From: Burkholderiales bacterium
Lineage (GTDB): Bacteria; Patescibacteriota; Minisyncoccia; Phycocordibacterales; UBA9973
Reading direction: 5' to 3'
DNA length: 64,000 nt
Assembly: GCA_023701005.1 (NCBI GenBank)
Contig: JAMPXW010000001.1
Coordinates: forward strand, 143,843-207,842
The position numbers were made by a program, and so were the translations under genes. This document shows, one piece after another, positions 1 to 64,000 of the stretch. The notes under the pieces were generated by a model. It had not been told where the DNA came from. It did no database searches and saw nothing but the letters and a program-made list of their open reading frames with translations. The first letter of the stretch is position 1; each line of letters begins with the position of its first letter.

Positions 1-404
1 TGTATACTCTCATGGGCGTTGGTTTGGGTTATTTAGAGCTTGGCCAATCTGCTACGACCCTTTCAGGTGGAGAAGCACAACGTGTCAAAATATCTAGCGA
101 ACTTTATCGTCCACATTTAGAAAAAACTATTTATCTTTTAGATGAACCAACGGTTGGTTTACATTATGACGACGTGATAAAGCTTTTAGAAGTTTTAAAT
201 AAACTTGTTTCAAAAGGGAATACTGTAGTTTTAATTGAGCACAACTTAGATGTTATAAAAAATTCAGATTATATTATAGATGTTGGCCCTGAGGGCGGAA
301 TAAAAGGGGGAAACTTGGTGGCGAAAGGTACACCAGAAGAAGTAGCCAACAATCTTAAAAGTTATACAGGTAAATATCTTAAGAAGGCTTTGCGAAATAG
401 ATAA
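1..404 (+). CDS. uvrA: Excinuclease ABC subunit A, C-terminal end (gene continues upstream of window)
   Basis: ABC signature LSGGEAQRV, Walker [12 protein letters not shown]-loop VIEHNLDVI and typical UvrA C-terminus DVGPEGG..G; the ORF is open at the window edge. Confidence 0.85.
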
Positions 405-409
405 AATAT

Positions 410-1789
410 ATGAATTTAAAAGATTTAAAAAAAATAAAGATTCCAGATAAACCAGGAGTATATTTTTTCTTGAAAAACAAGCCTGCCTCGACTCGGCAAG
501 ACGGGGGAATATTATATATTGGTAAGGCAACCTCTTTGAAAGATAGAGTTAGAAGTTATTTTGGGAAAGACCCCGAAGAAAAGCAAGCTTTCTACGGGGC
601 AGGTTTAATAGAGAGTAGAGGGCCTTTAATAGTTAAAATGATTAAAGATGCTGATGAAGTTAAATGGCAAGAGACGGATAGTGTTTTGGAAGCTCTTATT
701 TTAGAAGCTTCTCTTATAAAAAAATATCAACCCAAATATAATACAAAAGAAAAATCTGACAGAAGCTTTAATTATGTTTGTATTACAAAAGAAAAAAAGA
801 TTGCAATAATTCGCGGAAGGAATATTAAAAAAATGGTTTTTGATAAAATATATGGGCCATTTCCTAATAATAGCCAGCTGCGAGAAGCTTTGAGAATTAT
901 AAGAAAAATATTCCCTTATTTTGAAGACAGAAAGAATACAAAAGGTAAAGATGAATTTTATAAACAAATAAAATTAGTGCCAGAAAATTTAATAGAAAAT
1001 AAAAATAATATTAAAAATATTAAATTACTTTTTGAAGGTAAAAAGAAAAAGATTTTTTTAAATTTAAAAAAAGAGATGAATTCTTTTGCAAAGAAGAGAG
1101 CCTTTGAAAAGGCTGGAGAAGTTAAAAGGCAAATTTTTGCACTTCAGCATATAAATGATGTGGCTTTAATAAAAAATAACATTAATGACTTCACAGGTAA
1201 AAAAATTTTTGACTCTGGATTTCTTATTGGAAACCCTGCAAGAGTTTCTTCTAATTTTTCGTCCCTGCGCCCTTCCCCTGAGTACAGAGGTGGGACCCTC
1301 GGGAAGCTCAAAATTAAAAGAAACTCTTGTAGGATAGAGGCTTATGATATTGCGCATATGGGTGGGAAAAACATAGTTGGTGTTATGGTGGTTTTAGTCG
1401 ATGGTGAAATAGAAAAAAGTGAATATAAAAAATTTAAAATAAAAAGCCAAAATAATACGCTTGCCCGCCGTGGTGGGAATGATATTGGAGCCTTGGAAGA
1501 AGTCTTAGAAAGACGTTTTAAACATAGAGAATGGCAATACCCCGATGTTGTTATAATGGATGGGGGAATAGCACAGATTAATTTAGCAAAAAGAATTCTA
1601 TCTAAAATAGATGAAAATATAAAGATAGTTTCTGTATTAAAAGACGAAAAACATAAAGCTAAAGCGATATTGGGGGACAAAACTATTGGTTTAAAATATA
1701 AGAAAGAAATTTTATTAGCCAATAGTGAAGCACATAGGTTTGCTATAAATTATCACAAAAAGTTACGTAATAAAAATTTTATAAAATAA
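410..1789 (+). CDS. uvrC: Excinuclease ABC subunit C, 459 aa, lacking the C-terminal (HhH)2 domain; carries two in-frame hairpin insertions
   Basis: N-terminal GIY-YIG (GVYFF...ILYIGKATSLKDRVRSYF...EALILEASLIKKYQPKYN), UVR motif (KAGEVKRQIFALQHI), RNase H-like endonuclease core (RIEAYDIAHMGG...VVIMDGG). It ends before any HhH motifs. Confidence 0.8.
   Translation: MNLKDLKKIKIPDKPGVYFFLKNKPASTRQDGGILYIGKATSLKDRVRSYFGKDPEEKQAFYGAGLIESRGPLIVKMIKDADEVKWQETDSVLEALILEASLIKKYQPKYNTKEKSDRSFNYVCITKEKKIAIIRGRNIKKMVFDKIYGPFPNNSQLREALRIIRKIFPYFEDRKNTKGKDEFYKQIKLVPENLIENKNNIKNIKLLFEGKKKKIFLNLKKEMNSFAKKRAFEKAGEVKRQIFALQHINDVALIKNNINDFTGKKIFDSGFLIGNPARVSSNFSSLRPSPEYRGGTLGKLKIKRNSCRIEAYDIAHMGGKNIVGVMVVLVDGEIEKSEYKKFKIKSQNNTLARRGGNDIGALEEVLERRFKHREWQYPDVVIMDGGIAQINLAKRILSKIDENIKIVSVLKDEKHKAKAILGDKTIGLKYKKEILLANSEAHRFAINYHKKLRNKNFIK
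571..605. repeat. Short hairpin element family B, copy 1 (ccccgaaGAaaagcaagcttTcTacggggcagg), in frame inside the uvrC GIY-YIG domain
   Basis: Near-identical 35-nt stretch with a ccccg/cgggg stem recurs at 28899-28934 in an intergenic spacer. It adds ~14 aa relative to canonical UvrC spacing between SYF and ETEAL. Confidence 0.55.
1253..1316. repeat. GC-rich palindromic element family A, copy 1 (aatttttcGtccctgcgcccttc...gggaccctcggg...aaaatt), in frame in uvrC
   Basis: Shares a tgcgcccttc...gggaccctc core and AT-rich inverted ends (aaaattttt) with copies at 24757-24818 and 25126-25199. A local GC island in an AT-rich gene. Encodes SSLRPSPEYRGGTLGKLKIK. Confidence 0.6.
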
Positions 1790-1799
1790 ATTAAATTAT

Positions 1800-2276
1800 A
1801 TGAAGAAACAAGAAAATATTTTAATAATAAATGATATAAGAAGTGTGACTAATGTGGGAGCGATGTTTCGTACGGCTGATGCTTGTGGTATTGAAAAGAT
1901 TTATTTAACAGGTTTTTCACCCACACCATTTGATAGATTCGGAAAGATTCGTAAAGATATGGCAAAGTCTGCATTAGGGGCAGAAAATTTTATAGCTTGG
2001 GAATATAAGAAAAATATTTTGCCACTTCTTAAAAAATTTAAAGAAGAAAAATATTTGATAATAGGGATAGAGCAAGATAAAAGATCTATAGATTATAAAA
2101 AAGTAAAAATAACAGAGAAGAATGTTTTTATTGTTGGGGCAGAAGTGACAGGTATACCAAAAAACATACTTCAAAAATGTGATGTAATAGCTGAAATACC
2201 AATGAGAGGAAAGAAAGAATCATTAAATGTTTCTGTTGCTTGTGGAATTGCTTTATTTAGAATTTTGAATATTTAA
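1800..2276 (+). CDS. SpoU/TrmH-family RNA 2'-O-methyltransferase (small, TrmL-like)
   Basis: 158 aa. SPOUT motifs NVGAMFRTADACG, IGIEQD, and C-terminal ESLNVSVACGIALF. Confidence 0.65.
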   Translation: MKKQENILIINDIRSVTNVGAMFRTADACGIEKIYLTGFSPTPFDRFGKIRKDMAKSALGAENFIAWEYKKNILPLLKKFKEEKYLIIGIEQDKRSIDYKKVKITEKNVFIVGAEVTGIPKNILQKCDVIAEIPMRGKKESLNVSVACGIALFRILNI

Positions 2277-2277
2277 A

Positions 2278-3129
2278 TTACTTCATTAAAAGTAGCCCGA
2301 CTAGAGCTATAAGACTACCAAGAATTTTTATTGACAAGTCCTCACGTTCTTTTAAAAAGATAGCTCCTGCTATAAAAATGATGACTACTTTAAAAGTTGT
2401 TATGGCTGAAACTAAACTTAAATTTCCGACGACAAAAATTAAAATTACCCATGACAATGATTGAAGAAAGCGAAGTACTCCTGTAATGGTAATATCTTTT
2501 TTTGAATAAACGCTTTTATTGTGTGTAATTAAAGTAATTAAACCTAAAAAAATACATTGAGCCCACCAGCTAAACATTATTCCTGCTGTAAAACCTGTTA
2601 TTTTCATTAAAGCTCGTTCTGCAACAAGACAAACTCCAAGCATCACACCAGAAAGAATCATAAATATAAAATATCTATCAAATTTGAATTTTCCAATTTT
2701 GTGTTTCTTGGATACAATCAACATGCCGATAAGTAATAATACTGTTCCTAATATCTGAATCAAAGTGAGTTTTTCATTTAGAAATATTGTAGCAAGTACT
2801 ATAGTTATTGGTGTATAAATATTACTAATTAATGAACTTACTCCAGCTTCAACATGTTTTTGAGCGATATATGAGAAAATGAAATATCCAGCACCAAATA
2901 ATCCACAGACCAAAGAAAGTCCGATAAGATAATAAATATTACCTTGGATGTAAAAAGGTTCGAAAAGCGGTAATAATAAACTTAAAATGACAGTAATAAA
3001 TGTTACCTGAAATGCAAAATGTATTTGTCCTTCATTGTCTATATTCTTTTTTGTTGCCAACCATCTGCGCTGTAGTGGTGATGCGCTTGCCGCGACAAAA
3101 TAAAATATATAACTAAAAAATATTAGCAT
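2278..3129 (-). CDS. EamA/DMT-family membrane transporter
   Basis: 283 aa, ~10 hydrophobic helices in two 5-TM halves, with the ALMK/Y..AQK style typical of EamA. Confidence 0.5.
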   Translation of the reverse strand: MLIFFSYIFYFVAASASPLQRRWLATKKNIDNEGQIHFAFQVTFITVILSLLLPLFEPFYIQGNIYYLIGLSLVCGLFGAGYFIFSYIAQKHVEAGVSSLISNIYTPITIVLATIFLNEKLTLIQILGTVLLLIGMLIVSKKHKIGKFKFDRYFIFMILSGVMLGVCLVAERALMKITGFTAGIMFSWWAQCIFLGLITLITHNKSVYSKKDITITGVLRFLQSLSWVILIFVVGNLSLVSAITTFKVVIIFIAGAIFLKEREDLSIKILGSLIALVGLLLMK

Positions 3130-3166
3130 ATTAGCATTTTACACCTTTTTAGAGTATTTTCATATT

Positions 3167-4012
3167 TCATTTTTGATGAATATTGCAAAAATGGGCGCTT
3201 CTGCCGTTTATAATTTTTCTTAAGATTATTCCTTTGCAGTTTTTCTTTTTACATTTTTCTCCGGTTCTTCTGTAGGCTTTGTGGTGAAGTTGAAATTCTC
3301 CTTTTTCTCCAAAAACATTTATATAGTCAGACATTGAATCTCCCCCGAAATCTATTCCTTTAGATAATATTTCTCTTAATGCTTTAAACATTGTTTTGAA
3401 CTCGGATGGTTTTATTTTTGATATTTTTCTTTCTGGGTGCATCCCAATACGCCAAAGTATTTCATCTGAATAAATATTACCGATTCCAGCTATGATGGAT
3501 TGATCCATTAATACTGTCTTTATTTTGCCTTTAGGTTTTTTCTCTAAAGCTTTTTTAAATTTATCTTCATTAAAATTTTTATCTAATGGCTCAGGGCCTA
3601 GGTGTTTTAGATGAGTAGAATCGTGTATTGTGTTAGTATTTATCAAAGTTATTTTCCCAAATTTTCGAGCATCAGAAAAGGCTAGAAAATTATTTTTTGA
3701 TAAATAGAAAAGTACATGTACAAATTTATCTTTGTTGTTGAAAAGTAAATGACCTGTCATTTTCATGTGTACTAAGATAGTTTTATTGTTGTTTAAATTT
3801 ATGAGAATATTTTTTGCTCTTCTTTCTACTGAAAGTATTTTTTTATTTAAAACTTCTTTTTTAAAATACAGAAAAAATCTTGGATTAGCGATATTTCCAA
3901 TTTGACGTTTATCTTTGGTGTTTAGGTCTGTCCAAATTTCTTTTATAGTTAACCCCAAAATAGTTTTTTGGAGTCCACGAACTGTTGTCTCGACTTCTGG
4001 TAATTCAGGCAT
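3167..4012 (-). CDS. mutM: Formamidopyrimidine-DNA glycosylase (Fpg/MutM)
   Basis: N-terminus MPELPEVE, H2TH region, and a C-terminal zinc finger (C..C...C..C in ...HHKAYRRTGEKCKKKNCKGIILRKIINGRSAHFCNIHQK). Confidence 0.85.
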   Translation of the reverse strand: MPELPEVETTVRGLQKTILGLTIKEIWTDLNTKDKRQIGNIANPRFFLYFKKEVLNKKILSVERRAKNILINLNNNKTILVHMKMTGHLLFNNKDKFVHVLFYLSKNNFLAFSDARKFGKITLINTNTIHDSTHLKHLGPEPLDKNFNEDKFKKALEKKPKGKIKTVLMDQSIIAGIGNIYSDEILWRIGMHPERKISKIKPSEFKTMFKALREILSKGIDFGGDSMSDYINVFGEKGEFQLHHKAYRRTGEKCKKKNCKGIILRKIINGRSAHFCNIHQK

Positions 4013-4013
4013 T

Positions 4014-4592
4014 CTATTTATTAGCTAATATTTTCAAAGCCTCACGGATTTTAGTATTTGTGTTTGCTTCAGAAGAAACTTCTTTTAAAGCTTCACGAGC
4101 TTCATTTTGTGAATATCCTAGTGATTTTAATGCTTCTAAGGCATCTAATTCATCTCGAAGGGAAGTACTGCCTTTTTCTTCTGTATTTTTATTTTGCATT
4201 TTATCCCGCAGTTCTATTATAATTTTTTCTGCTGTCTTTTTCCCAATGCCAGATATTTTAGTTAAATAAGCTATATCTCCTGTACTTATAGCTCTTTTTA
4301 ATGTTTCTATAGGGGCGACACCTAGCACACCGAGGGCTCCTTTGGGTCCTATCCCAGATACGTTTATAAGCATTTCAAAAAATTCTAATTCTTCTCTATC
4401 TAAAAAACCGTAAAGATCTAAAATATCTTCTCTTACGTGTGTATGAATCCAAAATAATACAGCCTCTTTTGTATTTTTTAGTTTAGATAAAGTATCAGGG
4501 GAGATGCTTATCTTGTATCCTACTCCACCAGTCTCAACTATGATGAATTTATCATTTTTGAATGTTATTTGTCCCTTTACGCTTCCGATCAT
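4014..4592 (-). CDS. ruvA: Holliday junction DNA helicase subunit RuvA
   Basis: MIGSVKG...ETGGVGYKISIS; HhH motifs LINVSGIGPKGALGVL and ISGIGKKTAEKII; C-terminal domain III. Start taken at the internal ATG (MIGS) rather than the longest ORF. Confidence 0.85.
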   Translation of the reverse strand: MIGSVKGQITFKNDKFIIVETGGVGYKISISPDTLSKLKNTKEAVLFWIHTHVREDILDLYGFLDREELEFFEMLINVSGIGPKGALGVLGVAPIETLKRAISTGDIAYLTKISGIGKKTAEKIIIELRDKMQNKNTEEKGSTSLRDELDALEALKSLGYSQNEAREALKEVSSEANTNTKIREALKILANK

Positions 4593-4620
4593 GAGAATAT
4601 TATAGCATTTATAATTTTTA

Positions 4621-5802
4621 TTATTGAAGAGGTGGACAAATTGTTTTCGAGGCTGTGTTCCCAGCGTATCCAGTTTCATTTATACACCAATATCCATCTG
4701 AAATGGGGGCTATTATAGAATAAGTATCTTTTGAGTCTTTACAATTTAGAGTTGTTAATTTTGTTATACTTTTTATCGCGTTAAGGTATTCATTTGATTT
4801 ACAAAACCCATAATAAGAATTTGATTTCTCATAATAAATCTCTGCGGATGCTCTTGTGCTAGAGAGAGGCTCTTTTATTGTTGCATCCTTTAGATAATCT
4901 TGGGTTTTGTTTGATTTAGCTAATAGAGTTTTAATCGCTGATGGTATGCTGTTTTTATTGATTATAAATGATTTAATTATTTTTTCTATTTGATCTATCC
5001 TATTTTTATCATTTGTTTTTGAAATGACATTAAATATAATACTTAATTTTGTATTATTATAAGTACCTAAGTCTATTACGTAAATAAAAGTGTAAATATT
5101 TGGAAGTTCTTTTTGCAGGTAGATATATTTATATGATGGATGTGTATTAATATCTTCAAAAGAATTTTTTGGAGAGTATTTTTCTATAGAATATTTGTTT
5201 AGCATGATGTCATTAACATCAGTAATGATAGAAATTATAGGATAATCGTCCCATTGACGGATGGTTAAAAGAGCTAAATCATATAAAGAGTTTGTTTGTT
5301 GTTTATCGATTTCTGCCCCTGCTGGATAACTGAAAGAATAAAGTCCATTTATATCGTTATAGACACTTAAAGATGGATCTGTCACTTTGATTTCTTGAGT
5401 ATTTGGAATTATATTATTTTGTTGCTCGGCAGGGGTGGTTGTTTGTATGTTGTTATCTTGGGTTGGTGTTTCCGACAACACTGTTGTATCCCTATTTACA
5501 AATAAATTTTTAATAATAGATGAATCTAATAAGTCGTCTTTTAAATAATAAACAGAAACGCCAGCTATTAATAAAAATAGTATTAATACAATCCAAAATA
5601 TTTTTTTACCAAAATGATTATCAATTTTTGTGATTGATGGTTGTGGTTGAAAAGTTTGTTGCTGAGTTTTAGTAACATCAAATCCTTCTTCTATGTCTTG
5701 GTGGGTCCATCCATTAGCTAATAAATCGCTAGTTATTTTTTCTTTAATTATGCCTACTTGTAATTGTTGTTTAATAAAATTTACTAATTGCTGATTAATC
5801 AT
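4621..5802 (-). CDS. Hypothetical membrane-anchored protein (one N-proximal TM helix, large extracytoplasmic domain, C-terminal Cys-containing region)
   Basis: 393-aa ORF. TM IFWIVLILFLLIAGVSVYY. No recognisable catalytic motif. Confidence 0.4.
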   Translation of the reverse strand: MINQQLVNFIKQQLQVGIIKEKITSDLLANGWTHQDIEEGFDVTKTQQQTFQPQPSITKIDNHFGKKIFWIVLILFLLIAGVSVYYLKDDLLDSSIIKNLFVNRDTTVLSETPTQDNNIQTTTPAEQQNNIIPNTQEIKVTDPSLSVYNDINGLYSFSYPAGAEIDKQQTNSLYDLALLTIRQWDDYPIISIITDVNDIMLNKYSIEKYSPKNSFEDINTHPSYKYIYLQKELPNIYTFIYVIDLGTYNNTKLSIIFNVISKTNDKNRIDQIEKIIKSFIINKNSIPSAIKTLLAKSNKTQDYLKDATIKEPLSSTRASAEIYYEKSNSYYGFCKSNEYLNAIKSITKLTTLNCKDSKDTYSIIAPISDGYWCINETGYAGNTASKTICPPLQ

Positions 5803-5865
5803 AATTAATAGTATATTACTTTAATTTTTGTAATACTAGTAAAAGAAAACTATTTAAGAAAAATA

Positions 5866-5894
5866 TTGCATTTTTGTGACTTTTCTGTTATATT
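5866..5894 (+). promoter_or_regulatory. Sigma70-like promoter of rpsT (TTGCAT-17-TATATT); transcript would be leaderless or nearly so
   Basis: ttgcat at 5866-5871, 17-nt spacer, tatatt at 5889-5894. The rpsT ATG at 5901 lies ~7 nt after the -10, and no SD is possible. Confidence 0.45.
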
Positions 5895-5900
5895 ACATCA

Positions 5901-6152
5901 ATGCCAATAATTAAATCAGCTAAAAAAGCTATACGTAGTTCTCTTCGCAAGAAGGCTTTTAATGATCGTCAAAAGCATGCGATGAAGGATATAATAAAGA
6001 AGATTCAAAAGACTGCTAAAACAGACAAGAAAGCAGCAGAGAAACTTTTAAGTACTGCATATGCTGTGATTGATAAGACAGCAAAGAAGGGTGTTATAAA
6101 GAAAAATAATGCTTCTCGAAAGAAATCTCGTTTAACAAGATTAGTAAAATAA
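5901..6152 (+). CDS. rpsT: 30S ribosomal protein S20
   Basis: MPIIKSAKKAIRSS.RK...N..KHAMKD, basic and 83 aa; typical S20. Confidence 0.85.
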   Translation: MPIIKSAKKAIRSSLRKKAFNDRQKHAMKDIIKKIQKTAKTDKKAAEKLLSTAYAVIDKTAKKGVIKKNNASRKKSRLTRLVK

Positions 6153-6154
6153 AA

Positions 6155-6183
6155 CAAAAAAGCCCCGCAAGGGGCTTTTTTGT
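6155..6183. terminator. Rho-independent terminator (agccccgcaaggggct + T-run); bidirectional between rpsT (+) and csp (-)
   Basis: Perfect GC hairpin followed by ttttttg on the plus strand and preceded by aaaaaa (T-run for the minus strand). Confidence 0.75.
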
Positions 6184-6197
6184 TGTGAAGTTAAATA

Positions 6198-6395
6198 CTA
6201 TGCACGTTGTACGTTTGTAGCATTTAATCCCTTTGGGGATTCTTCTGTTTCGAAAGAAACAGCATCGCCTTCATGTAGCTCGTCGAAGCTTACTCCTACG
6301 AGGGAATTACTATGAAAGAATAAATCTTTCTGTAAACCTTCTCCTACGATGAATCCGAAACCTTTATCAGTTAGTCTTTTTATTGTACCAGTCAT
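6198..6395 (-). CDS. Cold-shock protein (CspA family)
   Basis: MTGTIKRLTDKGFGFI...DLFFH; RNP1/RNP2 motifs; 65 aa. A ~100-nt upstream untranslated region (6396-6500) is consistent with a csp leader. Confidence 0.85.
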   Translation of the reverse strand: MTGTIKRLTDKGFGFIVGEGLQKDLFFHSNSLVGVSFDELHEGDAVSFETEESPKGLNATNVQRA

Positions 6396-6513
6396 TGATT
6401 TTTTTGTTAGATTGTTAAATACAAATAGATAAACTCGAGATCGACTCTTTTCGCACCTACTTTGTTTATTAAGTATGGTATATTAAAGTCTTTTTGTCAA
6501 TCCAAGCAACAAT

Positions 6514-7185
6514 TTAGGATTTTGGATTATTTATTAGATATAAAAAGGTAGATAGTTCTTCGCCTTTTATTTCTTTTAATCCGTTAAGTTTTAGATTACC
6601 TAATTTAATATTCATTATTCTTTCTCGTTTTAGATCTCCTACTTCTTGAAAAAGATTTGAACACATTCTTCTTATTTGGTGTTTTTTCCCTTCAGTTAAT
6701 ATTATTCTGAAAGTATTTTCATTTAATATTGTGACTTTACATTTTTTTGTTAAGTAGCCTTCAATGTTTACACCAGCTTCCATTTTTTGTTTGAAATTTG
6801 AACGTAATTTTTCTTTTGTTCTAACGACGTATTCTTTTTCATGAATATATTTAGGATTCAATAATTTATCCGTAATGCGTCCATCATCAGTCAATATCAT
6901 AAGGCCATGAGAATTTTTGTCTAATCTTCCGAGAGGGAATAGCCCTTCTTTTGGGGAATTGGTTTCTATTCCTATTGGTTTATTGTAAGCAAAGTAAGAA
7001 TACTTTTTTTCCTTTACTCCTTTTACCTCTACCTTATCTCCTTCATTTACTTTGCTTCCAAGGATGGCTAGTTTGCCATTTATAAATACCTTTTTTTCTT
7101 CAATTAAAACATCAGCTCCTTTCCTAGTAGATATGTTTTTAAGAGCTAAATATTTGTTTATCCTCATTGGATATTCGGTATCCAT
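6514..7185 (-). CDS. RsuA/RluB-family rRNA pseudouridine synthase with N-terminal S4 domain
   Basis: S4 domain (RINKYLALKNISTRKGADVLIEEKKVFINGK), catalytic YFAYNKP...LFPLGRLDKNSHGLMILTDDG. Start chosen at MDTEY; MRINKYL is an alternative. Confidence 0.7.
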   Translation of the reverse strand: MDTEYPMRINKYLALKNISTRKGADVLIEEKKVFINGKLAILGSKVNEGDKVEVKGVKEKKYSYFAYNKPIGIETNSPKEGLFPLGRLDKNSHGLMILTDDGRITDKLLNPKYIHEKEYVVRTKEKLRSNFKQKMEAGVNIEGYLTKKCKVTILNENTFRIILTEGKKHQIRRMCSNLFQEVGDLKRERIMNIKLGNLKLNGLKEIKGEELSTFLYLINNPKS

Positions 7186-7186
7186 T

Positions 7187-10100
7187 TTAATGATGTTCTT
7201 TTTTTGAATTATCAGCGACAAATACTACTTCGCGATTATAGTTAGAATATGCTTTTCTTGCTGCGAGTACAAGCAATACTACAAGAAGTATTAATAAGAG
7301 CCATCCTATTAGGTTGTTAGGCAAGAAGCCATTTCCAAATAAGAATGCAAGTGCTCCTAATTGTATCGGCTCAGTTGTGTTTATCGGTTGTTCTACGACT
7401 ACTGGCTGACTCCAAACTTGTGCAGATACATTTGCACTTACTGACTGGGTGTAGCCTGAAGGATCAGTATAAGACAAAATAGCAGGGAAGTTTAGATTTG
7501 TTCCTGCAGGAATGTTTTCTCTTACACGTACTCGTACTGTCACTGTGCCTTCTTTGTTTGCACCAAGTGTTCCCAGGTTGAAGATTAGAGTACTCCCAGA
7601 CCTAGTTGGATTGTTTGGATTTGAGAATATATAATCTACTTCATAAGGAAGATCCATTCGTAGGTTTAATTTTGTGATTGAACCTGTTCCAATGTTTTGG
7701 TAATTTACAGTATAGTTTATTTCGTCTCCTGGTTTTGGTCTTGTGTTGTCTATAGTAGGCACTATTGGTTGATTGCGATCGACAGAAGAAGTGATAAGGA
7801 CAAGGGAAGTAGGTGCTGGTTTTGGATTATTTATTGTTTGTCCACGAACTCCTATAGTGACTGTATCGCTTGCATAACCATAACTATTACTACAAGTTAT
7901 TTTATATGTTTTCCCTGATGTTAATGAACCAGTATAGAAACTAGCTGGTCCAATACTTTTTGTTCCTGACCAACCCGTTGATCCGCCACTAGCTACACAA
8001 GATGTGGCATTTTGAGATGTCCAACGTAGATAAGTAGCACCATTATAAGAGAGACTTTCTTCGTCAGCATTAAGACTAACGTAAGGATCATTTCCACTTG
8101 GTTGATTCTGATTTCCTACATAAACTGTAACTGATTTTGTGTCAGCATTACCGTTGTTATTTGAACAAGTAATATTGTATGTAGTTGTATTTGTGAGAGC
8201 CCCGGTATGAAAACTATTTGAATAAGTACTTTTTGTTCCTGCCCAACCATTAGAGCCAGAATTTGCATAACAAGATGTGGCATTTGTTGGATACCAACGG
8301 ATGTTTGTACTTCCGCCGTATGCGACACTGGTAGAATCAGCAGTTAATGTGACATTTGGTTGATAGATATTGTTATAGTTTTGATTGTTTATATTTATCA
8401 CCACGGATTCAGTTGTAGAACCAGCACTATTACCACAAGTCATCGTGTATACAGTAGTGTAATAGAGTGCTCCAGTAGAGAAGCTACCATTGTATGTGCT
8501 TCTTGACCCTGCCCAATTATTTCCACCATTGCTTGCTGTACAATATGTAGGATTGTTTGTTGGATTCCATGTTAAGTAAGCTCCACTTCCTGAAGTAATG
8601 TAAGTAGAATTAGCGGAAAGATTTATTATAGGAGCTTGTGTGTAATTATTACAATTATTGTAATAAGAACAATCATGATTATTGTTGGTTACATAAACTG
8701 TTACCGAGCTCACAGCTGGGGAAGTATTGTTTGCACCAGAACAGGTGATCGTGTAAGTTGTCGGAGTAGTTAACATCCCAGTATTCCAAGTTCCTGAAAG
8801 ATTTACACTTCCATACCAATAGTTAGAATTATTACTTGTTGCTACACAAGATGTCGCGTTGTTTGAGTTCCAACGTAAGGTTGTGCTGTTTCCATAATTT
8901 ACATTCGTATTATCAGCAGAGATACTAACGGTAGGATTTTGGCTATAACATTGTGGATTTGTATATGTTTGAGTTGAAGGCCCAGAACAATATGCGCCAC
9001 CGTTTGCAGGTGTAGGGTTTGTACAAGTTCTTGTTTGTGTTCCAGATGTACCACAAGCATAATCTCTAGTACTCCAATCACTCCATCCACCATTTATAGG
9101 TTGATTTATTACAGTGTTCGCACATTTTGTCCCGTCCCATTGAGTGTTTGATGCACAACTAGAAGTTATTATTTTTGTATCTAGCAATTCACCATTATTA
9201 TAAAGATAAAAATTTCTTGAACTAAAAGGTATAAATACAGACTGACTTCCGTAATTTCTATTTGCAATAGTTGAACCGTCGTACGGATAAGAAGAAGTTA
9301 CAGAAGAGATACCTTTTGGATTTGTTGTGTTCCAAGTTATTGTTGTATTACAGCCATTTCCATTTAAGGGGATTGTACAGTAAGAAGAACCAGTCAAAGT
9401 TCCTGACATTTGAGAAGGGATGGCTGTCACATAGACTATTGCAGAAGCTGAAGTTGATTTTCCTCCACCATAACAAGTTATATTGTAAGTTGTATTAGAA
9501 GTTGGATTTACTGTTTGATTTCCATTTGTTGTTCCTCCGCCATACATCCAACTTGCTGAACATGAATCAGCGTTTGAGCTATTCCAAGCAAGATTTACAG
9601 ATTGCCCAGCAGTAATCGTTGTGTTGCTTTTTCCGTCTACTGTTAGAGATACGGTAGGATTATTTACGACACAAGCAGGGTTTGTGTATGATTGTGTAGA
9701 AGGTCCAGAACAATATGCGCCACCGTTTGCAGGTGTAGGGTTTGTACAAGTTCTTGTTTGTGTTCCAGATGTACCACAAGCATAATCTCTAGTACTCCAA
9801 TCACTCCATCCACCATTTACGGGAACTAAACAAGCACTATTTGTGTATGTTTGAGTTTCTGTACTTGGCCCAGAACAATATGCACCACCATATGCAGGCG
9901 TAGGATTATTACAAGAACGAGTTCTTGTTTGAACACCAGAGTATCCACATTGAGTACTTTTTGGGCTCCAGTCGCTCCAAGCACTCCAACCGCCGTTTAC
10001 TGGTTGATTTACTACAGTACATGTGGAAGTTGTGAAATTAAGAATATTTAAATATGCTGTTCCGTAATTATTGGTAACTTCGAGTCTAAAATAATAAGTA

Positions 10101-10381
10101 GTATTTTCAGAAAGACCTGAAATGTATTGTTGAATAGGAAATGTACCTTCAGTATTAAAATACTGTACTGGGGTTATTGTCCCGGCACCATTTGCTACTG
10201 TACTATAGCTAGTACTATAAGTAAAACGTGCATGAGTTGGAGGGGTTCCTGTGGTTACTGTCCCTGTCAAAGTAGCACTATTACAACTTGTTACAGTTTG
10301 AGCAGAAACGACATTTCCATTAGCAAAAATCCCTAAAAGGGTTACTGTTCCGACTATTAATAATTTTATTTTTGTACTCAT
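7187..10381 (-). CDS. Large cell-surface protein: signal peptide, FN3-like domain, three thrombospondin type-1 repeats, ~6 Ig/PKD-like ~90-aa repeats, DUF11-like domain, C-terminal TM anchor
   Basis: 1064 aa. Signal peptide MSTKIKLLIVGTVTLLGIFANGNVVSA. TSP1 units GGWSAWSDWS..CG.SG.QTRTR.C.NPTPA.GGAYCSGPST. Repeated T.SC.A...W.G....G.L...T.Y.ITC modules. C-terminal GWLLLILLVVLLVLAARKA. A perfect ~120-bp intragenic DNA repeat (about 8988-9105 and 9705-9825) encodes two identical TSP1 units. Confidence 0.75.
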   Translation of the reverse strand: MSTKIKLLIVGTVTLLGIFANGNVVSAQTVTSCNSATLTGTVTTGTPPTHARFTYSTSYSTVANGAGTITPVQYFNTEGTFPIQQYISGLSENTTYYFRLEVTNNYGTAYLNILNFTTSTCTVVNQPVNGGWSAWSDWSPKSTQCGYSGVQTRTRSCNNPTPAYGGAYCSGPSTETQTYTNSACLVPVNGGWSDWSTRDYACGTSGTQTRTCTNPTPANGGAYCSGPSTQSYTNPACVVNNPTVSLTVDGKSNTTITAGQSVNLAWNSSNADSCSASWMYGGGTTNGNQTVNPTSNTTYNITCYGGGKSTSASAIVYVTAIPSQMSGTLTGSSYCTIPLNGNGCNTTITWNTTNPKGISSVTSSYPYDGSTIANRNYGSQSVFIPFSSRNFYLYNNGELLDTKIITSSCASNTQWDGTKCANTVINQPINGGWSDWSTRDYACGTSGTQTRTCTNPTPANGGAYCSGPSTQTYTNPQCYSQNPTVSISADNTNVNYGNSTTLRWNSNNATSCVATSNNSNYWYGSVNLSGTWNTGMLTTPTTYTITCSGANNTSPAVSSVTVYVTNNNHDCSYYNNCNNYTQAPIINLSANSTYITSGSGAYLTWNPTNNPTYCTASNGGNNWAGSRSTYNGSFSTGALYYTTVYTMTCGNSAGSTTESVVININNQNYNNIYQPNVTLTADSTSVAYGGSTNIRWYPTNATSCYANSGSNGWAGTKSTYSNSFHTGALTNTTTYNITCSNNNGNADTKSVTVYVGNQNQPSGNDPYVSLNADEESLSYNGATYLRWTSQNATSCVASGGSTGWSGTKSIGPASFYTGSLTSGKTYKITCSNSYGYASDTVTIGVRGQTINNPKPAPTSLVLITSSVDRNQPIVPTIDNTRPKPGDEINYTVNYQNIGTGSITKLNLRMDLPYEVDYIFSNPNNPTRSGSTLIFNLGTLGANKEGTVTVRVRVRENIPAGTNLNFPAILSYTDPSGYTQSVSANVSAQVWSQPVVVEQPINTTEPIQLGALAFLFGNGFLPNNLIGWLLLILLVVLLVLAARKAYSNYNREVVFVADNSKKEHH

Positions 10382-10524
10382 ATATAATTATTTTTTAATT
10401 TTTTAATAATAAATTTTATTAATTGTTAAAGTAAAATACTTTTACTCTTCAAAGATATCAATTCATATTCATAGCTTTGAAGAGCAGAGAAGCGTTTGTT
10501 TTTAATAAACACTTCTCTGAAATT

Positions 10525-11283
10525 TTATAGACCAAACGAAAATCTAAATGCTGGAGTTGTTTGTCCTCCGGGTGGTGTGCCAGCGGGGGGTGTAACAACA
10601 GGAGGATTGTTTATTGTTGTGTAGTTGTTTGTTGTGTGCCTGTTATTGACTAACACCGCAACAACTATCCCTACAATAGTGACCCCTATTGCTATGTATC
10701 CAGTTGTAGAAGAACCATCTTCACCTTTTTCACCCTTAGCCCCATCATTGTAATCGATTCCTTTGATAGGGGTATAGCCATCTTTTCCTGGAGGTCCAGG
10801 GATTTGTAATTGGGAGAGCATTGAGAGGGGAATGAATTTTTCTTCTTCAGTTTTTTTGAAAACATTTGAAACAGGAACGCCGAAGGTCATGTTTCCACAA
10901 GATAGAGAAAACATAAATTCTGCTCTATTGTTATCAAAAAGCAAAATTTCACCTTTTTTTACGTCTCTGGTCCAATTGAAATCAACTGTTCCATCTTTAA
11001 ACACTCTTGAAAATTTTGCTGGTCCGATTGGCCCAGATATTTCGACCAGAGATCTGATATAATCTGCTAGGTCATTTTTATCTCTGATTTTTAATTCTGG
11101 CCAAGCATTTTGTACTGCTTGTACCAATTTTTCACAATCGATTCGCAAGATTGTCTTGTCGTTTTTTTCGATTGCAGTTGCATACTCCTCTTTTGTTATA
11201 GGGTGTTTTGTAAAAGCTTGCCCCTGTGCAAATAATAGAGAAGAGATGTTAAAAATGAGTAATAAAAATATGGTCTTTTTCAA
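10525..11283 (-). CDS. Secreted, membrane-anchored protein with a short collagen-like Gly-X-Y stretch and Pro/Thr-rich tail
   Basis: Signal peptide MKKTIFLLLIFNISSLLFAQG; GPPGKDGYTPIKG..DGAKGEKGEDG; TM IAIGVTIVGIVVAVLV; tail PPVVTPPAGTPPGGQTTP. Confidence 0.5.
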   Translation of the reverse strand: MKKTIFLLLIFNISSLLFAQGQAFTKHPITKEEYATAIEKNDKTILRIDCEKLVQAVQNAWPELKIRDKNDLADYIRSLVEISGPIGPAKFSRVFKDGTVDFNWTRDVKKGEILLFDNNRAEFMFSLSCGNMTFGVPVSNVFKKTEEEKFIPLSMLSQLQIPGPPGKDGYTPIKGIDYNDGAKGEKGEDGSSTTGYIAIGVTIVGIVVAVLVNNRHTTNNYTTINNPPVVTPPAGTPPGGQTTPAFRFSFGL

Positions 11284-11424
11284 TTTTTCACCTTTATTTT
11301 GTTTTTAGTTTTTGTACTTTTATCAGCCCTAAGCATAGCATTTTTATATAAAAAAGTCAAGAGCTAGATAAGTAATTCTTTTATTCTGACGTTGTAGCCT
11401 ATAAACAATTACAAATAGCAAAAA

Positions 11425-11889
11425 TTATTGGGCTGGAGTGTTTATTTTTGTTTGAGGTCTTATCTGAATAGACTTGGCTGTCATACTGCCATCGGAGTTT
11501 GTAATACCGGAAATAGATACCTGTGTTCCATTTGATAAATCTGCGAATGTTCCTGTCGCTGTCTTTGAGACAGAAGTATTTGTATCAAAAAAGATTATTT
11601 TAGAGCCGGCATTTTCTGTTGTTGCCTTTGGGTCTAGATTTATTATTTTTAATGTAATACTTTTATCATCTTTGGAAATAATTTCTCCATTAACAAATCC
11701 ACTATTTATATTTCTAATATTTTTACCTAAACCATTAGGTCCCATTTTATTTTGCATTCCTTCTCCATACATGCCGATGTTTTGAGTAGATTTTTTATTT
11801 TCTTTCCAATACATTCCAGAATAGAAAATTGCTGATAATAATAAAACTTCTAATACTATAAAAATGATTATTTTTGTATTTTTATTCAT
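11425..11889 (-). CDS. Hypothetical exported protein with N-terminal TM/signal anchor
   Basis: 154-aa ORF, N-terminal hydrophobic helix (IIIFIVLEVLLLSAIFY); last gene of the minus-strand efflux operon. Confidence 0.4.
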   Translation of the reverse strand: MNKNTKIIIFIVLEVLLLSAIFYSGMYWKENKKSTQNIGMYGEGMQNKMGPNGLGKNIRNINSGFVNGEIISKDDKSITLKIINLDPKATTENAGSKIIFFDTNTSVSKTATGTFADLSNGTQVSISGITNSDGSMTAKSIQIRPQTKINTPAQ

Positions 11890-11933
11890 ATCTTTTTAAT
11901 TTATATTAATAATAATTTTATATAAGACCATGT

Positions 11934-13157
11934 TTACTCATATCTCAACGCATCTATTGGATTTAATTTTGCTGCTTTTGCGGCTGGATAGTATCCAAAC
12001 AAAATACCAATTATCGCAGATACTCCAAAAGCAAGAAAAACAGAACTGATAGATACTTTCGTTGTTATTATTCCTAGTTTTGTTACAAGGAGAGAAATAA
12101 ACCAACCCAATATGACCCCAATGACTCCTCCTAAGAAGGTTATCATAACTGCTTCTAATAAAAATTGTCTACTGACGTCTTTTCTTTTTGCTCCTATTGC
12201 TTTTCTCAAACCTATTTCTCTTGTTCTTTCTGTGACGGTCGTCAACATCATATTCATGATACCGATACCTCCGACAAGAAGAGAGATACCTGCAATAGCG
12301 GCTAATAGGGTAGTGAAGGTACTCGTTACAGAAGAAGCTGTGGCTATTATATCTGCTTGGTTTAATGTAGAAAAGTCAGCTAATGTTGAATCAGTAATGT
12401 TGTGCCTTTCTAATAAAAGAGTGGTTATGTTTTCTTGTACCGCTGAAGTAGTTTCTGCACTTTCAGCTGATACAGAAATGGAGGATACATATTGGTCGCC
12501 AGAAAAATATCTTTGAGCAGTGCTTATTGGAATGTAAATGATGTCATCTAGGTTGCTGAATCCTGTGCCTCCTTTTGATTTTGTTATTCCTATTATTTTA
12601 AATTGCATATTGTTTATACGAATTGTTTGTCCCACAGCGTTGCCACCTTCTCCAAATAGATCATCTCGTACCGTCGGACCTACCACAGCTACTTTTGCCC
12701 CGCTTTCTACATTTTGATCTGTAATGAATGAACCTTCTTCAATTTCTAAATTTCTTACTTCCAGATAATTTGTAGTGATTCCGTTTACCGTAGTATTGGT
12801 ATTTGTTCCTTTGGCTGTCACTTGGTATCTTCCTGAAACTTCAGCCGTGACATTTTTTACCGAAGATACTTTTTCTTTTATAGCCTCAGAATCTTCTAAT
12901 GTTAAAGATTTTGCTGTGCCTCTTCCTCCGCTTACTTGCATTCCGACACCTCTTTGAGCCCCAGGCCTTATCGTGATCATATTTGAACCAATAGACTGGA
13001 TAGAATCAGTGATAGAACTTTGAGCACCATTACCTATAGCCGTCATCGCAATTACAGAACTTATTCCTATCACTATCCCGAGCATCGTGAGCCCAGACCT
13101 GATTTTGTTTGATGATAAAGCACTATATGTTTCTTCTAAAATATCTTTTATTTTCAT
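11934..13157 (-). CDS. ABC transporter permease, MacB/FtsX family (MacB periplasmic domain + FtsX 4-TM)
   Basis: 407 aa. N-terminal TM, then a large extracytoplasmic domain, then three C-terminal TMs with the ...RTREIG.RKA.GA....I..QFL.E FtsX signature. Confidence 0.8.
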   Translation of the reverse strand: MKIKDILEETYSALSSNKIRSGLTMLGIVIGISSVIAMTAIGNGAQSSITDSIQSIGSNMITIRPGAQRGVGMQVSGGRGTAKSLTLEDSEAIKEKVSSVKNVTAEVSGRYQVTAKGTNTNTTVNGITTNYLEVRNLEIEEGSFITDQNVESGAKVAVVGPTVRDDLFGEGGNAVGQTIRINNMQFKIIGITKSKGGTGFSNLDDIIYIPISTAQRYFSGDQYVSSISVSAESAETTSAVQENITTLLLERHNITDSTLADFSTLNQADIIATASSVTSTFTTLLAAIAGISLLVGGIGIMNMMLTTVTERTREIGLRKAIGAKRKDVSRQFLLEAVMITFLGGVIGVILGWFISLLVTKLGIITTKVSISSVFLAFGVSAIIGILFGYYPAAKAAKLNPIDALRYE

Positions 13158-13161
13158 AAAT

Positions 13162-13842
13162 TTATTTTTTTATATCACTTAAGATCATTCCATCTTTGAT
13201 ATGAATTATTCTGTCTGCGTGTTCAGCTACATCTTGTTCGTGTGTTATTAAAATAATAGTGCGACCCAGTTCACGATTTAATTTATGAAAAGTAGCTAAT
13301 ACTATTTCTCCAGTTTTTGAATCTAGATTGCCCGTAGGCTCATCGGCAAGGATTAGTGTCGGATTGTTTACTAGGGCTCTAGCTATAGCTACACGTTGGA
13401 TTTGTCCACCAGAGAGTTGATTTGATAAATGTCCGAAATGACTTTCTTCCAATCCAGCACCTAGTAGGGCATTTTTAGCACGTCTATCTCTTTCTTCTCC
13501 ATGGACACCTTCGTAGACAAGAGGCAAAGATACATTTCTTAATACAGTCGCACGAGGTAAAAGATTGAAAGCTTGAAATACGAAACCGATTTTATCTCGT
13601 CTTATGTCTGCAAGTTCATCATCAGAAAGGATAGAGACATCTTTTCCATCTAAAAGATATGTTCCAGAAGATGGGCTATCAAGAGCACCCAATATGTGCA
13701 TTAAAGTTGATTTGCCTGAACCAGACGGTCCCATTATTGCTACGTATTCTCCGTCTTTTATAGTAAAAGTTATTCCTTTAAGAGCTTTGAAATCTTCTGC
13801 TCCACTATTGTATGTTTTTGTAATATTTTTTATTTCTATCAT
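13162..13842 (-). CDS. ABC transporter ATP-binding protein (MacB/LolD-type)
   Basis: Walker [10 protein letters not shown], signature [15 protein letters not shown], Walker [13 protein letters not shown]-loop ITHE. Confidence 0.85.
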
Positions 13843-13843
13843 T

Positions 13844-15499
13844 TTATCTTGGAAAGTTTACCCCACCGCCAACTCCTTTTATGTTAGTCCCACCCAACAG
13901 GGAAGAACCTTGAGTAGTTTTTGTTGCGCTTGATGAAATTGTTGTTTTTAATACGATTTGATCTCCCTCTTTTAATCCAGAAATGATCTCGGTATTTATG
14001 TCATCAGAGATTCCAGTTTCGATTGTGATTTGATTTGGAGTTTCGCTCTGAGTAGAAAACATTAGTACATACTTTGTGTCAGAATTTGTTTTTATTGCGC
14101 TGGAAGGTATATAGAGTACGTCTGTTTTTGAATCAGTTATTATGGAGGCGGATACACTCATGCCAGGTTTTATTTGTTCATCATTTGTATCAAATGCTAT
14201 TTTTACACTGTATGATACGACTCCTTGAGAAACTGTCCCTACTGTATCTATTTCGGCGATTGTACCTGTCATAGATAGATCTTCTATTGCATCAAAAGTA
14301 ATGGTTGCCTTCTGTCCAAGTTTTATTTTTGCCACATCTACTTCATTCATAGATAATGTAGCTATTTTTTGATTTGTGATTATTGAGCCGAGCGACCCTG
14401 AGGCTGTATCTCCAATTTTGCCAATTACACTCGCTATCGTTCCATCAAATGGAGCGGTTACATAATAATCAGATAATTTATCTTTTGCGTCTTGTAATGA
14501 GTTTTCTTTTTGTTTTAAAGACAATTCAGAAGATTGAATATCTAGATCCGAGTTGTAAAATGCATCTTTGTAGTCTTTTATACTAGTCTTTATTGAGAGC
14601 AGATTTAATAAGTGATTATTTGTTTTAGAAGTATAGGTGCTTAAAGTATTTTTGTGTGTACTTATTATAGAAGGGATATCAAAATCATTCTCTTGCATTG
14701 AGTCATTAATGAAGTCTAAGTAGTTATTTGCTTTTTTTGTTACATCAGATATCAATTTTACTGTTTCGTATGTTTCTAATATCAAAGCTTCTATGTCTTT
14801 TTTATCAGACGTTCTAGATATTAATTTATAATTTTCATAATTTTTATCATAAACCAAGAGTACTTTATTGTATGAGTTCGTGAGATCAGCTTTGTATTCA
14901 CCAACTTTATCTCTGTCTTCTGTTGCCACCTTCCCCTCATACCAATCTATGTTCCATTGTCCTGAGCTTGGGCTTATTGTGCTTTTGAAAAACATACTAT
15001 TTAGTCCAGTCATTATTTCTGGGAGATCTAGAAAGACATTAGAAACATTGTTGAAACCATCATCATATGCTTTTGCTAAATCGGCGTTCATGTTTTCTTC
15101 AGAAAGCTGAGCTTTTAATTTGTTTAGAGATATTTTAGCTGATTCTAAACTTATTTGTGCATCTCTTACAGATTTTTGTGCGTCTTTGTTGTCGACTGAG
15201 AACAACACTGCTCCTCTTTTTACCTTATCTCCAGCTTTTACAGCGACATAGGTGATCGTATCGGATACATTTGCTTTTAGATCTATCTGATTTGAACTTT
15301 CTATCTGACCACTAGCAGAAACGGAAGATATTATTGTTCCTTTTTGTACTGTAGTCATTGTGTATTGTGTTTCTCCGTCAGTATTTATTATTTTTCCATA
15401 TATCCAATATCCTAAAACAAGAAGTATTATTAGTGTTAATATACTTATTTTTTTATGAGAAAAAATATATAATTTAATTTTTGTCAGATATTCTTTCAT
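13844..15499 (-). CDS. HlyD/MacA-family periplasmic adaptor (membrane fusion protein) with N-terminal TM anchor and long coiled-coil
   Basis: 551 aa. [17 protein letters not shown], biotinyl/lipoyl-like and beta-barrel segments flanking an extended coiled coil. Stop-start overlap with the downstream ATPase (operon). Confidence 0.7.
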
Positions 15500-15503
15500 C
15501 TTT

Positions 15504-16004
15504 TTATTTTATATTTCTAAAGCCTGGCATTAATTCCGGAGAAGGCATTACGCGGATAAGTTTTGCTTCTATTTGTCCCTCTTCATTAGGAGATCCGATG
15601 GTGACGATAAAATCATTTATTAAAAGGTCAGTAGATTTTATTTCAGACATCATTTTTTGTATTTTTGTGTCTTCTTTTACCAAGATTATTTTTTCTGTAT
15701 TGTCTTTGTCTTGCACTATTATGTTTGGTAATTCTATTTTTAAAATTTTTCCTATTGCACCATGAGAATTTGGAAAATTATCTTTTTCAAACATCATTTT
15801 ATTAGGTCTCATTCCAAAGTTGCGTTCATAATTTTCACCCCAAGCACGTCCAAAGGATGCTTTACGAAAACCTACAGATACTCCAGCTGAAAATATTAAT
15901 ATCGCGGTGATTATTAATCCTAGCGTTATCAAAAAAGCATTTGATACTTTTTTTTCAAAAATTTCTTTTAAAATCTTTTTTATTTGCTCGTATATATTTT
16001 TCAT
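15504..16004 (-). CDS. Hypothetical membrane-anchored protein
   Basis: 166 aa, single TM (FLITLGLIITAILIFSAGVSVGF); sits between the putative anti-sigma factor and the efflux adaptor. Confidence 0.4.
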   Translation of the reverse strand: MKNIYEQIKKILKEIFEKKVSNAFLITLGLIITAILIFSAGVSVGFRKASFGRAWGENYERNFGMRPNKMMFEKDNFPNSHGAIGKILKIELPNIIVQDKDNTEKIILVKEDTKIQKMMSEIKSTDLLINDFIVTIGSPNEEGQIEAKLIRVMPSPELMPGFRNIK

Positions 16005-16013
16005 ATTTTTATC

Positions 16014-16436
16014 TTAAAATGATAATGTTAAAGGCCCGACAGAGCTTAAATTGCTTCTAATAATTTGTTTTGTTGCATATTTGATTGATATGAATAATGT
16101 GAAGATCAGAGAAAGAGATAACACAATGCTTCCGGTAGGGATAGATTCAACAATAGAAAGAGTAAATTCTTTCCAGTAAGAGAGAACCAATCCACTATTG
16201 GAAAAAGCTAGAGATATATATTCAAAAATGCCCGATTGGCTTAAATCACTGGAAAGAATATTCCAGGCAGGGATGAAGCTTGCGAGAGATAAAATACCGA
16301 TAAAAGATGATATATAAAGTTTAATTCTAGATATTCTTTGCTCTCTTCTGTTTATATTGAACCAGATATCTTCGACTAAATTATCATTTTCTTTATATTT
16401 GGCTTTATTAAATATTTTTACTAATTCTTTTTCCAT
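16014..16436 (-). CDS. Putative anti-sigma factor / membrane protein (position-based)
   Basis: 140 aa with a cytoplasmic N-terminus and 2-3 TM helices, immediately downstream of the ECF sigma gene. Assignment by gene order only. Confidence 0.35.
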   Translation of the reverse strand: MEKELVKIFNKAKYKENDNLVEDIWFNINRREQRISRIKLYISSFIGILSLASFIPAWNILSSDLSQSGIFEYISLAFSNSGLVLSYWKEFTLSIVESIPTGSIVLSLSLIFTLFISIKYATKQIIRSNLSSVGPLTLSF

Positions 16437-16473
16437 ATATTATATATACGCAAAAGAATTGTTTTTGGTGCAT

Positions 16474-17031
16474 TTATTTAAACATATTTCTTAATTCGAG
16501 AAGAGCTCTACGATGTTGGCTTTTTACTGTGTTTAATGGTTTTTCTAAAATTTTACTTATCTCATCGAAGGTTAATTCTTCTTGATAGTGAAAAATCAAT
16601 ATAGTTCTCTTGCTTAATGAGAGTTTTTCTAATTTTTTGTTTAAAAGTTCTGAATCTTGTAGTTTTTGTAATATCTCATCAGGCAATAGACTTTCGTCAG
16701 TTATGTTTTCAGAAAAAGTTTCATCATTTTCATCGAGATCAGAAAATAGAATACTTTTCTTTTTTCGTAAGAAATCTGTCGTTGTGTTTTTTGCAATAGT
16801 GAAAATCCATGTTTTAAAACTGGATTTTTGTATGTCGTATTTATAAATATTTTTCCATACTTTTATAAAAGTTTCTTGGATTATGTCTGCTGTGTTTTCT
16901 TTAGTAACTAAACGCAGAGTAAAATTATAAACAGGGGAGTAGTATCTCTCTATTAGATATTTCAGCGCCATATCTTCGCCATCTTTATATATTTTTACCA
17001 ATTCTTCATCGGTTTTTTTACTGAAGGGCAT
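16474..17031 (-). CDS. ECF-family RNA polymerase sigma factor (sigma-70 regions 2 and 4)
   Basis: Region 2 (YSPVYNFTLRLV...DIIQETFIKVWKN...TWIFTIAKN) and region 4 HTH (LSKRTILIFHYQEELTFDEISKILEKPLNTVKSQHRRALLELR). Confidence 0.8.
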   Translation of the reverse strand: MPFSKKTDEELVKIYKDGEDMALKYLIERYYSPVYNFTLRLVTKENTADIIQETFIKVWKNIYKYDIQKSSFKTWIFTIAKNTTTDFLRKKKSILFSDLDENDETFSENITDESLLPDEILQKLQDSELLNKKLEKLSLSKRTILIFHYQEELTFDEISKILEKPLNTVKSQHRRALLELRNMFK

Positions 17032-17061
17032 ATCAATAAGTGTAGCATGATTTTTCAGAGT

Positions 17062-17110
17062 CTTTTAAAAAGACAAAATTTTAGCCGGTTTCAAATTTAT
17101 GAAACCGGCT
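17062..17110 (-). terminator. Hairpin terminator for the minus-strand gene 17115-17675 (agccggtttc...gaaaccggct)
   Basis: 9-bp stem at 17083-17110, followed on the minus strand by T-rich aaaattttgtcttttt. Confidence 0.45.
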
Positions 17111-17114
17111 TGGA

Positions 17115-17675
17115 TTAATTTTGTAAGATGTAATTATATTTTAAAACTGTTTTCCTTATTAATTTACAGTTTTTAACAATCCCATCAAAACTTTTTATTC
17201 GTTTTTCTTTTTTTAAGATAGAATTTGAATATGTTTCATGCTCTCCTATGTTGATACCTAGTTTGTTTAATGCTTCGAGGAGTTCGCTATATTCATCTCC
17301 TCTCATGTTTGATTCCAACATCCTGTCTTTTATTGATGTCGCGTATTGAACGAAACGATCTAGGGAATTTAAAAATCCTTGTTTAGTTAAAATTCTTAGT
17401 TCTTCAATTTGACTTACTAAAAATTTGTTTTCTGAGATTTCTTCACTAAACATTGCAAAGATTTCTTTGTTAATTTTTTCTATTTTAAGACGGATATTCT
17501 CTGTTTTTTTTACGTGAGAAATTATTTTCCATCTATTAGAAAACAAGGTTTCGTTAAATTTTTTTTCCGACTCTACGAATTTTTCGAGAAGAGTTTTAAT
17601 TTCGTTCTCTCTTTTCTGAAATTTTGTCATTTTTCTCCTTTTTAGATAAAAATTAAGACGCAAGTATAAACTCAC
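17115..17675 (-). CDS. Hypothetical cytoplasmic coiled-coil protein
   Basis: 186-aa ORF (alternative start MTKFQK at 17630); no motifs recognised. Confidence 0.4.
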   Translation of the reverse strand: MSLYLRLNFYLKRRKMTKFQKRENEIKTLLEKFVESEKKFNETLFSNRWKIISHVKKTENIRLKIEKINKEIFAMFSEEISENKFLVSQIEELRILTKQGFLNSLDRFVQYATSIKDRMLESNMRGDEYSELLEALNKLGINIGEHETYSNSILKKEKRIKSFDGIVKNCKLIRKTVLKYNYILQN

Positions 17676-17978
17676 GTCTTTTTTAAAAATTATTTATTTA
17701 GAATGAAATCAAAAGATTTCAATAATTTTTTTGTTTCAATTGTCGAGTCTATCGGCAATTTAGGGAATGTGTTTTGGAGATAATTTTTCATCTCCTTAAA
17801 AGAAATATTTTCTCTCTTTTTCTTCCCAAAAAATTTTATAAAAATTTTTTTTATCATATGAAACGACCTCCTTGTCGTTTTTATTTTGATGTACTAATTT
17901 TTTATTTATTCTATCTAAATGATAACACCTACAATGCATGTTTGTCAACAATTATGAAATTTAATTTGTGACCCCGGT

Positions 17979-18050
17979 AGGAATCGAACCTACATCATAA
18001 CTTCCGCAAAGTTACGTCCTATCCATTGAACGACGGGGCCTTTTGTTTGT
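17979..18050 (-). tRNA. tRNA-Arg (anticodon GCG)
   Basis: Cloverleaf readable by eye: acceptor GGCCCCG/CGGGGTC; D-loop AATGGATA with A20; anticodon loop TTGCGGA; T-arm GTAGG-TTCGATT-CCTAC; discriminator A. Confidence 0.7.
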
Positions 18051-18099
18051 CTAGATGTTAGACAATTGAAGGTTAACAGTTTTTAAGAAAAAATTCAAA

Positions 18100-18567
18100 T
18101 TAGAAATCTAAAAATTCCATTATCTTTTCAGATACGTGTTCTTTTATTTCTTCTTCTTTTACTTCATTGAAAGTCATAAAGTTGTGAACTTCTTCTACTA
18201 GGGTAGGATCTATCGGCATGGAGATTATAGGCATAAACAACCTTTCTGATTTTATGAATAAGGTAGGTTTGTCTGTATCTCTTTTAATCCAAAAAGCTTT
18301 TATATTTTTGTAAGGGAACAGTCTATTTCTTATTTTTAATCCTTTTTCATTAACTTCATAAAAAACCAAGTCTGGTTTTTTGATAGCAAATAAAGTAAGT
18401 AAAAAACCTCCGATTATTAAAAATAATCCAAAGAAATAATTTTTGTAAATGAAAGAAGTTATTGAACTTGCAACGACGATAACACCAAGAGCCCAGAACC
18501 AATCATTGCCTCGTTCTTTTTCTTCATATTCAAGCGCGGTCCATTCTAGTTTTCTATTTGGATCCAT
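18100..18567 (-). CDS. Small membrane protein with two N-terminal TM helices and a bacterial PH-like (bPH_2/DUF304-type) C-terminal domain
   Basis: WFWALGVIVVASSITSFIY / FFGLFLIIGGFLLTLFAI, then YEVNEKGLKIRNRLFPYKNIKAFW..TLFIKSE. Confidence 0.45.
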   Translation of the reverse strand: MDPNRKLEWTALEYEEKERGNDWFWALGVIVVASSITSFIYKNYFFGLFLIIGGFLLTLFAIKKPDLVFYEVNEKGLKIRNRLFPYKNIKAFWIKRDTDKPTLFIKSERLFMPIISMPIDPTLVEEVHNFMTFNEVKEEEIKEHVSEKIMEFLDF

Positions 18568-19120
18568 TAGTATAATTATACTAACCTTTAATATTTAATG
18601 CAAAAATATTGGAATTTTGTATTATTAATTTTTGTAGTGTTTGCCTTGGTAAACAAAGAATGCTAGATTGTTTTTATCGTTCTTTGACTTATGGGTACAA
18701 GAAATTGGATATGGAGAATCTGCCTGATATTATCTGTTTATGTTGATATTTAAACAGTATGTCTACTCAATTAAATTGAGTTTAGGGAACAGAGATTCTG
18801 ACTGTATACATAACAAGCACTATTTCTGCTTATGGAGCCATTGATAAATAGTGTGTATACTTACGATTAACTAATTTCTCGGGGCCAACAAATTAAACAG
18901 ATTAGTTGCCAATATTACAAAAAGAACTCTCGTTTATTTTAAACCATAGAGTTTGAAAAAAAACGGCAACAGAGAGCTCCTTTAAAAGGAGCTCTTACTA
19001 TTTATATATTTTGAGTTTTAAATATTTGCGGGTCACTCGGGTTCAGCACCAGGATGGTGAGACACTGTAAGGGTCGTTTGGGATAATTTTAGAGACTAAG
19101 CAGAGGGATGTGCGTCTATG

Positions 19121-19927
19121 CTAATTTATTGGTACTAAATTAAAAACTTCTTTTATGGTATCGAGCTTAAATAAGATACCTAGCCCAATCCACTTAATAG
19201 GTATTTTCTGTTTTTCTTTTTCCTCTGCAACAGTCTCAACTTCTGTAAAATCTAAATAAGAAAATGTTGATTCTGCAATTATTCCAAGAAGTTTATACTT
19301 ACCATTATGGCTTACAAAAACAGGACTTCCGCTTGACCCTGGAAACACTTGAGCATCAATCAATAGCTGTCTTTTTCCATTAAAGTTTATGTCTGGAATA
19401 CTAGAAATATTACCATTTCTAAAAATTGGTAGAAAATTTTTGCGATCGTAGAATCCTGTAGGATAACCTACGAAAACTATATTCTGACCACAATACAAAT
19501 CTTCATTTTTATAATCTGAGAATTCATCTAACTTTAAACTTCTCATATTTAGTGGAATTTCTGGAAAATTATAAGCCGCTGATATATCAAGACATCCAAC
19601 ATCAACTTCTTTGTCTGGATGGTCAAAATACAATTTACCATCCCTTTCTATCTCTATTTGAAACTTGTGAGTTTCTCCTAGTTTAAATGTTCCATCTTTT
19701 TCTGCCTTATGTACAGTTATTAATATTTTCTTTTTTATTCCCTCTAAATTTTTATCTTTCTTTCCAAAAAAAACATGCTTGTTTGAAAAAAGTAGCTGTT
19801 TAATTCTATTATTACCTATGTCCTTTGTTATTAAAAACCCTGTACCAAATTCTTTATCATCAATATTTTCTATCAATACTGTGTTAAAAAATACTTGCTC
19901 TTCAAATTTGTTAAATTGGACTGACAT
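19121..19927 (-). CDS. Cytoplasmic trypsin-like (chymotrypsin-fold, S1-type) serine protease
   Basis: His/Asp/Ser triad candidates (FSNKHVF; VDVGCLD; GSSGSPVF). No signal peptide or TM helix. Confidence 0.6.
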   Translation of the reverse strand: MSVQFNKFEEQVFFNTVLIENIDDKEFGTGFLITKDIGNNRIKQLLFSNKHVFFGKKDKNLEGIKKKILITVHKAEKDGTFKLGETHKFQIEIERDGKLYFDHPDKEVDVGCLDISAAYNFPEIPLNMRSLKLDEFSDYKNEDLYCGQNIVFVGYPTGFYDRKNFLPIFRNGNISSIPDINFNGKRQLLIDAQVFPGSSGSPVFVSHNGKYKLLGIIAESTFSYLDFTEVETVAEEKEKQKIPIKWIGLGILFKLDTIKEVFNLVPIN

Positions 19928-19996
19928 ACAACAAATTATAGCTTAAATATAATAAATTAAGTAGTGAGTCTACTCCGGTACTTTATTTTTAAGGGC

Positions 19997-20080
19997 GGAG
20001 GTGGTGAGATTCGAACTCACGGTCCCTTTCAGGACTTCGGTTTTCAAGACCGATGCACTAAGCCTCTATGCGACACCTCC
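19997..20080 (-). tRNA. tRNA-Ser (anticodon TGA), long variable arm
   Basis: Acceptor GGAGGTG/CACCTCC; anticodon loop CTTGAAA; extra arm AGTCCTGAAAGGGACC; T-arm GTGAGTTCGAATCTCAC; discriminator G. Confidence 0.8.
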
Positions 20081-20113
20081 CAGTAGTTGGTTCAATTCAA
20101 TATACCTTTTATC

Positions 20114-20599
20114 TTAAAAATTTTCAATCTTTTTTGTTAACCAACTTTTTTCTAAAAGATGTTCTTCCGCATGACAATTTGGACAAATTAACTCTAGATT
20201 TTCAATTTCATTATTTTTTCGATTTCGATTTTTGTGATGTACTTCTAAAATTTGGTATTTGTCATAATTACATTTTTCACATTTTTTGCCTTTTTCTTTT
20301 AATAGTTTTATTTTTAAAGCTCTTTGAGATTTTACTTTATCATTGGGGCTGTTTATTTTATATTGTATACCTTTTCTATGGATGTTGGCACAACTTCTAC
20401 TACAAGTTTTTTTGTTTAATCCAGCTAATATTAATTTTTTGCACACAACACAAGGAGTTTCTTTTCTGTTAGATAAACCATAACAATTCATACTACAAAA
20501 AACTCTTCCACTATTTTTTTGAATTTCAATAGGTCTTCTATAAATAGGGTAGGAGCAAATGATGCAATTTGTATTTGGATTTCTTTTATACTCATCCAC
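20114..20599 (-). CDS. HNH endonuclease with three N-terminal CxxC zinc-ribbon repeats
   Basis: C-terminal HNH: CEKCNYDKYQILEVHHKNRNRKNN..NLELICPNCHAEEH. N-terminal repeats C..C...(F)CS..C. Confidence 0.7.
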   Translation of the reverse strand: MDEYKRNPNTNCIICSYPIYRRPIEIQKNSGRVFCSMNCYGLSNRKETPCVVCKKLILAGLNKKTCSRSCANIHRKGIQYKINSPNDKVKSQRALKIKLLKEKGKKCEKCNYDKYQILEVHHKNRNRKNNEIENLELICPNCHAEEHLLEKSWLTKKIENF

Positions 20600-20682
20600 T
20601 AATCCAGTATACCATAAATAAAATATATATCACAAAATTAAAATGCTCAGTTTTAGTGAGCATTTTAATTTTGAAAGTTAAG

Positions 20683-20943
20683 TTATTCTATATTTTCTGT
20701 TTTCTTTGTAGAGATGGGGCCCGTCAATACTTCTTTTACGTCACTCCATTTCTTTTTTGCTATATAGAAAACATAAAATATTTCTAATATACCGAAAGTA
20801 TTTAATATTAAAATTATTATGAACCATTTCTTTTGGTCATTTTTTACAGCCAGCCATAAAGAATAACCTTTCCAAAATAAAGTCCATATGATAATAATTG
20901 GGAAAGTCCAACTATTTATTGATGCTAATCCAAATTGTTCCAT
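20683..20943 (-). CDS. Small two-TM membrane protein (Trp-rich; PLDc_N-like small membrane domain possible)
   Basis: MEQFGLASINSWTFPIIIIWTLFWKGYSLWLAV...WFIIILILNTFGILEIFYVFYIAKKKW. Confidence 0.35.
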   Translation of the reverse strand: MEQFGLASINSWTFPIIIIWTLFWKGYSLWLAVKNDQKKWFIIILILNTFGILEIFYVFYIAKKKWSDVKEVLTGPISTKKTENIE

Positions 20944-20987
20944 ATATAAATTATACCAGAAGTAAAATTTTGTGCTAGTATCATAAT

Positions 20988-21431
20988 ATGAGATTTTTAG
21001 GGATAGATTATGGAACAAAAAGGATAGGTATTGCTATTTCTGACGAAAATGGAAGTTTGGCTTTTCCGAAAGAAATTATTTTCAATGATGAAAATACCTT
21101 AAGAAAGATTAAAGATATAATAAAAAAAGAGAACATAGAAGAACTTGTGATAGGAGAGTCTGTAGATTTTTCAGGAAAGTTAAACATCCTTTCGGCTAGG
21201 ATTGATATCTTTATTTCTGAACTTAAAGATAATTTTGATTTACCTATTAATAAACAAAAAGAGTTTTTAACTTCAATGGAGGCTCGCAAGGCAGGTGATA
21301 ATAAAAGGACATTGAGTCAATCTCAGGTACATAGTAAAGTTAAACAAAAAAAGAGTGGAAGAGTGGACGCTAGTGCTGCGGCATTAATTTTACAAAGATA
21401 TTTAGATAAGATTAATAATTTAAAAAAATAA
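20988..21431 (+). CDS. ruvX: Holliday junction resolvase-like RuvX/YqgF
   Basis: MRFLGIDYGTKRIGIAISD... (RNase H-like YqgF signature) and ..ELVIGESVD..G. Confidence 0.8.
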   Translation: MRFLGIDYGTKRIGIAISDENGSLAFPKEIIFNDENTLRKIKDIIKKENIEELVIGESVDFSGKLNILSARIDIFISELKDNFDLPINKQKEFLTSMEARKAGDNKRTLSQSQVHSKVKQKKSGRVDASAAALILQRYLDKINNLKK

Positions 21432-21432
21432 A

Positions 21433-21801
21433 ATGATAAATTATGAAGATTTTAAAAAAATAGATATTGCTGTCGGTAAGATTTTATCAGCAGAAAAGAT
21501 ACCAGATACAGATAAGTTGCTTAAATTGAGTGTAGATATGGGGCCTCTGATTACAGAGGGGCCAGATGGTATGAAAGAAGAAAAGAGAGACATAAGACAG
21601 ATTGTTTCAGGCATTTCTTTATATTTTCCTGATTGTTCTTTGTTGGTGGGGAGGAAATGTATGTTTGTTGCTAATCTAGAGCCCAGAGTTATTCGTGGTT
21701 TTGAAAGTCAAGGTATGATATTGGCTGTCTCTACATCAGATAATAAGTTTTCTTTGCTTTCACCGAATGACGATATTCCCGAAGGCTCTCGTGCTAGATA
21801 A
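21433..21801 (+). CDS. tRNA-binding domain protein (CsaA/Trbp111/EMAP-like OB fold)
   Basis: FKKIDIAVGKILSAEKIPDTDKLLKLSVDMG...RQIVSGISLYF....LVGRKCMFVANLEPRVIRGFESQGMILA. Confidence 0.65.
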   Translation: MINYEDFKKIDIAVGKILSAEKIPDTDKLLKLSVDMGPLITEGPDGMKEEKRDIRQIVSGISLYFPDCSLLVGRKCMFVANLEPRVIRGFESQGMILAVSTSDNKFSLLSPNDDIPEGSRAR

Positions 21802-21841
21802 AATGATAGCAGTAATATGAAGTATATTGTATAATATTCTT

Positions 21842-22924
21842 ATGTTAAAGAATTTTTCTGATAGGTTTTTCCCAACACCAAAATTTCTTGCAGTACCTTC
21901 TTTCGGTTTAGATATATCTGATGAATCAATAAAATTTATAGAGCTTCTTAACAAGAGGAGTTCTGTTACTGTGCATCGATATGGAGAAAAAAAGATCCCT
22001 GCTGGTGTTATTGATTCAGGTAAAATAAAAGATAAGAAGAAAATGGAAGAGATATTGATAGCTCTTTCAAAAGAAGAGGGAATAAAATCTGTTAGAGTTT
22101 CTCTTCCAGAAGAGCAAGTTTATTTATTTAATCTTAGATTAGAAAAAGCAGGATTAGAAAATGTAAAAGAAAGCATAGAGCTTTCATTGGAAGAATACAT
22201 ACCGATTCCTGCCCCAGATGCTATTTTTGATTACGAAATCTTAAGTGAAGATGAAAAGAGTTTAAAATTACAAGTGGCGGCAATTCCTAAGAATGTCATC
22301 GAAGACTATCTTTCGGTTTTCAAAAATTCATCAATTTCAGTAAAGTCTTTTGAACTAGAAGCGCAAGCTATCTCTAGGGCAGTTGTAAAAAAGGGGGACT
22401 CGAGTACTTATATGATTGTAGATTTTGGTAAGAAACGCACGGGAATTTTTATTGTTTCAAATGGAATTGTCATTTTTACATCTACGTTGGATGTCGGAGG
22501 GACATTGCTAACTAATATGATAGAAAAGAATTTCAAAATAAGTTTTGAAGAAGCAGAAAAGAAAAAGATTGAATGTGGTCTAAAAAGAAATTCTAAAAAC
22601 ACGGAGATATTTTCTGTTCTTTTGAATGGAGTTTCTATTTTGCGTGATGAAATAGTAAAACATTTTTTATATTGGCATACTCACAAAGACGAAGAAGGCA
22701 GAGATAGGCCACCTATTGAGAAAGTTATTTTATGTGGAGGAGATTCAAATTTGGTAGGTCTTTCTGATTATTTATCTGTGAGTATGAAGACAAAAGCAGA
22801 GATGGGTAATGTTTGGATAAATATTACAAATACAGGTGAAGACATACCAGAGATAAGTTTTGATGAGTCTTTAACCTTTGCGACGGCTGTAGGTTTAGCA
22901 TTAGGAGATTTTGAATATGATTAA
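21842..22924 (+). CDS. pilM: Type IV pilus assembly ATPase-like protein PilM
   Basis: Actin-like fold start FGLDISDESIKFIEL; second half ..VDFGKKRTGIFIV..G; gene order pilM-pilN-pilO with overlaps. Confidence 0.7.
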   Translation: MLKNFSDRFFPTPKFLAVPSFGLDISDESIKFIELLNKRSSVTVHRYGEKKIPAGVIDSGKIKDKKKMEEILIALSKEEGIKSVRVSLPEEQVYLFNLRLEKAGLENVKESIELSLEEYIPIPAPDAIFDYEILSEDEKSLKLQVAAIPKNVIEDYLSVFKNSSISVKSFELEAQAISRAVVKKGDSSTYMIVDFGKKRTGIFIVSNGIVIFTSTLDVGGTLLTNMIEKNFKISFEEAEKKKIECGLKRNSKNTEIFSVLLNGVSILRDEIVKHFLYWHTHKDEEGRDRPPIEKVILCGGDSNLVGLSDYLSVSMKTKAEMGNVWINITNTGEDIPEISFDESLTFATAVGLALGDFEYD

Positions 22925-23459
22925 TTTAATCCCAAACAAAGAAAAAAGAGAAATGTCTAAAGAGTTTTATTTTAGACTAATTGCACTTACATTTTTAATG
23001 TTAGGTATTTCTTTGCTAGTTTTTTCTATTCTTATTTTACCTTCTTATCTACTTGCTTCATCTAGTAGGGTTTCTTTTTTAAATAAATTAGAGGAACAAA
23101 AGAAAGAAATTATTCCTTTACCTGACCAAAATACAATTTTAGTTATTAAAAATTTAAAAAATAAAATAAATTTGATTGAAACTACTGAAAAAAATAAAAA
23201 AATTTTTTCACAAAGAATATTAAATGAGATAATTCTAAAAAAGATACCGAATATTAAAATTACAGAAATTATTTATAAAAATGATATGAAAGAAGGAGAG
23301 AAGATAAGTATTTCAGGAAGAGCTTCTAGTCGTGAGGTGTTGTTGTCTTTTAGGAGAACACTGGAGGATAATCCTGCTTTTTCAAAGGTAGATTTGCCGA
23401 TCTCTAATTTTATAAAGGGTTCTAATATAAGATTTTATTTAACCTTGATACCATCATAA
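22911..23459 (+). CDS. pilN: Type IV pilus assembly protein PilN-like (single TM + periplasmic domain)
   Basis: Cytoplasmic INLIPNKEK..., TM LIALTFLMLGISLLVFSILILP; position after pilM with a 14-nt overlap. Confidence 0.55.
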   Translation: MNMINLIPNKEKREMSKEFYFRLIALTFLMLGISLLVFSILILPSYLLASSSRVSFLNKLEEQKKEIIPLPDQNTILVIKNLKNKINLIETTEKNKKIFSQRILNEIILKKIPNIKITEIIYKNDMKEGEKISISGRASSREVLLSFRRTLEDNPAFSKVDLPISNFIKGSNIRFYLTLIPS

Positions 23460-23465
23460 AATTAT

Positions 23466-23990
23466 ATGCAATTTATAAATCAAAAAAAATACTTAATATT
23501 GTCCATCGTATTCTTTTTGTTTTTTTGTGCTACATCTGTATTTTTGTATCAAAAAACGAAGGACTATAACAAAGAAGCTCTTGCCTTGCAGGAAGAATGG
23601 CAGACAGAGAATATTCGTAGAGAAAATGTTAAATATCTTTCTAGTTCTGTAAAAACGATACAAAGGGAGATCACTTCACTAGAAAGTCATTTTGTTAAGA
23701 GTTCTGATGTTGTACCTTTTTTAGATACAATTGAGAAGTTGGCAAATGAGGTAAATTTAAAATCAGAGATTTCATCTGTTGATGTAAATAAGATGAGTCC
23801 CGCCCTCATGATTGAAATGAGGGTGCAGGGTAGTTTTGAAAATATTTATAAATTGATAAGACTTTTGGAACATTCACAATATGAACTAGAATTTGTTTCT
23901 ATTAATATACAAGAGATGGAGAATTCTACTGGGAAAGTTCCTCAATGGAATGCAGCTTTAATGATAAAGCTTTTAAGTTTTGAGATCTAA
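23466..23990 (+). CDS. pilO: Type IV pilus assembly protein PilO-like
   Basis: N-terminal TM YLILSIVFFLFFCATSVFLY, coiled-coil, C-terminal alpha/beta segment; position. Confidence 0.5.
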   Translation: MQFINQKKYLILSIVFFLFFCATSVFLYQKTKDYNKEALALQEEWQTENIRRENVKYLSSSVKTIQREITSLESHFVKSSDVVPFLDTIEKLANEVNLKSEISSVDVNKMSPALMIEMRVQGSFENIYKLIRLLEHSQYELEFVSINIQEMENSTGKVPQWNAALMIKLLSFEI

Positions 23991-24306
23991 TTTTATGAAT
24001 ATAAATATAGAGTTTTTAAAAAAGAAAAAGAAATTTACAAAAGGAGACTCTAAATTGAGGCCAGATTTGTATTGGAGGTATATTCTCTTGGTGACTTTTG
24101 TCCTAATCACGCTCTCTTTTGTTTTTGGTTTTTTCCTCTTTTTAGATGTGACTAAAGATAGAGATTTTTCAACTATAAGCGTAAACGAAAGGGATACTTT
24201 AAAGAAAGAGAAAATAAATTCTGCGCTTCTTTATTTTAAAGAAAGAGAAAATAAATCAAATGAGATTCTGAATTCTCCTTCTATGGTTATTGACCCATCG
24301 TTATAA
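23980..24306 (+). CDS. Hypothetical single-TM protein following pilO (possible further pilus assembly component)
   Basis: 108 aa; TM ILLVTFVLITLSFVFGFFLFL; overlaps the pilO stop. Confidence 0.35.
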   Translation: MRSNFMNINIEFLKKKKKFTKGDSKLRPDLYWRYILLVTFVLITLSFVFGFFLFLDVTKDRDFSTISVNERDTLKKEKINSALLYFKERENKSNEILNSPSMVIDPSL

Positions 24307-24407
24307 AAATGTTAATTTAGATAGGTATTTGTTTGCGTGATTAGCTAAGTTGTAGCGACTTCCGTGAAATGCACTTTTGTAAGAAAAGTAATATGTAAAT
24401 ATATTTT

Positions 24408-24480
24408 GCGCGGTTAGCTCAGTTGGTAGAGCAACCCGTTTACACCGGGAAGGTCGTAGGTTCGAGTCCTACACCGCGCA
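24408..24480 (+). tRNA. tRNA-Val (anticodon TAC)
   Basis: GCGCGGT acceptor; D-arm AGCTCAGTTGGTAGAGC; anticodon loop TTTACAC; T-arm GTAGGTTCGAGTCCTAC; discriminator A. Confidence 0.85.
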
Positions 24481-24486
24481 CTAGCT

Positions 24487-24558
24487 GCCTTCGTAGTTCA
24501 ATGGATAGAACAGAGCTCTTCTAAGGCTTTGATGTAGGTTCGATTCCTACCGAAGGCA
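24487..24558 (+). tRNA. tRNA-Arg (anticodon TCT)
   Basis: GCCTTCG acceptor; D-loop AATGGATA (A20); anticodon loop CTTCTAA; T-arm GTAGGTTCGATTCCTAC; discriminator A. 6 nt after tRNA-Val. Confidence 0.8.
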
Positions 24559-24566
24559 CAAATAAA

Positions 24567-25451
24567 ATGACGTCAAAAATAAAGATTTTATATGAAGATA
24601 AAGATGTATTGGTTATAGATAAGCCATCAGGTATTTCTGTCCATCCAGATGGAAAGACAAAAGAAAAAACTATTTCTGATTGGTTTTTTAAAAAATATCC
24701 AAAATCAAAAAATGTTGGAGAGCCTATAAAAATATCAAAGACTTCGGAAGAAGTTCAAAATTTTTCCTCCTGCGCCCTTCCTCGAGTACGAGTTGGGGCC
24801 CTCGGAGATAAAAATTTTGAATTTCTTCCTCGTCCAGGTATTGTGCATAGATTAGATAAAGAAACTTCCGGGGTTTTAATTTTGGTAAAAAATCAGACAG
24901 CTTATGAATTTTTAAAAAACCAATTTAAAAATAGAGAAATAAAGAAAGTTTACAACACTGTCGTTTTGGGATCTGTAAAGAATGATCGTGGGGTGATTAG
25001 AAAACCAATTGGCAGAAGTGGTAATGATTTTCGTAAAAGATTAGCAGGGCGTGGGGCAAGAGGGGAGCTCAGAGAGGCTGTCACAGAATATACTGTCGTG
25101 AAGAGATTTCAGGATGAATGTGCACAAAATTTTTCCTCTTGCGCCCTTCTTCGGGCGCAAAAAGGGAAACAAAGTGGGACCCTCAGAGATAAAAATTTTG
25201 TGCACACTCATCCTTACACTTATTTAGAAGTACGTCCCAAGACAGGACGCACTCATCAGATCCGTGTTCATATGAAATTTATAAATCATTCTGTAGTTAA
25301 TGATTCACTTTATAATCCCAATCAGCCACACCCAAAAGGTTTTATTAGGTTAGCTCTACATGCAAAATCTATAGAATTTAAGGATCTAAAGGGTAATCTG
25401 CATAAGATAGAATCTGCTTTGCCAAAAGAGTTTCAAAAAGTGTTAAAATAA
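24567..25451 (+). CDS. RluA-family pseudouridine synthase (RluD/RluC-like) carrying two in-frame palindromic-element insertions
   Basis: LVIDKPSGISVHP; catalytic HRLDKETSGVLILVKN; C-terminal TGRTHQIRVHM. Insert-encoded peptides NFSSCALPRVRVGALGDKNF and NFSSCALLRAQKGKQSGTLRDKNF interrupt conserved blocks. Confidence 0.8.
   Translation: MTSKIKILYEDKDVLVIDKPSGISVHPDGKTKEKTISDWFFKKYPKSKNVGEPIKISKTSEEVQNFSSCALPRVRVGALGDKNFEFLPRPGIVHRLDKETSGVLILVKNQTAYEFLKNQFKNREIKKVYNTVVLGSVKNDRGVIRKPIGRSGNDFRKRLAGRGARGELREAVTEYTVVKRFQDECAQNFSSCALLRAQKGKQSGTLRDKNFVHTHPYTYLEVRPKTGRTHQIRVHMKFINHSVVNDSLYNPNQPHPKGFIRLALHAKSIEFKDLKGNLHKIESALPKEFQKVLK
24757..24818. repeat. Palindromic element family A, copy 2 (caaaatttttcctcctgcgcccttcctcgag...ggggccctcggagataaaaatttt)
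   Basis: Terminal inverted repeats aaaatttttcctc / gagataaaaatttt; GC-rich core; in frame in the RluA gene. Confidence 0.65.
25126..25199. repeat. Palindromic element family A, copy 3 (caaaatttttcctcttgcgcccttcttcgggcgc...gggaccctcagagataaaaatttt)
   Basis: Same ends and core as copy 2; internal perfect hairpin gcgccc-ttcttc-gggcgc; in frame in the RluA gene. Confidence 0.65.
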
Positions 25452-25455
25452 TATT

Positions 25456-27132
25456 ATGAATTCTGAAATTAAGAATTGCCAGAATTGTAAGAAAGACTTC
25501 ACGATAGAGTCTGAAGATTTTAAGTTTTATGAAAAAATTGGAGTTTTGCCTCCTAAGATATGCCCAGAATGCAGGGCGAGACTTCGCCTTTCTTTTAGAA
25601 ATGAAAGATGTTTTTACAAACACGAGTGTGGTAATTGTAAAAAAGATACAATTTCAATTTTTAGTTTTAATAAAATTTATCCAAGCTGGTGTTCAGAATG
25701 TTGGTGGAGTGATGCCTTAGATAGTAAAAAATATGGAATAGATTATAATTTTGATGAAAATTTTTTTAAACAACTTGAAAAGGTTTGGGAAAAAGTTCCA
25801 AGAGAAGCTTTAGTTGGTGCCAGAAATGTAGGGTGTAATTATTTAAATTTTGCTGCAGATAACAAAAATTGTTATATGATAATTGAATCATCTAATAATG
25901 AAAATTGTTTGAATTGTTATTGGATTCAGTTGTCAAAAGAATTAGTTGATTGTTCCTTTACACAAAAAGTTGAACTTTCTTATGAAATAGATGATTGTTA
26001 TGATTGCCATTCAATGAAATGGTCAAAAGGTTGTCATAATTGCTTAGATAGTGCATTCCTTCTTGATTGTCGTGGTTGCACAAACTGTTTTGGTTGCATA
26101 AATCTACGTAATGCTTCTTATCAAATTTTTAATGTTCAATATTCTAAAGAAGAATATGAAGAAAAATTAAAATCTTTCAGATTAGATACTTATTCTGGGG
26201 TAGAATCTTTTAAAAAGGAATTTCAAAATTTTATAAAAAATAAACCACGTAAATTTGCAGAAATTTCGAATGTAAAAAATTCAACGGGTAATTATATGAC
26301 AAATGTCAAAAATAATCGTTCGTGTTTTCATTCTTATGAAGCTGAAGATAATGCTTACTCTGTTCATGTTTGGCGCGGAGCAAAAGATTGTGTAGATTGT
26401 AGTACTGCAGGACGTACCGCTGAATTAATTTATAATTCTCTTAACATGGGTATGGGTGTTTCGAATGTTGTTTCTAGTTTCGAATGTTGGAGTTCTCAAT
26501 TCATGGAGTATTGTGTCGGATGCCCTAATTCGAATAATTGTTTTGGTTGTGTTGGTCTAATAAAAAGTTCTTATTGTATTTTGAATAAACAATATACAAA
26601 AGATGAGTATAGAAAATTACGTTCAAAAATTATTTTAAAAATGAGAGAAGAGGGAATTTATGGAGATTTTTTCCCAAGTAGTATGTCAATGTTTGGCTAT
26701 AATGAATCTTCGGCTTTTGAAGAATATCCACTTAACAAAGAAGAAGCTTTGGCTCAAGGATTTAAATGGGAAGATACAGAACGGGGGACATATGGTAAAG
26801 AGACTATAGATTGGAGCAATTTCCCTGATTCCATAAAAGATATAGCTGAAGATTTTGATGTTAATAAAGAAATTTTTGTTTGCTTGGAATGCAAAAAGAA
26901 TTATCGAGTTATAAATAATGAGATTTCTTTTTATAAAAGAATGAGTATTCCAATACCAAGGATTTGTCCGGAATGTAGACATATAAAAAGATTCAAGAAT
27001 CGTGGTCCAAACAAGCTTTGGCATAGAAAATGTATGAAAGAAGGATGTAACAATGAATTTGAAACAAGTTATTCTCCAGATAGACCAGAGATAGTGTATT
27101 GTGAAAAATGCTATCAGCAAGAAGTATATTAA
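25456..27132 (+). CDS. Cysteine-rich multi-zinc-ribbon protein, paralog 1 (558 aa, >45 Cys, cytoplasmic, family not recognised)
   Basis: N-terminus CQNCKKDFTIE.EDFKFYEK..V.PP..CPECR and C-terminus CLECKKNY.V...EISFYKRMSIPIPRICPECR...CMKEGC.....YSPDRPEIVYCEKCYQQE (zinc-ribbon-like bookends). Internal duplicated C..C..C.NCFGCV.L.....Y.I.N..Y.K.EY units. Confidence 0.7.
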   Translation: MNSEIKNCQNCKKDFTIESEDFKFYEKIGVLPPKICPECRARLRLSFRNERCFYKHECGNCKKDTISIFSFNKIYPSWCSECWWSDALDSKKYGIDYNFDENFFKQLEKVWEKVPREALVGARNVGCNYLNFAADNKNCYMIIESSNNENCLNCYWIQLSKELVDCSFTQKVELSYEIDDCYDCHSMKWSKGCHNCLDSAFLLDCRGCTNCFGCINLRNASYQIFNVQYSKEEYEEKLKSFRLDTYSGVESFKKEFQNFIKNKPRKFAEISNVKNSTGNYMTNVKNNRSCFHSYEAEDNAYSVHVWRGAKDCVDCSTAGRTAELIYNSLNMGMGVSNVVSSFECWSSQFMEYCVGCPNSNNCFGCVGLIKSSYCILNKQYTKDEYRKLRSKIILKMREEGIYGDFFPSSMSMFGYNESSAFEEYPLNKEEALAQGFKWEDTERGTYGKETIDWSNFPDSIKDIAEDFDVNKEIFVCLECKKNYRVINNEISFYKRMSIPIPRICPECRHIKRFKNRGPNKLWHRKCMKEGCNNEFETSYSPDRPEIVYCEKCYQQEVY

Positions 27133-27186
27133 AAATATACTCAACACTTTTAAACGATCGTCCAAAAGTGTTGAGAAAGATAAAAA

Positions 27187-28896
27187 ATGGAATACAAAAG
27201 TGAAATAAAAAATTGCCAGAATTGTAAGAAAGACTTTACCATAGAGCCGGAAGATTTTAAGTTTTATGAAAAGATGAAAGTACCTCCTCCTACTTGGTGC
27301 CCGGAATGTAGAATGATTCGACGTTTTTCTTTTCAAAATAGTTGGAATTTATATTGGCGTAATTGTGATTTGTGCACGGAGAGAACCCTCTCAATGTATC
27401 CTCAAGAAGATAAAATAAAAGTTTATTGTGCTAAGTGTTATTGGAGTGATAAATGGGATGATTTAGCATATAGTATGAATTATGATTCTACTCGTTCATT
27501 TTTAGAACAAATAAAAGAATTAGGTCAAAAAACTCCATATCCAGCCTTGGAAAGTTTGTATACGAGTTTAATTAACTCGAATTATTCAAATGCTTTAGCT
27601 TGGAGTAAAAATTGTTATCAAGTCTATTGGACAGATTTTTGTGAAAACGTTTATTATTCTTCTGTCTTGAATGGGTTGAAGTATAGTATAGATTGTTTGA
27701 GAGGTTTTGAATCTGAACTTTGTTATGAATCGATAGGATTTAGTAGATGTTACAATTTATTCTTTTCAGAAGAATGTGATGATTGTTTGAATGTCTATTT
27801 TTCACGTAATTGTTATGGATGTACAAACTGTATAGGGTGTGTAAATTTGAGAGGAGGATCAAATTGTATTTTTAACGTAAAATATTCAAAAGAAGAGTAT
27901 GAATTAAAATTGAAAGAATTAAATTTAGATTCTTGGAAAAATATTAAGGAATTTAAAAAAGAAGCTTACAGATTTTGGCTTTCTAAGCCATATAGAGAAT
28001 ACAATGGTCATTCTTTAAATTTAAATGTGACAGGCGATCACGTATATACATCTAAAAATTCTAAAGATTGTTATATAGTGAATGGTGCAGAAAATTGTAA
28101 ATATTGCCAAATAATAACTGTTGCCCCGGCTAAAGATTGTATGGATTATTCTGGCTGGGGGAATAATGCCGAATTGATATATGAAGCTAACCAAATAGGA
28201 GAAAATGCTAGCAATGTGAAGTTTTCGATGATATCTTCTTCTGAATTATTTAACAGTGAATATTGTATATGGAATTCTGTTTGTAAAAATAATTTTGGAT
28301 GTGTGAATCTTAAGCGAAAACAGTATTGTATTTTAAATAAACAATACACAAAAGAAGAATATGAAAAATTGAAAGAAAAAATAATAGAAGATATGAAGAA
28401 AAATCCATATATAGATAAGTTGGGACGTAAATATTATTATGGAGAATTTTTTCCAATAGAATTTAGTAAGTTTCCTTATAATAAATCTAACGCTATGCGA
28501 TTTTTCCCAAAGACAAAAGAAGAAGCTTTAAGGGAGGGTTATTCCTGGAGTGATAAAGAGGATACTTTTCATGAATCTTCTTTTGGGGCAGATTTTTTGC
28601 CAGAGAAAATAATAGATACAGATGAAAGTATTTTAGGTAAAATAATAGAATGTGAAAAGTGTAAAAATGGTTTTAAAATAGTAAAAGGAGAATTGGATTT
28701 ATTACATAAAATTAATTTGCCTGTGCCTCATTTATGTCCTAAATGTAGAGAAAATGAAAGATTTGAGAGGATGACTAAGCCCAAAATGTATAATAGAAAA
28801 TGTATGAAATGTAATATTGATATTTATACTCCTTACTCTCCAGATAGACCTGAGATAGTGTATTGTGTGAAGTGTTATCAGCAGGAATTTGTTTAA
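27187..28896 (+). CDS. Cysteine-rich multi-zinc-ribbon protein, paralog 2 (569 aa)
   Basis: Same architecture as paralog 1. First ~70 nt and last ~60 nt are near-identical to paralog 1 at DNA level (e.g. aaaattgccagaattgtaagaaagact...gaagattttaagttttatgaaaa; ccagatagacc.gagatagtgtattgtg), with a diverged middle. Confidence 0.7.
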   Translation: MEYKSEIKNCQNCKKDFTIEPEDFKFYEKMKVPPPTWCPECRMIRRFSFQNSWNLYWRNCDLCTERTLSMYPQEDKIKVYCAKCYWSDKWDDLAYSMNYDSTRSFLEQIKELGQKTPYPALESLYTSLINSNYSNALAWSKNCYQVYWTDFCENVYYSSVLNGLKYSIDCLRGFESELCYESIGFSRCYNLFFSEECDDCLNVYFSRNCYGCTNCIGCVNLRGGSNCIFNVKYSKEEYELKLKELNLDSWKNIKEFKKEAYRFWLSKPYREYNGHSLNLNVTGDHVYTSKNSKDCYIVNGAENCKYCQIITVAPAKDCMDYSGWGNNAELIYEANQIGENASNVKFSMISSSELFNSEYCIWNSVCKNNFGCVNLKRKQYCILNKQYTKEEYEKLKEKIIEDMKKNPYIDKLGRKYYYGEFFPIEFSKFPYNKSNAMRFFPKTKEEALREGYSWSDKEDTFHESSFGADFLPEKIIDTDESILGKIIECEKCKNGFKIVKGELDLLHKINLPVPHLCPKCRENERFERMTKPKMYNRKCMKCNIDIYTPYSPDRPEIVYCVKCYQQEFV

Positions 28897-28898
28897 AA

Positions 28899-28934
28899 CC
28901 CCGAACGAAAGCAAGCTTCATACGGGGCAGGTTG
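28899..28934. repeat. Short hairpin element family B, copy 2 (ccccgaaCGaaagcaagcttCAtacggggcaggtt), intergenic before rplS
   Basis: 31/35 identity to 571-605 in uvrC; ccccg/cgggg stem. Confidence 0.55.
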
Positions 28935-28958
28935 CAAAAATGAGATACTTGTGTTAAA

Positions 28959-29372
28959 TTGGGGTCTATGACAAAGATAGATAAAACAAAACTTAGTCCG
29001 GTTAATATCGAGGACAGGAAAAAGCTTGATTTTAATTCAGGAGACACAGTGCGTGTCTGGTCTAAGGTTTTAGATGAAAAGGGAAAGACTCGTCTTCAGG
29101 CTTTTGAAGGAATAGTGCTTGCTCGTAAACATGGTACAGAAATAGGTGCTACTTTTACAGTTCGCAGAGTAGCTTCAGGTGTCGGCGTAGAAAGAATTTT
29201 CCCATTATACTCTCCAGTAATTGATAAAATAGAAATAACAAAGAAATCTCGCGCAAGAAAATCAAAGCTTTATTACGTACGTACAAAAGCTGTTAGGGAT
29301 GTAAGAAGAAAATTACGTTCAATCACTTCTATGGTAGACGAAGAAGTTGAAGAAACTAAAAAAGAAGAATAA
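28959..29372 (+). CDS. rplS: 50S ribosomal protein L19
   Basis: ...GDTVRVW.KV.......RLQAFEGIV.ARK..G...TFTVRRV..GVGVERIFPL.SP.I..IE. Alternative start MTKID at 28968. Confidence 0.85.
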   Translation: MGSMTKIDKTKLSPVNIEDRKKLDFNSGDTVRVWSKVLDEKGKTRLQAFEGIVLARKHGTEIGATFTVRRVASGVGVERIFPLYSPVIDKIEITKKSRARKSKLYYVRTKAVRDVRRKLRSITSMVDEEVEETKKEE

Positions 29373-29377
29373 AACAT

Positions 29378-29408
29378 AAAAACCTCCTAAATGGAGGTTT
29401 TTATTTTG
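29378..29408 (+). terminator. Rho-independent terminator after rplS (aaacctcc-taaat-ggaggttt + ttatttt)
   Basis: 8-bp stem, 5-nt loop, T-run. Confidence 0.7.
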
Positions 29409-29455
29409 AATATTAATTAGTAGACGATATTACCTTGAGGTGATATAATGTCTGT

Positions 29456-30133
29456 ATGGGGAACAGGGGTCCACAACCAAAAAAAATTATAGATGAAACA
29501 TGGAATGCTAATTTAGCATATGCAATTGGCTTAATTGCTACAGATGGATGTTTGTCAAAAGATGGACTGCTTGTTGACTTAACTTCGAAAGACAGAGAGC
29601 AATTATTAAATTTTTCTAAATGTGTGGGGGTGAATTTCAAAATAGGAAATAAATGGAATATAAGAGGGGATGAATGTTTAAGAATCCAGTTTAAGAATAG
29701 AATATTTTATGATTTTCTTTTATCTATTGGATTAACTCCAAAAAAGTCATTAACTATGGGAAAGTTAAAAATACCAGACAAATATTTTTTTGATTTTTTA
29801 CGAGGATGTTTTGATGGGGATGGGTGTTTCTACTCCTATTGGGATTCAAGATGGCGTTCAAGTCATATGTTTTATTTAACCTTTAATTCAGCAAGCTATA
29901 TTCATGTTCTGTGGCTTCAAGAAAGAATATTTAAATTTTTGTTAATTAAGGGGCATATTTCTAAATCACAACGAAAGGGTTCAATCTATAGTTTAAGATA
30001 TGCGAAGAGGGAAGCGATGGAAATAATTAATAAAATGTATTACAATCCTAATGTTGTTTGTTTATCTCGAAAAAAAGAGAAAATAGACAAGGCTCTTTTA
30101 GTAGAGAAAAAACAACAAAAAACTTATATTTAA
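29456..30133 (+). CDS. Free-standing double-motif LAGLIDADG homing endonuclease
   Basis: Motif 1 LAYAIGLIATDGCL and motif 2 FLRGCFDGDGCF ~100 aa apart. 225 aa. The stop lies 2 nt before tRNA-Leu. Confidence 0.75.
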   Translation: MGNRGPQPKKIIDETWNANLAYAIGLIATDGCLSKDGLLVDLTSKDREQLLNFSKCVGVNFKIGNKWNIRGDECLRIQFKNRIFYDFLLSIGLTPKKSLTMGKLKIPDKYFFDFLRGCFDGDGCFYSYWDSRWRSSHMFYLTFNSASYIHVLWLQERIFKFLLIKGHISKSQRKGSIYSLRYAKREAMEIINKMYYNPNVVCLSRKKEKIDKALLVEKKQQKTYI

Positions 30134-30135
30134 AT

Positions 30136-30219
30136 GCTCGGGTGATGTAATTGGTAACCATGTACGATTGAGGTTCGTATGGCGCAAGCCGTGGGAGTTC
30201 AAGTCTCCCCCCGAGCACC
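30136..30219 (+). tRNA. tRNA-Leu (anticodon GAG), long variable arm
   Basis: Acceptor GCTCGGG/CCCGAGC; anticodon loop TTGAGGT; extra arm TGGCGCAAGCCGTG; T-arm GGGAGTTCAAGTCTCCC; discriminator A. Confidence 0.8.
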
Positions 30220-30233
30220 TTTAGTAAAATTTT

Positions 30234-31043
30234 ATGAAAGTAATAAAAATTGGAAAAGAAAATGCACAATTTCAAATATTGAATGCATTGAAGACAAACA
30301 GAGAAAAGAGAAATCATGAAGGTTTTATCTTTGAAGGTGTTCGCAATATAAATAATGCCATTAAATATAATTGGAAAATTAAATCATTTTTTTACTCATC
30401 GGAGAAAGGTTTATCTGATTGGGCAAAAAATATTTTAAAAAATTCAAAAACAGAGATGCATTACGACCTTTCTCTTGAACTTTTGAAAAAATTGAGCAAC
30501 AAAAAAGAACCTTCCGAATTGCTTGCATTGTCAGAAATACCCAAGAATGACTTAAATAAAATAAAAGTGAAAGATATTCCGCTGATAGTTGTTTTTGATA
30601 GGCCTTCAAGTCCGGGCAACCTTGGTACGATTATTCGTTCTTGTGATGCCCTTGGGGTTGATGGATTAATTATTACGGGGCATGCGGTAGATCTTTATGA
30701 TCCAGAAACAATAAGTGCGACGACAGGTTCTTTGTTTTCACTACCTATTGTACGGCTTCCTTCGCAAAAAGAACTCGAGTCTTGGATAAAAGAAATAAAA
30801 GAAAAATATCCGGAATTAAAAATTGTTGGCACTGATGAAAATGGAGCTCATTCGATTTATGAATATGATTTTAAGAAACCTACTATTCTTTTAGCGGGAA
30901 ATGAAAAATGGGGATTAAGTATCGGATATAAAGATTTGGCAGATGATATGGTTAAAATTCCAATGCAAGGTTCAGCTAGTTCGCTTAATGTTGCTGTTGC
31001 TACTTCTATTGTTGTTTCTGAGATTAACAGGCAAAGAGTTTAA
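30234..31043 (+). CDS. SpoU/TrmH-family RNA 2'-O-methyltransferase (RlmB/TrmH-like, with N-terminal substrate-binding domain)
   Basis: IVVFDRPSSPGNLGTIIRSCDALGVDGLIITG; IPMQGSASSLNVAVATSIVVSEI (SPOUT knot motifs). Confidence 0.7.
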   Translation: MKVIKIGKENAQFQILNALKTNREKRNHEGFIFEGVRNINNAIKYNWKIKSFFYSSEKGLSDWAKNILKNSKTEMHYDLSLELLKKLSNKKEPSELLALSEIPKNDLNKIKVKDIPLIVVFDRPSSPGNLGTIIRSCDALGVDGLIITGHAVDLYDPETISATTGSLFSLPIVRLPSQKELESWIKEIKEKYPELKIVGTDENGAHSIYEYDFKKPTILLAGNEKWGLSIGYKDLADDMVKIPMQGSASSLNVAVATSIVVSEINRQRV

Positions 31044-31062
31044 AAAATGTTAGAATTAATTT

Positions 31063-31737
31063 ATGGATTTAAAAGATAAAATAGTAGTTATAACTGGAGG
31101 AACGAAAGGCTTGGGAAAAGCCTTAGCTTTTTCTTTTGTAAAAAATTATTCTAAGGTTGTAGTGTGTTCTCGTGAAGATAATAGGCCAGAATCTTTAGAA
31201 GAAAATATTTTGTGGATCAAAGCGGATGTTACAAAGGAAGATGAGATGAAAGAATTAGCAGATAAGGTTGTTGAAAAATTTGAGAAAATAGATATTTGGA
31301 TAAATAATGCTGGTCTTTGGTTGCCGCGTGATTTTATTGAAAATCTTGATATGGGAAAAGTTAGAGAGATGTTTGATGTAAATGTTTTTGGTTTGATGAA
31401 CGGAACCAAAATAGCAATAATGCACATGAAGCAAATTGGTAATGGAATGATTATTAATTTAATTTCTGATGCAGCTTTAATGAAGAAGCCACATATTTCT
31501 TCTTCTGCATACTTGTCTAGTAAATATGCAGTAAATGGGTTTACTAGTGCGATTCGAGCAGAAAATGAAAATATAAAAGTATTTTCCATATTTCCTGGAG
31601 CAATAAAAACAGAAATTTTTGGTGAAACAAAGTTTGAAAATTATGATGAATTTATGGAACCTTCTTTTGTTGCAGAAAAAATTGTAGATAATCTTAAAAA
31701 AGAAATACCTGAAGAAGAATTAATTATAAGACGTTAA
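31063..31737 (+). CDS. SDR-family short-chain dehydrogenase/reductase
   Basis: TGGTKGLGKAL (Rossmann), NNAG, catalytic S...YLSSK. Confidence 0.7.
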   Translation: MDLKDKIVVITGGTKGLGKALAFSFVKNYSKVVVCSREDNRPESLEENILWIKADVTKEDEMKELADKVVEKFEKIDIWINNAGLWLPRDFIENLDMGKVREMFDVNVFGLMNGTKIAIMHMKQIGNGMIINLISDAALMKKPHISSSAYLSSKYAVNGFTSAIRAENENIKVFSIFPGAIKTEIFGETKFENYDEFMEPSFVAEKIVDNLKKEIPEEELIIRR

Positions 31738-31749
31738 TTTTTTTAAAAT

Positions 31750-32310
31750 ATGCTTTATACAAGAAAAGGAGACAATGGAACAACAAAAACATTTGGTTGT
31801 GATCAACGTATTTCCAAGAGTTCAGCTATAGCTGAAGCACTTGGTTCTTTAGATGAAACCAATTCTTTTTTGGGCTTATGTAAAGTTAAGGCGTCCCAAA
31901 AAGGACAGACCTTAATTCTTCAAGAAGGTCTGTCCTTGGCTAGTATTATTCATGATATACAAAAGAATTTATTTATTATTCAGGCAGAATTAGCTGGAGC
32001 TTCCATGTCTATTGATCAAGAAAAATTGGATGAATTAGAAAAAATAGTAGATACAATAGAAAAACAATTACCGCCGATTAAAACTTTTTTCATCTCTGGG
32101 GGCACAGAACTCGCTGCTACTTTCGATTTTGCACGCACCATTTCTCGTAGAGCAGAGAGGAGAGTGATAGCTGTAGCAGATGAAGGAAAAGTAGAAATCA
32201 AACCATCCACGAAAGCATATTTGAATCGTTTATCTAGTGTGCTTTATGCTTTCGCTAGATTGGCAAATCATGAAGCTAAAATAACAGAAGAAAGCCCTGA
32301 TTATAAATAA
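31750..32310 (+). CDS. PduO-type ATP:cob(I)alamin adenosyltransferase (MMAB family)
   Basis: MLYTRKGDNGTTKTFGCDQRISKSSAIAEALGSLDETNSFLGL... Confidence 0.65.
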   Translation: MLYTRKGDNGTTKTFGCDQRISKSSAIAEALGSLDETNSFLGLCKVKASQKGQTLILQEGLSLASIIHDIQKNLFIIQAELAGASMSIDQEKLDELEKIVDTIEKQLPPIKTFFISGGTELAATFDFARTISRRAERRVIAVADEGKVEIKPSTKAYLNRLSSVLYAFARLANHEAKITEESPDYK

Positions 32311-32369
32311 AACTAGATTTATAATTATTTTTCTGGTATAAATTAAATTATCCTTAAAAGGATATGTAT

Positions 32370-32442
32370 GGTGCCTATGGTGTAATGGTTAGCACTAGGG
32401 TTTGTGGAACCCTCAGTTCGAGTTCGAATCTCGATAGGCACC
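32370..32442 (+). tRNA. tRNA-His (anticodon GTG) with encoded G-1
   Basis: G-1 + GTGCCTA acceptor; anticodon loop TTGTGGA; T-arm TCGAGTTCGAATCTCGA; discriminator C. The 6-frame ORF at 32364 starts inside this tRNA and is rejected. Confidence 0.8.
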
Positions 32443-32447
32443 CAACT

Positions 32448-32885
32448 ATGTTGTCTAAAGACATAAAAGATACAGAGAAAATAGCTAAAATTTTTCTTGA
32501 TAAAATTTCAAAAAACAAAAAGAAGCATAAAGGTGCTTTGGTTGTTGGCCTATCTGGGGATTTAGGTGCAGGGAAGACTGCTTTTGTAAAATTTATTGCT
32601 AAACATTTAGGAATAAAAAATAAAGTTTTTAGTCCTACTTATGTGATTTTTAAGAAATATAAAGTTAAATTAAATGAGTATAAACATTTTTTCCACATGG
32701 ATGCATATAGAATCGAAGATGAAAAAGAACTTTTAAATTTAAATTGGGAAGAAATCATAAATAATGATGAAAATATTATTTTTATTGAATGGCCAGAAAA
32801 TATTTCAAAATCGATGCCGAAACATTCTAAATATGTTTATATTTTGAGTAATGATAATGGACATAGAAATTTTAAGTTTAAATAA
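32448..32885 (+). CDS. tsaE: tRNA threonylcarbamoyladenosine biosynthesis protein TsaE (YjeE)
   Basis: P-loop LSGDLGAGKT, ...HMDAYR... 146 aa, starting right after tRNA-His. Confidence 0.7.
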   Translation: MLSKDIKDTEKIAKIFLDKISKNKKKHKGALVVGLSGDLGAGKTAFVKFIAKHLGIKNKVFSPTYVIFKKYKVKLNEYKHFFHMDAYRIEDEKELLNLNWEEIINNDENIIFIEWPENISKSMPKHSKYVYILSNDNGHRNFKFK

Positions 32886-33477
32886 AATGCAAAATAATAT
32901 TTGGGAAAATGAAAATTTAATAAAAGTACTTAAGAATAAAGGAGTGGCTGTGATGCCTACAGACACCATCTATGGGATAGTTGGGGAGGCCTTGGATAAA
33001 GATGTTGTAGAAAGAATCTATAATATAAAAGGACGAAATCCAGACAAACCCTGTATAATTTTAATTGGTGACATAAAAGATCTTGAAAGATTTTCTATTT
33101 ATTTAACAGAAGAAAAAAAGAAAGATTTAGAAAAATATTGGTCCTTAGACAATACTCAGGATTTTCAATCGAAAGCAGTGAGTATTGTTTTAGATTGTGA
33201 AAATGATTCTTTGGAGTATTTGCATCGAGGCACTAATACCTTAGCTTTTCGTTTACCTTTTTCAAATGATCTTAGAAATTTGCTTATAGAGACAGGTCCA
33301 CTTATTGTTCCATCTGCAAATACGGAGGCGACGCCTCCGTCTGTGAACATAGAAGAGGCTAAGAGATATTTTGAAGATCTGGTGGATTTATATATAGATG
33401 GAGGTGAATTAAAAGGAAAAGCTTCTAAACTCATTAAATTAAATATGGATGGATCTGTTGTTGTGCTTCGAGAATAA
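32851..33477 (+). CDS. tsaC: L-threonylcarbamoyladenylate synthase TsaC/YrdC-type
   Basis: YrdC fold signature AVMPTDTIYGIVGEAL; ...RIYNIKGR...KP. Start may be MQNNIW at 32887. Confidence 0.7.
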   Translation: MIMDIEILSLNKMQNNIWENENLIKVLKNKGVAVMPTDTIYGIVGEALDKDVVERIYNIKGRNPDKPCIILIGDIKDLERFSIYLTEEKKKDLEKYWSLDNTQDFQSKAVSIVLDCENDSLEYLHRGTNTLAFRLPFSNDLRNLLIETGPLIVPSANTEATPPSVNIEEAKRYFEDLVDLYIDGGELKGKASKLIKLNMDGSVVVLRE

Positions 33478-33491
33478 AAATATGTCATAAT

Positions 33492-34874
33492 ATGAAGGAT
33501 ATTATGAAAAAAAGTATTTTAGAAAAGATTTTTAGTGCACCAGCAGAGATACTAGAAAAGACCGTAGAATTAGAAAAAGAGATAGAGAAAGATATAGAAG
33601 AGAAAGAGCCGGTTAAAGAAGTTAAAGAATATTGGAGAACTTTAGGGCCTGGGCTTACGACGGGTGCTGCTGACGACGATCCTTCTGGTATCGCTACTTA
33701 TTCTCAAATGGGTGCTTCTCGTGGTTTTGGACTTATTTGGCTTTCTCTTTTTTCTTTTCCTCTCATGGTGACGGTACAGGAAATGTGTGCCCGAATAGGC
33801 CTCACCACGGGAGTAGGTTTGGCTACAAACATAAAGAGACATTTTTCGAAAAAGATTTTATATTTTTCTACTATACTTTTACTTTTTGCGAATGTGTTTA
33901 ACATAGGAGCAGATTTGGGTGCTATGGCAAAAGGAGTTCAACTTATTTTTCCTCAAATAAGTTTTGCATTATTGGTTTTGGGTTTTGCTATCTTCTCTCT
34001 CTTATTGCAGGTTTTTGTGCCTTATAAAAAATATTCGAAATATTTAAAATATTTGGCATTAGTATTGTTTGCTTATGTCTTTTCTGCTTTTGCTGTATCG
34101 ATAGATTGGAGTGATGTTTTTAAACATTTAATTATTCCAAATATTTCTTTTACAAAGGATGAGATTATTTTGATATGTGCTGCATTGGGTACTACCATTT
34201 CACCGTATTTATTCTTTTGGCAAACTTCACAAGAAGTAGAAGAACAGATATTGAAAGGAGAAAAGACTGAAGAAATGAGAAAAACCTTAAATACAAAAGA
34301 GGATATGCACAAAATGAGAATTGATGTTTGGTCTGGGATGTTCTTTTCTAATCTTATTATGTTTTTCATTATTGCGACGTGTGCTGCTACTTTGTTTGGA
34401 AGTGGGGTAGTAAACATAGAGACAGCCGCCGACGCAGCTCTCGCCCTTAGACCTTTTGCTGGTGATTTCGCTTTCTTTTTATTTGCTATTGGCATCATAG
34501 GGGTTGGGCTTTTGGCAATACCGATACTTGCAGGTTCTGCTTCATATGCTTTGTCTGAAGCATTCAATTGGAAAACAGGACTCTATAGAAAACTTAAACA
34601 AGCGACCTCTTTTTATGGAGTTATCATTGTGGCTATGACTTTAGGAATAATATTAAATTTTGTTGGCCTTGATCCTATAAAAACCCTTATTTATTCGGCT
34701 GTATTTAATGGTATTATTTCTCCGATAGTTTTATTTTTCATTGTAAAAATAAGTTCTAGTGAAGAGATAATGGGGGATTTTAAAAATAAAAAAATAACAA
34801 ATTATATTGGCTGGTTTACTGTTTTAATTTTATCTTTAGTTAGCGTATCCACTATTATTTTTATTTTACTTTAA
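33492..34874 (+). CDS. mntH: NRAMP-family divalent metal (Mn2+/Fe2+) transporter MntH-like
   Basis: LGPGLTTGAADDDPSGIATYSQMGASRGFGLIWLSLFSFPLMVTVQEMCARIGLTTG (NRAMP consensus); 11-12 TM. Confidence 0.75.
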   Translation: MKDIMKKSILEKIFSAPAEILEKTVELEKEIEKDIEEKEPVKEVKEYWRTLGPGLTTGAADDDPSGIATYSQMGASRGFGLIWLSLFSFPLMVTVQEMCARIGLTTGVGLATNIKRHFSKKILYFSTILLLFANVFNIGADLGAMAKGVQLIFPQISFALLVLGFAIFSLLLQVFVPYKKYSKYLKYLALVLFAYVFSAFAVSIDWSDVFKHLIIPNISFTKDEIILICAALGTTISPYLFFWQTSQEVEEQILKGEKTEEMRKTLNTKEDMHKMRIDVWSGMFFSNLIMFFIIATCAATLFGSGVVNIETAADAALALRPFAGDFAFFLFAIGIIGVGLLAIPILAGSASYALSEAFNWKTGLYRKLKQATSFYGVIIVAMTLGIILNFVGLDPIKTLIYSAVFNGIISPIVLFFIVKISSSEEIMGDFKNKKITNYIGWFTVLILSLVSVSTIIFILL

Positions 34875-34880
34875 AACTTT

Positions 34881-35924
34881 ATGGAAATTTTAAAAAATTA
34901 TGATTTAACTAAATTAAATACTTTTGGAGTGAAGGCTTTTGCGAAATTCTTTTTTGAATTGAAAGAAGAAAAAGATTTGGGAGGACTTTTCTTATCTTCG
35001 GAATTTAAAAATAATGAGAAATTATTTTTAGGTAGCGGAAGCAATATTTTATTTACAAAAGATTTTGATGGTATTGTAATTTTGAATAGTCTAAAAGGCA
35101 TTTCTATTTTAAAAGAAGATGAAGATTTTGTATATATTAGAGCATTAGGTGGAGAAAAATGGCATGATTTGGTTTTGTTTTCTGTCGATAATGGATATTG
35201 GGGGATGGAAAATCTTTCTTTGATTCCAGGAACAGTTGGAGCTACTCCTGTACAAAACATAGGAGCTTATGGGGTAGAAATAAAAGATGTTTTAGAAAAT
35301 ATTGAAGCATATAGTATAGAAGATGGACAAAAAAAAGTTTTTTCTAATAAAGAATGTGAATTTGGCTATAGAGAAAGTGCCTTTAAAAATAAATTGAAAG
35401 GGAAATATTTTATTTCGGCTGTCGTTTTTAAATTACATAAAAAAGAAAAAAAGAATTCAGATTATAAAGCTTTGCAAGATTATTTGAAAGAAAATAATTT
35501 AGAAATTAAAACATCGAAAGATGTAAGTGATGCAATAATCGAAATTCGTAGGAGTAAATTGCCAAATCCTTTTGTTTTAGGAAATGCTGGAAGTTTTTTT
35601 AAAAATGTTTATGTTAATGAAGAAAAATTGAAAGAACTCTTAAATATTTTTCCAGAGATGCCTTACTTTACGGAACCTTCCTTCACTAAAGTTTCGGAGG
35701 GCAAGGGGGGAATGATAAAAATTCCAGCGGGCTTCCTCATAGAAATGTGTGGCTGGAAAGGTAAAAAGGTGGGTAATGTCGGCGTACATGACAAACAAGC
35801 TCTCGTGATTGTGAATTATGGTGGGGCAACAGGAGAAGAAATTAAGAAATTATCAGAGGACATAATCTCTTCTGTTTATTCAAAATTTGGACTGAAATTA
35901 GAAAGAGAAGTCAATTTGATCTGA
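34881..35924 (+). CDS. murB: UDP-N-acetylenolpyruvoylglucosamine reductase
   Basis: FAD-binding LGSGSNILF...; C-terminal MurB domain; ~347 aa. Confidence 0.7.
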   Translation: MEILKNYDLTKLNTFGVKAFAKFFFELKEEKDLGGLFLSSEFKNNEKLFLGSGSNILFTKDFDGIVILNSLKGISILKEDEDFVYIRALGGEKWHDLVLFSVDNGYWGMENLSLIPGTVGATPVQNIGAYGVEIKDVLENIEAYSIEDGQKKVFSNKECEFGYRESAFKNKLKGKYFISAVVFKLHKKEKKNSDYKALQDYLKENNLEIKTSKDVSDAIIEIRRSKLPNPFVLGNAGSFFKNVYVNEEKLKELLNIFPEMPYFTEPSFTKVSEGKGGMIKIPAGFLIEMCGWKGKKVGNVGVHDKQALVIVNYGGATGEEIKKLSEDIISSVYSKFGLKLEREVNLI

Positions 35925-35949
35925 AATACTTCTCATGTATAATTAATTC

Positions 35950-36423
35950 ATGAATAAAAAAATGATTTTGTGGTTTTTAATAGTTATCCTAGTCGTAGGA
36001 GCTTTAATTTTTATTATAATTAACAAAAAAGATGATCCTACTTTTGTAGATGATACAAACAAAGGAGAAGAAAATATGCAAAATGAAGAAGGGGTTAAAG
36101 TTACAATTATAAAAGAAGGTGATGGTGAAATAGCTAAAAGTGGAGACACTGTGGCTGTGAATTATACAGGTAAGCTTATGGATGGCACTGTGTTTGATTC
36201 AAATGTAGATCCAAAATTTTCTCATGTAGAACCTTTTGCTTTCACTATAGATGGAGGGCAAGTTATAAGAGGTTGGGATGTAGGAGTGAATGGAATGAAA
36301 GTAGGCGAAAAAAGAATGCTTGAAATAGCGCCAGAGTTTGCTTATGGAGATAATGGGATAGGCCCGATACCTCCTAAATCAACTCTTATTTTTGAAGTCG
36401 AATTATTAGCAATTAAAAAATAA
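35950..36423 (+). CDS. FKBP-type peptidyl-prolyl cis-trans isomerase with N-terminal membrane anchor
   Basis: TM ILWFLIVILVVGALIFIII; FKBP core V.V.Y.G.L.DG..FDSS......F..G.G.VI.GWD.G..GM.VGE.R.L.IP...AYG. Confidence 0.8.
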   Translation: MNKKMILWFLIVILVVGALIFIIINKKDDPTFVDDTNKGEENMQNEEGVKVTIIKEGDGEIAKSGDTVAVNYTGKLMDGTVFDSNVDPKFSHVEPFAFTIDGGQVIRGWDVGVNGMKVGEKRMLEIAPEFAYGDNGIGPIPPKSTLIFEVELLAIKK

Positions 36424-36429
36424 AATTTT

Positions 36430-37224
36430 ATGGAAATACCAAATGAATATAAAAAGAATATATATTTAGCATTGTTTGTGTTTTTGATTATTGTGTCTCT
36501 TTATTTTGCTGTTAAATTTTTATCTGAATTTAAATCTTATGGAATGATAGGCAGTAAAGAAGTTAGTACTATCACTTTGTCTGGGCATGGAGAAGTGAAT
36601 GCAGTTCCAGATATAGCAGGAGTTGATTTTACTATCAATAAAGAAGCAAAGACTGTAAAAGAAGCACAAAGTCTCGTAGCAGAAGTAGAGAAGAAAGCAT
36701 TAACTTTCTTGAAAGAAGCTGGGGTTGCTGATAAGGACATAAAGACATCAAATGCATCTTTCAATCCTAAATATGAATATAAATATGAAAAAGTAGTTTG
36801 TAATGAATTTGGATGTCCTCCTAATAATGGAAAGAGTGTTATCGTAGGATATGAAGCTTCAGAAAGTATTACTGTTAAAGTTAGAAATACCGATGATGTT
36901 GGTAAAATAATGCAAGGTCTTGGAGGATTGGGAGTTTCAAATCTTTATGGGCCTAATTTTTCAATTGATAATGAAGATGGCTTGAAAGCAGAAGCTAGAA
37001 AGAAGGCTATTGATGATGCGAGAGAAAAAGCAAAAATTTTGGCTAGAGATTTAGGAGTAAAACTCGGGAAGATTTCTTCATTTAATGAATCAGGTAATTA
37101 TCCTATGCCAATGTATGCAAAAACTATGATGGCAGAAGGTGCTGCTAGAGATTCAGCGGCTGTTATTCCAAAAGGAGAAAATACAATAAGTTCAGACGTT
37201 ACGATAGTGTACGAAATACGATAA
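36430..37224 (+). CDS. SIMPL/DUF541 (BP26/OMP28-like) periplasmic protein with N-terminal anchor
   Basis: TM LALFVFLIIVSLYFAVKFL, followed by two SIMPL-type beta-alpha repeats. Confidence 0.55.
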   Translation: MEIPNEYKKNIYLALFVFLIIVSLYFAVKFLSEFKSYGMIGSKEVSTITLSGHGEVNAVPDIAGVDFTINKEAKTVKEAQSLVAEVEKKALTFLKEAGVADKDIKTSNASFNPKYEYKYEKVVCNEFGCPPNNGKSVIVGYEASESITVKVRNTDDVGKIMQGLGGLGVSNLYGPNFSIDNEDGLKAEARKKAIDDAREKAKILARDLGVKLGKISSFNESGNYPMPMYAKTMMAEGAARDSAAVIPKGENTISSDVTIVYEIR

Positions 37225-37257
37225 TTGACTATTTTCGAATAAAAGAGTACTATTAAA

Positions 37258-37283
37258 AGAGCCCTTGAAAGGGGGCTTTTTTA
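37258..37283 (+). terminator. Rho-independent terminator (gcccttgaaagggggc + tttttt) upstream of secE
   Basis: GC hairpin plus T-run. Confidence 0.6.
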
Positions 37284-37306
37284 AAAGATTTAAGCGAAAA
37301 TACAAA

Positions 37307-37492
37307 ATGTCAAAAATAACTGAGTATTTTAAAGAAACAAAAATAGAGCTAAAACACGTTATTTGGCCTACTAAATATCAGACTATTTTATATACGATTA
37401 TTGTCATAGTCTTGTCTGTGTTGATAGCTTATATCTTGGGAGTGTTTGATTATGCTTTCTTACAAGGTTTGCAAAAAATAATTTCTTTTTAA
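37307..37492 (+). CDS. secE: Preprotein translocase subunit SecE (single TM)
   Basis: ..ETK.ELKHVIWPTK.Q.......VIV.....A..LG..D; immediately upstream of nusG. Confidence 0.75.
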   Translation: MSKITEYFKETKIELKHVIWPTKYQTILYTIIVIVLSVLIAYILGVFDYAFLQGLQKIISF

Positions 37493-37496
37493 TAAT

Positions 37497-38042
37497 ATGT
37501 CAAAACAAGAAACACAAGGCGCTAGAAATTGGTATGCTATACATACCTATGCTGGATACGAAAATGTTGTTTTACGTAATTTAAAGCAACGTATCGATTC
37601 ACTAGGAATGAATGATAAGATTTTTAATGTCATAGTACCAATTGAAAAAAAGATAAAGATAAAGGCTGGTAAACGTGTAGAAGTCGAAGAAAAGATTTAT
37701 CCAGGATATGTGTTGGTAGATATGATAGTTACAGATGATTCTTGGTATGTTGTTCGAAATACTCCACGTGTCACAGGTTTCGTTGGTGCTGGAGTAAACC
37801 CTGTACCATTAAGAAGTGACGAAGTAGATTATTTGTTTAAGAAAATGGATACTGGCACTCTTAAACACAATATCGACATTGCGATAGATGAGATAGTGAG
37901 AATAGTAGATGGTCCATTTAAAGATTTAGAAGGTAAGGTAAATTCTGTAGATCAAGAAAGAGGTAAAATAAAAGTATTAGTATCAATGTTTGGTCGTGAG
38001 ACCCCCGTCGAACTTGATTTCTTGCAAGTTAAGAAAACTTAA
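37497..38042 (+). CDS. nusG: Transcription termination/antitermination factor NusG
   Basis: NGN domain NWYAIHTYAGYENVV; KOW G..V.VVDGPF....G.V..VD...GK..V.V.MFGRETPVELDF.QV. Confidence 0.85.
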   Translation: MSKQETQGARNWYAIHTYAGYENVVLRNLKQRIDSLGMNDKIFNVIVPIEKKIKIKAGKRVEVEEKIYPGYVLVDMIVTDDSWYVVRNTPRVTGFVGAGVNPVPLRSDEVDYLFKKMDTGTLKHNIDIAIDEIVRIVDGPFKDLEGKVNSVDQERGKIKVLVSMFGRETPVELDFLQVKKT

Positions 38043-38058
38043 GGTAATCTAAAAATAT

Positions 38059-38484
38059 ATGGCAAAAAAGATAACAAAAAAAATAAAATTACAAATACAA
38101 GCAGCGAAAGCAACACCAGCTCCACCTTTGGGACCAGCATTGGGTCAGGCAGGTATTAACATTGGAGACTTTGTCACCAAATTTAATGCAGCTACTCAAA
38201 AGATGGCAGGGGACAAGGTTGGGGTAGTTATCACAGTTTTTGATGATAGAAGTTATGATTTCATAATAAAGACTCCACCAGTTACCGGACTTATTTTGAA
38301 AGCAGCAGGTATAGAAAAAGGATCAGGCAAAAATGCTACGACTAAGGTTGGAAAGATAACCAAAGCTCAAGCATTAGAGATTGCTAAAAAGAAAATGGCT
38401 GATTTGAACTCAAAAGATGATGTTGGTGCCATAAACATTGTAGCCGGTTCTGCTCGCTCAATGGGTATTGAAGTTAAAGACTAA
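38059..38484 (+). CDS. rplK: 50S ribosomal protein L11
   Basis: [28 protein letters not shown]...FN..T; 141 aa. Confidence 0.9.
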
Positions 38485-38496
38485 AAATTGAATTAA

Positions 38497-38538
38497 AAAG
38501 AGCCCCGACTTACTAAAGTCGGGGCTCTTTACTTTTTG
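38497..38538 (+). terminator. Strong rho-independent terminator after rplK (agagccccgact...gtcggggctct + T-run)
   Basis: 11-bp GC-rich stem; no rplA follows. Confidence 0.75.
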
Positions 38539-38611
38539 TCTGTTGGGTGTTATTTTATCAGTAAGTAATTTGTTATTCGATAACTAATTTATTCTAAAAG
38601 CTGGAGGATTT

Positions 38612-39109
38612 ATGGGTTTACCGGATGTTTCTTACTGGACAGATGAAATCTTGGAAAAATTAAATAATTCTAAGAATTTTCAAGAGGCTTTTGATGCTTC
38701 TAAGGAGCTATTGGAATCTATGCCAAAAAACAAACGAATATGCATGGTTTGTGTATCAGTAGATCCTGGGGAAAACAGAAGCTTAAAACTTTTAAAAGAA
38801 CGGGTGCTTCTTTTGCAGAAGTATCGTAGGCATAATATTTTTGACACAGCTCCACTTCATGGAGTTTTGTTAAAATTATCTGAAAAGTGGATGAAACAAC
38901 AATTAAGATTAGTTTGCGAACCAGCATTGGATGTATACTACAGATTATTTAATTCCGGGTTAGTTCGTGTTGTATATTTTCACAAAGACGATGACCATAC
39001 TAGTATTTTTTTACTTAAAGAAAAATTAAAAACAATTTCACATTTACCTCAGGATTTTGAAAGAGAGTTAATTTTTGACGAAAATGATGCTCTTGTTTCT
39101 AATAATTAA
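38612..39109 (+). CDS. Hypothetical cytoplasmic protein (165 aa), own terminator at 39124-39156
   Basis: ORF with SD GGAGG 8 nt upstream; no motifs recognised; followed by hairpin aagcacctt..aaggtgctt + T-run. Confidence 0.45.
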   Translation: MGLPDVSYWTDEILEKLNNSKNFQEAFDASKELLESMPKNKRICMVCVSVDPGENRSLKLLKERVLLLQKYRRHNIFDTAPLHGVLLKLSEKWMKQQLRLVCEPALDVYYRLFNSGLVRVVYFHKDDDHTSIFLLKEKLKTISHLPQDFERELIFDENDALVSNN

Positions 39110-39209
39110 GAATTAAGTTATATAAGCACCTTTTAATAAAGGTGCTTTACTTTTTGTCTTATAAAGAGTATTTTGAAAGAAATAATTGTAAATTGATAAA
39201 GGAGGAGAT

Positions 39210-39779
39210 GTGAACGCTCATTCAGAAATTATAGTTGCTAGGCCTTTTTCTAGTGGATTAATAAAGGGTACAAATTTGTATCCATGGAATTGGAAAAAAG
39301 GAGAACTAGCTGTTTTAAGACAAAAAAGCTTTACTTTTTGGGATGTGAGAGAAATTAGTCTGTTCAATATAAATAGACTAAGGAATACACGTGGTAAAAT
39401 ATGTGGAATTTCCACTCCTTATACCACTGGAGGTTATGGAATAGAATTGAACACAAAAATATTTTACAAATGCATGCGGTATTTGGAATCAATAGGTTAT
39501 ACAATATTCAATTTCCCGGTTTTAGACATCGCAATTAGACCACTTAGAGAAAAATGGTGCGAAGAAAAGGGTGTGAAATATTGTGAACCAATATTTGGAG
39601 TCGTTTATAATGACGTCTTTCAATTTGGTGGCTTTGAAGAAATTTTCAGAACATCTAATTGGCCTAGTTCAGATGGATGCAATACGGAAGACGGATTATT
39701 TAAAAAATTTAATATTAATGTTTCTTCATTTCCTGAAGAAGAATTCAAAAAAATATTAAAAAGTCTGAATTTGGAATAG
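39210..39779 (+). CDS. Hypothetical protein (189 aa), GTG start after strong SD, own terminator at 39786-39816
   Basis: aaaggagg-4nt-GTG; no motifs recognised. Confidence 0.4.
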   Translation: MNAHSEIIVARPFSSGLIKGTNLYPWNWKKGELAVLRQKSFTFWDVREISLFNINRLRNTRGKICGISTPYTTGGYGIELNTKIFYKCMRYLESIGYTIFNFPVLDIAIRPLREKWCEEKGVKYCEPIFGVVYNDVFQFGGFEEIFRTSNWPSSDGCNTEDGLFKKFNINVSSFPEEEFKKILKSLNLE

Positions 39780-39848
39780 TTATAAGCGGTGTCATTATGA
39801 GCCGCTTTTTTTATTTGGCTTTTTTATTTGGTGCGGTATAATTGGTCT

Positions 39849-40379
39849 ATGAAAAAAGAAACTAAAATAAAAGATAGTCGCCCTTCTTGGGAAGAGTATT
39901 TTATGGGTATTGCTGAAAAGATTTCAGAAAGATCTAAGGATCCTTCTACTAAAACAGGTTGCATCTTTGTTGATGAAAAGAATAGACCAGTTTCTTTTGG
40001 TTACAATGGTTTTATTGGTGGATGTAATGAGAAAAAGATGACACAAGAGAGACCAATGAAATATTATCTAGTAATCCATGCAGAAATGAACGCCATTTTG
40101 TTTGCAAAGAAAGATTTATCAAATTGCACGGTGTACTCTTTATATGCTCCGTGTGAGAATTGTTTAAAACATATGATTCAAGCAGGGATAAAGAATATTA
40201 TTTATAAAAATCCTGTAGTAGAAAGTAAGGCCAATAACAATACGCAATCAATGACCACACAATTGACGAATGAAGCCATCACTCGAATGTTGCTTTCTAT
40301 GCCAGAAGTAAATTGTCGCAATATAAGTGGAAAAAGTTATTTAAAAGAAATGTGGGGCAATAATATACCTAAATTTTAA
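39849..40379 (+). CDS. dCMP/cytidine deaminase-family zinc enzyme (dCMP deaminase, ComEB-like)
   Basis: SWEEYFMGIA...RS.D..TK.GC; zinc motifs HAEMNAI and PCENC. Confidence 0.7.
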   Translation: MKKETKIKDSRPSWEEYFMGIAEKISERSKDPSTKTGCIFVDEKNRPVSFGYNGFIGGCNEKKMTQERPMKYYLVIHAEMNAILFAKKDLSNCTVYSLYAPCENCLKHMIQAGIKNIIYKNPVVESKANNNTQSMTTQLTNEAITRMLLSMPEVNCRNISGKSYLKEMWGNNIPKF

Positions 40380-40383
40380 TTTT

Positions 40384-40953
40384 ATGGATAAAAAAATAAT
40401 TATTGGAATAACTGGAACACTTGGTGCTGGGAAGGGAACGATTGTTCAACATCTTTTAAAAAATAATGAATTTATACATTTTTCTGCACGAGAAGATGTT
40501 ATTAATAAAGAGATAGAAAGAAGAGGGTTGCCAATAACAAGAGACAATATGGTTTTGGTTGCCAATGACCTTAGGAAAAATTATGGGCCTAGCCATGTTG
40601 CTGAAGAACTTTTTAAAATGGCACAAAATTCTGACAAAAATTGTGTTTTAGAAAGCTTAAGAACTGCAGGTGAAATTGAAGCACTTAGAAAAAAGGGTGA
40701 ATTTTATTTATTCGCGGTAAATGCTGAACAAGAAACAAGATACGATCGAATTCACAAGAGGGGAAATATGCAAAGTGATAATGTGAGTTTTGAAAAATTT
40801 GTTGAACAAGAAGAAATTGAAATGAAATCAGATGATCCAAATAAACAAAATTTGTCTAAATGTATTTCAATGGCAGATTATGTCTTTGATAATAATGGAA
40901 CTTTTGAAGATTTATATAAACAAGTAGATGAAGTAATTAAGAAACTTTCCTAA
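40384..40953 (+). CDS. P-loop deoxynucleoside monophosphate kinase-like protein (T4 gp1-like)
   Basis: Walker A GITGTLGAGKGT; C-terminal ..DNNGTFEDLYKQVDEVIKKL resembles the T4 dNMP kinase C-terminus. Confidence 0.5.
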   Translation: MDKKIIIGITGTLGAGKGTIVQHLLKNNEFIHFSAREDVINKEIERRGLPITRDNMVLVANDLRKNYGPSHVAEELFKMAQNSDKNCVLESLRTAGEIEALRKKGEFYLFAVNAEQETRYDRIHKRGNMQSDNVSFEKFVEQEEIEMKSDDPNKQNLSKCISMADYVFDNNGTFEDLYKQVDEVIKKLS

Positions 40954-40956
40954 TTA

Positions 40957-42312
40957 TTATTTTAAAACAATATCATGTTCTCCTCGTTTTATATCAAAGC
41001 GATCTGTTTCTTCATCTAGATGCATAACTAGACCATATTTACTAAATAATTTTACTAAGACACTCGCTAGCATTTTTGCTTTTTTTCTAAGAGTGGGATG
41101 TACAAATCTTGTCGCTCGAAGTTCTGCCAAATAGATTAAATAATTTAAACTTCCAGTTAATCTATTTGATATATTAAATCCCATAGCAATGTAGTATTGT
41201 TTTTCTTCTTTTAGAATATTTAATTTTTCTATTTTTTCTACCTGTTTCTTAATAAAAGTTTTGGCTTTTTCTTGTAGTTCTTTTGGTAATTCATCTATAT
41301 ACCAATTTTCGAAACTAATTTCAGTTGTGAGTAAAGGCATTCTTTGTGTTATTGCACGATGTCTTTGTAAATCTCTGAAAGATCCAAAGTCGAGAAGAAA
41401 TTCAAATTGCAATGTCCCCGCTTCTGCTAAATGTTTTGGCAATTCAGTTTTCATCGGTCTTTTTTCTAGGATTTCTTTCGGTAGTAATTTGATATTTATA
41501 GAATTATTAGTTAATTCAAAATTAGGACAATTTTTGTCATGATAATAATATTCATTTTTTACCCAAAATTCATTGTAACTTTCCGTATTTTTAAAAATTT
41601 CATGACTGAATGAATTAGGGAATGAGTCAAAAAGTGCAGATTGTATTGCTTCTGAGATATTTCTAACTTCTTCGAGTGGGTGGTGTCGGAGTAGCATTAG
41701 TTTATCAGCAGCCTGTCGTAAATTTGTATGCCAAGCTAGATTGGTGGTTGATCCGGCTGGTAGAAAACCTCTTAATATATCAAAAGCTCTTGCATTAATT
41801 GCTTTGTTATAAATATTTTCTACTTCACCTTTGCTTATAGGATAAATCTTTTTGAGATGTTCTTTTGTTGGTTCCATGGTTTCGATATAAAAAGTTCTCC
41901 AAGATTCTAAAATTTCTTCTCCTTCTTTTGTCCCAATTGGATTTTTAAATAGTTGAGTTTTAAAATCTACATAACGCGTAGATGATTCTTGTCCAGAATA
42001 TAAAGGCCAATCCTGAATTGCCTTTGCGGCTAACATAGAGATACCTTCGATAAATATTGAAGTGCTTCCACAATCACCGATTGATTTATGTCCATATCCA
42101 ACATAAAAATTTTTCATAAAATTATCTGGACCTTTTTCTGAAAGTATTTTTAGATGATTTTTTAGGCCTCCCGTAGATCTAGAATGGAGAGCTTGAAGCA
42201 TGGCAGCCGATTCCGGCCCTATAACCGACCCTGTATCGAGAACAATAACGATACCCCCACCTTTTATTTGAGCTTCGTGATGTTTTAAGTTTTCTAGATT
42301 TTTATTTTCCAT
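40957..42312 (-). CDS. thyX: Tandem-fused flavin-dependent thymidylate synthase (two ThyX-like domains in one 451-aa polypeptide)
   Basis: Domain 1: ALHSRS, GHKSIGDCGSTSIFIEGISMLAAKAIQDWPLYSGQESSTRY (retains S.QE.S.RY, lacks RHR) and LPAGSTTNLAWHTNLRQ. Domain 2: FEFLLDFGSFRDLQRHRAIT (retains RHR) and YLIYLAELRATRF. Confidence 0.6.
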   Translation of the reverse strand: MENKNLENLKHHEAQIKGGGIVIVLDTGSVIGPESAAMLQALHSRSTGGLKNHLKILSEKGPDNFMKNFYVGYGHKSIGDCGSTSIFIEGISMLAAKAIQDWPLYSGQESSTRYVDFKTQLFKNPIGTKEGEEILESWRTFYIETMEPTKEHLKKIYPISKGEVENIYNKAINARAFDILRGFLPAGSTTNLAWHTNLRQAADKLMLLRHHPLEEVRNISEAIQSALFDSFPNSFSHEIFKNTESYNEFWVKNEYYYHDKNCPNFELTNNSINIKLLPKEILEKRPMKTELPKHLAEAGTLQFEFLLDFGSFRDLQRHRAITQRMPLLTTEISFENWYIDELPKELQEKAKTFIKKQVEKIEKLNILKEEKQYYIAMGFNISNRLTGSLNYLIYLAELRATRFVHPTLRKKAKMLASVLVKLFSKYGLVMHLDEETDRFDIKRGEHDIVLK

Positions 42313-42434
42313 ATTTTTTTAGTATAACATTTCTCTGATTTCTGGTGTAGGGAAAATTTATTTGACAAAATATTATAAAAATGCTATTCTTAAAACATCA
42401 TTCTCATCTAACATAATATTGGGAGTGACCCAAT

Positions 42435-43685
42435 ATGTATAAAAATAATAACTCATCAAAACCGAAGAAATTCGGGCATTCTAAATTTGGCTCAAAACCA
42501 AAATCTGCTCATAAATTCGGAGGTAAAAATTTTAAAAGAAGTGGAGGTCGTTCTAAAAAGAGAGGTTTTTCCGAGCGGATAGATTTTTCTCGTTTTATAA
42601 AAAAAGGCCAGCATGTAGAAGAGAAGCCATATGTGTCTAAGCACACATTTATAGATTTTCCTTTTGATCCTCAAATTCATAAAAACATAGCAAGAGCTCA
42701 ATTTATAAATCCAAGACCTATCCAAGATCAAGCTATCCCTTCTGTACTGAAAGGCATGGATGTCTTTGGTATGGCAAACACGGGGACAGGTAAGACGGCA
42801 GCATTTTTGTTGCCTTTGATTGAAAAGATAGTTAAGACTAAGGGCCAAAATAAAAGAGAGACTGTTTTGATCATGGCACCTACGAGAGAGCTCGCAATGC
42901 AGATAGATTCAGATTTTAAGATGTTAGGCTTTGGCTTAGGAATTTTCTCTGTATCTTGTGTCGGAGGACTTCCGATAATGAGACAAATAAGTGAAATAAA
43001 AAGAGGGGTGTCTTTCGTTATAGGTACACCTGGAAGGATAAGAGATCTCATCGATAGAAAAGTTTTGGATTTTTCTACTTGTCATTCTGTCGTACTCGAT
43101 GAGGCAGATAGAATGCTAGACATGGGATTTCGGGATGATATGGTTTTTATCCTTGGTAAAGTTCCAAAAGAAGACAGACAGACTCTTTTCTTTTCAGCAA
43201 CATTATCACCAGAAGTAAAAAAGCTAACTACAGAATTTCTTAAAGATCCTGTCTTTATTTCTGTAATTTCTGGAGAAACTGCAAAAAATATTGACCAAGA
43301 TGTAGTTCGTACTAGGAGCAAAGAAGAAAAATTAGAAAAACTCCACGAAATCTTAAAAAAGGATGGCTCTGATAAAGTTTTGATTTTTAGAGAAATGAAA
43401 CATAGCGTAGATGATCTGACTAAAGAGTTGAAACATATGGGCTTTAAGGTGGGTTGTATACATGGAGACAAGAGAAGTCGTGAACGTATTCGCACATTAG
43501 AACAATTTAAAAAAGATCAAATAAATATTTTAATTGCGACAGATGTCGCAGCTCGTGGCCTCGATATACCAGATGTGACACATGTCATAAATTATGATAT
43601 TCCTCAAACATACGATACGTATGTGCACAGAATAGGCCGTACTGGCCGTTCAGGCAAAAAGGGAACAGCACTTACTTTCGTGTAA
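42435..43685 (+). CDS. DEAD-box ATP-dependent RNA helicase with basic N-terminal extension
   Basis: Q-motif, motif I MANTGTGKT, II VLDEADRMLDMGF, III SAT, VI HRIGRTGRSGKKG. Confidence 0.85.
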   Translation: MYKNNNSSKPKKFGHSKFGSKPKSAHKFGGKNFKRSGGRSKKRGFSERIDFSRFIKKGQHVEEKPYVSKHTFIDFPFDPQIHKNIARAQFINPRPIQDQAIPSVLKGMDVFGMANTGTGKTAAFLLPLIEKIVKTKGQNKRETVLIMAPTRELAMQIDSDFKMLGFGLGIFSVSCVGGLPIMRQISEIKRGVSFVIGTPGRIRDLIDRKVLDFSTCHSVVLDEADRMLDMGFRDDMVFILGKVPKEDRQTLFFSATLSPEVKKLTTEFLKDPVFISVISGETAKNIDQDVVRTRSKEEKLEKLHEILKKDGSDKVLIFREMKHSVDDLTKELKHMGFKVGCIHGDKRSRERIRTLEQFKKDQINILIATDVAARGLDIPDVTHVINYDIPQTYDTYVHRIGRTGRSGKKGTALTFV

Positions 43686-43717
43686 AATAATTTAAATAAA
43701 TATGCTATCATTCTTTT

Positions 43718-44818
43718 ATGATGGTTTTGATTTTTTCTATAGTTATTTTATTATTTGCAACTATTAATCTAATTGCTTACAAAACATTTGTGACGATTTT
43801 CCCTGTATTTGCATCAAAGCATCTTTTTTTGATTCGTATCATTTTCTTAGTATTGATGCTGAGCTTTATATTAGCTTCGTTTATGGCTAGATATGATGAT
43901 TCTTTTTTTGCAAAAATATTTTACACAATTTCAGCAAGTTGGTTTGGTTTTTTATCTTATCTTTTTCTTGTCGCTGTTTTATATTCAATAATTTTAATTG
44001 TTTTTCATTTTATTTCTCCAAATTTTTCTGTACTTTGGATAGGCAAAATTCTTTTTTGTTTGTTAATAATACTTGGTGTTTATGGTTTGTATAATGCACA
44101 AAAAATTATCATTACAAAGGTAAATATTTCAATACCAAATCTTCCAGAATCTTGGAAAGGTAGAAAAGCAGTATTTATATCGGATATTCATTTTGGACCC
44201 ATATATAGTGCAGGTACAGCGAGAGAAATTTCTAAAAAGATAGAAGAGCTAAACCCCGATATAGTTTTCAACGGAGGAGATACTTATGATGGTGTCGGAG
44301 GTGATGTTTTTACTCCCATAAAATTATTGGCAGATTTTAAGCCCTATCTTGGGCATTATTTTGTTACAGGGAATCATGAAGAGTATGGCAACAAAGCAGG
44401 TTATTTAGATGCTATAAAAAAAGCGGGTATAAAAATTTTAAATAATGAAGCTGTCGTTGTGGAAGGGGTGAATATTGTTGGTGTTGATTTTACAACTACT
44501 TCAAAGAAGGAAGATTTTAAAAACATACTAGATGGTATTTCTTTAGATTCAAAGAATCCTTCAATTTTGTTGAAACATGTGCCTTTTGATTTAGGCGTAG
44601 CTTCAGATAAGGGAATAGATTTACAACTTTCTGGACATACTCATCGCGGGCAAGCTTTCCCATTAAGCTTCATATCTAATTTTGTTTACAAGGGATATGA
44701 TTATGGATTAAAAACTTTTAATTCTATGCAAGTTCTTGTGACAGATGGTGTAGGGACATGGGGCCCTCCCATGCGTGTCGGCACTCATTCTGAAATAGTA
44801 TTGATTACTTTTGAATAA
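43718..44818 (+). CDS. Membrane-anchored calcineurin-like metallophosphoesterase
   Basis: ~5 N-terminal TM helices, then phosphoesterase motifs ISDIHFG, GGDTYDG, GNHE, SGHTHRG. Confidence 0.7.
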   Translation: MMVLIFSIVILLFATINLIAYKTFVTIFPVFASKHLFLIRIIFLVLMLSFILASFMARYDDSFFAKIFYTISASWFGFLSYLFLVAVLYSIILIVFHFISPNFSVLWIGKILFCLLIILGVYGLYNAQKIIITKVNISIPNLPESWKGRKAVFISDIHFGPIYSAGTAREISKKIEELNPDIVFNGGDTYDGVGGDVFTPIKLLADFKPYLGHYFVTGNHEEYGNKAGYLDAIKKAGIKILNNEAVVVEGVNIVGVDFTTTSKKEDFKNILDGISLDSKNPSILLKHVPFDLGVASDKGIDLQLSGHTHRGQAFPLSFISNFVYKGYDYGLKTFNSMQVLVTDGVGTWGPPMRVGTHSEIVLITFE

Positions 44819-44829
44819 AAAATAAAAAA

Positions 44830-44858
44830 CTAAAAATCCCCTTAACGGGGATTTTTAG
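44830..44858. terminator. Bidirectional terminator (aaaaatcccc-ttaa-cggggattttt) between the phosphoesterase gene (+) and rpmB (-)
   Basis: Perfect hairpin flanked by A-run and T-run. Confidence 0.75.
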
Positions 44859-44865
44859 TTTAGAT

Positions 44866-45117
44866 TTATTTTGCTTTTACGAGTCCGGCTTTTACGAGAG
44901 TTTTATAAACACCATTTTTCTTTATTGTCCTTAGTCCTCTAGTAGAAACTTCGATTATAACTTTTTTATTTAATTCAGGAACAAACACCTTCTTCTTTTG
45001 AAGATTTGGATATTTTCTCTTTTTACCAGTTGGGTTGAATTTAGTAGCACGAGTTCTGTTTGAGTACCCGCCACCGACTATTGAACCCTTTTTTGATATT
45101 GCACATATTTTTACCAT
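44866..45117 (-). CDS. rpmB: 50S ribosomal protein L28
   Basis: M.K.C.I..KG...G...S.....T.R.F.PNLQ...V; 83 aa. Confidence 0.7.
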   Translation of the reverse strand: MVKICAISKKGSIVGGGYSNRTRATKFNPTGKKRKYPNLQKKKVFVPELNKKVIIEVSTRGLRTIKKNGVYKTLVKAGLVKAK

Positions 45118-45167
45118 AGTTTTTTTATGCTATCATAGAAAAGAGAGGTTGGCAACTCTTAATTTTT

Positions 45168-45779
45168 ATGGATACTATATTTTTCATAGCAATACTTATA
45201 ATGTCAGTCGTTATTCATGAAGTTTCTCATGGCTTCATGGCACTTCGTTTTGATGATAGAACAGCCCTCTATGCAGGCAGATTGACGTTAAATCCTCTGA
45301 AACATTTAGATATGTTTGGTTCTATTCTTTTACCAGCTTTCCTTGTATTAACAAATTCTCCATTTATGTTTGGTTGGGCAAAACCTGTACCATATAATCC
45401 TGAAAATTTGAGCAATAAGAAATGGGGAAGTATAGCAGTAGCTTCGGCTGGGGTTTTAGCAAATTTATTTATTGCAATTTTATTTGGTTTAATATTACGT
45501 TTCTTTTTCATGAATGGTTTGGTTCAAGAAGCGAGTTCTATGATCGCAGAGATTGTCCTGATAAATCTAGGATTGGCTATTTTTAATCTTGTGCCTATTC
45601 CACCGCTTGATGGTTCTAAAATATTGTTTGGACTTTTGCCTACTTCTTTTGAACCCCATATTGATTTCATAGAAAGATATTCCCTTATCCTTATAGCCAT
45701 TTTTATTTTTTATTTTTCTGATTCATTGTCTCCAATTTTAACTTTTTTGTTTAAACTCATAACAGGACTTGCAATTTAA
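45168..45779 (+). CDS. Site-2 protease (peptidase M50)-like intramembrane zinc metalloprotease
   Basis: HEVSHG (HExxH) in the first TM helix; ...LNPLKHLD...; multi-TM. Confidence 0.6.
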   Translation: MDTIFFIAILIMSVVIHEVSHGFMALRFDDRTALYAGRLTLNPLKHLDMFGSILLPAFLVLTNSPFMFGWAKPVPYNPENLSNKKWGSIAVASAGVLANLFIAILFGLILRFFFMNGLVQEASSMIAEIVLINLGLAIFNLVPIPPLDGSKILFGLLPTSFEPHIDFIERYSLILIAIFIFYFSDSLSPILTFLFKLITGLAI

Positions 45780-45842
45780 ATTTTTTAATAGTATATTATT
45801 GCCATAGTCCTATGGGGCTATTTTGTTTAGTCATACGTTTAT

Positions 45843-46265
45843 ATGCCAACAATAAATCAATTAATTAAAAAGAATAGAGTTAAAACACAAGCTAAATCTA
45901 AAACAGTCGCTTTGGCTCGTGGTTTTAATGTTTTAAAGAATAGACCAGTATTTTTTCCAGCACCATTTAAAAGAGGTGTTTGTACAAAAGTTTCTACTAC
46001 TACTCCTAAAAAGCCAAACTCAGCTCTTCGAAAAATCGCGAGAGTACGTTTGACTAATGGTATGGAAGTGACTGCGTATATTCCAGGGGAAGGACACAAT
46101 TTACAAGAACACTCTGTGGTCATGTTGAGAGGAGGACGCGTGAAAGATCTTATCGGAGTAAGATATCACATTGTTCGTGGAGTATTGGATACACAAGGAG
46201 TTGAAAAGAGAAGACAAGGTAGATCTCTCTATGGTAATAAGAAACCAAAAGAAGCTAAGAAATAA
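45843..46265 (+). CDS. rpsL: 30S ribosomal protein S12
   Basis: [11 protein letters not shown]......K..AL........[60 protein letters not shown]. Confidence 0.95.
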
Positions 46266-46270
46266 AAATT

Positions 46271-46741
46271 ATGCGAAGAAAAGTAAACAATCGAAATATA
46301 GTTAAGCCAGATTTTATTTATAATTCTCAAAAATTAGAGAAGTTTATAAATTATGTTATGTGGTCTGGCAAAAAAGAAACATCAAGGAAGATCGTCTATA
46401 AAGCTTTTGATGTTATAAAAGAAAAGACAGGTAATCCAAACCCTCTTGAAGTATTTGACTTAGCAATGAAAAACGCAGGTCCTTTGACAGAAGTACGTTC
46501 AAAAAGAATAGGAGGTGCAAACTATCAGGTTCCAAGAGAAGTCAGACCAGAACGCCGTTTAGCACTCGCTATGCGTTGGATTCGTGATGCTGCAAGAAAG
46601 ACAAAAGGTAAACCTATGCATTTGAAATTAGCTGATGAATTAATAGCTGCTTCTAAAAATGAAGGTGCTGCTATTAAAAAGAAAGATGATACTCATAAGA
46701 TGGCAGAAGCAAACAAAGCATTTGCACACTTCGCTTGGTAA
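46271..46741 (+). CDS. rpsG: 30S ribosomal protein S7
   Basis: Conserved S7 blocks ...GKK..........A.............A...A.P..EV...R.GG..YQVP.EV...RR..LA.RW. Confidence 0.9.
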   Translation: MRRKVNNRNIVKPDFIYNSQKLEKFINYVMWSGKKETSRKIVYKAFDVIKEKTGNPNPLEVFDLAMKNAGPLTEVRSKRIGGANYQVPREVRPERRLALAMRWIRDAARKTKGKPMHLKLADELIAASKNEGAAIKKKDDTHKMAEANKAFAHFAW

Positions 46742-46765
46742 TTTACTTAAAATATTTTTTTACTC

Positions 46766-46792
46766 AAAGTCCCCGAGAGGGGATTTTTGTTT
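46766..46792 (+). terminator. Hairpin + T-run after rpsG (aaagtccccgagaggggattttt)
   Basis: Possible attenuator between rpsG and fusA. Confidence 0.5.
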
Positions 46793-46883
46793 GCAAAATT
46801 TTTAGATATGTCGTATATTAGAGACGTAAAGGCTTCTAAGCCTTTTATTTTTTATTTATTAATTTAACATTATATATATTTAT

Positions 46884-49034
46884 ATGGAAAGAGATTATCC
46901 ACTAGAAAAAGTTAGAAACATAGGAATTATTGCGCACATTGACGCAGGTAAGACAACTACGACAGAACGTGTGCTTTTTTATACTGGAGTATCTCACAAG
47001 ATAGGTGAAGTGCATGATGGAGAAACCACTACAGACTGGATGGAGCAAGAAAGAGAAAGAGGTATCACAATCACTTCTGCAGCCGTCACTTGTTTTTGGA
47101 CACCCACTTACGCTTTAACCGATAAAAGTAAGAAACATCGTTTTAATATTATAGATACTCCTGGTCACATTGACTTTACAGTGGAAGTAAAAAGATCTCT
47201 TCGTGTCTTGGATGGTGCTGTCGTTGTATTTGATGGAGTAGCAGGAGTAGAACCTCAATCAGAAACAAACTGGCGTTATGCTGATGAAGCTAAAGTTCCT
47301 CGTATTTGTTTTGTTAATAAACTTGATAGAACGGGAGCTTCTTTTGAACATTCATACAAAACTATTTTAGATCGTCTTACAAAGAAGGCAGTAAGAATGC
47401 AAATACCTATAGGCTTGGAAGATAAACATGAAGGAGTTGTCGATTTATTAAATATGAAAGCTTTTTATTTCGAAGGAGAAATGGGCAATAAGGTAGTTGA
47501 AAAAGAAATTCCAGAAGATATGAAAGCTGAGGCAGAAAAATATCATCATGAACTTATTGAAAAGATAGTTGAACAAGATGATGATATCATGAATGCATAT
47601 TTAGAAGGGAAGACTCCAGACATGCCTACTTTGAAGAAGCTTTTGAGAAAAGGAGTTATTGCTAATGAAATTTTTCCAGTTTATGCTGGTTCCGCTTTGA
47701 AAAACAAAGGTGTACAATTGGTGCTTGATGGAGTTGTAGATTATTTACCTTCTCCTCTTGATATTCCTCCTATTGGTGGAACAGATCCAAATAATAATGA
47801 TGAACCAAGTCTAAGACATGCCTCAGACGCGGAACCTTTTGCGGCTCTTGCTTTCAAGGTTGCTACTGATCCATTCGTTGGTCAACTTATTTTCTTTAGA
47901 GTTTACTCTGGAACTTTAACTGCTGGTTCTTATATTTATAATCCACGAACTAGAAACAAAGAACGTATTGGTAGAATATTGCGTATGCATGCTAATGATA
48001 GAGAAGAAATGAAAAAAGTTTTTGCTGGAGAAATAGCAGCAGCTGTAGGCTTGAAAGATACAATCACCTCAGACACTATTTGTGATGAAGAAAATCCTAT
48101 AGAATTGGATAGAATAATCTTTCCTGAGCCTGTCATCCAATTGCGTATTGAACCAAAGACAAAAGCTGACCAAGAGAAAATGGGTATGGCTCTTAATCGT
48201 CTTGCACAAGAAGATCCTACATTTAAAGTTACTACAGACCAAGAAACAGGAGAGACTATCATCGCAGGAATGGGAGAGCTTCATCTTGAAATTATCGTTG
48301 ATCGTATGAAGAGAGAATTTGCTGTTGAAGCTAATGTTGGTAAGCCACAAGTGGCTTACAGAGAGACAATCACTGGCAATGCTGATGCAGAAGGTAAATA
48401 TATCAAACAATCTGGTGGACGTGGAAATTATGGACACGTTAAGATCAAAGTTAAACCAATGGCTATTCTTACTAAAGAAGAAGTTGAAGATTTACCAAAA
48501 AATACAAAGAGATCAAATGGTTTTGAATTTATAAATACAATTAAAGGAGGTGTCATTCCACAAGAATACATCGCTCCTTGTGAAAAAGGATTTAAAGAAG
48601 GTCTTGATCGTGGAGTATTAGCAGGATTCAAAATGGTAAATGTTTCTGTTGAGCTTTGGGATGGTAGTTATCACGAAGTGGATTCGAATGAAATGGCTTT
48701 CAAAATAGCAGCTTCTATGGCTATACAAGATGCATGTAAACGAGCAAGACCAGTCATTTTGGAACCGATGATGAAAGTAGAAGTCGTTACTCCAGAAAAA
48801 TTCATGGGAGATGTCACAGGAAATCTTTCTTCTAAGCGTGGACTTATCGAAGGCATGGAAGATCGTGGAATGAATAAAGTTTTGAATGCTATTGTTCCTC
48901 TTTCTGAAATGTTTGGATACATGACGGGTCTTCGTTCTATGACAGAAGGACGTGCATCATTCACAATGGAATTCTTGAGATACGATATTGTTCCAAATAA
49001 CGTAGCTGACACAATTATTGCAGCAAGAAAATAA
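46884..49034 (+). CDS. fusA: Translation elongation factor G
   Basis: G1 [10 protein letters not shown]2 RGITI, G3 DTPGH, G4 NKLD; domains II-V to C-terminus; 716 aa. Confidence 0.95.
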
Positions 49035-49058
49035 AAAATTAAAAAATAAATTTTCATC

Positions 49059-49089
49059 AAAAAAGCCTAGATTTATCTAGGTTTTTTTG
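49059..49089 (+). terminator. Rho-independent terminator after fusA
   Basis: aaaaagcctagat-ttat-ctaggttttttt. Confidence 0.75.
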
Positions 49090-49165
49090 ATGTTTACATA
49101 TTTGTAGAAAAGCATATAATTAATTTTTAGAATAAACTAATTGTTCAATCTATAAAGGAGGGTCT

Positions 49166-49363
49166 GTGAACTTACCTTTTGGCTTAGAAGAAGAAATAAA
49201 AAAGACTTTTACCGAAGAAGGGAGTGAGGTGCGTAAAGTCTTGTTTAGTAATGGCCCATTAAAAGATTTATCTAAAGCCATCAAAGATTCAAAAGCACCA
49301 ATAGAGGTAAAAAGTAGTTTACTTTTGAAAGTAACTAATGTTGAAAAATTTTGGTGTAGATAA
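49166..49363 (+). CDS. Small hypothetical protein (65 aa) between fusA and tuf, GTG start after aaaggagg
   Basis: ORF with strong SD but only 3-4-nt spacing; no motifs; followed by hairpin cccctggcagtaatgctagggg. Confidence 0.3.
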   Translation: MNLPFGLEEEIKKTFTEEGSEVRKVLFSNGPLKDLSKAIKDSKAPIEVKSSLLLKVTNVEKFWCR

Positions 49364-49412
49364 TATTATCCCCTGGCAGTAATGCTAGGGGAATGTTGTT
49401 TTATATATAATT

Positions 49413-49441
49413 TGACATTATTATTTAATTTGCTACTATAG
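49413..49441 (+). promoter_or_regulatory. Candidate sigma70-like promoter for tuf (TTGACA-16/17-TACTAT) with ~140-nt structured leader
   Basis: ttgaca at 49413-49418; tactat at 49435-49440; leader contains hairpin ccgcc-aga-ggcgg. Confidence 0.35.
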
Positions 49442-49583
49442 TAACAACTGCACTTTCTGCAGTTTTTATATTGCATTTTTATAAAATTATTAGTTAATTT
49501 AACCCGCCAGAGGCGGACAAGTTAGTAATAAGACCTTAGTGACTGGTTCTCGTACACTGAGTTCTCATTATTAAAAAAATATT

Positions 49584-50777
49584 ATGGCAGAAGAATTTAA
49601 AAGAGATAAACCACATATTAACGTAGGTACTATCGGTCACGTTGACCATGGTAAGACTACTTTAACTGCGGCTATATTAAACGTGCTTAACCTAGCTGGT
49701 AAAACAGTTAGACTTCGTGGTGTTGATCAAATCGACAATGCCCCAGAAGAAAAAGCTCGTGGAATCACTATTAACATTTCACACAATGAGTATGCTACTG
49801 ACGCTCGTCACTACGCACACATCGATGCTCCAGGCCACGCTGACTATATTAAAAACATGATCACAGGTGCTGCTCAAATGGACGGTGCTATTTTGGTGGT
49901 TGCTGCTACAGACGGTGCCATGCCTCAAACACGTGAACACGTTCTTTTAGCAAAACAAGTTGGTGTTCCAAAAATGATTGTTTTCTTAAACAAATGCGAC
50001 ATGGTTGATGATAAAGACATGCTTGATTTGGTTGAAGAAGAAATCCGTGAACTTCTAACAAAGCAAGGTTTTGATGGTGCAAATGCCCCTGTTATCAGAG
50101 GTTCTGCTCTAAAAGCCCTTGAAGCTACAGATGTAAACGATGAATGGGCAAAGAAAATTCTTGAATTAACAAATGCTTTGGATACTTATATTCCAGTTCC
50201 AGAGAGAGATACTTCAAAGCCATTTCTTATGCCAGTTGAAGATATATTCTCAATCGAAGGCCGTGGAACAGTCGTTACAGGTAAAATCGAAAGAGGAGTA
50301 GTAAAGGTTGGTGAAGAAGTAGAAATCATTGGTATTAAAGCAACTCAAAAGACTACTGTCACTGGTATCGAAATGTTTAACAAGAACTTACAAGAAGGTA
50401 TGGCTGGAGACAATGCTGGTATCTTGCTTCGTGGTCTTAAGAAAGAAGATATCACACGCGGACAAGTTCTTGCAAAACCAGGAACAGTAACTCCACATGA
50501 TAACTTTACTTGTGAAATCTACGTTTTGAAGAAAGAAGAAGGTGGACGTCATACTCCATTCTTCAAAGGTTACAAACCTCAATTCTACATTCGTACTACA
50601 GATGTTACAGGAGATGTCACACTAGCTGATGGAGTAGAAATGGTTATGCCAGGAGATACTGCAAAGCTTACAGTTAAATTAGTTACACCAGTTGCTCTTG
50701 AAGAACAACAAAAGTTTGCTATCCGTGAAGGAGGTAAGACAGTTGGAGCAGGAGTTGTTACAAAAATATTGGGATAG
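49584..50777 (+). CDS. tuf: Translation elongation factor Tu
   Basis: [28 protein letters not shown]; 397 aa. Confidence 0.95.
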
Positions 50778-50837
50778 TTAAAATTTATAAAGTTTAACGC
50801 GATAATATAATTAAATTTGACTTTATAAATCATCATT

Positions 50838-51233
50838 ATGACAACCAAAGAATTAAAAACAAAAAAGCCAAAATCTGAAACAAAGGTTAAGAAAGTTGTT
50901 TCTAAGAAAGAGAAGAAAGAAGATGGCAAGGTGATACTTCGTATCCGAGTTCGTGCTTACGAGAGCAAGATCTTAGATGCGTCTGTCAAACAGATTATAG
51001 ATACGGCTATGCGTTATGATGCAGATATTGTCGGACCTGTACCACTACCAACAGAGATCAAAAAATATACAGTCAATCGTGCTTCTTTTATTTATAAAAA
51101 TACACGAGAACAATTTGAAATAAGAGTTCACAAAAGATTGATTGATATTATAAATCCAAATCCGAAAACAGTTGAAGCCCTTACAAACCTATCACTTCCA
51201 TCCGGAGTAGATATAGATGTAAAAATGCTTTAA
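50838..51233 (+). CDS. rpsJ: 30S ribosomal protein S10 with ~30-aa lysine-rich N-terminal extension
   Basis: KVILRIRVRAYESKILDASVKQIIDTA...GPVPLPT....TV.R. Confidence 0.85.
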   Translation: MTTKELKTKKPKSETKVKKVVSKKEKKEDGKVILRIRVRAYESKILDASVKQIIDTAMRYDADIVGPVPLPTEIKKYTVNRASFIYKNTREQFEIRVHKRLIDIINPNPKTVEALTNLSLPSGVDIDVKML

Positions 51234-51255
51234 TGAAAGCTAATACCATAAATTT

Positions 51256-51870
51256 ATGAAATTTATTCTTGGAAAAAAAGAAAATATGACAGAGTATTTT
51301 TCTCCCGAAGGGCAGGTATTTCCTGTTACTATCATATCTGCTGGTCCTGTCACCGTCACAAAGGTTTTTGAAAAATCAAAAGACGGATACAATGCAGTAC
51401 AAGTAGGATATGGAGTTCAAAAAGAACACAGAATTTCAAAAGGAGAAAAAGGTGCCATGAAAGGTGGCCTTTATAAAGATTTGAAAGAATTTAGATTGAA
51501 GCCAATCGATTCTACAGACGTAAAAGAAGGGGATGTTATTGATGTTTCTTCTTTTGCTGTTGGAGATAAATTGCAAGTTTCAAGTGTTTCAAAAGGTAAA
51601 GGTTTTCAAGGAGTAGTCAAAAGACATGGTTTTAGTGGAGGTCCAAGATCTCATGGTCAAAAGCACTCTGAAAGAGAGCCTGGAAGTATCGGTGGAGGTT
51701 TGCGTACACACGTACCAAAAGGAATGAGAATGGCAGGTAGAATGGGAAGTGATCGTATCACACAAAAGAATTTGAAAGTAATTTTTATAGATAAAGAAAA
51801 TAACACAATGCTTGTGAAAGGTGCGATAGCAGGAAAGCGTGGAACTTTAGTTGAAATAATTAGTCGTTAA
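51256..51870 (+). CDS. rplC: 50S ribosomal protein L3
   Basis: ILGKKENMTEYFSPEGQVFPVTII...G.V..V; ...FQGVVKRHGFSGGP.SHG. Confidence 0.9.
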   Translation: MKFILGKKENMTEYFSPEGQVFPVTIISAGPVTVTKVFEKSKDGYNAVQVGYGVQKEHRISKGEKGAMKGGLYKDLKEFRLKPIDSTDVKEGDVIDVSSFAVGDKLQVSSVSKGKGFQGVVKRHGFSGGPRSHGQKHSEREPGSIGGGLRTHVPKGMRMAGRMGSDRITQKNLKVIFIDKENNTMLVKGAIAGKRGTLVEIISR

Positions 51871-51874
51871 AAAT

Positions 51875-52537
51875 ATGGAAGCAAAAATATACAATCAAAA
51901 AGGAAAAGAAGCAGGGGTAATAAGTTTACCTACTAAGGTTTTCTCTGCAAAGTGGCGCGCAGACTTAGTTCATCAAGTAGTAGAAGGAATGCGTTCCAAT
52001 AAACGCGCAGGCACAGCAGATACGAAAGATCGCGGAGAAGTTCGTGGTGGAGGTAAAAAGCCATGGAAACAAAAAGGTACAGGACGTGCTCGTCATGGAT
52101 CTACTCGTTCACCTATATGGGTTGGAGGAGGTGTCACACATGGTCCACTAGCAGAAAAGAATTACAAGAGAAAAATTTCAAAGAAAATGCGTGCGCAAGC
52201 TTTGTTCTCTGTGCTTTCTAAGAAATTGAAAGATGAAGAAATAATCTTTGTTGATTCACTCTCGTTAGCAGCAACAAAAACAAAAGATGCCGTAGAAGTT
52301 ATGAATAATCTTTCCAAAGCTTCTGGTTTGAAACCGCTTGCAAATTCAAAGAAACCAAGAGTTCTTGTTGCTTTATTTGATCGTAATGAAAAGACAGAAA
52401 AGAGTTTTAGAAATTTACCTCAATTAGAATTGGTATTTCTAAAAAATATAAATCCACTTGATGTTTTGAAATATAAGTATCTTTTAATAGAAAATCCTGT
52501 AGAGAGTACAAAGTTTTTGGAATCTCGTGGAGCATAA
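51875..52537 (+). CDS. rplD: 50S ribosomal protein L4
   Basis: ...VRGGGKKPWKQKGTGRARHGS.RSPIWVGGGV.HGP. Confidence 0.9.
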   Translation: MEAKIYNQKGKEAGVISLPTKVFSAKWRADLVHQVVEGMRSNKRAGTADTKDRGEVRGGGKKPWKQKGTGRARHGSTRSPIWVGGGVTHGPLAEKNYKRKISKKMRAQALFSVLSKKLKDEEIIFVDSLSLAATKTKDAVEVMNNLSKASGLKPLANSKKPRVLVALFDRNEKTEKSFRNLPQLELVFLKNINPLDVLKYKYLLIENPVESTKFLESRGA

Positions 52538-52546
52538 TTTAAACAT

Positions 52547-52828
52547 ATGAGAGATATAGCAATAAAAACAATTAAAAATCCTAGGATAACAGAGAAAGCA
52601 AGTAATGTTTCTGCAATGAACGTCTATACTTTTAATGTTGCAAAATCTGCAAATAAAAAGGAAATAGAAAAAGCTATTTTTTCACTATACAAAGTAAAAC
52701 CAGTAAAAGTAAACATTCTTCCTATTCCTTACAAGACTATTATGTCTAAGGGTAAAAAGGGGACAAGAGGTGGTGGAAAGAAGGCGATAGTTTATTTAAA
52801 AAAGGAAGATAAAATAGAATTTATTTAA
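52547..52828 (+). CDS. rplW: 50S ribosomal protein L23
   Basis: I..P.ITEKA.........Y.F.V...A.K.EIK.A.......KV..VN. Confidence 0.85.
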   Translation: MRDIAIKTIKNPRITEKASNVSAMNVYTFNVAKSANKKEIEKAIFSLYKVKPVKVNILPIPYKTIMSKGKKGTRGGGKKAIVYLKKEDKIEFI

Positions 52829-52830
52829 AT

Positions 52831-53679
52831 ATGAAAAAGTACAAACCTACAAGTAAATCAAGAAGGCAGATGACGAACATCAATTATCGTGAGTTTTTGA
52901 CCGAGACAAAACCAACGAAATCTCTTACTTATGGTTTCAAGCGTTCTGTCGGAAGAAACAGTGCTGGACGTATAACCATGAGACACAAAGGAGGTGGACA
53001 CAAGCGTCTATATCGCGATGTCGATTTTCTTTACAACAAGAAAGATATTTCTGCAAAAATAACAACTATTGAATACGATCCAAATCGTAGTGCATTTATC
53101 GGTCTTGCTGTATACAAAGATGGTGAAAAGAGATATGTAGTACTTCCAAAGACAGTTAAGCCAGGAATGACTTTCATAGTTTCAGAAAAAGCAGAGCTCT
53201 CAGTAGGTAACAGATTGCCATTAAAGAATATTCCAGTCGGTACATTTGTTTACAATGTAGAGATAAAGCCAAGAGGAGGTTCAAAGATAGGACGATCTGC
53301 TGGTATATTCGCACAAGTTGTAGCAAATGCTGATGGTTATACAAATTTAAAGATGCCATCTTCTGAAGTTAGAAAAATTGATGAAAATTGTTATGCTTGT
53401 ATCGGAACAGTTTCAAATGAAGAACATCATTTAGAAAATTTTGGTAAAGCAGGACGTAGTCGTTGGAAAGGTATCAGACCTACAGTCAGAGGTACAGCCA
53501 TGAATCCAGTAGACCATCCATACGGAGGAGGTGAAGGAAGACAGGGCCGTGGTACAAAGCGCCCTAAGACTCTATGGGGTAAAGTTACTGGAGGAAGAAA
53601 GACAAGAACTCCAAAGAAATACTCAAATGTGTTCATCGTTTCTCGAAGAAAAACAGGTAAATCACGAAAAGGACAATAA
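52831..53679 (+). CDS. rplB: 50S ribosomal protein L2
   Basis: ...GRNS.GRIT.RH.GGGHKR.YR.VDF......A.I..IEYDPNRSA.I.L..Y.DGE.RY.L.P...........GTAMNPVDHPYGGGEG. Confidence 0.95.
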   Translation: MKKYKPTSKSRRQMTNINYREFLTETKPTKSLTYGFKRSVGRNSAGRITMRHKGGGHKRLYRDVDFLYNKKDISAKITTIEYDPNRSAFIGLAVYKDGEKRYVVLPKTVKPGMTFIVSEKAELSVGNRLPLKNIPVGTFVYNVEIKPRGGSKIGRSAGIFAQVVANADGYTNLKMPSSEVRKIDENCYACIGTVSNEEHHLENFGKAGRSRWKGIRPTVRGTAMNPVDHPYGGGEGRQGRGTKRPKTLWGKVTGGRKTRTPKKYSNVFIVSRRKTGKSRKGQ

Positions 53680-53687
53680 TAAAAATA

Positions 53688-53718
53688 AAAAATCCTCCTT
53701 GTCAGGAGGATTTTTTTG
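53688..53718 (+). terminator. Rho-independent terminator after rplB, inside the S10 cluster (aaaaatcctcc-ttgtc-aggaggattttttt)
   Basis: 9-bp stem + 7 T. Interrupts the usually contiguous rplB-rpsS junction. Confidence 0.75.
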
Positions 53719-53742
53719 TGATAATATTTTGGTGAATAATAG

Positions 53743-53976
53743 ATGGAGGTTTTTATGGGTTCTCCAGATGGAGAGTTTTCTGAAAATTTTTTTGATAAAA
53801 AAGGAGAAGAGTTTGAAAATCGCTTGAATAAGGAAATAGATCATCTTCTTGCAAAAAATGTTCCTTATAAAATACCAATAGATATGAAAATGCCGCATAT
53901 TTTTATTGGTATATTAGTTGGAGTTATTTTGACTCTATTAATTCTTTTATTAAAGGATCAAAAAATCTTGTTTTAA
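53743..53976 (+). CDS. Small single-TM hypothetical protein inserted between rplB and rpsS, flanked by terminators
   Basis: 77 aa; C-terminal TM HIFIGILVGVILTLLILLL; SD AGGAGG upstream; terminator aaaaggagg-ataaaa-cctcctttatttt at 53981-54010. Confidence 0.4.
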   Translation: MEVFMGSPDGEFSENFFDKKGEEFENRLNKEIDHLLAKNVPYKIPIDMKMPHIFIGILVGVILTLLILLLKDQKILF

Positions 53977-54108
53977 AATAAAAAGGAGGATAAAACCTCC
54001 TTTATTTTATTTGACCCAAATTATTTTTATTAGATTATTACACAACATATTCAAAATTCTGCAACTAGATTTTAAATGACCTAATAAAATTAATATCCAT
54101 TTTAAAAT

Positions 54109-54136
54109 TTGACTTTATTTTTTATTTTGCTATTAT
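54109..54136 (+). promoter_or_regulatory. Candidate sigma70-like promoter re-initiating the S10/spc cluster at rpsS (TTGACT-16-TATTAT)
   Basis: ttgact at 54109-54114; tattat at 54131-54136; rpsS ATG at 54165 with SD taggag. Confidence 0.4.
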
Positions 54137-54164
54137 GAACACAAGCTCGTTAGGAGCTTTTTTT

Positions 54165-54512
54165 ATGACAAGATCAATCAAAAAAGGTTTAAATATAGAC
54201 GAAAGATTGTTGGGAAAGATAGCTGGCAAAAATCCGCTTCAAACCCCAATGATAAAGACATGGAAAAGAGCATGTCAGATAGCTCCAGAAATGGTTGGCT
54301 TTACTTTTGGTGTTCATAACGGCAAGACACATGTCGAAGTTTTGGTAACAGAAGACATGGTAGGACACAGACTTGGAGAATTTTCACCAACAAAGAAATT
54401 CATGAAGCATGGAGGAAAGATGCAGAAAGAATTAGAACAAAAGAAGAAAGAAGCTGAGATAACACAAGCTAAGTCCGCTTCAGCTGCAGCTGCTGACGCT
54501 AAGAAAAAATAA
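54165..54512 (+). CDS. rpsS: 30S ribosomal protein S19 with K/E/A-rich C-terminal tail
   Basis: MTRSIKKG..ID..LL.K........I.TWSR...I.PEMVG.T..VHNG......V.V.E.MVGH.LGEF.PT. Confidence 0.9.
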   Translation: MTRSIKKGLNIDERLLGKIAGKNPLQTPMIKTWKRACQIAPEMVGFTFGVHNGKTHVEVLVTEDMVGHRLGEFSPTKKFMKHGGKMQKELEQKKKEAEITQAKSASAAAADAKKK

Positions 54513-54530
54513 TTAAATTAAGATATTTAC

Positions 54531-54989
54531 ATGAAAGCATTTTTAAAAAATTACAGACAAGCTCCGAGAAAAGTTCGCTTAGTAGCAGGTCTTATAAAAG
54601 GGAAGAGTGTAAACCAAGCTTTAGCTGAGTTAGACTTTTTGGCTAAACGCGCAGGTTTCCCTATGAGAAAACTTTTACTTTCAGCTGTAGCCAATGCTAA
54701 AGAAATGGGAGTAGATAAAGAAAATTTGTTTATAAAAGAGGTAAGAGTAGATAAAGGTATAGTAATGAAAAGAATGATGCCAGCAGCTATGGGTACAGGA
54801 CACAGGATAAATAAGCGTACAAGTCACGTCGCTCTACTTTTAGCAGAAAAGACACAAACATCAAAGAAACAAAATAAAGAGACAAAAGAAAAGAAAGAAG
54901 TTATTAAGAAAGAAGAAAAAGATTCTCCAAAAAAGGCGACTCTTAAGAGAGTTTCCCCAAGGGTCGCCCTTAAGAAGAAAGTAAAATAA
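54531..54989 (+). CDS. rplV: 50S ribosomal protein L22 with ~50-aa lysine-rich C-terminal extension
   Basis: ...R.APRK.RLVA.LI.GK.V..AL..L.F..K.A......L.SA.ANA.......L.I......G...KR...RA.GR...I.K...H. Confidence 0.85.
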   Translation: MKAFLKNYRQAPRKVRLVAGLIKGKSVNQALAELDFLAKRAGFPMRKLLLSAVANAKEMGVDKENLFIKEVRVDKGIVMKRMMPAAMGTGHRINKRTSHVALLLAEKTQTSKKQNKETKEKKEVIKKEEKDSPKKATLKRVSPRVALKKKVK

Positions 54990-54993
54990 TTTT

Positions 54994-55707
54994 ATGTCAA
55001 AAATAGTACACCCATATGCACATAGATTGATAATGCTTAGAGATTGGAAATCTCATTGGTTTGCTGATCCTAAGAAATATTGTGATCACTTAAAAGGTGA
55101 TGTTTTAATACGTGAATATTTAGAAAAGAAGTTGCGTACTATGTATGTGTCTTCTATCGAAATAGAAAGAAATCAAAAGACTACTCGTTTTATAATCAAA
55201 ACATCACGTCCAGGTCTTATCATTGGTAGAAACGGTGAAGGTGTTATAAAACTCAAAGAAGATATCTTGAAAAAGATGGCTAAGTTAAAACTTACCAAGT
55301 CAGAAGATTTTAAATTGGAAATAGTTGAAGTTTCAAATCCAGAAGCAGATGCCACTATCGTGGCTTATATGATAGCTGAAGGCTTAGAAAAAAGAATGCC
55401 TTATCGCCGAGTAATAAAACAAATGGTAGAAAAGGTGATGATGGCACACGGAGTACAAGGAGTGAGAGTAGTATTGGGAGGTAGATTGGGAGGTGCTGAA
55501 ATAGCCCGTACTGAAGAATTAAAGCGTGGAAGTATCCCACTTCAGACCTTCCGAGCAGATATTGATTTCAAAAGAGAGCGAGCTACTTTACCTTATGGCG
55601 TCATAGGAATAAAGGTTTGGATTTATCGCGGAAAGATTTTTGCTGATAAAAAGATTAACATGCATAATGCAGCAGATGGAGCAGAAAAGAAATTAAAAAA
55701 TAATTAA
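54994..55707 (+). CDS. rpsC: 30S ribosomal protein S3
   Basis: KH domain and S3-C: ...RPG.IIG..G..I..L..........I.EV..PE..A..VA..IA..LE.R...RR; ...GV.G.RV...GRLGGAEIARTE....G..PL.T.RADIDF. Confidence 0.9.
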   Translation: MSKIVHPYAHRLIMLRDWKSHWFADPKKYCDHLKGDVLIREYLEKKLRTMYVSSIEIERNQKTTRFIIKTSRPGLIIGRNGEGVIKLKEDILKKMAKLKLTKSEDFKLEIVEVSNPEADATIVAYMIAEGLEKRMPYRRVIKQMVEKVMMAHGVQGVRVVLGGRLGGAEIARTEELKRGSIPLQTFRADIDFKRERATLPYGVIGIKVWIYRGKIFADKKINMHNAADGAEKKLKNN

Positions 55708-55734
55708 CTACGAGCTTAACACCACAAAAAATTT

Positions 55735-56163
55735 ATGTTATTCCCTAAAAAAGTAAAATTTAGAAAATGGCAATCCGCACGTACTAACCCTAAGGCTATT
55801 ACTCCAGAAACCCGCGGTACCAAATTATCTTTCGGTTCTTATGGATTGAAAGCTGTAACTCAAGCCAGAGTGAGATCAAATCAGATTGAATCTGCTAGAA
55901 AGGTTATTTCTCGTACTTTAACAAAGACTGGTAAATATTGGGTTCGTATTTTCCCTGACAGACCTTTCACAGCTAAAGCCGCAGAAGTAGGAATGGGAAA
56001 GGGTAAAGGAGATCCACAAGGATATTGTTTTGATGTTGGTCCAGGACGTATTTTGTTTGAAGTAGATGGAGCAGAAGAATCTGTAGCCCATGAAGCATTA
56101 AGAAAAGCTGGTACGAAACTTCCTGTAAAGACAAAGATAGTTTCAAGAATTCATAAACAGTAA
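55735..56163 (+). CDS. rplP: 50S ribosomal protein L16
   Basis: ML.PKK.K.RK.Q........A..G....FG.YGLKA........IE.AR..I.R.....GK.W.RIFPD.P.T.K.AE..MGKGKG.P......V.PGRILFE. Confidence 0.9.
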   Translation: MLFPKKVKFRKWQSARTNPKAITPETRGTKLSFGSYGLKAVTQARVRSNQIESARKVISRTLTKTGKYWVRIFPDRPFTAKAAEVGMGKGKGDPQGYCFDVGPGRILFEVDGAEESVAHEALRKAGTKLPVKTKIVSRIHKQ

Positions 56164-56203
56164 TAAAATAGGGATTAGGTATTAGAAAAATACAAAATAA
56201 TTT

Positions 56204-56395
56204 ATGTCAAAGAAAAAAGAAAATTTAAAAGGAGAAAAGATTGAAGAGCTAAAGAAGAAGCTTATTCTGTTAGAAGAAAAGATAAGATCAATGAGATTTA
56301 AAGCTGAGGGCTCAAAATCAAAAAATGTTAAAGAACATGCAAATTTAAAGAAAGAAGTGGCAAGAATTTTAACAGAGATAAATAGAAAGAAATAA
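56204..56395 (+). CDS. rpmC: 50S ribosomal protein L29
   Basis: 63 aa, K/E-rich helical; position between rplP and rpsQ. Confidence 0.75.
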   Translation: MSKKKENLKGEKIEELKKKLILLEEKIRSMRFKAEGSKSKNVKEHANLKKEVARILTEINRKK

Positions 56396-56398
56396 TTT

Positions 56399-56674
56399 AT
56401 GGCAAAGAAAACAACAAAAGAAAATATAAAGGATGATACACAAAAGAAAGGTAATATCTTGAGTGGTGTTGTGGTGTCAGACAAAATGGACAAGACTATT
56501 GTTGTTTCTGTTTCTCGTTTTGTTAAACATCCTAAATATGGCAAATTTTATAAAATAAATAAAAAATACAAGGCACACGACGAAGAGAACACATTTAAAA
56601 CAGGAGACAAGGTAGAAATAATAGAGACAAAGCCAATATCAAAGGATAAAAAATTTAAAGTAGTAAATAAATAA
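56399..56674 (+). CDS. rpsQ: 30S ribosomal protein S17
   Basis: ..[14 protein letters not shown]...HP.YGK......KY.AHDE.N....GD.V.I.E.KP.SK.K. Confidence 0.85.
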
Positions 56675-56681
56675 TAATTTT

Positions 56682-57053
56682 ATGATTCAAAATGAGACTT
56701 TAGTAAAAATTACAGACAATGCAGGAGGTACCGTAGGTAAGGTATTTAAGATTTTAGGTAGCTCCAAAAAGAGATACGCCACATTGGGTGAGCTTGTCAT
56801 AATATCTGTCAAAATAGCTTCTCCAAGAAAGGCAGTAAAGAAGAAGGACGTTCATCAAGCTGTCGTTGTTCGTACACGAAATGCTTTTAGAAGAAAAGAT
56901 GGATCTTATATTCGTTTTGATGATAACGCTGTCGTTTTATTAGAAAAAGGAAAGCTTGATCCTAAGGCTGGACGTATCTTTGGACCTATTCCAAGAGAGT
57001 TGGCAGAAAAGGGATTTCAGAAGATAATTTCCTTAGCGCCAGAAGTAATATAA
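56682..57053 (+). CDS. rplN: 50S ribosomal protein L14
   Basis: MIQ..T.....DN.G.......I.G......A..G......VK.A.P....KK......VVVRT....RR.DGS.I.FD.NA.V.......P.G.RIFGP..REL. Confidence 0.9.
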   Translation: MIQNETLVKITDNAGGTVGKVFKILGSSKKRYATLGELVIISVKIASPRKAVKKKDVHQAVVVRTRNAFRRKDGSYIRFDDNAVVLLEKGKLDPKAGRIFGPIPRELAEKGFQKIISLAPEVI

Positions 57054-57078
57054 ATACGAACTTAACATATATAAAATT

Positions 57079-57384
57079 ATGAAATTAAAAAAAGGAGACA
57101 ATGTAATAGTGATATCAGGAAAAGATAAAGGCAAGAAAGGAAAGATTGCTAGTGTCTTAGTTGAGAAAAATAGAGTAATCATAGAAGGTATAAATATGAT
57201 GAAGAAACATCAACGCCCTAGAAAGTCTGGCGAAAAAGGAACAAAGATGAACATAGCTATGCCTATTCATGCTTCCAATGTTATGGTTGTAGATTCTAAA
57301 ACAGGGGAGAGAAGTCGAGTAGGAAAGAAGAAAGTAGGAGACAAGATGATTAGAGTCACAAAAAAGAGTGGTCAAGAGATATAG
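57079..57384 (+). CDS. rplX: 50S ribosomal protein L24
   Basis: KOW: KLKKGDNVIVISGKDKGKKGKI....EKNRVI.EG.N..KKH. Confidence 0.85.
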   Translation: MKLKKGDNVIVISGKDKGKKGKIASVLVEKNRVIIEGINMMKKHQRPRKSGEKGTKMNIAMPIHASNVMVVDSKTGERSRVGKKKVGDKMIRVTKKSGQEI

Positions 57385-57424
57385 TAGAAAGTTTATAAAG
57401 TTCATAAAGTTGTAAAGTAAAAAA

Positions 57425-57988
57425 ATGAAACATTTAACTGTAAAAGAAAAAGAAGCATTAGTTTTTGAAAAGATGAAAAGTGAATTTCATTACAAAAACG
57501 TAATGGCAGCACCTAAATTAAAAAAGGTAGTTTTAAACGTTGGTACAGGCACAGCTATAAAGAAAGATAAAAATAAGAATGATGCTATTTCAGAAAGATT
57601 AGCAAAGATCACAGGGCAAAAAGCAGCATTAAGAGGTGCAAAGAAATCTATCGCTTCTTTCAAGGTTCGTCAGAATGATCCTATCGGAGTCGTTGTCACA
57701 TTGCGTGGAAAGAGAATGTATGCATTTTTGGAAAAGCTTGTGAATGTTGCTCTTCCTCGTACCAAAGACTTTCGTGGGATAAACACCAAAGCAGTAGACA
57801 ATATCGGTAATTTAACGATAGGTATCAAAGAACACACAATCTTCCCAGAAACCGCAGACGAAGACATAAAAGATGTTTTTGGTTTGGCTATTACTTTAGT
57901 ATCCACAGCAAAGACAAGAAAAGAAGGATTTAATTTTTACGAATTAATAGGAATTCCTTTCAAGAAGGAAGAACAAAAGAGAAAATAA
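57425..57988 (+). CDS. rplE: 50S ribosomal protein L5
   Basis: ...N.M..PKL.KVV.N.G.G.A..D......A...L..ITGQK......KKSIA.FK.R...PIG..VTLRG..MY.FL.KL.....PR..DFRG. Confidence 0.9.
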   Translation: MKHLTVKEKEALVFEKMKSEFHYKNVMAAPKLKKVVLNVGTGTAIKKDKNKNDAISERLAKITGQKAALRGAKKSIASFKVRQNDPIGVVVTLRGKRMYAFLEKLVNVALPRTKDFRGINTKAVDNIGNLTIGIKEHTIFPETADEDIKDVFGLAITLVSTAKTRKEGFNFYELIGIPFKKEEQKRK

Positions 57989-57993
57989 AAATT

Positions 57994-58024
57994 TTGACCC
58001 CCGAAAGGGGGTTTTGTTTTTTTA
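57994..58024 (+). terminator. Rho-independent terminator after rplE (gacccccgaaagggggtt + T-run)
   Basis: Interrupts the usual rplE-rpsN junction. Confidence 0.7.
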
Positions 58025-58046
58025 CGGAAAGAGATAAAATATTAAA

Positions 58047-58337
58047 ATGGAAGATAATTTAGATTTAGACAAGAATCAAGAATTAAATAGAGCGTTGTTA
58101 GAATTTCAAGTAGACAATATAGAACAAACAAAAAAATCTGTGGAAGTTTCAAGATATGAAGGGGGTTCTAGAATGATTTCTTGGGTTATGAAGATTTTTA
58201 ATATAAAAGAAGAAAAATATGCAAATTATATTTTAATATTTTTTGCTTTAGTTGCCATTTATTTTTCTTTATATTTAGTTTTTGGTAATAATTATACGGG
58301 ATACCCTAATGATATAAAAATAATACCTGCTGTTTAG
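58047..58337 (+). CDS. Small hypothetical protein with C-terminal TM helix, upstream of the pilin gene
   Basis: 96 aa; TM YILIFFALVAIYFSLYLVF; 3-nt gap to the pilin ORF (likely co-transcribed). Confidence 0.35.
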   Translation: MEDNLDLDKNQELNRALLEFQVDNIEQTKKSVEVSRYEGGSRMISWVMKIFNIKEEKYANYILIFFALVAIYFSLYLVFGNNYTGYPNDIKIIPAV

Positions 58338-58340
58338 TAT

Positions 58341-58871
58341 ATGGATAAAAAAAATAATAAAAATAAAGGTTTTACTCTCATTGAACTTTTGGTGGTTGTG
58401 GCTATTATTGGTCTTTTGGCAAGTGTAATTTTATCAAGCTTAAATACTGCGAGGATTAAAGCAAGAGATGCAAAAAGACTATCTGACATGCATCAAATGG
58501 AGATTGCTTTGAGTTTGTATTATAATGCCTATGGAAATTACCCATATTCTGATTATGCTGGGTGTGGAGGATGGGATTCTTCAGGAACCCCAGCTGGAAC
58601 TCCTTCTTTTATTACCCCATTAGTTTCTGAAAAATTTCTGCCTATCAATTTGTTAGATTCTGTAATAAATGATAGTTGTGGTAACTATGCTTATTATCGT
58701 TATTCTGCGGGAGATTATGGTTGTGATTCTTCTCGTGGAGCTTATTATGTTTTAGGAGTGAGAGATATGGAAAGTAGTCCTAATCCATTTCCTAAAAGCC
58801 CTGGCTGGAGTTGTCCATCCAGAAATTGGCAAGGTGAATTTGATTGGGTTACAGGCATGTATGAACAATAA
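58341..58871 (+). CDS. Type IV pilin / pseudopilin (PilA-like) with class III signal peptide
   Basis: Prepilin cleavage/methylation motif KG|FTLIELLVVVAIIGLLASV with E5; Cys pairs in the C-terminal half; 176 aa. Confidence 0.8.
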   Translation: MDKKNNKNKGFTLIELLVVVAIIGLLASVILSSLNTARIKARDAKRLSDMHQMEIALSLYYNAYGNYPYSDYAGCGGWDSSGTPAGTPSFITPLVSEKFLPINLLDSVINDSCGNYAYYRYSAGDYGCDSSRGAYYVLGVRDMESSPNPFPKSPGWSCPSRNWQGEFDWVTGMYEQ

Positions 58872-58877
58872 AATTAT

Positions 58878-58906
58878 TTGACTCTTTGGGGATAATTTGC
58901 TAGTAT
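58878..58906 (+). promoter_or_regulatory. Candidate promoter for the rpsN-secY segment (TTGACT-17-TAGTAT)
   Basis: ttgact at 58878-58883; tagtat at 58901-58906; ~115-nt leader with hairpin before the rpsN ATG at 59022. Confidence 0.4.
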
Positions 58907-59021
58907 AGCAACAAGGGAATTAGGTTTTAAGCAATCCATTTTTCTCCTTGTTTTTTCAAAGGAATTTGAAGAAATAAGAAAAAAAGTGTGATATTGTAAA
59001 ACTCTCCCAACATTATTTTTT

Positions 59022-59207
59022 ATGGCAAAAACATCAGTTATAGCAAGATCAAAAAAGACACCTAAATTTTCTACTCGACAGAAAAATCGATGTTTTCGTT
59101 GCGGAAGAGGTAATGGTTTTATGAGAGATTTCGGCATATGTCGTATTTGCTTTAGAGAATTAGCCAATGAAGGCATGCTTCCTGGTGTCAGAAAGTCTTC
59201 TTGGTAA
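59022..59207 (+). CDS. rpsN: 30S ribosomal protein S14, zinc-binding type Z
   Basis: 61 aa; C..C...C..C (CFRCGR...CRIC). Confidence 0.9.
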   Translation: MAKTSVIARSKKTPKFSTRQKNRCFRCGRGNGFMRDFGICRICFRELANEGMLPGVRKSSW

Positions 59208-59222
59208 AAAATAAATAAATTT

Positions 59223-59609
59223 ATGGATCCAATTTCAAACATGATAATAATGTTAAAGAATGCAAGTCTTGCAAATAAAGAGACTACTTCTTTTCCATAT
59301 TCTAAAATGAAGAATGCTATTTTGGAATGTTTAAAGAAGGAAGGCTACATAAAGCAATTTTCTAAGAAAACAAAAAAAGGATTTCCAGTTTTAGAAGTAG
59401 AATTACTTTACACAGAAAAGAATCCTAAAATCACAGAAGCAGAAAGAGTTTCTAAACAATCAAGACGCGTATATTTCAGCATGAAAGACATTCATTCAGT
59501 TAGAAATGGTTCAGGTTTACTTGTGCTTTCTACACCCAAAGGTATTTTGTCTGGCAGGGAAGCAAGAAAAGAAAATGTCGGAGGTGAAGCTTTATTTAAA
59601 TTGTGGTAA
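59223..59609 (+). CDS. rpsH: 30S ribosomal protein S8
   Basis: DPI.NM....KNA........F.YSK.......L..EGYI..F................G.LVLSTP.GI.....AR...VGGE.L...W. Confidence 0.9.
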   Translation: MDPISNMIIMLKNASLANKETTSFPYSKMKNAILECLKKEGYIKQFSKKTKKGFPVLEVELLYTEKNPKITEAERVSKQSRRVYFSMKDIHSVRNGSGLLVLSTPKGILSGREARKENVGGEALFKLW

Positions 59610-59622
59610 ATAATTAAATTTT

Positions 59623-60156
59623 ATGTCAAGAATAGGAAAACAAGAAATACAAATACCAAATGGAGTACAAGTCACAAAAGCAGGTGATGTTTTAAAAGTT
59701 GTTGGCAAGAATGGTACTTTAACAAAAGTTTTCCGAGATGATGTCATCGTTAATATAAAAGACAAAACAATTACACTAGAAATAAAGAGAAATGATAAGT
59801 TTTCTAAATCTCTTTGGGGTACTTATGCTTCTCATATCAAAAACATGATACAAGGAGTAGAGACACCTTACCAAAAGAAATTGATCTTAGAAGGGGTTGG
59901 TTTCAAATCTGAGGTAAAAGGTAAAGAATTTGTTTTTGCTTTAGGATTTTCTCATCCAGTTGTCGTTAAAATTCCAGAAGGACTCACAGCTACAGCAGAA
60001 AAGAACAATATCACAATCACAGGTATAGATAAAGAATTGGTAGGAAGCTTCACAGCTAGTATCCGTGCTTTGAAAAAAGCAGAACCTTATAAAGGTAAAG
60101 GTATGCGTTATGAAGGAGAAGTTATTAGACGAAAACAAGGTAAGAAAACAGCATAA
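59623..60156 (+). CDS. rplF: 50S ribosomal protein L6
   Basis: MSRIGK..I.IP.GV.V......L.V.G..G.L; second repeat ..GF.HPV...P.GL.......I.I.GIDK..VG..AA.IR......PYKGKG.RY.GE. Confidence 0.9.
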   Translation: MSRIGKQEIQIPNGVQVTKAGDVLKVVGKNGTLTKVFRDDVIVNIKDKTITLEIKRNDKFSKSLWGTYASHIKNMIQGVETPYQKKLILEGVGFKSEVKGKEFVFALGFSHPVVVKIPEGLTATAEKNNITITGIDKELVGSFTASIRALKKAEPYKGKGMRYEGEVIRRKQGKKTA

Positions 60157-60161
60157 AAAAT

Positions 60162-60503
60162 ATGATTAAGAAAGATGAAAAAAGAATAAGATTAAAAGCA
60201 AAGATAAGATCAAAAGTTTTTGGTACTTTGGCTCGTCCTCGTCTTTCTGTATTTCGTTCAAACAAATTTATTTATGCTCAAGTTATAAACGATGAGACAG
60301 GAAAGACATTAGTACAAGCAAGTGATGTAAAAATAACAAAAGGCACCAAGACAGAAAGAGCTAAGCAAGTAGGCAAATTGATTGCAGAAGCATGTGCTTC
60401 AGCCAAAGTAAGTACTGTAGTTTTTGATAGAAATGGATTTAAATATACAGGACGTATCAAATTAGTAGCAGATGAAGCTAGGGCTGCTGGTCTTAAATTT
60501 TAA
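60162..60503 (+). CDS. rplR: 50S ribosomal protein L18
   Basis: ...R..R...........RPRL.VFRSNK.IYAQ.I.D..G.TL..AS......K......A..VG..IA.....A....VVFDR.G..Y.GR.....ARAAGL.F. Confidence 0.9.
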   Translation: MIKKDEKRIRLKAKIRSKVFGTLARPRLSVFRSNKFIYAQVINDETGKTLVQASDVKITKGTKTERAKQVGKLIAEACASAKVSTVVFDRNGFKYTGRIKLVADEARAAGLKF

Positions 60504-60516
60504 TATTTGAAATTAT

Positions 60517-61065
60517 ATGGAAGAAGAAAACAAAAAAAAGAATAATAATCGAAGATCGCAATCATTCAATAGACCAAAGCCAGAATTTGATCAAAAGATT
60601 TTGAATATTCGTCGAGTCACTCGTGTTGTCGCTGGAGGAAGAAGATTTTCTTTTAGTGTTGCATTAGTTGCCGGAGATAAAAAGGGTGCTATCGGGCTTG
60701 GCTTGGGTAAAGCAGGAGATACTTCTCTAGCTATAAACAAAGCTTTGAGAAATGCAAAGAAGAACATGGTCAGATTAAATCTTACAAAGACAATGTCTAT
60801 CCCACATGAAGTTTCTGCTAAATTCTCAAGTTCTTACGTAATGTTGAAGCCAAATAAAGGAAGAGGTTTAGTAGCAGGTACCGTTTTACGTGATATCGCT
60901 AAACTAGCCGGCATCAAAGATATTACAGGCAAGATATTGTCTGGTAGTAAAAATAAATTAAATAATGCCAAAGCAGTGATGCAAGCTCTTTCTCAAGTTT
61001 CATCTAAATATACAAAAGTAGTCGTTGAGAATGTAATTGCTGGAGAAGTAAAAGAAGTAAAATAA
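60517..61065 (+). CDS. rpsE: 30S ribosomal protein S5 with N-terminal basic extension
   Basis: ...I.RV.RVV.GGRRF.FS.L.V.GD..G..G.G.GKA......A..KA...AKKN. Confidence 0.9.
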   Translation: MEEENKKKNNNRRSQSFNRPKPEFDQKILNIRRVTRVVAGGRRFSFSVALVAGDKKGAIGLGLGKAGDTSLAINKALRNAKKNMVRLNLTKTMSIPHEVSAKFSSSYVMLKPNKGRGLVAGTVLRDIAKLAGIKDITGKILSGSKNKLNNAKAVMQALSQVSSKYTKVVVENVIAGEVKEVK

Positions 61066-61069
61066 TTTT

Positions 61070-61381
61070 ATGCAAATACATAATTTAAAAAGAGTACATA
61101 AGAATAAAAAAGATAGAATAGTAGGACGTGGAGGTAAGCACGCCAAGACTTCTGGAAGAGGAGGCAAGGGGCAGACAGCTCGTGCAGGTAACAAGCGCCG
61201 ACCTGAACTTCGTGATATCATTAAGAAGTTGCCAAAGAACAGAGGATATCAATTCAATTCTATCCGTAAGCCATATCTTGTAACTAAAGAGAAGGCTCTT
61301 TCAAAAGATGGTAATGTAGAGACATTTTCTTTAATGAGAAAACGTTTAAACATAAAAGGAGGTAAGATAAAAGTTAAATAA
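61070..61381 (+). CDS. rplO: 50S ribosomal protein L15 (short form); no L30 gene between rpsE and rplO
   Basis: ...L......K...R.GRG...G.T.GRG.KGQ..R.G; position. Only a 4-nt gap to rpsE, so rpmD is absent here. Confidence 0.7.
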   Translation: MQIHNLKRVHKNKKDRIVGRGGKHAKTSGRGGKGQTARAGNKRRPELRDIIKKLPKNRGYQFNSIRKPYLVTKEKALSKDGNVETFSLMRKRLNIKGGKIKVK

Positions 61382-61417
61382 TTAAGTAGTTAACAAACTA
61401 CAGACAACGAATTAACT

Positions 61418-62689
61418 ATGCAAAATTTCTTGAATAAAATAAAACTAGTTTGGAGTGATACTGTTTTGAGAAAAAGAGTTTTGTTTGTGCTTTTTGCTTT
61501 AGTACTTTTCAGATTACTCTCAGCTATTCCTATCCCAGGGATTGATACTTTGGAACTTAGTCGTTTCTTATCTAACAATCAATTTTTTGGTATTTTAAAT
61601 ATATTTTCAGGTGGTGGACTTTCTAACTTGTCTATAATAATGCTTGGAGTTGGTCCATACATCACTAGTTCTATCATAATGCAACTTTTGACTATCATGG
61701 TTCCTGCATTAAAGAGAATTTATCATGAAGAAGGAGAAGCAGGAAGAAAAAGATTTACACAATATTCTAGATTAGCTACAGTGCCTTTGGCAGCTATACA
61801 AGGTTTCAGTCTTTTAGCTATATTAGAAAGTCAGAAAATTTTAGTTAACTTAAGTGCTTTTGATAGAGTAAGTAACATAATGATCGTCATTGCAGGTTCC
61901 ATACTTTTGATGTGGCTTGGAGAACTCATGACAGAATTCGGCATAGGCAATGGAGTTTCCTTAATAATCTTTGCAGGTATAGTATCTCAAATACCTTCAG
62001 AAGTTAGTCAACTTATATTTACATTTGACGTTTCTCAAATACCATTATTCTTGATGTTCTTGGTAGTGGGAGTTTTGGTTATTGCCGGTGTCGTCATCGT
62101 CACAGAAGCAGAACGTCCAATACCTGTGACATATGCAAAGCGTGTGAGAGGTATGAAGATGTATGGAGGAGGGTCAACCTACATTCCATTACGTGTGAAC
62201 CAAGCAGGAGTCATTCCTATAATCTTTGCACTTTCTCTTTTGCTTTTCCCTCAAATGATTGGTAACTTTTTAGCAAATTCTACGAATTCTATTTTACTTT
62301 CGATTTCTAAAGTATTGATGTCATTTACACAGACGAGTGTGCTTTATGCAGTTTTGTATTTTATATTAGTATTTTTATTTACTTATTTTTACACTGCTGT
62401 TACTTTTGATCCTGAAGCTTTAGCTACAAATCTACAAAAGAATGGTGCATTTATTCCAGGCATTCGTCCAGGAGCTTCTACATCTCAATATATATCAAAC
62501 GTTTTGAGTCGCATTACTCTTTTGGGAGCAGTCTTCTTAGGTTTCATCGCAGTCTTGCCTTTGGTCGTGAGATCTCTCACAGGTATCACAGCTATAGCCC
62601 TAGGGGGTACAGCACTCCTTATCGTTGTTTCTGTAGTTCTTGATTTGATCAAAAAAATCGACGCCCAAATCTCAATGAGAGAATACTAA
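61418..62689 (+). CDS. secY: Preprotein translocase subunit SecY
   Basis: 10 TM; ...RKR..FT...L...R.....P.PGID; ..GVG.YI.SSII.QLL; ...GNG.SLIIF.GI. Confidence 0.95.
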   Translation: MQNFLNKIKLVWSDTVLRKRVLFVLFALVLFRLLSAIPIPGIDTLELSRFLSNNQFFGILNIFSGGGLSNLSIIMLGVGPYITSSIIMQLLTIMVPALKRIYHEEGEAGRKRFTQYSRLATVPLAAIQGFSLLAILESQKILVNLSAFDRVSNIMIVIAGSILLMWLGELMTEFGIGNGVSLIIFAGIVSQIPSEVSQLIFTFDVSQIPLFLMFLVVGVLVIAGVVIVTEAERPIPVTYAKRVRGMKMYGGGSTYIPLRVNQAGVIPIIFALSLLLFPQMIGNFLANSTNSILLSISKVLMSFTQTSVLYAVLYFILVFLFTYFYTAVTFDPEALATNLQKNGAFIPGIRPGASTSQYISNVLSRITLLGAVFLGFIAVLPLVVRSLTGITAIALGGTALLIVVSVVLDLIKKIDAQISMREY

Positions 62690-63258
62690 TTTTCTTTTAT
62701 CCAACTTTTATATTTTGAAACGATAATATTAACAACCTCCTCGAGGTTGTTTTTGTTTGTGTCTATGATTAGATCAAATTTATTTTTATCTGTATTATCT
62801 ATTTTATATAAATTCCAGTATCTTTTTTGTTCACTTTCAAAACGTTCTGTCATTTTTTCATAAACTTCTTCAATTGTAGAAACTTTTTCACTTTTTTGTC
62901 TTAGGCTATCGTTTTTAATACTTTCTAAGATTCTATTTTTTGCTATTTCTTTGGGTAAATCTAGGTATACTTTGAAAGATTCTGGTATCCAGTGATATGC
63001 AGTACGTGAGTCTATAACTATTTTATTTTTATCATTCAAATCTCTTAATTTTTGATCAGTCATCTCATCTATTTTTTTGTCAGTTTCTGCTCTTTTATTT
63101 ATTTCATTTATAGATAGACCTAATTCTAATCCTACTTGTCGAAAAAAGTCTCCAGATGAAAAATGATCATATCCCAAGATTTGAGCTACTTTTTTAGCCG
63201 TGCTTGATTTTCCACTTCCTAATCCTCCGCATATAGTTATTATCTCTTTTTTCACCAT
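62686..63258 (-). CDS. cmk: Cytidylate kinase, short archaeal-like form (about 190 aa)
   Basis: P-loop ITICGGLGSGKSS..KKVA..LG..H.SSG..FR; lid/NMP-binding regions; oriented opposite to secY/adk and overlapping the secY stop by 4 nt. Confidence 0.6.
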   Translation of the reverse strand: MVKKEIITICGGLGSGKSSTAKKVAQILGYDHFSSGDFFRQVGLELGLSINEINKRAETDKKIDEMTDQKLRDLNDKNKIVIDSRTAYHWIPESFKVYLDLPKEIAKNRILESIKNDSLRQKSEKVSTIEEVYEKMTERFESEQKRYWNLYKIDNTDKNKFDLIIDTNKNNLEEVVNIIVSKYKSWIKEN

Positions 63259-63317
63259 TTTATTATAATAGCATATCAAGGCTTGTTTTTTAAGCTTAAA
63301 TTTTGTATTCTTAAGTT

Positions 63318-63905
63318 ATGAAAAGTGAAACTTTTGTATTTTTTGGACAAGTGGGTTCTGGAAAGGGCACACAAGTAGAGCTCTTGGCTAAAGTCTTAAA
63401 AGAAAGAGACGGTAAAGAAGTCGTTCAGACTTCTACAGGCAATGAATATAGGAAGCTTATAGAAGGAGGCACCTATGTGGGGTCTTTGGTTAAAGATTCT
63501 ATAACTAGAGGTGAATTACAGCCAAATTTCTTAACTAATGCTATTTTTACAAATATTTTGAATGCTTCTTTAACCCCCGACAAACATCTAATAGCTGATG
63601 GATACCCTCGCACCATAGTCCAAGCAGAGACATTTGAGGAGATGATTTCTTTTTTCAAAAGAGAAGATGTAAATATTATCTACATAGAAGTAGGTAAAGA
63701 AGAAGCAGTAAAAAGAATGAAATTGCGTAATAGACATGACGACACAGAAGAAGGCATAGCAAAAAGATTTAATGAATATATCAATAATGTAGTTCCAGCG
63801 ATGAATTATTTTAAAGATAAAGAAAATTATAAAATATATATTATTAATGGTGAACAAACTGTAGAAGAAGTTCACAAAGATATTGTTAAAGCTTTGAATT
63901 TTTAA
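63318..63905 (+). CDS. adk: Adenylate kinase (short, zinc-less lid)
   Basis: P-loop FFGQVGSGKGTQ; ...G.L.P....................I.DGYPRT..QAE; ...R..D; 195 aa. Confidence 0.85.
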   Translation: MKSETFVFFGQVGSGKGTQVELLAKVLKERDGKEVVQTSTGNEYRKLIEGGTYVGSLVKDSITRGELQPNFLTNAIFTNILNASLTPDKHLIADGYPRTIVQAETFEEMISFFKREDVNIIYIEVGKEEAVKRMKLRNRHDDTEEGIAKRFNEYINNVVPAMNYFKDKENYKIYIINGEQTVEEVHKDIVKALNF

Positions 63906-63910
63906 TATTT

Positions 63911-64000
63911 ATGACCAAAGAAGAGATCATCATTATTTCATTAGGAGGCTCGTTAATTATCCCTGATGATATAGATGTTGATTTTTTGAAAGATTTTAAA
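63911..64000 (+). CDS. pyrH: Archaeal-type uridylate kinase (PyrH), N-terminal 30 aa only (runs off window)
   Basis: MTKEEIIIISLGGSLIIPDDIDVDFLKDFK resembles the archaeal UMPK N-terminus ([22 protein letters not shown]-type). Confidence 0.5.
   Translation, partial: MTKEEIIIISLGGSLIIPDDIDVDFLKDFK

Follow-up and report, generated by a model that had tools for sequence, protein, structure and literature searches.

A family of small GC-rich palindromes in genes of many Patescibacteria

Genes of many Patescibacteria harbor a family of small mobile palindromes for which we found no earlier description in the literature. We put the chance at about three in four that the family is an insertion element, small, palindromic, GC-rich and non-autonomous, which spreads both inside genomes and from one genome to another among Parcubacteria-group Patescibacteria (Nomurabacteria / Paceibacteria). 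Such an element would persist in intergenic spacers, or in genes where it lands in frame in a surface loop of the protein.

Copies in the window and their host proteins

The window, which is the whole 64,000-nucleotide stretch of DNA that was analysed, has a GC content of 32.5% and contains three copies and one decayed half-copy, located in two genes.

410-1789, plus strand: uvrC, 459 aa, with Pfam domains GIY-YIG and UvrC_RNaseH_dom
~1199-1225, plus strand: degenerate left half of an older copy (47-nt subtype), directly 5' of copy 1
1235-1333 (99 nt), plus strand: copy 1 hairpin in the UvrC linker, arms 92% complementary
~1250-1318, plus strand: conserved inner unit of copy 1, with locus-specific arms at 1235-1258 and 1310-1333
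1266-1302, plus strand: core of copy 1, 37-nt subtype
24567-25451, plus strand: RluA/RluD-family pseudouridine synthase gene, 294 aa, with Pfam domain PseudoU_synth_2
24746-24829 (84 nt), plus strand: copy 2 hairpin at RluA site 1, arms 95% complementary
24771-24805, plus strand: core of copy 2, 35-nt subtype
25111-25214 (104 nt), plus strand: copy 3 hairpin at RluA site 2, arms 96% complementary
25140-25186, plus strand: core of copy 3, 47-nt subtype with an internal GCGCCC/GGGCGC hairpin

The first-pass annotation had placed three copies with a shared core at these sites, and the sequence bears this out. The blocks TGCGCCCTTC and TGGG(A/G)CCCTC(A/G)G, lying between AAAATTTTT and AAAAATTTT, are invariant in copies 1-3, copy 3 has the perfect GCGCCC/GGGCGC hairpin ascribed to it, and the hairpins are, as described, among the sharpest GC spikes of the window. 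The inserts also keep the frame, copy 1 in the UvrC ORF and copies 2 and 3 in the RluA-family ORF. The dimensions had been underestimated: the inverted repeat extends past the limits given, so that the full hairpins measure 84-104 nt instead of ~65-75 bp, and the net insertion per copy is ~26-29 aa instead of 20-25 aa. The AT-rich inverted termini are not fixed transposon ends.

Folded as single-stranded DNA, copies 1, 2 and 3 have z-scores of -5.3, -6.4 and -9.7, respectively. A covariance model trained without copy 3 scored copy 1 at 79.7 bits (E=2.5e-21) and copy 2 at 80.9 bits, and it recovered copy 3 with E=2e-15; beyond the copies, its scan of the window gave nothing above noise. Copy 1 is read in frame as ...NPARVSSNFSSLRPSPEYRGGTLGKLKIKRNSC..., and +1/-1 indels relative to copy 2 place its middle in another frame; it is the DNA and not the peptide that is conserved. 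The half-copy consists of an AT tract and a decayed core half, in which TGCGCCCTT has become TGGATTTCTT. It aligns with the syntenic segment AAAATTTTTGGTCCTGCGCCCTTTAT of L080, and its peptide, GKKIFDSGF, matches NKIFGPAPF / NKIFDPAPFFGR in the homologues P0004 and P0002.

The uvrC product of the window is 100% identical to P0001, while the PDB matches of the RluA-family protein are RluD, RluC and RluA. Copy 2 immediately precedes the GIVHRLD catalytic motif of the latter gene, at a site that spans 13 aa in the empty allele P0122 versus 39 aa in the window. Copy 3 is missing from the orthologues L085/P0125 and P0124, and in the alignment it maps between the adjacent residues 155|156 of the solved RluD-like chain 11wx_A. 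In the AF2 model of the RluA-family protein (pTM 0.79), both core peptides are predicted as low-pLDDT hairpin tips (pLDDT 46-47 for the copy 2 peptide, residues 61-80), and the fold around them is confident. According to the alignment and this model, the inserts occupy β-hairpin loop tips and are compatible with the protein fold. The conservation of the reading frame suggests that the insert peptides are translated.

Distribution, turnover and mobility

Scanning species-representative genomes with the exact core pattern revealed 103 further copies in 58 public assemblies, at 1-7 copies per assembly. Out of 106 pattern matches, 102 were in Patescibacteria-type or unnamed MAGs and four were chance matches in GC-rich taxa; the carrier assemblies bear Patescibacteria/Parcubacteria-type labels or no taxon name. 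The pattern fixes 22 core bases, and the apparent invariance of these bases is partly ascertainment. Independent support for core conservation comes from the nearly invariant core peptides in the unbiased set of RluA orthologues. Conservation of the core across species whose host proteins are ~60% identical exceeds the expectation for a decaying selfish element, and it could reflect a function or homogenisation by gene conversion.

Full flanks were available for 104 copies, and 63 of these lie within ORFs of at least 150 aa. Their hosts are at least a dozen unrelated genes, including those for UvrC, RluA, a UvrD-like helicase, RecG, TGT, MnmA, Dus, a class-V aminotransferase, Fmt and a FAD-linked oxidase. 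The coding copies use all three sense frames and the antisense strand: the same element DNA is translated as NFSSCALPRVRVGTLGDKNF, NFSSLRPSPEYRGGTLGKLKI and KIFDPAPFFGRIKGNKVGPSDTKI, and in antisense as ILNPRGSHSEGEGRRGEKF. The other 41 of the 104 are non-coding, and no split gene was found for any of the 44 copies outside these ORFs, which occupy intergenic spacers. The arms reach a median of 31 nt on either side of the core.

The same loops of orthologous proteins are found empty, filled, flipped, core-deleted or nested. In nine homologues the UvrC linker is empty and 11 aa long; elsewhere it holds a full, truncated or nested copy or one of ~10 other peptide families. Empty RluA alleles are numerous (~74 homologues at site 1 and ~32 at site 2), and the remaining homologues have sense copies, antisense copies within the same arms, or core-less footprints. 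Filled orthologues of both proteins retain the palindromic DNA signature. Two findings that would have counted against mobile repeats, namely the same peptides at the same sites in relatives with ordinary codon composition and no palindromic DNA signature, and a lack of further copies, were both looked for and neither was obtained. Of the two readings that the annotation had offered for a pair of copies in one gene, a hotspot and selection on the insert, it is the hotspot that stands, as both RluA sites and the UvrC linker are repeatedly occupied, and by different subtypes, orientations and even unrelated element families.

Recent copying within a genome is directly visible. The copy in the TGT gene (L027) and L030, both from one genome, share a 65-nt inner unit with 100% identity in unrelated flanks, and across same-genome pairs the mean identity is 83% for the inner unit versus 34%, the chance level, for the outer arms. 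No transposase or autonomous parent element was found, with ~800 kb of flanks examined for related IS; the sole gene flanked by two copies is infB. Nor was a regular direct repeat of the target-site duplication type found around the copies, although AAAATTTT, being repeated in direct as well as inverted orientation, could mask one. The direct motif GCTYCGC, present in 19/104 copies, is at odds with a simple duplication.

Host-derived arms, pairing and alternative explanations

The outer ~10-25 nt of the stems are locus-specific. In three comparisons of empty and filled alleles, one arm is the original host coding sequence and the other arm is its reverse complement. At L108, which has a perfect 22-bp stem, the left arm encodes the conserved L-L-K-Q-E-N that is present in empty alleles too, while the right arm, the reverse complement of the left, has no counterpart in them. 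RluA site 1 (SEEVQNF / KNFELLP) and site 2 show the same pattern. Arm copying has no general polarity (32 vs 27 by a compositional proxy), and at the base of the future stem the empty UvrC allele contains an inverted repeat of 7 bp, suggesting that the stem may partly pre-exist instead of being copied. In the analysis of pairing, 96% of the cells are paired, with 260 double-sided changes and 0-2 one-sided (G·U) changes per pair; read in the mRNA sense, the outer arms have 20 G·U versus 24 A·C. Such strict Watson–Crick pairing, with G·U nearly absent, argues that the stem is kept at the DNA level and not by selection on RNA.

These pairing data bear on the possibility of a functional structured RNA, that is, a hairpin acting in cis, both within mRNAs and in spacers (nuclease-processing, protein-binding, or a terminator/stabiliser), and kept by selection for folding. 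The stable hairpins and the strong conservation of the asymmetric core would suit such an RNA, as would the sense bias in genes (47 sense vs 16 antisense), the location of 34/41 intergenic copies downstream of a co-oriented gene, and the A-run/T-run flanks by which several copies resemble bidirectional terminators. We nevertheless regard it as improbable: G·U is nearly absent at varying pairs, A·C equals G·U in frequency in the mRNA sense, the core occurs in either orientation at the same loop, copies are missing in close relatives, and footprints and half-copies exist. Moreover, no Rfam family matched even at permissive thresholds, where only miRNA-precursor-like hairpin noise appeared (17-22 bits vs thresholds of 56-98), and in the Rfam 15 scan only tRNAs reached the gathering scores. 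The orientation bias is still not expected of a purely neutral palindrome. The core strand is on the G-rich strand in 75 copies and opposite in 15, and 4/6 copies are antisense among genes apparently on the lagging strand; together with an asymmetric conserved core implying sequence-specific recognition, this might mean that the copies are signals of the host at the DNA level, bound for example by a protein of chromosome organisation, replication or DNA uptake, and that genes simply tolerate them. We consider such a signal very improbable, given the low and variable copy number noted above, the loss, truncation and nesting of copies, and the existence of several unrelated core families with the same architecture; in addition, GC skew over 8 kb cannot tell the direction of replication from that of transcription.

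It is highly improbable that the hairpins are left untranslated, through ribosome hopping of the kind known from phage T4 gene 60 and the mitochondrial 'byp' or through mRNA excision. The inserts are GC-rich in an AT-rich code, AAT TTT ... AAT TTT could provide take-off and landing codons, and mobility is known for bypass inserts (10.1101/2022.08.31.505936). Bypass or excision would, however, lift the constraint on the frame, whereas all 63 intragenic copies are in frame and free of stops in the frame they use, even though an element has only about half of its frames open, and no gene is interrupted by any of the 44 other copies. That these are lineage-specific protein loops selected for a peptide function is scarcely credible. 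The same peptide does return at the same site in many orthologues, yet other genes read this DNA in three frames and in antisense, it also lies between genes, the peptides are predicted as disordered loop tips, and empty alleles are common. The frame diversity effectively refutes an explanation at the peptide level.

A tentative mechanism and comparison with known systems

Read from the outside inwards, a copy of the element has an outer arm that is locus-specific and an A/T tract (AAAATTTTT), then ~5 bases that depend on the subtype and CC-TGCGCCCTT, followed by a short variable central hairpin and then by GTGGGACCCTCGG, ~5 bases, AAAAATTTT and the complementary outer arm. The mobile unit would be the inner ~60-80 nt, entering at junctions of A-tracts and T-tracts, for example at the codons K-N-K-F. 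Insertion, or a later arm-to-arm correction, may add an inverted copy of the neighboring host sequence, so that the stem would grow into the gene and both arms would be translated. Loss of the core between two AAAATTTT tracts, which form direct and inverted repeats, would leave a footprint; the core may otherwise change its orientation, give way to another subtype, decay, or receive a second insertion.

As to propagation, we would guess at template switching during replication, in which the nascent strand would switch at AAAATTTT microhomology to another copy, copy the core, snap back onto its own flank, copy that flank and return. Template-switch mutations are reported to lengthen the identity between the arms of quasi-palindromes (PMC7202029, PMC3820800). 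The asymmetric internal loops of the core persist, although arm-to-arm correction ought to erase them, a point against this reading. The strict conservation of the asymmetric core suggests recognition by some protein. It is conceivable, though we hold it only tentatively, that the cassette moves without a transposase, by template-switching at the palindromic AAAATTTT, and that it makes its own landing-pad hairpin by inverse-copying host code. If so, coding hairpins would be long-lived in essential genes, and presumably selfish cores would come and go in them as they are inserted, flipped, swapped and deleted. A putative protein of the host or associated with the element, acting on single-stranded hairpin DNA during replication, would recognise the core.

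The annotation had likened the copies to Rickettsia palindromic elements (RPEs), and this resemblance holds up, refined by the host-derived part of the stem and the greater length. RPEs are ~100-150-bp palindromes of several families in a small AT-rich genome, without a known transposase, and they lie in frame in unrelated housekeeping genes at fold-compatible positions as well as in intergenic regions (PMC10969869). Alike are the stable palindromic hairpin, the in-frame copies in many unrelated genes and in spacers (63 coding and 41 non-coding here), and the fold-compatible surface loops. RPEs differ in having one conserved peptide per family, as opposed to three sense frames plus antisense, and no locus-specific, host-copied outer stem. 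They are also reported to lose repeat identity over time (PMC6649704), whereas arm identity is renewed here. Since all carriers are Patescibacteria-type MAGs, a different host phylum, the element would be at most an analogue of the RPEs and not a member.

The GC clusters of yeast mtDNA (e.g. GC42) are likewise GC-rich palindromes in an AT-rich genome, one of them in a gene, var1/rps3; their units turn over fast by merging and shuffling, their loops change more than their stems, and they are transferred via recombination in the flanks (PMC4478555). They differ from the present copies in being organellar and mostly intergenic with a putative AG target duplication, and host-derived inverted arms are not described for them. 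For the outer arms only, a parallel lies in the coding palindromes of nematomorph mitochondria, which are locus-specific with both arms translated, and whose arm identity is thought to be due to conversion or template switching and not to function (PMC6649704). Those palindromes are organellar and, at up to 284 bp, much longer; they lack a mobile core common to all, and both of their arms encode conserved protein regions. The host-derived coding arms, maintained at the DNA level, are a new twist on RPE-like elements that resembles the nematomorph palindromes.

Small, non-autonomous, hairpin-forming repeats are also represented in bacteria by the MITE/REP type (Correia, ERIC, BOX, REP/REPIN). 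In MITEs the terminal inverted repeats are fixed, and there are target-site duplications and an IS element to which they are related; REPs are extragenic and linked to RAYT transposases. The Patescibacteria copies share only AT tracts, their outermost arms varying even within one genome (34% identity), and they are mostly intragenic, unlike the REP/REPIN-RAYT systems; some MITE/REP-type repeats do lie within genes or are co-transcribed (PMC10969869). Finally, the translational bypass inserts of Magnusiomyces mitochondria (byps) are mobile hairpin-forming inserts in coding sequence (10.1101/2022.08.31.505936; also mentioned in PMC6649704). Like the insert of T4 gene 60, they share this setting with our copies, but they break the frame and are skipped, while the Patescibacteria copies are open and in frame.

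Copies in the window and in public genomes

The three sequences that the first-pass annotation had placed in the window are present at those positions and are clearly related to each other. They share a common core, made of the TGCGCCCTTC and TGGG(A/G)CCCTC(A/G)G blocks and a short central hairpin, with AAAATTTTT / AAAAATTTT tracts at the sides. Their in-frame location was likewise borne out, with one copy in the UvrC gene (410..1789) and two in the gene of an RluA-family pseudouridine synthase (24567..25451), and the elements are indeed among the sharpest GC spikes in the window, which has a GC content of 32.5%. The palindromes are real, but the inverted repeats are much longer than the ~65–75 bp that had been given:

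Window copies, with fold z-scores as single-stranded DNA
1235-1333: copy 1, UvrC linker; z = -5.3
24746-24829: copy 2, RluA site 1; z = -6.4
25111-25214: copy 3, RluA site 2; z = -9.7

The window's three longest spaced inverted repeats are exactly these elements. A covariance model trained on public copies together with copies 1 and 2 recovered copy 3, on which it had not been trained, at E=2e-15. Run with filters off, it found no window copies beyond the three, and the remaining matches were AT-tract noise. A decayed half-copy at ~1199-1225, just 5' of copy 1, aligns with the intact left half in a syntenic relative. The inverted-repeat pair I25 (6983-7061) was rejected as an element, being ordinary coding sequence.

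Layout of the element in aligned copies, from the outside in and on to the far side
outer arm, locus-dependent
AT tract
about five subtype-specific bases
CC-TGCGCCCTT
central stem-loop of 3-6 bp
GTGGGACCCTCGG
mirror-image flank

Among the loops of the central stem-loop are AGTA, ATTA and TTCG; subtypes of 44-48 nt have a larger GGGCGC-containing insert in its place. Around the core, positions -15 to +12 carry high information, and those further out are at background level. Flank complementarity persists past the conserved core, with a median of 31 nt and up to ~60 nt in some copies. In 19 of 104 copies (e.g. the public loci L010, L019, L044 and L104), the heptamer GCT(T/C)CGC is directly repeated at fixed distances of -27/-28 and +20/+21 from the core; these copies span several core subtypes and unrelated host genes, and a few copies have an inverted pair instead. 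Its interpretation as a target-site duplication was rejected; the offsets are real but their arithmetic is incompatible with an in-frame duplication.

We scanned bacteria and archaea, one genome per species, with the pattern TGCGCCCTTC-N(8-38)-TGGGRCCCTCRG. The core pattern was matched by 106 stretches, so copies exist beyond the window. Four of these are chance matches in GC-rich taxa, and the remainder lie in 58 assemblies, at 1-7 copies per assembly. Where given, the carrier labels are Nomurabacteria (placed by NCBI within the Parcubacteria group of Patescibacteria), Paceibacterota, Patescibacteria group and Minisyncoccia, and TPA assemblies are labelled Saccharibacteria. No exact-core match was found in viral contigs that would indicate a phage vector. 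The protein identical to the window UvrC (410-1789, P0001) is labelled 'Burkholderiales bacterium' at NCBI. A Parcubacteria-group genome as the origin of the window is indicated by all close homologues, by its GC content of 32.5% and by the element family, and the label probably stems from a mis-binned or mislabelled contig.

Full flanks are available for 104 copies, of which 63 are located well within an ORF of ≥150 aa, 14 just 5' of a start codon and 27 in short open stretches. Among intragenic copies, each of the three sense frames is used (NFSSCALPRVRVGTLGDKNF; NFSSLRPSPEYRGGTLGKLKI; KIFDPAPFFGRIKGNKVGPSDTKI), as are antisense readings (ILNPRGSHSEGEGRRGEKF; FELPEGPTPVLGGRAQGRKI). Host genes encode UvrC, RluA, a UvrD-like helicase, RecG, TGT, MnmA, Dus, a class-V aminotransferase, a formyltransferase and an FAD-linked oxidase; by their motifs, two further putative hosts look like LeuRS and DNA polymerase I. 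The idea that the elements are designed to be open in all six frames was rejected, as all six are open in only 6% of copies. The mean of 3.5 open frames out of 6, against a background of 2.3, is as expected from GC content. Non-coding copies occupy tight spacers between separate genes, none of which is split, and for 34 of 41 the upstream gene shares the strand on which the element reads TGCGCCC.

One orthologous-looking intergenic site, between a gene of 71-79 aa and one of ~320 aa, holds a copy in at least 8 species (loci include L009, L016, L021, L028, L061, L071, L076 and L079). In L016, GAAGGAG lies in the right arm just 5' of the start codon, and its complement lies in the left arm. Copies are also found immediately 5' of infB (IF-2) in two species (L101 and L066:5714-5789), and L101 has another 3' of infB:

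Copies flanking infB
L101:3700-3790
L101:5355-5445

The L101 left arm begins directly past the stop codon of the preceding gene. The 529-aa gene between the two copies was rejected as an autonomous parent element, since it is the gene for IF-2 itself.

Outer arms and the states of host loops

Comparison of empty and filled alleles indicates that the outer arms are host-derived. In UvrC, the empty alleles have the sequence ...CTT CTG AAA CAG GAA AAT AAA AAA GAA AAA AAC TTA TTC AGA..., and the filled allele of the public locus L108 reads ...CTC CTG AAA CAA GAA AAT TTT T[core]A AAA ATT TTC TTG TTT CAG GAG.... The L108 stem is a perfect 22 bp, the left arm of which codes for the conserved L-L-K-Q-E-N; the right arm is its reverse complement and has replaced the original codons. 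At RluA site 2, CCA CAA AAA TTT in the empty allele corresponds to GCA CAA AAT TTT + core + AAA AAT TTT GTG CAC ACT CAT CCT in the filled one. At RluA site 1, the left arm encodes SEEVQNF, and its reverse complement, read as KNFELLP, makes up the right-arm peptide, to which nothing in the empty allele corresponds. Filled alleles thus contain an inverted copy of neighbouring host sequence. The UvrC allele without insert carries a 7-bp inverted repeat (TTCTGAA/TTCAGAA) where the stem base would come to lie, and therefore small existing hairpins may be the targets. The upstream flank is the original arm in all three resolved cases; despite this, we do not claim a fixed polarity of arm copying, the A/T-skew proxy being 32 versus 27 in the 63 coding copies.

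UvrC and RluA homologues occur both with and without the insert. In 120 UvrC homologues, the linker, measured from ALIK to RIEAYD, is 11 aa in nine (e.g. KQENKKEKNLF) and 16-53 aa in the others. Some of the long linkers hold main-family elements of several subtypes, read in more than one frame, or diverged relatives of these; others contain half-copies, remnants without a core, compound arrangements such as that in the window, or about ten unrelated-looking peptide families. UvrC loops of the homologues P0005-P0120 (the linker, and ~20, ~120 and ~175 of a 394-aa form) carry, depending on the species, about ten other recurrent insert peptides, for example NSPHPSPLLGKERGNSNF, PLLVEEGVGGGDSKKNHFALKGTPPQKGG, FERTLGRSGDDGQRKFSAENFRGES, LRHSHSVLEGQVHSGRSEDS and ASPYVGGGAESGGG at the protein level. 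The window UvrC has a small GC-rich extra segment near its N-terminus (479-508; PASTRQDGG), at or near which relatives carry PASTRESLSTRGG or PASTRGDSSTRGG. With no significant structure (z=-1.2), it was rejected as a structured element; it may be what is left of another, decayed element.

About 74 homologues have an empty RluA site 1 (9 or 13 aa); the site is filled in about a dozen, two of them antisense, and reduced to a footprint after core loss in three proteins (e.g. SKNFQILL). Site 2 is empty (17 aa) in ~32 homologues and filled in >60, some of which have an antisense core inside the arms that also surround sense copies. The closest relatives of the window vary: copy 2 is missing from P0122, and copy 3 from P0124 and P0125 (L085). 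Apart from the window, only two close relatives have the 47-nt core of copy 3, and the surrounding arms elsewhere hold the 35-nt core, implying core replacement. Directly 3' of the RluA gene lies a 558-aa ORF (25456-27132) very rich in CxxC motifs. Another window feature, an AT-tract hairpin just 3' of tRNA-His (32480-32517), matches both model arms, the core being absent; either an ordinary terminator or a footprint lacking the core could explain it.

Origin of the arm complementarity

Complementary arms might reflect selection for RNA structure, and the model-based alignment of 106 copies does show extensive pairing, with Watson-Crick or wobble pairs in 96% of pair cells compared with 80% in shuffles. 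The changes were double-sided in 260 pair cells, and one-sided changes (G·U intermediates) numbered only 0-2 per pair. Such one-sided G·U intermediates are typical of selected RNA helices. Outer-arm mismatches of coding copies, taken in the mRNA sense, comprise 20 G·U, 24 A·C and 79 of transversion type. RNA-structure selection was therefore rejected as the main cause, as neither the mismatch types nor the pair statistics display an excess of G·U. Either core orientation occurs in one and the same loop, and nothing comparable was found among the known RNA families in Rfam. We conclude from the sequence patterns that the arm complementarity is made by DNA copying rather than by selection on an RNA fold. 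DNA copying has also been offered as the explanation for nematomorph mitochondrial coding palindromes (PMC6649704).

The part common to copies is an inner unit of ~60-80 nt, which lands at A-tract/T-tract junctions. In the assembly CALQYS01, a 65-nt inner unit is 100% identical between the copy in the TGT gene and that in a 1173-aa ORF, and their outer flanks are unrelated. Over all same-genome pairs, identity is 83% in inner units versus 34%, the chance level, in outer arms. The fates of the core include deletion between two AAAATTTT tracts, flip, swap and overlay. We infer a template switch, in which the nascent strand would move to another copy at AAAATTTT microhomology and copy the core, and would then fold back, copy its own flank and rejoin its template. 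As AAAATTTT is its own reverse complement, either core orientation could be acquired. The model leaves unaccounted the conserved asymmetric internal loops (TGCG opposite ACCCTC), the 75:15 orientation bias with the G-rich strand and the GCTYCGC direct motif. The asymmetric loops and the orientation bias suggest that a protein recognises the hairpin, perhaps while the DNA is single-stranded in replication. We saw no candidate enzyme; the gene between the two copies in L101 is infB.

Host proteins, known elements and further core families

The window RluA aligns with a solved RluD-like chain in three blocks. Copy 3 (residues 187-216) falls between two adjoining chain residues, 155 and 156. Only 17 chain residues match the segment 32-85 that contains copy 2. 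An AlphaFold2 model of this protein (72 homologues) is confident overall (pTM 0.79, mean pLDDT 82.6), with the lowest pLDDT of 46-47 at residues 61-80 and values of 55-61 at 151-170, a native loop, and 191-210. In the model, the core peptides are predicted to form the tips of β-hairpins, the strands of which include arm-encoded residues. In UvrC, the insert lies in the linker directly N-terminal to the endonuclease domain.

The likeness to Rickettsia palindromic elements proposed in the first-pass annotation is apt: our elements are their behavioural counterpart (PMC10969869), as they are of yeast mitochondrial GC clusters (PMC4478555), and their host-derived coding arms resemble the nematomorph coding palindromes. 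They differ from MITEs in that their ends are not fixed and no clear target duplication was found, and from bypass elements, which are defined by a frame interruption that is absent here. Full-text searches, of possibly incomplete coverage, found no description of such elements in Patescibacteria/CPR.

The finding of in-frame palindrome behaviour, by several families, in free-living or epibiotic ultra-small Patescibacteria shows it to be a recurrent outcome in small AT-rich genomes. The comparative data set is much enlarged, as hundreds of MAGs offer the same loops in empty, filled, flipped, footprint and nested form, and the host-derived arms are a concrete lead, open to test, on the insertion and persistence of such elements. 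The inserts lengthen proteins and add to their diversity in a lineage whose genomes are known to be minimal, mark loops tolerant of ~30-residue insertions, and can mislead gene callers, alignments and marker-gene phylogenies. They are of relevance to both the mobile DNA and candidate-phyla genomics fields.

Further core families of the same architecture co-occur in genomes carrying the main family, indicating a lineage-wide phenomenon.

Further hairpin families (public loci)
Second family: L046:6368-6477; L054:5773-5872; L098:6089-6175 and 6978-7072; L106:898-1007
Third family: L001:546-641 and 1808-1907; L032:3686-3784; L077:3461-3547
Fourth family: L015:985-1092; L054:6740-6876; L057:5927-6055

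The second family has locus-specific arms, an AT tract and a GC-rich core as in the main family, the core being GGTCTGGCCGGG...CCCGG...GAACCGAGGACC; the UvrD-like gene of L046 holds one such copy (reading KFSSGLAGVRGPGEPRTRENF) plus a main-family copy. The third family has the core GTCGTGGGTCCCCTGTCC...CCGAGGGCGAAGGCTC between AAAAATTTT tracts. Given the motif fragments in common with the main family and a weak match of 27 bits to its covariance model, it may be a distant relative. The fourth family has the core GGGTGTCTCGCAGGCCGACGGGCCGAGAGGCAGCGCTG..., and its arms in L057 are ~30 bp long and almost perfectly complementary.

Follow-up and report, generated by a model that had tools for sequence, protein, structure and literature searches.

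A stand-alone PDC-S45 family protease gene in a hypervariable slot 3' of tRNA-Ser(tga) in a Nomurabacteria genome

Comparative analysis of the window (the whole 64,000-nucleotide stretch of DNA that was analysed) showed that the segment at 17968-20599 is not one unit but consists of core genes into which one small accessory piece has been inserted. The tRNA-Arg gene, the gene of a 2-TM PH-like protein and the tRNA-Ser gene were shown to be the core backbone of Nomurabacteria, and about 1.4 kb (roughly 18611-19993) was shown to be the accessory filling of a slot that lies immediately on the 3' side of tRNA-Ser(tga) and is hypervariable throughout the lineage. The filling consisted of one self-contained protease gene and about 550 bp of non-coding DNA. 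The best explanation, with a probability of about 0.55, is that an accessory tRNA-targeted cassette with a single-gene phage-exclusion protease was added to this core backbone, next to a separate HNH endonuclease gene.

Synteny was compared over 80 related Nomurabacteria/Paceibacteria loci; the locus itself lies in a Nomurabacteria (CPR) genome. The two tRNAs, the three ORFs and the ORF-less stretch of about 550 bp described in the earlier note were all present at the positions it gave. The backbone order of the 80 loci was tRNA-Arg(gcg), the 155-aa membrane protein gene, the slot, tRNA-Ser(tga), (HNH), DUF5652, RuvX and PilM. tRNA-Arg(gcg) (17968-18040, - strand), predicted by ARAGORN and Rfam, was a core backbone gene and adjoined the 155-aa gene in almost every relative. 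tRNA-Ser(tga) (19994-20080, - strand), predicted by the same two programs, had the variable slot as its 3' flank. Among the 41 relatives measured, the slot (from the 155-aa gene to the tRNA-Ser 3' end) spanned 44 to 6126 bp, and its gene content was barely common between relatives, with 93 ORFs falling into 87 clusters. The two tRNAs had been proposed as the bounds of an island; the variation was in fact confined to the interval between the 155-aa gene and tRNA-Ser. The reading of the protease as accessory cargo was upheld, since the protease was not found at the equivalent locus in any of the 80 relatives and its best non-self homolog was 57% identical, while the neighbouring 155-aa gene reached 81% and PilM 79%. 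The association of the protease with a tRNA also held, the gene lying directly 3' of tRNA-Ser in the hypervariable slot.

The cargo of the relatives' slots was mostly transport and metabolic genes (P-type ATPase, SulP, iPGM, G6PD/6PGD, PGI, aminotransferase, and ArsP), and SoFic-like and PLD/DrmC-like genes also occurred. Because of this mostly transport and metabolic content, the slot is not a dedicated defence island, and location by itself is no pointer to defence.

The 155-aa protein with two TM helices (18100-18567, - strand) is a core gene product of Nomurabacteria/Paceibacteria, unrelated to the protease. Its orthologs lay beside tRNA-Arg in 36 relatives, with 50-78% identity, and 831 homologs were found in the database, the top 120 listed having 61-81% identity. 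The AF2 model (pLDDT 80) placed TM helices at residues 21-40 and 44-62, followed by six strands and a helix. The top Foldseek matches were all of the PH superfold (Spt16M, FERM-F3, GRK2-PH, and PTB) with weak E values of 0.01-0.2, and Pfam DUF5673 matched 14 of 31 orthologs at sub-threshold level (best 7e-5). The earlier description as a 2-TM bacterial PH-like-domain protein thus stood for the modelled TM helices, and its PH-like part was supported by the model, not proven. The promoter/5' region of the gene (18568-18610, - strand), with TTTGCA-18-TATAAT at 18604-18575, was conserved; its 43 nt were 93% identical to locus L020, and shorter matches were found in L048, L012, L017, and L024.

It had been suggested that the protease and this membrane protein form one module. 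As a two-gene abortive-infection system, it would have the protease as sensor or activator and the 2-TM PH-like protein as effector. Pairs of a protease and a membrane effector exist in other defence systems, and here the two genes lie on the same strand with 553 bp between them. However, the 155-aa gene stood beside tRNA-Arg in the 36 or more relatives that lack the protease, and a search of 172 protease loci (1.22 Mb) found no homolog of it; no homolog of any window neighbour co-occurred with the protease across these loci. The 155-aa gene also had its own conserved promoter, and a terminator-like hairpin lay between both genes. The proposed module was thereby refuted, and we consider a pairing of this kind extremely improbable.

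The protease gene (19121-19927, - strand), the accessory cargo of the slot, encodes a putatively cytoplasmic protein of 268 aa. Pfam Trypsin_2 matched it at 2.6e-12 (48.2 bits, cut-off 27.6). Alignment of 32 homologs showed that H51, D109, and S201 (within GSSGSP) were invariant and in the canonical triad order. The AF2 model had a pLDDT of 89, and its best PDB matches in Foldseek were Deg5, SplA/B, DegQ, and chymotrypsin (probability 1.0; E about 1e-8 for the best), so a double beta-barrel chymotrypsin fold is predicted with confidence. A PDB sequence search gave a V8-like glutamyl endopeptidase as its sole match, a weak one. Reading of the N-terminus revealed no hydrophobic signal-like segment. 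These results bore out the earlier assignment of a signal-less chymotrypsin-fold protease with a His/Asp/GSSGSP triad. Its "unusual N-terminal region" was in part real: residues 8-15 formed a family-conserved helix before the first strand, with F8 invariant and E9 near-invariant, but there was no added domain.

PADLOC analysis of the locus gave a match of the protease to the candidate family PDC-S45 (model PDLC05022; 4.4e-43, 145 bits), with residues 6-219 aligned to positions 14-236 of the 293 in the profile, and phrog_7688 matched at 1.9e-40. By these profile matches, the protease is a new member of an already known candidate family. The PADLOC models LmuA (1.3e-8) and RT-Protease_XI (2.7e-8) also matched, with similarity confined to the catalytic domain. 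The family distribution was patchy (Paceibacteria, a DPANN archaeon-labelled MAG, and Proteobacteria), and the window protease was about 38% identical to proteobacterial members. Exact-sequence look-up of the three window proteins matched no further contig, so strain-level polymorphism was not visible.

The 145 PDC families are candidates that were delimited by their embedding within BREX, DISARM or RM loci (bioRxiv 10.1101/2024.01.29.577857). The sole mention of PDC-S45 found in the literature was a bare PADLOC match. Gene neighbours of the protease homologs differed in every locus examined. Two 34%-identical homologs had such genes on both sides: in locus L111, hsdS and hsdR of a type I R-M operon, with 4-bp junctions; in L108, an EcoRI-like methyltransferase gene and a GmrSD/HNH gene. 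Within the window, the only nuclease gene near the protease was the HNH gene past tRNA-Ser, and no recognised defence system adjoined the protease.

The preferred reading takes the protease as a single-gene phage-exclusion factor, and this is its weakest step. The protein would lie latent in the cytoplasm until an infection-specific protein turned host or phage proteins into its substrates, and would then cleave them; neither a sensor domain nor a partner that could control the protease was seen. The protease might instead be an ordinary gene of the flexible genome in a plastic region, with a physiological task in cytoplasmic protein turnover or processing and no defence role. Such a task would agree with the metabolic and transport genes in the slots of relatives, with the host-like composition of the protease, with the candidate status of PDC-S45, and with an Aeromonas homolog located between the trp operon and ydjM. 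The related proteases inside the R-M operon and the methyltransferase/GmrSD pair argue against it, as do the status of the family as a PHROG, its presence in 86 viral contigs, its taxonomic patchiness, and the SoFic-like and PLD/DrmC-like genes that the slot also takes. A purely physiological role is considered somewhat unlikely.

The position of the protease relative to tRNA genes was compared among loci. The protease started downstream of a tRNA on the same strand, at a distance of 66 nt in the window, 31 nt in L004, 25 nt in L253, and 4 nt in L255. A tRNA-adjacent start was thus found in four of seven Paceibacteria loci, against a background of 4.7% of ORFs; the probability of at least four of seven was 1.5e-4, a statistic based on just these seven loci. 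Adjacency may alternatively reflect read-through expression from the tRNA promoter and not integration. The 66 nt that separate the protease ATG from the tRNA-Ser 3' end (19928-19993, - strand) contain TATAAT at 19940-19935, 7 nt before the ATG, from which a leaderless protease mRNA is inferred. Promoter-like sequence resembling that of the window also followed tRNA-Ser in L071, L053, and L065.

Repeats of tRNA ends were found in relatives. In L253, a 28-nt partial copy of tRNA-Ser(gga) lay 107 nt beyond the protease stop (0 of 300 shuffles equal), and the bracketed unit was only about 1 kb, with the protease alone inside. Eight relatives had partial same-strand copies of the tRNA-Ser(tga) 3' end 31-147 nt downstream of the tRNA, so that the 3' flank of this tRNA bears integration scars in relatives. 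No partial tRNA repeats were found near the tRNA-linked homologs in L004, L092, L096, and L001.

The window was searched for an att copy of the tRNA-Ser 3' end by local alignment, by regex, by an empirical window scan, and by nhmmer with a profile built from 55 tRNA-Ser 3' halves. The best local match was a chance-level 9-mer, and the candidate at about 19035-19090 ranked roughly 90th of 6302 windows in the empirical scan. Two matches picked out by eye in the window, TCTCACCA and GAGTGACCCG, failed the att-repeat tests. The protease was the only ORF in the window slot, where no integrase or recombinase was present, and none was found among 30 scanned slot proteins of relatives; the only tyrosine recombinase seen was in L255, 1.4 kb away. 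That the window has no integrase and no obvious att duplication had been stated earlier and was confirmed, the repeat search having found nothing significant. The deviation in GC and codon usage looked for after the earlier note was not seen either: the GC content of the protease gene was 0.294 against 0.325 +/- 0.031, GC3 was within about 1 SD, and codon usage diverged less than in the average reference ORF. The term "decayed islet" is apt.

According to the preferred explanation, the filling would have arrived as a minimal integrase-less cassette that targets tRNA gene 3' ends and is mobilised in trans, and its far-end repeat would since have decayed in the window genome. The protease might also be a leftover moron of a degraded prophage or integrative element at tRNA-Ser, with the ORF-less 550 bp as remains; this overlaps with the preferred explanation and does not exclude a cassette. 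The PHROG 7688 match, a homolog at the end of Shigella phage SfII, the location of 6 of the 12 closest viral-contig homologs less than 300 bp from a contig end, and the att-like tRNA-Ser copies in relatives are consistent with a phage origin of this kind. But the window slot contained neither a phage gene nor an integrase nor any gene remnant that could be recognised, and the short L253 unit held the protease and nothing else. A prophage leftover is therefore judged improbable.

A 3' element common to the L253 and L006 protease loci was real (z 7.7). The 3' untranslated region of the window protease (18997-19120, - strand; GC 0.41, fold z-score -2.7) resembled repeat 1 of L006 marginally (z 2.9, 18 of 1000 shuffles as good); its match to the L253 element was not significant, and leave-one-out nhmmer failed to recover the window. 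In L006, ORFs were separated by a repeat of about 105 nt, which prompted a comparison with integron gene cassettes; visual inspection showed no R'/R'' core, and an IntI was not seen. A tentative and rather unlikely proposal is that the PDC-S45 protease in Paceibacteria travels as a single-gene cassette of about 1 kb, integrase-less and mobilised in trans, which would insert precisely at tRNA 3' ends (Ser-tga, Ser-gga, and Gln-ttg) and carry a replacement tRNA end and a short conserved 3' element. It would then be a minimal tRNA-targeted defence cassette, of which the window holds a decayed example.

The stretch between the protease and the 155-aa gene was interrupted in each frame by 9-12 stops per 175 codons. 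Its longest ORF (within 18568-19120) was 45 aa, and there was none of at least 60 aa. Its GC content (0.31-0.41) was near the genome average and not lower. Beyond the 43-nt promoter region, no conservation of the 553 bp was found: tblastx and blastn against 2.4 Mb of related loci gave no match, nor did blastn against phages. A pseudogene in the stretch was rejected, as none emerged when its six frames were read, when the 93 slot proteins were compared with it by tblastn, or when it was compared with all loci by tblastx. A long non-coding tail as a trait of the protease family was likewise rejected, because the gap downstream of protease homologs had a median of 53 bp and exceeded 300 bp in only 9 of 76 loci. 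Next to the protease 3' untranslated region, sequence and folding revealed a GC-rich palindromic terminator-like hairpin (18972-18996), listed by the tool on the + strand and left here without strand; a run of eight T on the - strand (18963-18956) lay 8 nt past its stem. The remainder (18611-18971, strand unassigned, GC 0.31), covered by ORF, Rfam, BLAST, and fold tests, is probably non-functional filler or decayed cargo.

The ORF-less stretch could also encode a structured ncRNA on the + strand, antisense to the neighbouring genes and acting as a regulator or partner of the protease. Folding of 18600-19000 gave a z-score of -3.2 for the + strand, equalled by 0 of 100 shuffles, and of -1.1 for the - strand; these values are modest, and the z-score is partly owed to the hairpins, which fold on both strands. 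The near-average GC content and the palindromic hairpin would also suit an RNA. However, Rfam gave no match at the gathering threshold nor at E<=10, no homologous sequence occurred in the 2.4 Mb of related or protease-bearing loci, and the gaps after protease homologs were short, with the median of 53 bp given above. An ncRNA is regarded as very improbable.

Beyond tRNA-Ser, the HNH endonuclease gene (20114-20599, - strand; 161 aa) is separate from the protease, independent, and patchily distributed. Pfam gave HNH_3 (27.7 bits, cut-off 24.8) and HNH (22.7 bits, cut-off 21.4), and phrog_1271 matched at 1.6e-14. The H-N-H and CxxC...CxxC residues were readable, with Cys4 clusters at C12/C15/C35/C39, C50/C53/C66/C70, and C107/C110/C139/C142, so that the proposed HNH nuclease with three zinc ribbons, two of them N-terminal, was corroborated. 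The gene had its own conserved TGGTATACT promoter. It occurred at the same site in nine relatives with 59-71% identity, and paralog-level copies (28-29%) were found elsewhere in L021 and L051; its presence was thus patchy, in 11 relatives. It may encode an endonuclease of the homing type, the site of the gene on the opposite side of tRNA-Ser being fixed. Its divergence tracked that of core genes, and vertical descent with repeated loss is therefore equally possible.

CPR/Patescibacteria have tiny genomes with few recognised anti-phage systems or mobile elements. The locus offers a defence candidate that consists of one gene with clear bounds, in a hypervariable slot that has been mapped, and thus a concrete target for testing PDC-S45. 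It adds evidence that tRNA-Ser 3' ends are integration hotspots in Nomurabacteria, and the repeated position of the protease gene right after tRNAs is a hint of a mobilisable unit of very small size. If the cassette reading is true, this would be a tRNA-targeted defence cassette in organisms regarded as having few defence systems and few mobile elements; if the protease is not defensive, the locus simply holds an ordinary flexible-genome gene.

Comparison with known systems showed that the closest structures to the window protease were the secreted or periplasmic SplA/B, V8 GluV8, and HtrA/Deg proteases, at an identity of only 17-20%. Unlike these, it had neither a signal peptide nor a PDZ domain, and it had an extra N-terminal helix, a 25-residue low-confidence insertion, and a clade-specific loop past the catalytic His. 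The Lamassu LmuA-protease, the UG/Abi RT-protease class XI, and trypsin-MBL (Hachiman/Avs/pAgo) belong to the same protease superfamily, and proteolysis as immune output is a concept common to trypsin-like defence effectors (bioRxiv 10.1101/2025.09.03.673762). In contrast to these systems, the window protease was a single 268-aa domain flanked by tRNAs, the PH-like protein gene, and the HNH gene, with no fused or adjacent LmuB/SMC ATPase, reverse transcriptase, helicase or MBL nuclease.

The HNH protein resembled free-standing HNH homing endonucleases (phrog_1271-type) in its motif and zinc ribbons and in its presence or absence at a fixed intergenic site, although it lay outside any intron or intein. 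Compared with tRNA-associated genomic islands, the window unit was small (about 1-1.4 kb, a single gene) and had no integrase, significant repeat or compositional signature; it resembled them in the protease immediately 3' of tRNA-Ser and absent in relatives, in the hypervariable slot, and in the partial tRNA 3' copies, present in eight relatives and flanking the protease in L253. For the proposed infection-dependent cleavage, the Lit-type substrate-assisted protease systems provide an analogy. Finally, although the window member of PDC-S45/PHROG 7688 is found in CPR (Nomurabacteria), directly 3' of a tRNA and outside a recognised defence system, it agrees with that family in its strong HMM match over most of the profile, in being a stand-alone single gene, and in having relatives embedded in R-M loci, the criterion by which PDC families are defined.

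Between tRNA-Arg(gcg) (17968-18040, minus strand) and tRNA-Ser(tga) (19994-20080, minus strand), both located by tRNA search, the window carried a 155-aa ORF for a membrane protein (18100-18567, minus strand), a 553-bp ORF-less stretch (18568-19120) whose longest ORF was 45 aa, and a 268-aa ORF for a protease (19121-19927, minus strand). A 161-aa ORF for an HNH endonuclease (20114-20599, minus strand) lay beyond tRNA-Ser. All of these features were found where the earlier note had placed them.

The 268-aa protein matched Pfam Trypsin_2, and its catalytic triad (His51/Asp109/Ser201) was invariant among 32 homologs. The AlphaFold model was confident (pLDDT 89); its best PDB matches were Deg5, SplA/B, DegQ, and chymotrypsin. 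No signal-like hydrophobic stretch was present at the N-terminus. The N-terminal region, previously described as unusual, did contain a family-conserved helix (residues 8-15) but no extra domain. The PADLOC search suggested in the earlier note returned the phage defence candidate family PDC-S45 (4.4e-43), and the protein also matched the phage protein family PHROG 7688 (1.9e-40). These results showed that the gene was intact and that its predicted product was a cytoplasmic serine protease of a candidate defence family.

Scanning of genome contigs with a nearby PilM-like protein recovered 80 loci (45-79% identity), labeled mostly as Candidatus Nomurabacteria, Paceibacterota or simply Patescibacteria, with about one quarter labeled as "Saccharibacteria". 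Because these relatives were mostly of such labels, the window was assigned to a CPR genome despite the NCBI label of its source MAG, "Burkholderiales bacterium". That label is probably wrong: the GC content of 32%, the DUF5652 and PilMNO gene content, and the identities of 60-81% to Nomurabacteria/Paceibacterota MAGs point to a Patescibacteria genome.

Mapping of the window proteins and tRNAs onto the 80 loci gave a backbone of tRNA-Arg(gcg), the 155-aa protein, a variable slot, tRNA-Ser(tga), HNH in some loci, DUF5652, RuvX, a tRNA-binding protein, PilM, and PilN. The tRNA-bracketed islet of the earlier note was divided by this comparison: the content of the slot varied and the protease was absent from it in all relatives (0/80), but the 155-aa gene was conserved beside tRNA-Arg in 36 relatives (50-78% identity). 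In six loci (L012, L017, L025, L037, L062, and L081), ARAGORN placed tRNA-Arg(gcg) on the opposite strand beside the 155-aa gene, usually only about 8-10 nt from its stop and further away in L025 and L062, which suggests local inversion of this tRNA gene in some lineages.

In the predicted structure of the 155-aa protein, a beta-sandwich and a helix came after two TM helices. The best structural matches were all PH-superfold domains with weak E-values, and the only Pfam matches, to DUF5673, were sub-threshold. The protein had 831 homologs in a large protein database, the 120 best listed being 61-81% identical, and its gene is core in the lineage. The ORF-less stretch opens with the promoter region of this gene (43 nt, 18568-18610), which was conserved in the relative L020 and others, and no relative of the protein was encoded in the 172 protease-homolog loci searched (1.22 Mb). 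Since the gene was core, had its own conserved promoter and had no relative in the protease loci, the proposed module of protease and membrane effector was refuted.

Downstream of this promoter, the ORF-less stretch comprised about 360 bp without detectable relatives, with stops in all frames and no Rfam match, then a palindromic terminator-like hairpin (18972-18996) and the GC-richer protease 3' UTR. The plus strand folded somewhat better than shuffles (z -3.2), and no comparative support for this fold was found. A long non-coding tail was ruled out as a feature of the protease family, in which the median downstream gap was 53 bp. A 22-codon ATG ORF (18598-18666, plus strand), divergent from the promoter of the 155-aa gene, encoded a hydrophobic peptide (MQKYWNFVLLIFVVFALVNKEC) of type I toxin size and character; in such AT-rich DNA this ORF probably arose by chance.

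The 161-aa protein had an HNH domain match and three Cys4 clusters readable from the sequence. The gene occurred at the identical site in 9 relatives (59-71% identity), where its TGGTATACT promoter was also conserved, and was missing from the closest relatives; it is independent, either retained patchily or of the homing type. Between it and the DUF5652 gene, a perfect 17-bp inverted repeat (CAAAATTAAAATGCTCA / TGAGCATTTTAATTTTG; 20633-20673) is probably a terminator. A sub-threshold Rfam match to mir-3660 at this position was spurious, being produced by the inverted repeat.

In 41 relatives the slot ranged from 44 bp to 6.1 kb, and its 93 ORFs fell into 87 clusters. The cargo was mostly of transport and metabolism (P-type ATPase, SulP, MacAB, iPGM, G6PD/6PGD, PGI, ArsP, aminotransferase, GH18, and methyltransferases), with a few toxin- or defence-like genes [Fic (SoFic, 1e-40), PLD (DrmC), nucleotidyltransferase, and APH]. 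Fic/DOC+HTH proteins were encoded at L022:7264-8664 (PADLOC SoFic, 1.3e-40) and, related but by Pfam only, L048:6892-7941; PLD-family proteins were encoded at L058:7453-8526 (DrmC, 8e-31) and L070:4080-5105, the latter clustering with the former. Single-gene defence-like cargo therefore recurs among metabolic genes, and the slot is a general plasticity zone and not a dedicated defence island.

In eight relatives, including L014, L020, L039, L042, L057, L065, and L072 (two copies), the 3' end of tRNA-Ser was partly duplicated on the same strand 31-147 nt downstream of tRNA-Ser(tga); the L042 copy covered 48 nt and extended from the anticodon loop through to the 3' end (E = 7e-5). Such partial copies are the classical mark left by site-specific integration, and they indicate that integration of this kind took place repeatedly at tRNA-Ser(tga) in Nomurabacteria. 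The direct repeat of the tRNA-Ser 3' end sought in the earlier note had no significant copy in the window.

The best non-self database match of the protease was only 57% identical, though close relatives of the genome were in the same database. Together with its absence from the locus in relatives, this bore out the reading as accessory cargo: the gene is accessory in the lineage and lies in a tRNA-adjacent hypervariable slot. GC and codon usage of the gene were host-like, without the deviation looked for.

The tRNA-linkage count drew on seven independent loci of Paceibacteria whose upstream sequence was known, the window among them. The protease adjoined a same-strand tRNA in 4/7, against a background of 4.7% (P = 1.5e-4), at distances to the protease start of 66 nt (window, Ser-tga), 31 nt (L004, Gln-ttg), 25 nt (L253, Ser-gga), and 4 nt (L255, Ser-gga). 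At L253:4019-5061, a protease homolog (52% identical) began 25 nt beyond an intact tRNA-Ser(gga), and 107 nt past the stop of this homolog lay a 28-nt partial copy of the tRNA 3' end (5034-5061; 0/300 shuffles as good; 24/28 positions matching the L255 tRNA), so that a single-gene unit of about 1 kb was bracketed in attL/attR style. From this bracket and the tRNA adjacency in 4/7 loci, we infer that the protease gene would have arrived in the window as a minimal tRNA-targeted cassette.

An element of about 70 nt after the protease gene was common to L253 and L006 (z 7.7). The window protease 3' UTR had marginal likeness to it (z 2.9), and leave-one-out searches did not recover it in the window. 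In L006, a homologous direct repeat of about 105 nt (897-1010 and 1358-1470; also L007:1-35), with no Rfam family, followed the closest protease homolog (57% identical) and flanked successive small ORFs, a further partial copy lying upstream of that protease; this repeat could mark the boundary of a cassette, serve as a recombination site, or act as a cis-regulatory leader. In L255, 1.4 kb downstream of the protease homolog abutting tRNA-Ser(gga), a tyrosine recombinase gene (Phage_integrase, 316 aa; L255:6049-7124) immediately followed tRNA-Leu(tag); it may have a XerC/D-like housekeeping role or serve an element as its recombinase.

Two protease relatives (both 34% identical) were embedded in defence loci. 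One separated hsdS from hsdR in a type I R-M system (L111:2938-7974); the other was flanked by genes for an EcoRI-like methyltransferase and for type IV restriction of the GmrSD/HNH kind (L108:2840-6018), with overlapping or 4-bp gene junctions. Distant homologs occurred in 86 viral contigs, 6 of the 12 closest being within 300 bp of a contig end, and one stood at the end of Shigella phage SfII. The neighbours of the protease differed in each context examined. The protease may exclude phage by infection-triggered proteolysis. The PDC families are 145 candidates whose source genes lay inside BREX, DISARM or R-M systems (bioRxiv 10.1101/2024.01.29.577857); PDC-S45 is named in only one paper, which reports a match. 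The window protease is a further member of this already known candidate family.

Follow-up and report, generated by a model that had tools for sequence, protein, structure and literature searches.

A probable housekeeping thymidine-nucleotide gene cluster beside rplK in a Paceibacteria-type CPR bacterium, with two ThyX folds in a single chain

The region downstream of rplK in the 64-kb window (the whole stretch of DNA that was analysed) is probably a housekeeping cluster of thymidine-nucleotide genes from a Paceibacteria-type CPR bacterium, which lies, as is usual for it, beside secE-nusG-rplK and encodes a ThyX that is likely to be a single-chain pseudo-heterodimer. In this long ThyX, the active-site residues are divided between the N-terminal half (N half) and the C-terminal half (C half), and the gene lies in a conserved neighbourhood together with genes for a zinc deaminase and a P-loop kinase. 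An earlier note on this DNA had located the genes, and its positions were confirmed wherever they were given (Table 1).

Table 1. Positions of the genes and signals around the cluster, counted from the first letter of the window.
Feature	Position	Strand	Basis or remark
rplK (L11)	38059..38484	+	TIGR01632 7.8e-52, 175 bits; both Pfam L11 domains
Intrinsic terminator 3' of rplK	38497..38530	+	15-bp stem, 8 GC pairs, T-rich tail
unk1, 165 aa	38612..39109	+	GGAGGA ribosome-binding site, own terminator
Terminator 3' of unk1	39124..39147	+	10-bp stem; tail CTTTACTTTTTGTCT
unk2, 189 aa	39210..39779	+	lineage-restricted protein; predicted Rossmann-like alpha/beta core from about residue 64
Weak terminator-like hairpin 3' of unk2	39784..39807	+	6-bp stem, 12-nt loop, T run; by eye
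Promoter-like site TTGGCT-16-TATAAT	39815..39842	+	10/12 matches; consensus match only; precedes the deaminase-kinase pair
Zinc dCMP deaminase (dCMP to dUMP)	39849..40379	+	PF00383 2.9e-20; HAE and PCENC
P-loop nucleotide kinase, UPF0200/SSO1041 family	40384..40953	+	starts 4 nt downstream of the deaminase
ThyX, whole, 451 aa	40957..42312	-	convergent with the deaminase-kinase pair
ThyX C half, residues 241-451 and stop codon	40957..41592	-	profile alignment to PBCV-1 ThyX; column counts
ThyX N half, residues 1-240	41593..42312	-	Pfam Thy1 4.5e-16, residues 49-232
DEAD-box helicase, divergent from thyX	42435..43685	+	Pfam DEAD and Helicase_C; context only

The presence of two ThyX folds in one chain, as the earlier note had proposed, is supported by independent profile and Pfam matches of each half to ThyX and by AF2/Foldseek comparisons of the long ThyX. 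The N half reaches 59.6 bits against PF02511 (Thy1), for which the cutoff is 24.8, and Pfam annotates one domain only in the long ThyX; the C half of the window protein has diverged strongly and stays below that cutoff (13.2 bits, E = 0.076), while 16 of 18 isolated C halves of relatives match Thy1, the best at 6.5e-7. With a profile built from 71 relatives, the N half is aligned with residues 63-230 of Mtb ThyX (2e-6) and the C half with residues 129-210 of PBCV-1 ThyX (7.7e-4), the latter in a short alignment that holds ELR in register; the two halves are likewise aligned with each other, in register, by hhalign (E = 0.0063). In the AF2 model of the long ThyX (pLDDT 77, pTM 0.78), a strand-helix-strand-helix-helix-strand-helix-helix order is common to both halves, and the top Foldseek matches in the PDB are all ThyX (1o28, 1kq4, 2cfa, 4fzb; probability 1.00), with target-normalised TM scores of 0.55-0.63 against ThyX structures.

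The active site of ThyX is assembled across subunit/domain interfaces (PMC3498832; PMC5954106); for example, monomer A of the solved enzyme gives Q75 and R182 and monomer B gives S88 and Q89, and Tm R78, R80, S88, and R90 form hydrogen bonds to dUMP (PMC3498832). In addition, R174 serves in dUMP activation, and mutants in S88, R90, and Y91 are severely impaired (PMC8316439). In the long ThyX, the N half (QDWPLYSGQESSTRY) lacks RHR as well as the R174 equivalent, and keeps H75, Q108, E109, S111, R113, Y114, and R181, among which are the equivalents of Tm H53, S88, R90, Y91, and R147; the RHR columns hold DWP in the window protein and D/x/P in relatives. The C half (RDLQRHRAITQRMPLLTT) lacks the Ser/Arg/Tyr block and keeps R317-H318-R319 (Tm RHR 78-80) and E397-L398-R399/H405 (Tm R174), and L327, T329, T330, and Q372 replace the equivalents of S88/R90/Y91 and R147. 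These columns were counted in 71 relatives that are 35-51% identical, with the residue numbering checked on the Mtb and PBCV-1 alignments and the FAD-binding residues mapped as the RHR and H53 equivalents. In the N half, S111, R113, and R181 are present in all 71, H75 in 70, and Y114 in 69; in the C half, R317, R319, R399, and H405 are again present in 71/71 and H318 in 65/71, and the column equivalent to R147 is Q in 70/71.

As a result, the dUMP residues (Tm R78, R80, S88, R90, Y91, R147, R174) occur once per chain with little or no variation (n = 71), and the contiguous motif RHRxxSxxxxSxRY is contained in neither domain, being complete only when the halves are combined. These counts show a complementary motif loss that is fixed across 71 diverse relatives. 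The loss of RHR from one half and of the Ser/Tyr block from the other, which the earlier note had read from the window, is thereby confirmed residue by residue, and the duplication with a full motif set in both halves, which it had set as the refuting case, was not found, each half being partial. Because two different subunits contribute these residue sets to a single site in canonical ThyX, each fused chain could form one complete site. No description of a family-wide split of catalytic residues in fused ThyX was found in the literature.

Canonical homotetrameric ThyX (TM0449, Rv2754c, PBCV-1 A674R) has its fold and its catalytic and substrate residues in common with the long ThyX, whereas the long form carries two folds per 451-aa chain and divides those residues between the halves. 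A domain-duplicated ThyX was mentioned for Chloroflexi in Biol Direct in 2009, without residue analysis (PMC3224940), and this is the only mention of a duplicated ThyX found in the literature. Two-domain ThyX is also encountered in a viral context, in the Vibrio phages vB_VmeM-Yong and BONAISHI, in the Microcystis phage Ma-LMM01, and in phrog_36506; these proteins, mostly annotated as hypothetical, include full-length relatives at 30-35% identity and full-length structural matches (TMq 0.67, 0.59). The Yong ThyX is split in the same manner, with STRY in its N half and RHR and ELR..HPT in its C half; however, a canonical thymidylate kinase is located near its gene, in place of the UPF0200 kinase of the CPR cluster. 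Another candidate for a long form is the Chlamydia ThyX of about 530 aa, on which biochemical work was reportedly done in 2005.

The zinc deaminase recognised in the earlier note by HAE...PCxxC is upheld by a PF00383 score of 72.5 bits (cutoff 25) and by both motifs in the translation (VIHAEMNA, APCENC); its nearest solved protein is human dCMP deaminase (2w4l, 8.5e-23), and it matches phrog_174 'dCMP deaminase' at 8e-42. The mechanical ORF begins at TTG 39828, and the ATG at 39849, directly 3' of the promoter-like site, is the more likely start. The kinase carries a P-loop and conserved arginines, and its former description as gp1-like has to be withdrawn: the score against Pfam DNMK (PF21448) is 18.6 bits, under the cutoff of 27.1, which no segment of the kinase passes, weak matches come from 21 of 27 orthologues, and the alignment with 1dek (T4 gp1; 6.7e-4) covers residues 4-40 only, namely the P-loop. 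By contrast, a profile of the 27 CPR orthologues matches 3h0k/3lw7 at full length (6e-29, positions 3-177 against residues 2-173), and the single sequence matches SSO1041 (3h0k) at 1e-8, which places the kinase in the UPF0200/SSO1041 family; PRK08356 is matched at 7e-19 with 68 bits, under its equivalog cutoff of 189.

The CPR kinase is thus similar along its full length to the UPF0200/SSO1041 'AdkA-like' kinases (3h0k, 3lw7, PRK08356). The names of the archaeal UPF0200 proteins carry no substrate, whereas the CPR members are fixed in the deaminase-kinase-thyX cluster, which suggests a pyrimidine dNMP as the substrate; judged by gene context, this is most likely dTMP. In combining a deaminase, a dNMP kinase, and a thymidylate synthase, the cluster follows the logic of the cd/gp1/td set of T4, in which td is a ThyA-type enzyme; nonetheless, the likeness between the kinases is distant, the CPR kinase lying below the gp1 family cutoff, and the CPR cluster sits on the chromosome and is conserved by vertical descent.

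A homologue search with the long ThyX returned more than 4,389 matches, the best 120 of which are 70-100% identical to the window protein; the family comprises 2,446 clusters (50% identity, E <= 1e-3) and is present in 568 species genomes. Gene neighbourhoods within 6.5 kb of the long thyX were compared in 83 CPR loci, with rplK, the last gene of the secE-nusG-rplK unit, used as the anchor for synteny. rplK itself is found near thyX in 40 of the 83 loci, a UPF0200-type kinase in 32, a dCMP deaminase in 26, a dCTP deaminase (DCD) in 27, and rplA in nine. The conserved order is nusG-rplK-[slot]-thyX-DEAD-L28-M50-rpsL, and the DEAD-box gene of the window belongs to a conserved thyX-DEAD-rpmB-M50-rpsL backbone (loci L001, L002, L006-L014); in nine lineages, the order is nusG-rplK-rplA-...-deaminase-kinase-thyX. 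This recurrent placement beside nusG-rplK(-rplA) indicates that the deaminase-kinase-thyX cluster is housekeeping, and the exchange of two unrelated deaminase types at one position points to dUMP as the common metabolite.

The strong terminator after rplK and the subsequent lack of rplA, both noticed earlier, are in agreement with the terminator scan and with tblastn. The scan, with a loop limit of 8 nt, reported 8 sites against 2.7 expected, including the terminators of rplK and unk1, which have identical tails; no rplA was found by tblastn in the 64-kb window with E. coli and CPR RplA as queries, nor were rplJ, rplL, tmk, or thyA. The reading of the earlier note that the cluster occupies the place where rplA is expected is, however, not supported: among the 40 related loci in which rplK is close to thyX, 9 also carry rplA, the cluster stands 3' of an intact rplA in nine lineages, and the absence of L1 is a published trait of the OD1-L1 clade of Parcubacteria (PMC5220378). 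The lack of rplA here is therefore probably a trait of the clade and not the result of a local replacement.

The two genes between rplK and the deaminase had each been credited with a terminator of their own, which stands for unk1 with its 10-bp stem; unk2 has only the weaker hairpin, unreported by the scan because its loop exceeds the limit. Neither unk1 nor unk2 has a match in Pfam, NCBIfam, PHROG, or PADLOC. unk1 is unique to this genome, its sole database match being itself, and its similarity to unk2 is weak but collinear (blastp 2e-4, hhalign 0.013); the flanking intergenic regions have an identical 15-mer in common, and, to judge from the sequences, unk1 probably arose as a tandem paralogue of unk2 that has since decayed. 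For unk2, only two homologues were found (51-53% identity; three genomes in all), one of them at the same position in locus L004 (rplK-[unk2]-dCMP deaminase), and the conserved blocks are GISTPYTTGGYG and W.SSDGC..EDG. Its AF2 model has a pLDDT of 55, and the fold search gave nothing better than E = 0.1. In other genomes, genes unrelated to unk2 stand between rplK and the deaminase (Vut_1, an F420-ligase-like gene, an ATP-grasp gene). The slot is variable, and unk2 is the lineage-specific gene that fills it here. The proposal that both genes are candidates for nucleotide handling is not supported: each has a terminator of its own, the slot varies in content, and neither homology nor fold ties them to nucleotides.

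An origin of the module in a phage or mobile element, inserted at the former rplA site as an analogue of T4 cd/gp1/td, is very unlikely. Matches of the deaminase and the kinase to PHROG families (the kinase to phrog_139 at 8e-13) speak in its favour, as does the occurrence of the long ThyX at full length in Vibrio jumbo phages and in two-domain form in Microcystis phage LMM01; yet these phage copies share only 30-35% identity with the window protein, while ThyX is 70-82% identical across Paceibacteria, among the matches listed. Moreover, the GC content of the cluster is equal to that of its flanks, no integrase, repeats, or tRNA were found at its borders, and the placement of the cluster next to nusG-rplK in dozens of CPR species, as well as 3' of intact rplA, argues against the phage-like module of the earlier note. 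It is extremely improbable that the deaminase and the kinase form a split anti-phage dCTP deaminase of the AvcD/dCTPase type, which would deplete dCTP on infection and not feed ThyX. Domain matches to NF041025 (1.8e-17 and 3.3e-14) and to PADLOC dCTPase (1.3e-20 and 6.5e-22) were obtained, but the NF041025 scores of 63.4 and 52.6 bits fall short of a cutoff of 400, the genes are separate with the domain order reversed, and the nearest solved deaminase is the housekeeping human enzyme; furthermore, the kinase tracks thyX and is found just as often with the DCD-type deaminase, which is unrelated, and the cluster is at a fixed core-genome location.

The long protein could also be a ThyX-fold paralogue with another job, either a nucleotide methylase or hydroxymethylase (such as a PolB-like UMP/dUMP methylase) or a non-catalytic protein, with true thymidylate synthesis elsewhere or absent. 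This is considered unlikely. The score of 21.5 bits against TIGR02170 is far under the cutoff of 87.9, so that by NCBI's criterion the long ThyX does not count as an equivalog and its substrate may have changed; its identity to solved ThyX is 12-17%, PolB (4p5a) is among its fold matches, and single-sequence and narrow-profile searches found no PDB ThyX. Against these points, the residues that bind and activate dUMP are retained once per chain, a dUMP-producing enzyme of either interchangeable type lies next to the gene in almost every case, and thyA is absent from the window.

For the housekeeping cluster preferred here, the ThyX fold would have been duplicated in tandem long ago, after which each copy would have lost active-site residues that the other kept. 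The N half would contribute the substrate loop (S88, R90, and Y91 equivalents) together with the R147 and H53 equivalents, and the C half would contribute RHR and the dUMP-activating arginine (R174), so that one complete site per chain would be formed between the halves. A dimer of the long ThyX would probably be a pseudo-tetramer in which two sites are active and two are dead, as opposed to the four sites of a canonical four-domain assembly. In the proposed pathway, the zinc deaminase would convert dCMP to dUMP, the long ThyX would methylate dUMP to dTMP with FAD, NADPH, and methylene-folate, and the UPF0200-type kinase would phosphorylate a pyrimidine dNMP, most likely dTMP; plain dTTP supply in a CPR cell, which the earlier note had held in reserve, fits the conserved gene context.

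The 451-aa ThyX is, on sequence comparison and a predicted structure, best described as two ThyX folds in a single chain (N half, residues 1-240; C half, 241-451). In the AF2 model, built from an alignment of 25 relatives (pLDDT 77, pTM 0.78), one order of secondary-structure elements occurs twice, once per half (N half: E84-92/H93-100/E109-114/H129-156/H165-183/E188-196/H198-208/H214-230; C half: E300-308/H309-316/E321-324/H344-363/H368-374/E379-388/H389-400/H406-425). The top PDB matches of this model by Foldseek are ThyX structures only, each covering approximately one half, and full-length structural matches in BFVD are a 461-aa viral protein (TMq 0.67) and the thymidylate synthase of Microcystis phage LMM01 (491 aa; TMq 0.59). 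At the sequence level, Pfam Thy1 recognises the N half (4.5e-16) and, when C halves are searched on their own, those of 16 of 18 relatives, with a best value of 6.5e-7; the C half of the window protein reaches 0.076 only. An exhaustive HMMER search with the long ThyX returned 2,446 clusters at 50% identity (E <= 1e-3), and the best 150 of these are nearly all 430-500 aa in length and match over the full length. A profile of 71 of these relatives, 35-51% identical to the window protein, aligns its N half (positions 48-217) with residues 63-230 of Mycobacterium tuberculosis ThyX (Mtb; 2e-6) and its C half (positions 331-411) with residues 129-210 of PBCV-1 ThyX (7.7e-4). When the two halves are compared profile to profile, 181-233 falls on 372-425 in the register that the canonical motifs predict (E = 0.0063); this signal appeared only with the 71-sequence alignment, and direct comparison of the halves gave none with BLASTP or with hhalign on the shallow 25-sequence alignment. 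Similarly, phmmer and profiles of close relatives missed all PDB ThyX entries, for which a diverse profile was required.

The catalytic residues were mapped through an alignment to Mtb ThyX, combined with one to PBCV-1 ThyX for the C half, in a numbering that reproduces the known catalytic residues of Mtb ThyX.

Distribution of canonical ThyX residues between the two halves of the long ThyX (Tm, Thermotoga maritima ThyX, TM0449)
Tm	Mtb	N half	C half
H53	H69	H75, kept	no conserved His
R78-H79-R80	R95-H96-R97	D101-W102-P103, lost	R317-H318-R319, kept
S88	S105	S111, kept	L327, lost
R90	R107	R113, kept	T329, lost
Y91	Y108	Y114, kept	T330, lost
R147	R172	R181, kept	Q372, lost
R174	R199	no conserved Arg	R399, kept (ELR aligned with PBCV-1 ELR182)

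This complementary loss, which the earlier note had read from the window protein, is fixed in the 71-sequence alignment: S111, R113, and R181 are kept in 71/71 sequences, H75 in 70/71, E109 and Y114 in 69/71 each, and Q108 in 68/71, and in the C half R317, R319, R399, and H405 are kept in 71/71 and H318 in 65/71. Reversion at the lost positions is never seen in the 71 relatives (N half D/x/P, Q372 in 70/71), and these counts rule out a simple duplication in which both halves remain complete. In solved ThyX structures, the active site lies between subunits (PMC5954106; PMC3498832). In PBCV-1 ThyX bound to an inhibitor, monomer A contributes R182 and Q75, the latter immediately preceding RHR, and monomer B contributes S88 and Q89 (PMC3498832). 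Tm R78, R80, S88, and R90 hydrogen-bond dUMP (PMC3498832), R174 activates it, and S88, R90, and Y91 assist methylene transfer, their mutants being badly impaired (PMC8316439). Set against these subunit roles, the residues kept in the C half would correspond exactly to what monomer A supplies, and those in the N half exactly to what monomer B supplies, together with R147 and H53. Each long ThyX chain contains one complete residue set, and two chains would bring together four domains and two complete sites. That the protein is a pseudo-enzyme is strongly argued against by the 70-82% identity among the best-scoring close relatives, taken together with the invariant catalytic set. In the C-terminal tail (residues 439-451), R443-G444-x-Q/H446 is invariant in the 71 relatives; the model has pLDDT < 50 there, and the tail may reach into the active site.

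In databases, the long ThyX is named "FAD-dependent thymidylate synthase" with a single Thy1 domain recorded; it falls below the cutoff of the NCBI equivalog TIGR02170, and domain databases flag the N half alone, so that the two-fold architecture is invisible in current annotation of a very large family (thousands of sequences; 568 species genomes). A literature search for tandem, fused, duplicated, or two-domain ThyX, with partial coverage of subscription journals that makes an earlier description possible, found only a 2009 remark that Chloroflexi ThyX "contains a domain duplication", in a form that "has not been characterized" (PMC3224940). As judged from the sequences, the fused ThyX with its family-wide complementary partition is real and widespread, a variant of a known enzyme of which a description was not found. 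Vibrio jumbo phages encode full-length two-domain ThyX proteins, mostly annotated as hypothetical, with the residues split as in the window protein; in Vibrio phage vB_VmeM-Yong MS32, a canonical thymidylate kinase lies ~5 kb away. The ThyX of Microcystis phage LMM01 is also of the two-domain form. Another possible long form is a Chlamydia ThyX of ~530 aa, reportedly characterised in 2005.

Features of the window and of related loci (L001 and L004, CPR neighbourhoods of long thyX; L086, Vibrio phage vB_VmeM-Yong MS32)
Feature	Position	Strand	Remarks
1064-aa protein	7187-10381	-	TSP_1 and DUF11 domains
225-aa ORF	29456-30133	+	LAGLIDADG-like domain
tRNA-Leu	30136-30219		
secE	37265-37492		ORF map and family scans
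nusG	37497-38042		ORF map and family scans
rplK	38059-38484		ORF map and family scans
Intergenic, upstream of unk1	38485-38611		
Terminator, 15-bp	38497-38530		3' of rplK
unk1	38612-39109		165 aa; ORF map
Intergenic, upstream of unk2	39110-39209		
Terminator, 10-bp	39124-39147		3' of unk1
unk2	39210-39779		189 aa; ORF map
Weaker hairpin	39784-39807		12-nt loop and T run; 3' of unk2
Promoter-like TTGGCT-16-TATAAT	39815-39842		directly ahead of ATG 39849
Zinc dCMP deaminase	39828/39849-40379		ORF map and family scans
P-loop kinase	40384-40953		ORF map and family scans
Long ThyX, 451 aa	40957-42312	-	strand opposite to kinase; ORF map and family scans
ThyX C-terminal tail	40957-40995	-	residues 439-451
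MazG-like gene, L001	11352-11684		kinase position
MazG-like gene, L004	9106-9435		kinase position
Two-domain ThyX, L086	4968-6353		

The genes and terminators that had been read from the sequence between rplK and thyX are borne out by the ORF map, the family scans, and tblastn searches in which rplA was absent, with two corrections: a 15-bp terminator follows rplK and a 10-bp one unk1 but a weak hairpin alone follows unk2, and the resemblance of the kinase to T4 gp1 is marginal. The deaminase probably starts at the ATG at 39849; the kinase starts 4 nt downstream of the deaminase and converges on thyX, with 3 nt between the stop codons. Beyond thyX come a DEAD-box helicase, a membrane metallophosphoesterase, rpmB, and an M50 peptidase, and then rpsL-rpsG-fusA onwards. 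In the whole window, tblastn with E. coli queries and with CPR RplA from related loci found none of rplA, rplJ, rplL, tmk, and thyA.

Relatives of the long ThyX number in the thousands; the best 120 belong to Paceibacterota, Nomurabacteria, and other Patescibacteria, share 70-100% identity with the window protein, and are almost all ~451 aa long. Around the genes of relatives, a backbone of the order nusG-rplK-[variable slot]-thyX (opposite strand)-DEAD-rpmB-M50-rpsL-rpsG-fusA is conserved, in which the slot holds, for example, a DCD-type dCTP deaminase alone (L002), Vut_1 with an F420-ligase-like gene, an ATP-grasp gene, a dCMP deaminase, and a MazG-like gene (L001), or an unk2 homologue with a dCMP deaminase and a MazG-like gene (L004). 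Among species-representative genomes, 568 encode a relative of the long ThyX; neighbourhoods of the best 80 were fetched, and the window's proteins were run by tblastn over 83 loci, counting as neighbours genes within 6.5 kb of long thyX. On this count, rplK is a neighbour in 40/83 loci, nusG in 37, the window-type kinase in 32, DCD in 27, the dCMP deaminase in 26, rplA in nine, and a MazG-like gene in six. As a neighbour, thyX has either of two unrelated dUMP-supplying enzymes, one substituting for the other, and nothing else in the gene context argues as strongly for dUMP as their common metabolite. The position of the kinase between dCMP deaminase and thyX is held in some Paceibacteria by a small MazG-like pyrophosphohydrolase (L001, L004, L008, L012, L014, and L040), and the two genes appear to be alternative partners.

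The earlier note had proposed a phage-like module in place of rplA, a reading that fails because the cluster lies beside rplK in dozens of CPR species, with rplA intact in nine loci. These nine, mostly of Moraniibacteriota type, read nusG-rplK-rplA-...-deaminase-kinase-thyX on a single strand throughout, an order indicating that the association with the ribosomal operon is old and that the cluster coexists with rplA where that gene is present. Protein L1 is absent from a large Parcubacteria group, "OD1-L1" (PMC5220378; see also bioRxiv 10.1101/2022.01.07.475337). A mobile insertion is likewise rejected, since the GC content of the region equals that of its flanks and the neighbourhood recurs within the 83-locus set; the ORF map and border inspection revealed neither mobility genes nor a bordering tRNA at the cluster. 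The cluster is a housekeeping one and not a phage-like replacement of rplA; it is ordinary or explained already, and so are its phage-like look and the absence of rplA. The deaminase and kinase also resemble the two domains of the anti-phage dCTP deaminase; this identity was rejected on scores far below cutoff and on wrong architecture and context, and the deaminase is a standard dCMP deaminase.

As a single sequence, the kinase matches AAA_18, PRK08356 (7e-19), the kinase part of the PADLOC dCTPase profile (6.5e-22), and phrog_139 "dNMP kinase" (8e-13). A profile of 27 CPR orthologues matches UPF0200 protein SSO1041 (3h0k, 3lw7) over its full length at 6e-29, followed by dephospho-CoA, adenylate, and UMP-CMP kinases at 1e-8 or weaker; T4 gp1 is matched at the P-loop only, and 21/27 orthologues make weak contact with Pfam DNMK. 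The full-length SSO1041 match, with T4 gp1 reached at the P-loop only, places the kinase in the UPF0200 family and leaves it merely distantly gp1-like. The database names of this family carry no substrate. In CPR loci (L006-L074), the kinase is often immediately upstream of thyX, and it accompanies thyX with either deaminase type, so that its role is more likely linked to ThyX (dTMP to dTDP) than to the deaminase; gene context thus suggests a pyrimidine dNMP or dTMP kinase.

The two small genes behind rplK had been put forward as nucleotide-handling candidates, and nothing in fold or family searches ties either to nucleotide chemistry. Neither matches Pfam, NCBIfam, PHROG, or PADLOC even at E = 10, and tblastn found no phage match. 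Two relatives of unk2 exist at 51-53% identity, one in the equivalent rplK-[x]-deaminase position, which marks unk2 as a real, narrowly distributed gene. Its conserved blocks are GISTPYTTGGYG and W.SSDGC..EDG; an assignment to the nucleoside 2-deoxyribosyltransferase-like or DUF4406 families, which these motifs might suggest, was dropped, as no computed match supports it. The structure predicted for unk2 is of low quality (pLDDT 55), with a core that looks Rossmann-like; a Foldseek search of the PDB gave generic Rossmann-like folds only, at E >= 0.1. The sole database match of unk1 is itself, and its alignment with unk2 is weak and collinear. An identical 15-mer, CTTTACTTTTTGTCT, lies at the terminator tail in both of the intergenic stretches that precede unk1 and unk2, and other parts of these stretches match as well. 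On these sequence similarities, the simplest reading suggests that a terminator-plus-gene unit was duplicated in tandem and the first copy then decayed.

In NCBI, the source MAG carries the taxonomic label "Burkholderiales bacterium" (locus tags NDI62_00960, NDI62_00965). By its gene content, its ~32% GC, and the 70-82% identity of its proteins to those of Paceibacterota, the contig is CPR of Paceibacteria type, and the label looks wrong. Elsewhere in the window, a 1064-aa protein combines a DUF11 domain with a thrombospondin type-1 repeat (TSP_1, 3.8e-11), an unusual domain in bacteria, and a free-standing ORF with a LAGLIDADG-like domain (3.7e-6), ending 3 nt ahead of tRNA-Leu, may be a homing-endonuclease remnant.

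The conserved deaminase-kinase-thyX cluster is the probable dTTP supply route of these reduced CPR genomes. It is proposed, tentatively and at rather less than even odds, that across CPR and in some jumbo phages dTMP would come from a single-chain ThyX that is obligately asymmetric, one half donating RHR/R174 and the other the substrate loop, as a natural, uncharacterised half-of-sites flavoenzyme, and that in these genomes its conserved partner, the UPF0200 kinase, would act as the dTMP kinase. If this is true, the orphan UPF0200 family gains its first function. Asymmetric mutagenesis of the canonical ThyX homotetramer is awkward, because its sites are common to several subunits; in the fused enzyme, the roles would be separate on one chain, and each contribution could be mutated independently, which would make the fused ThyX a test of whether two sites suffice.
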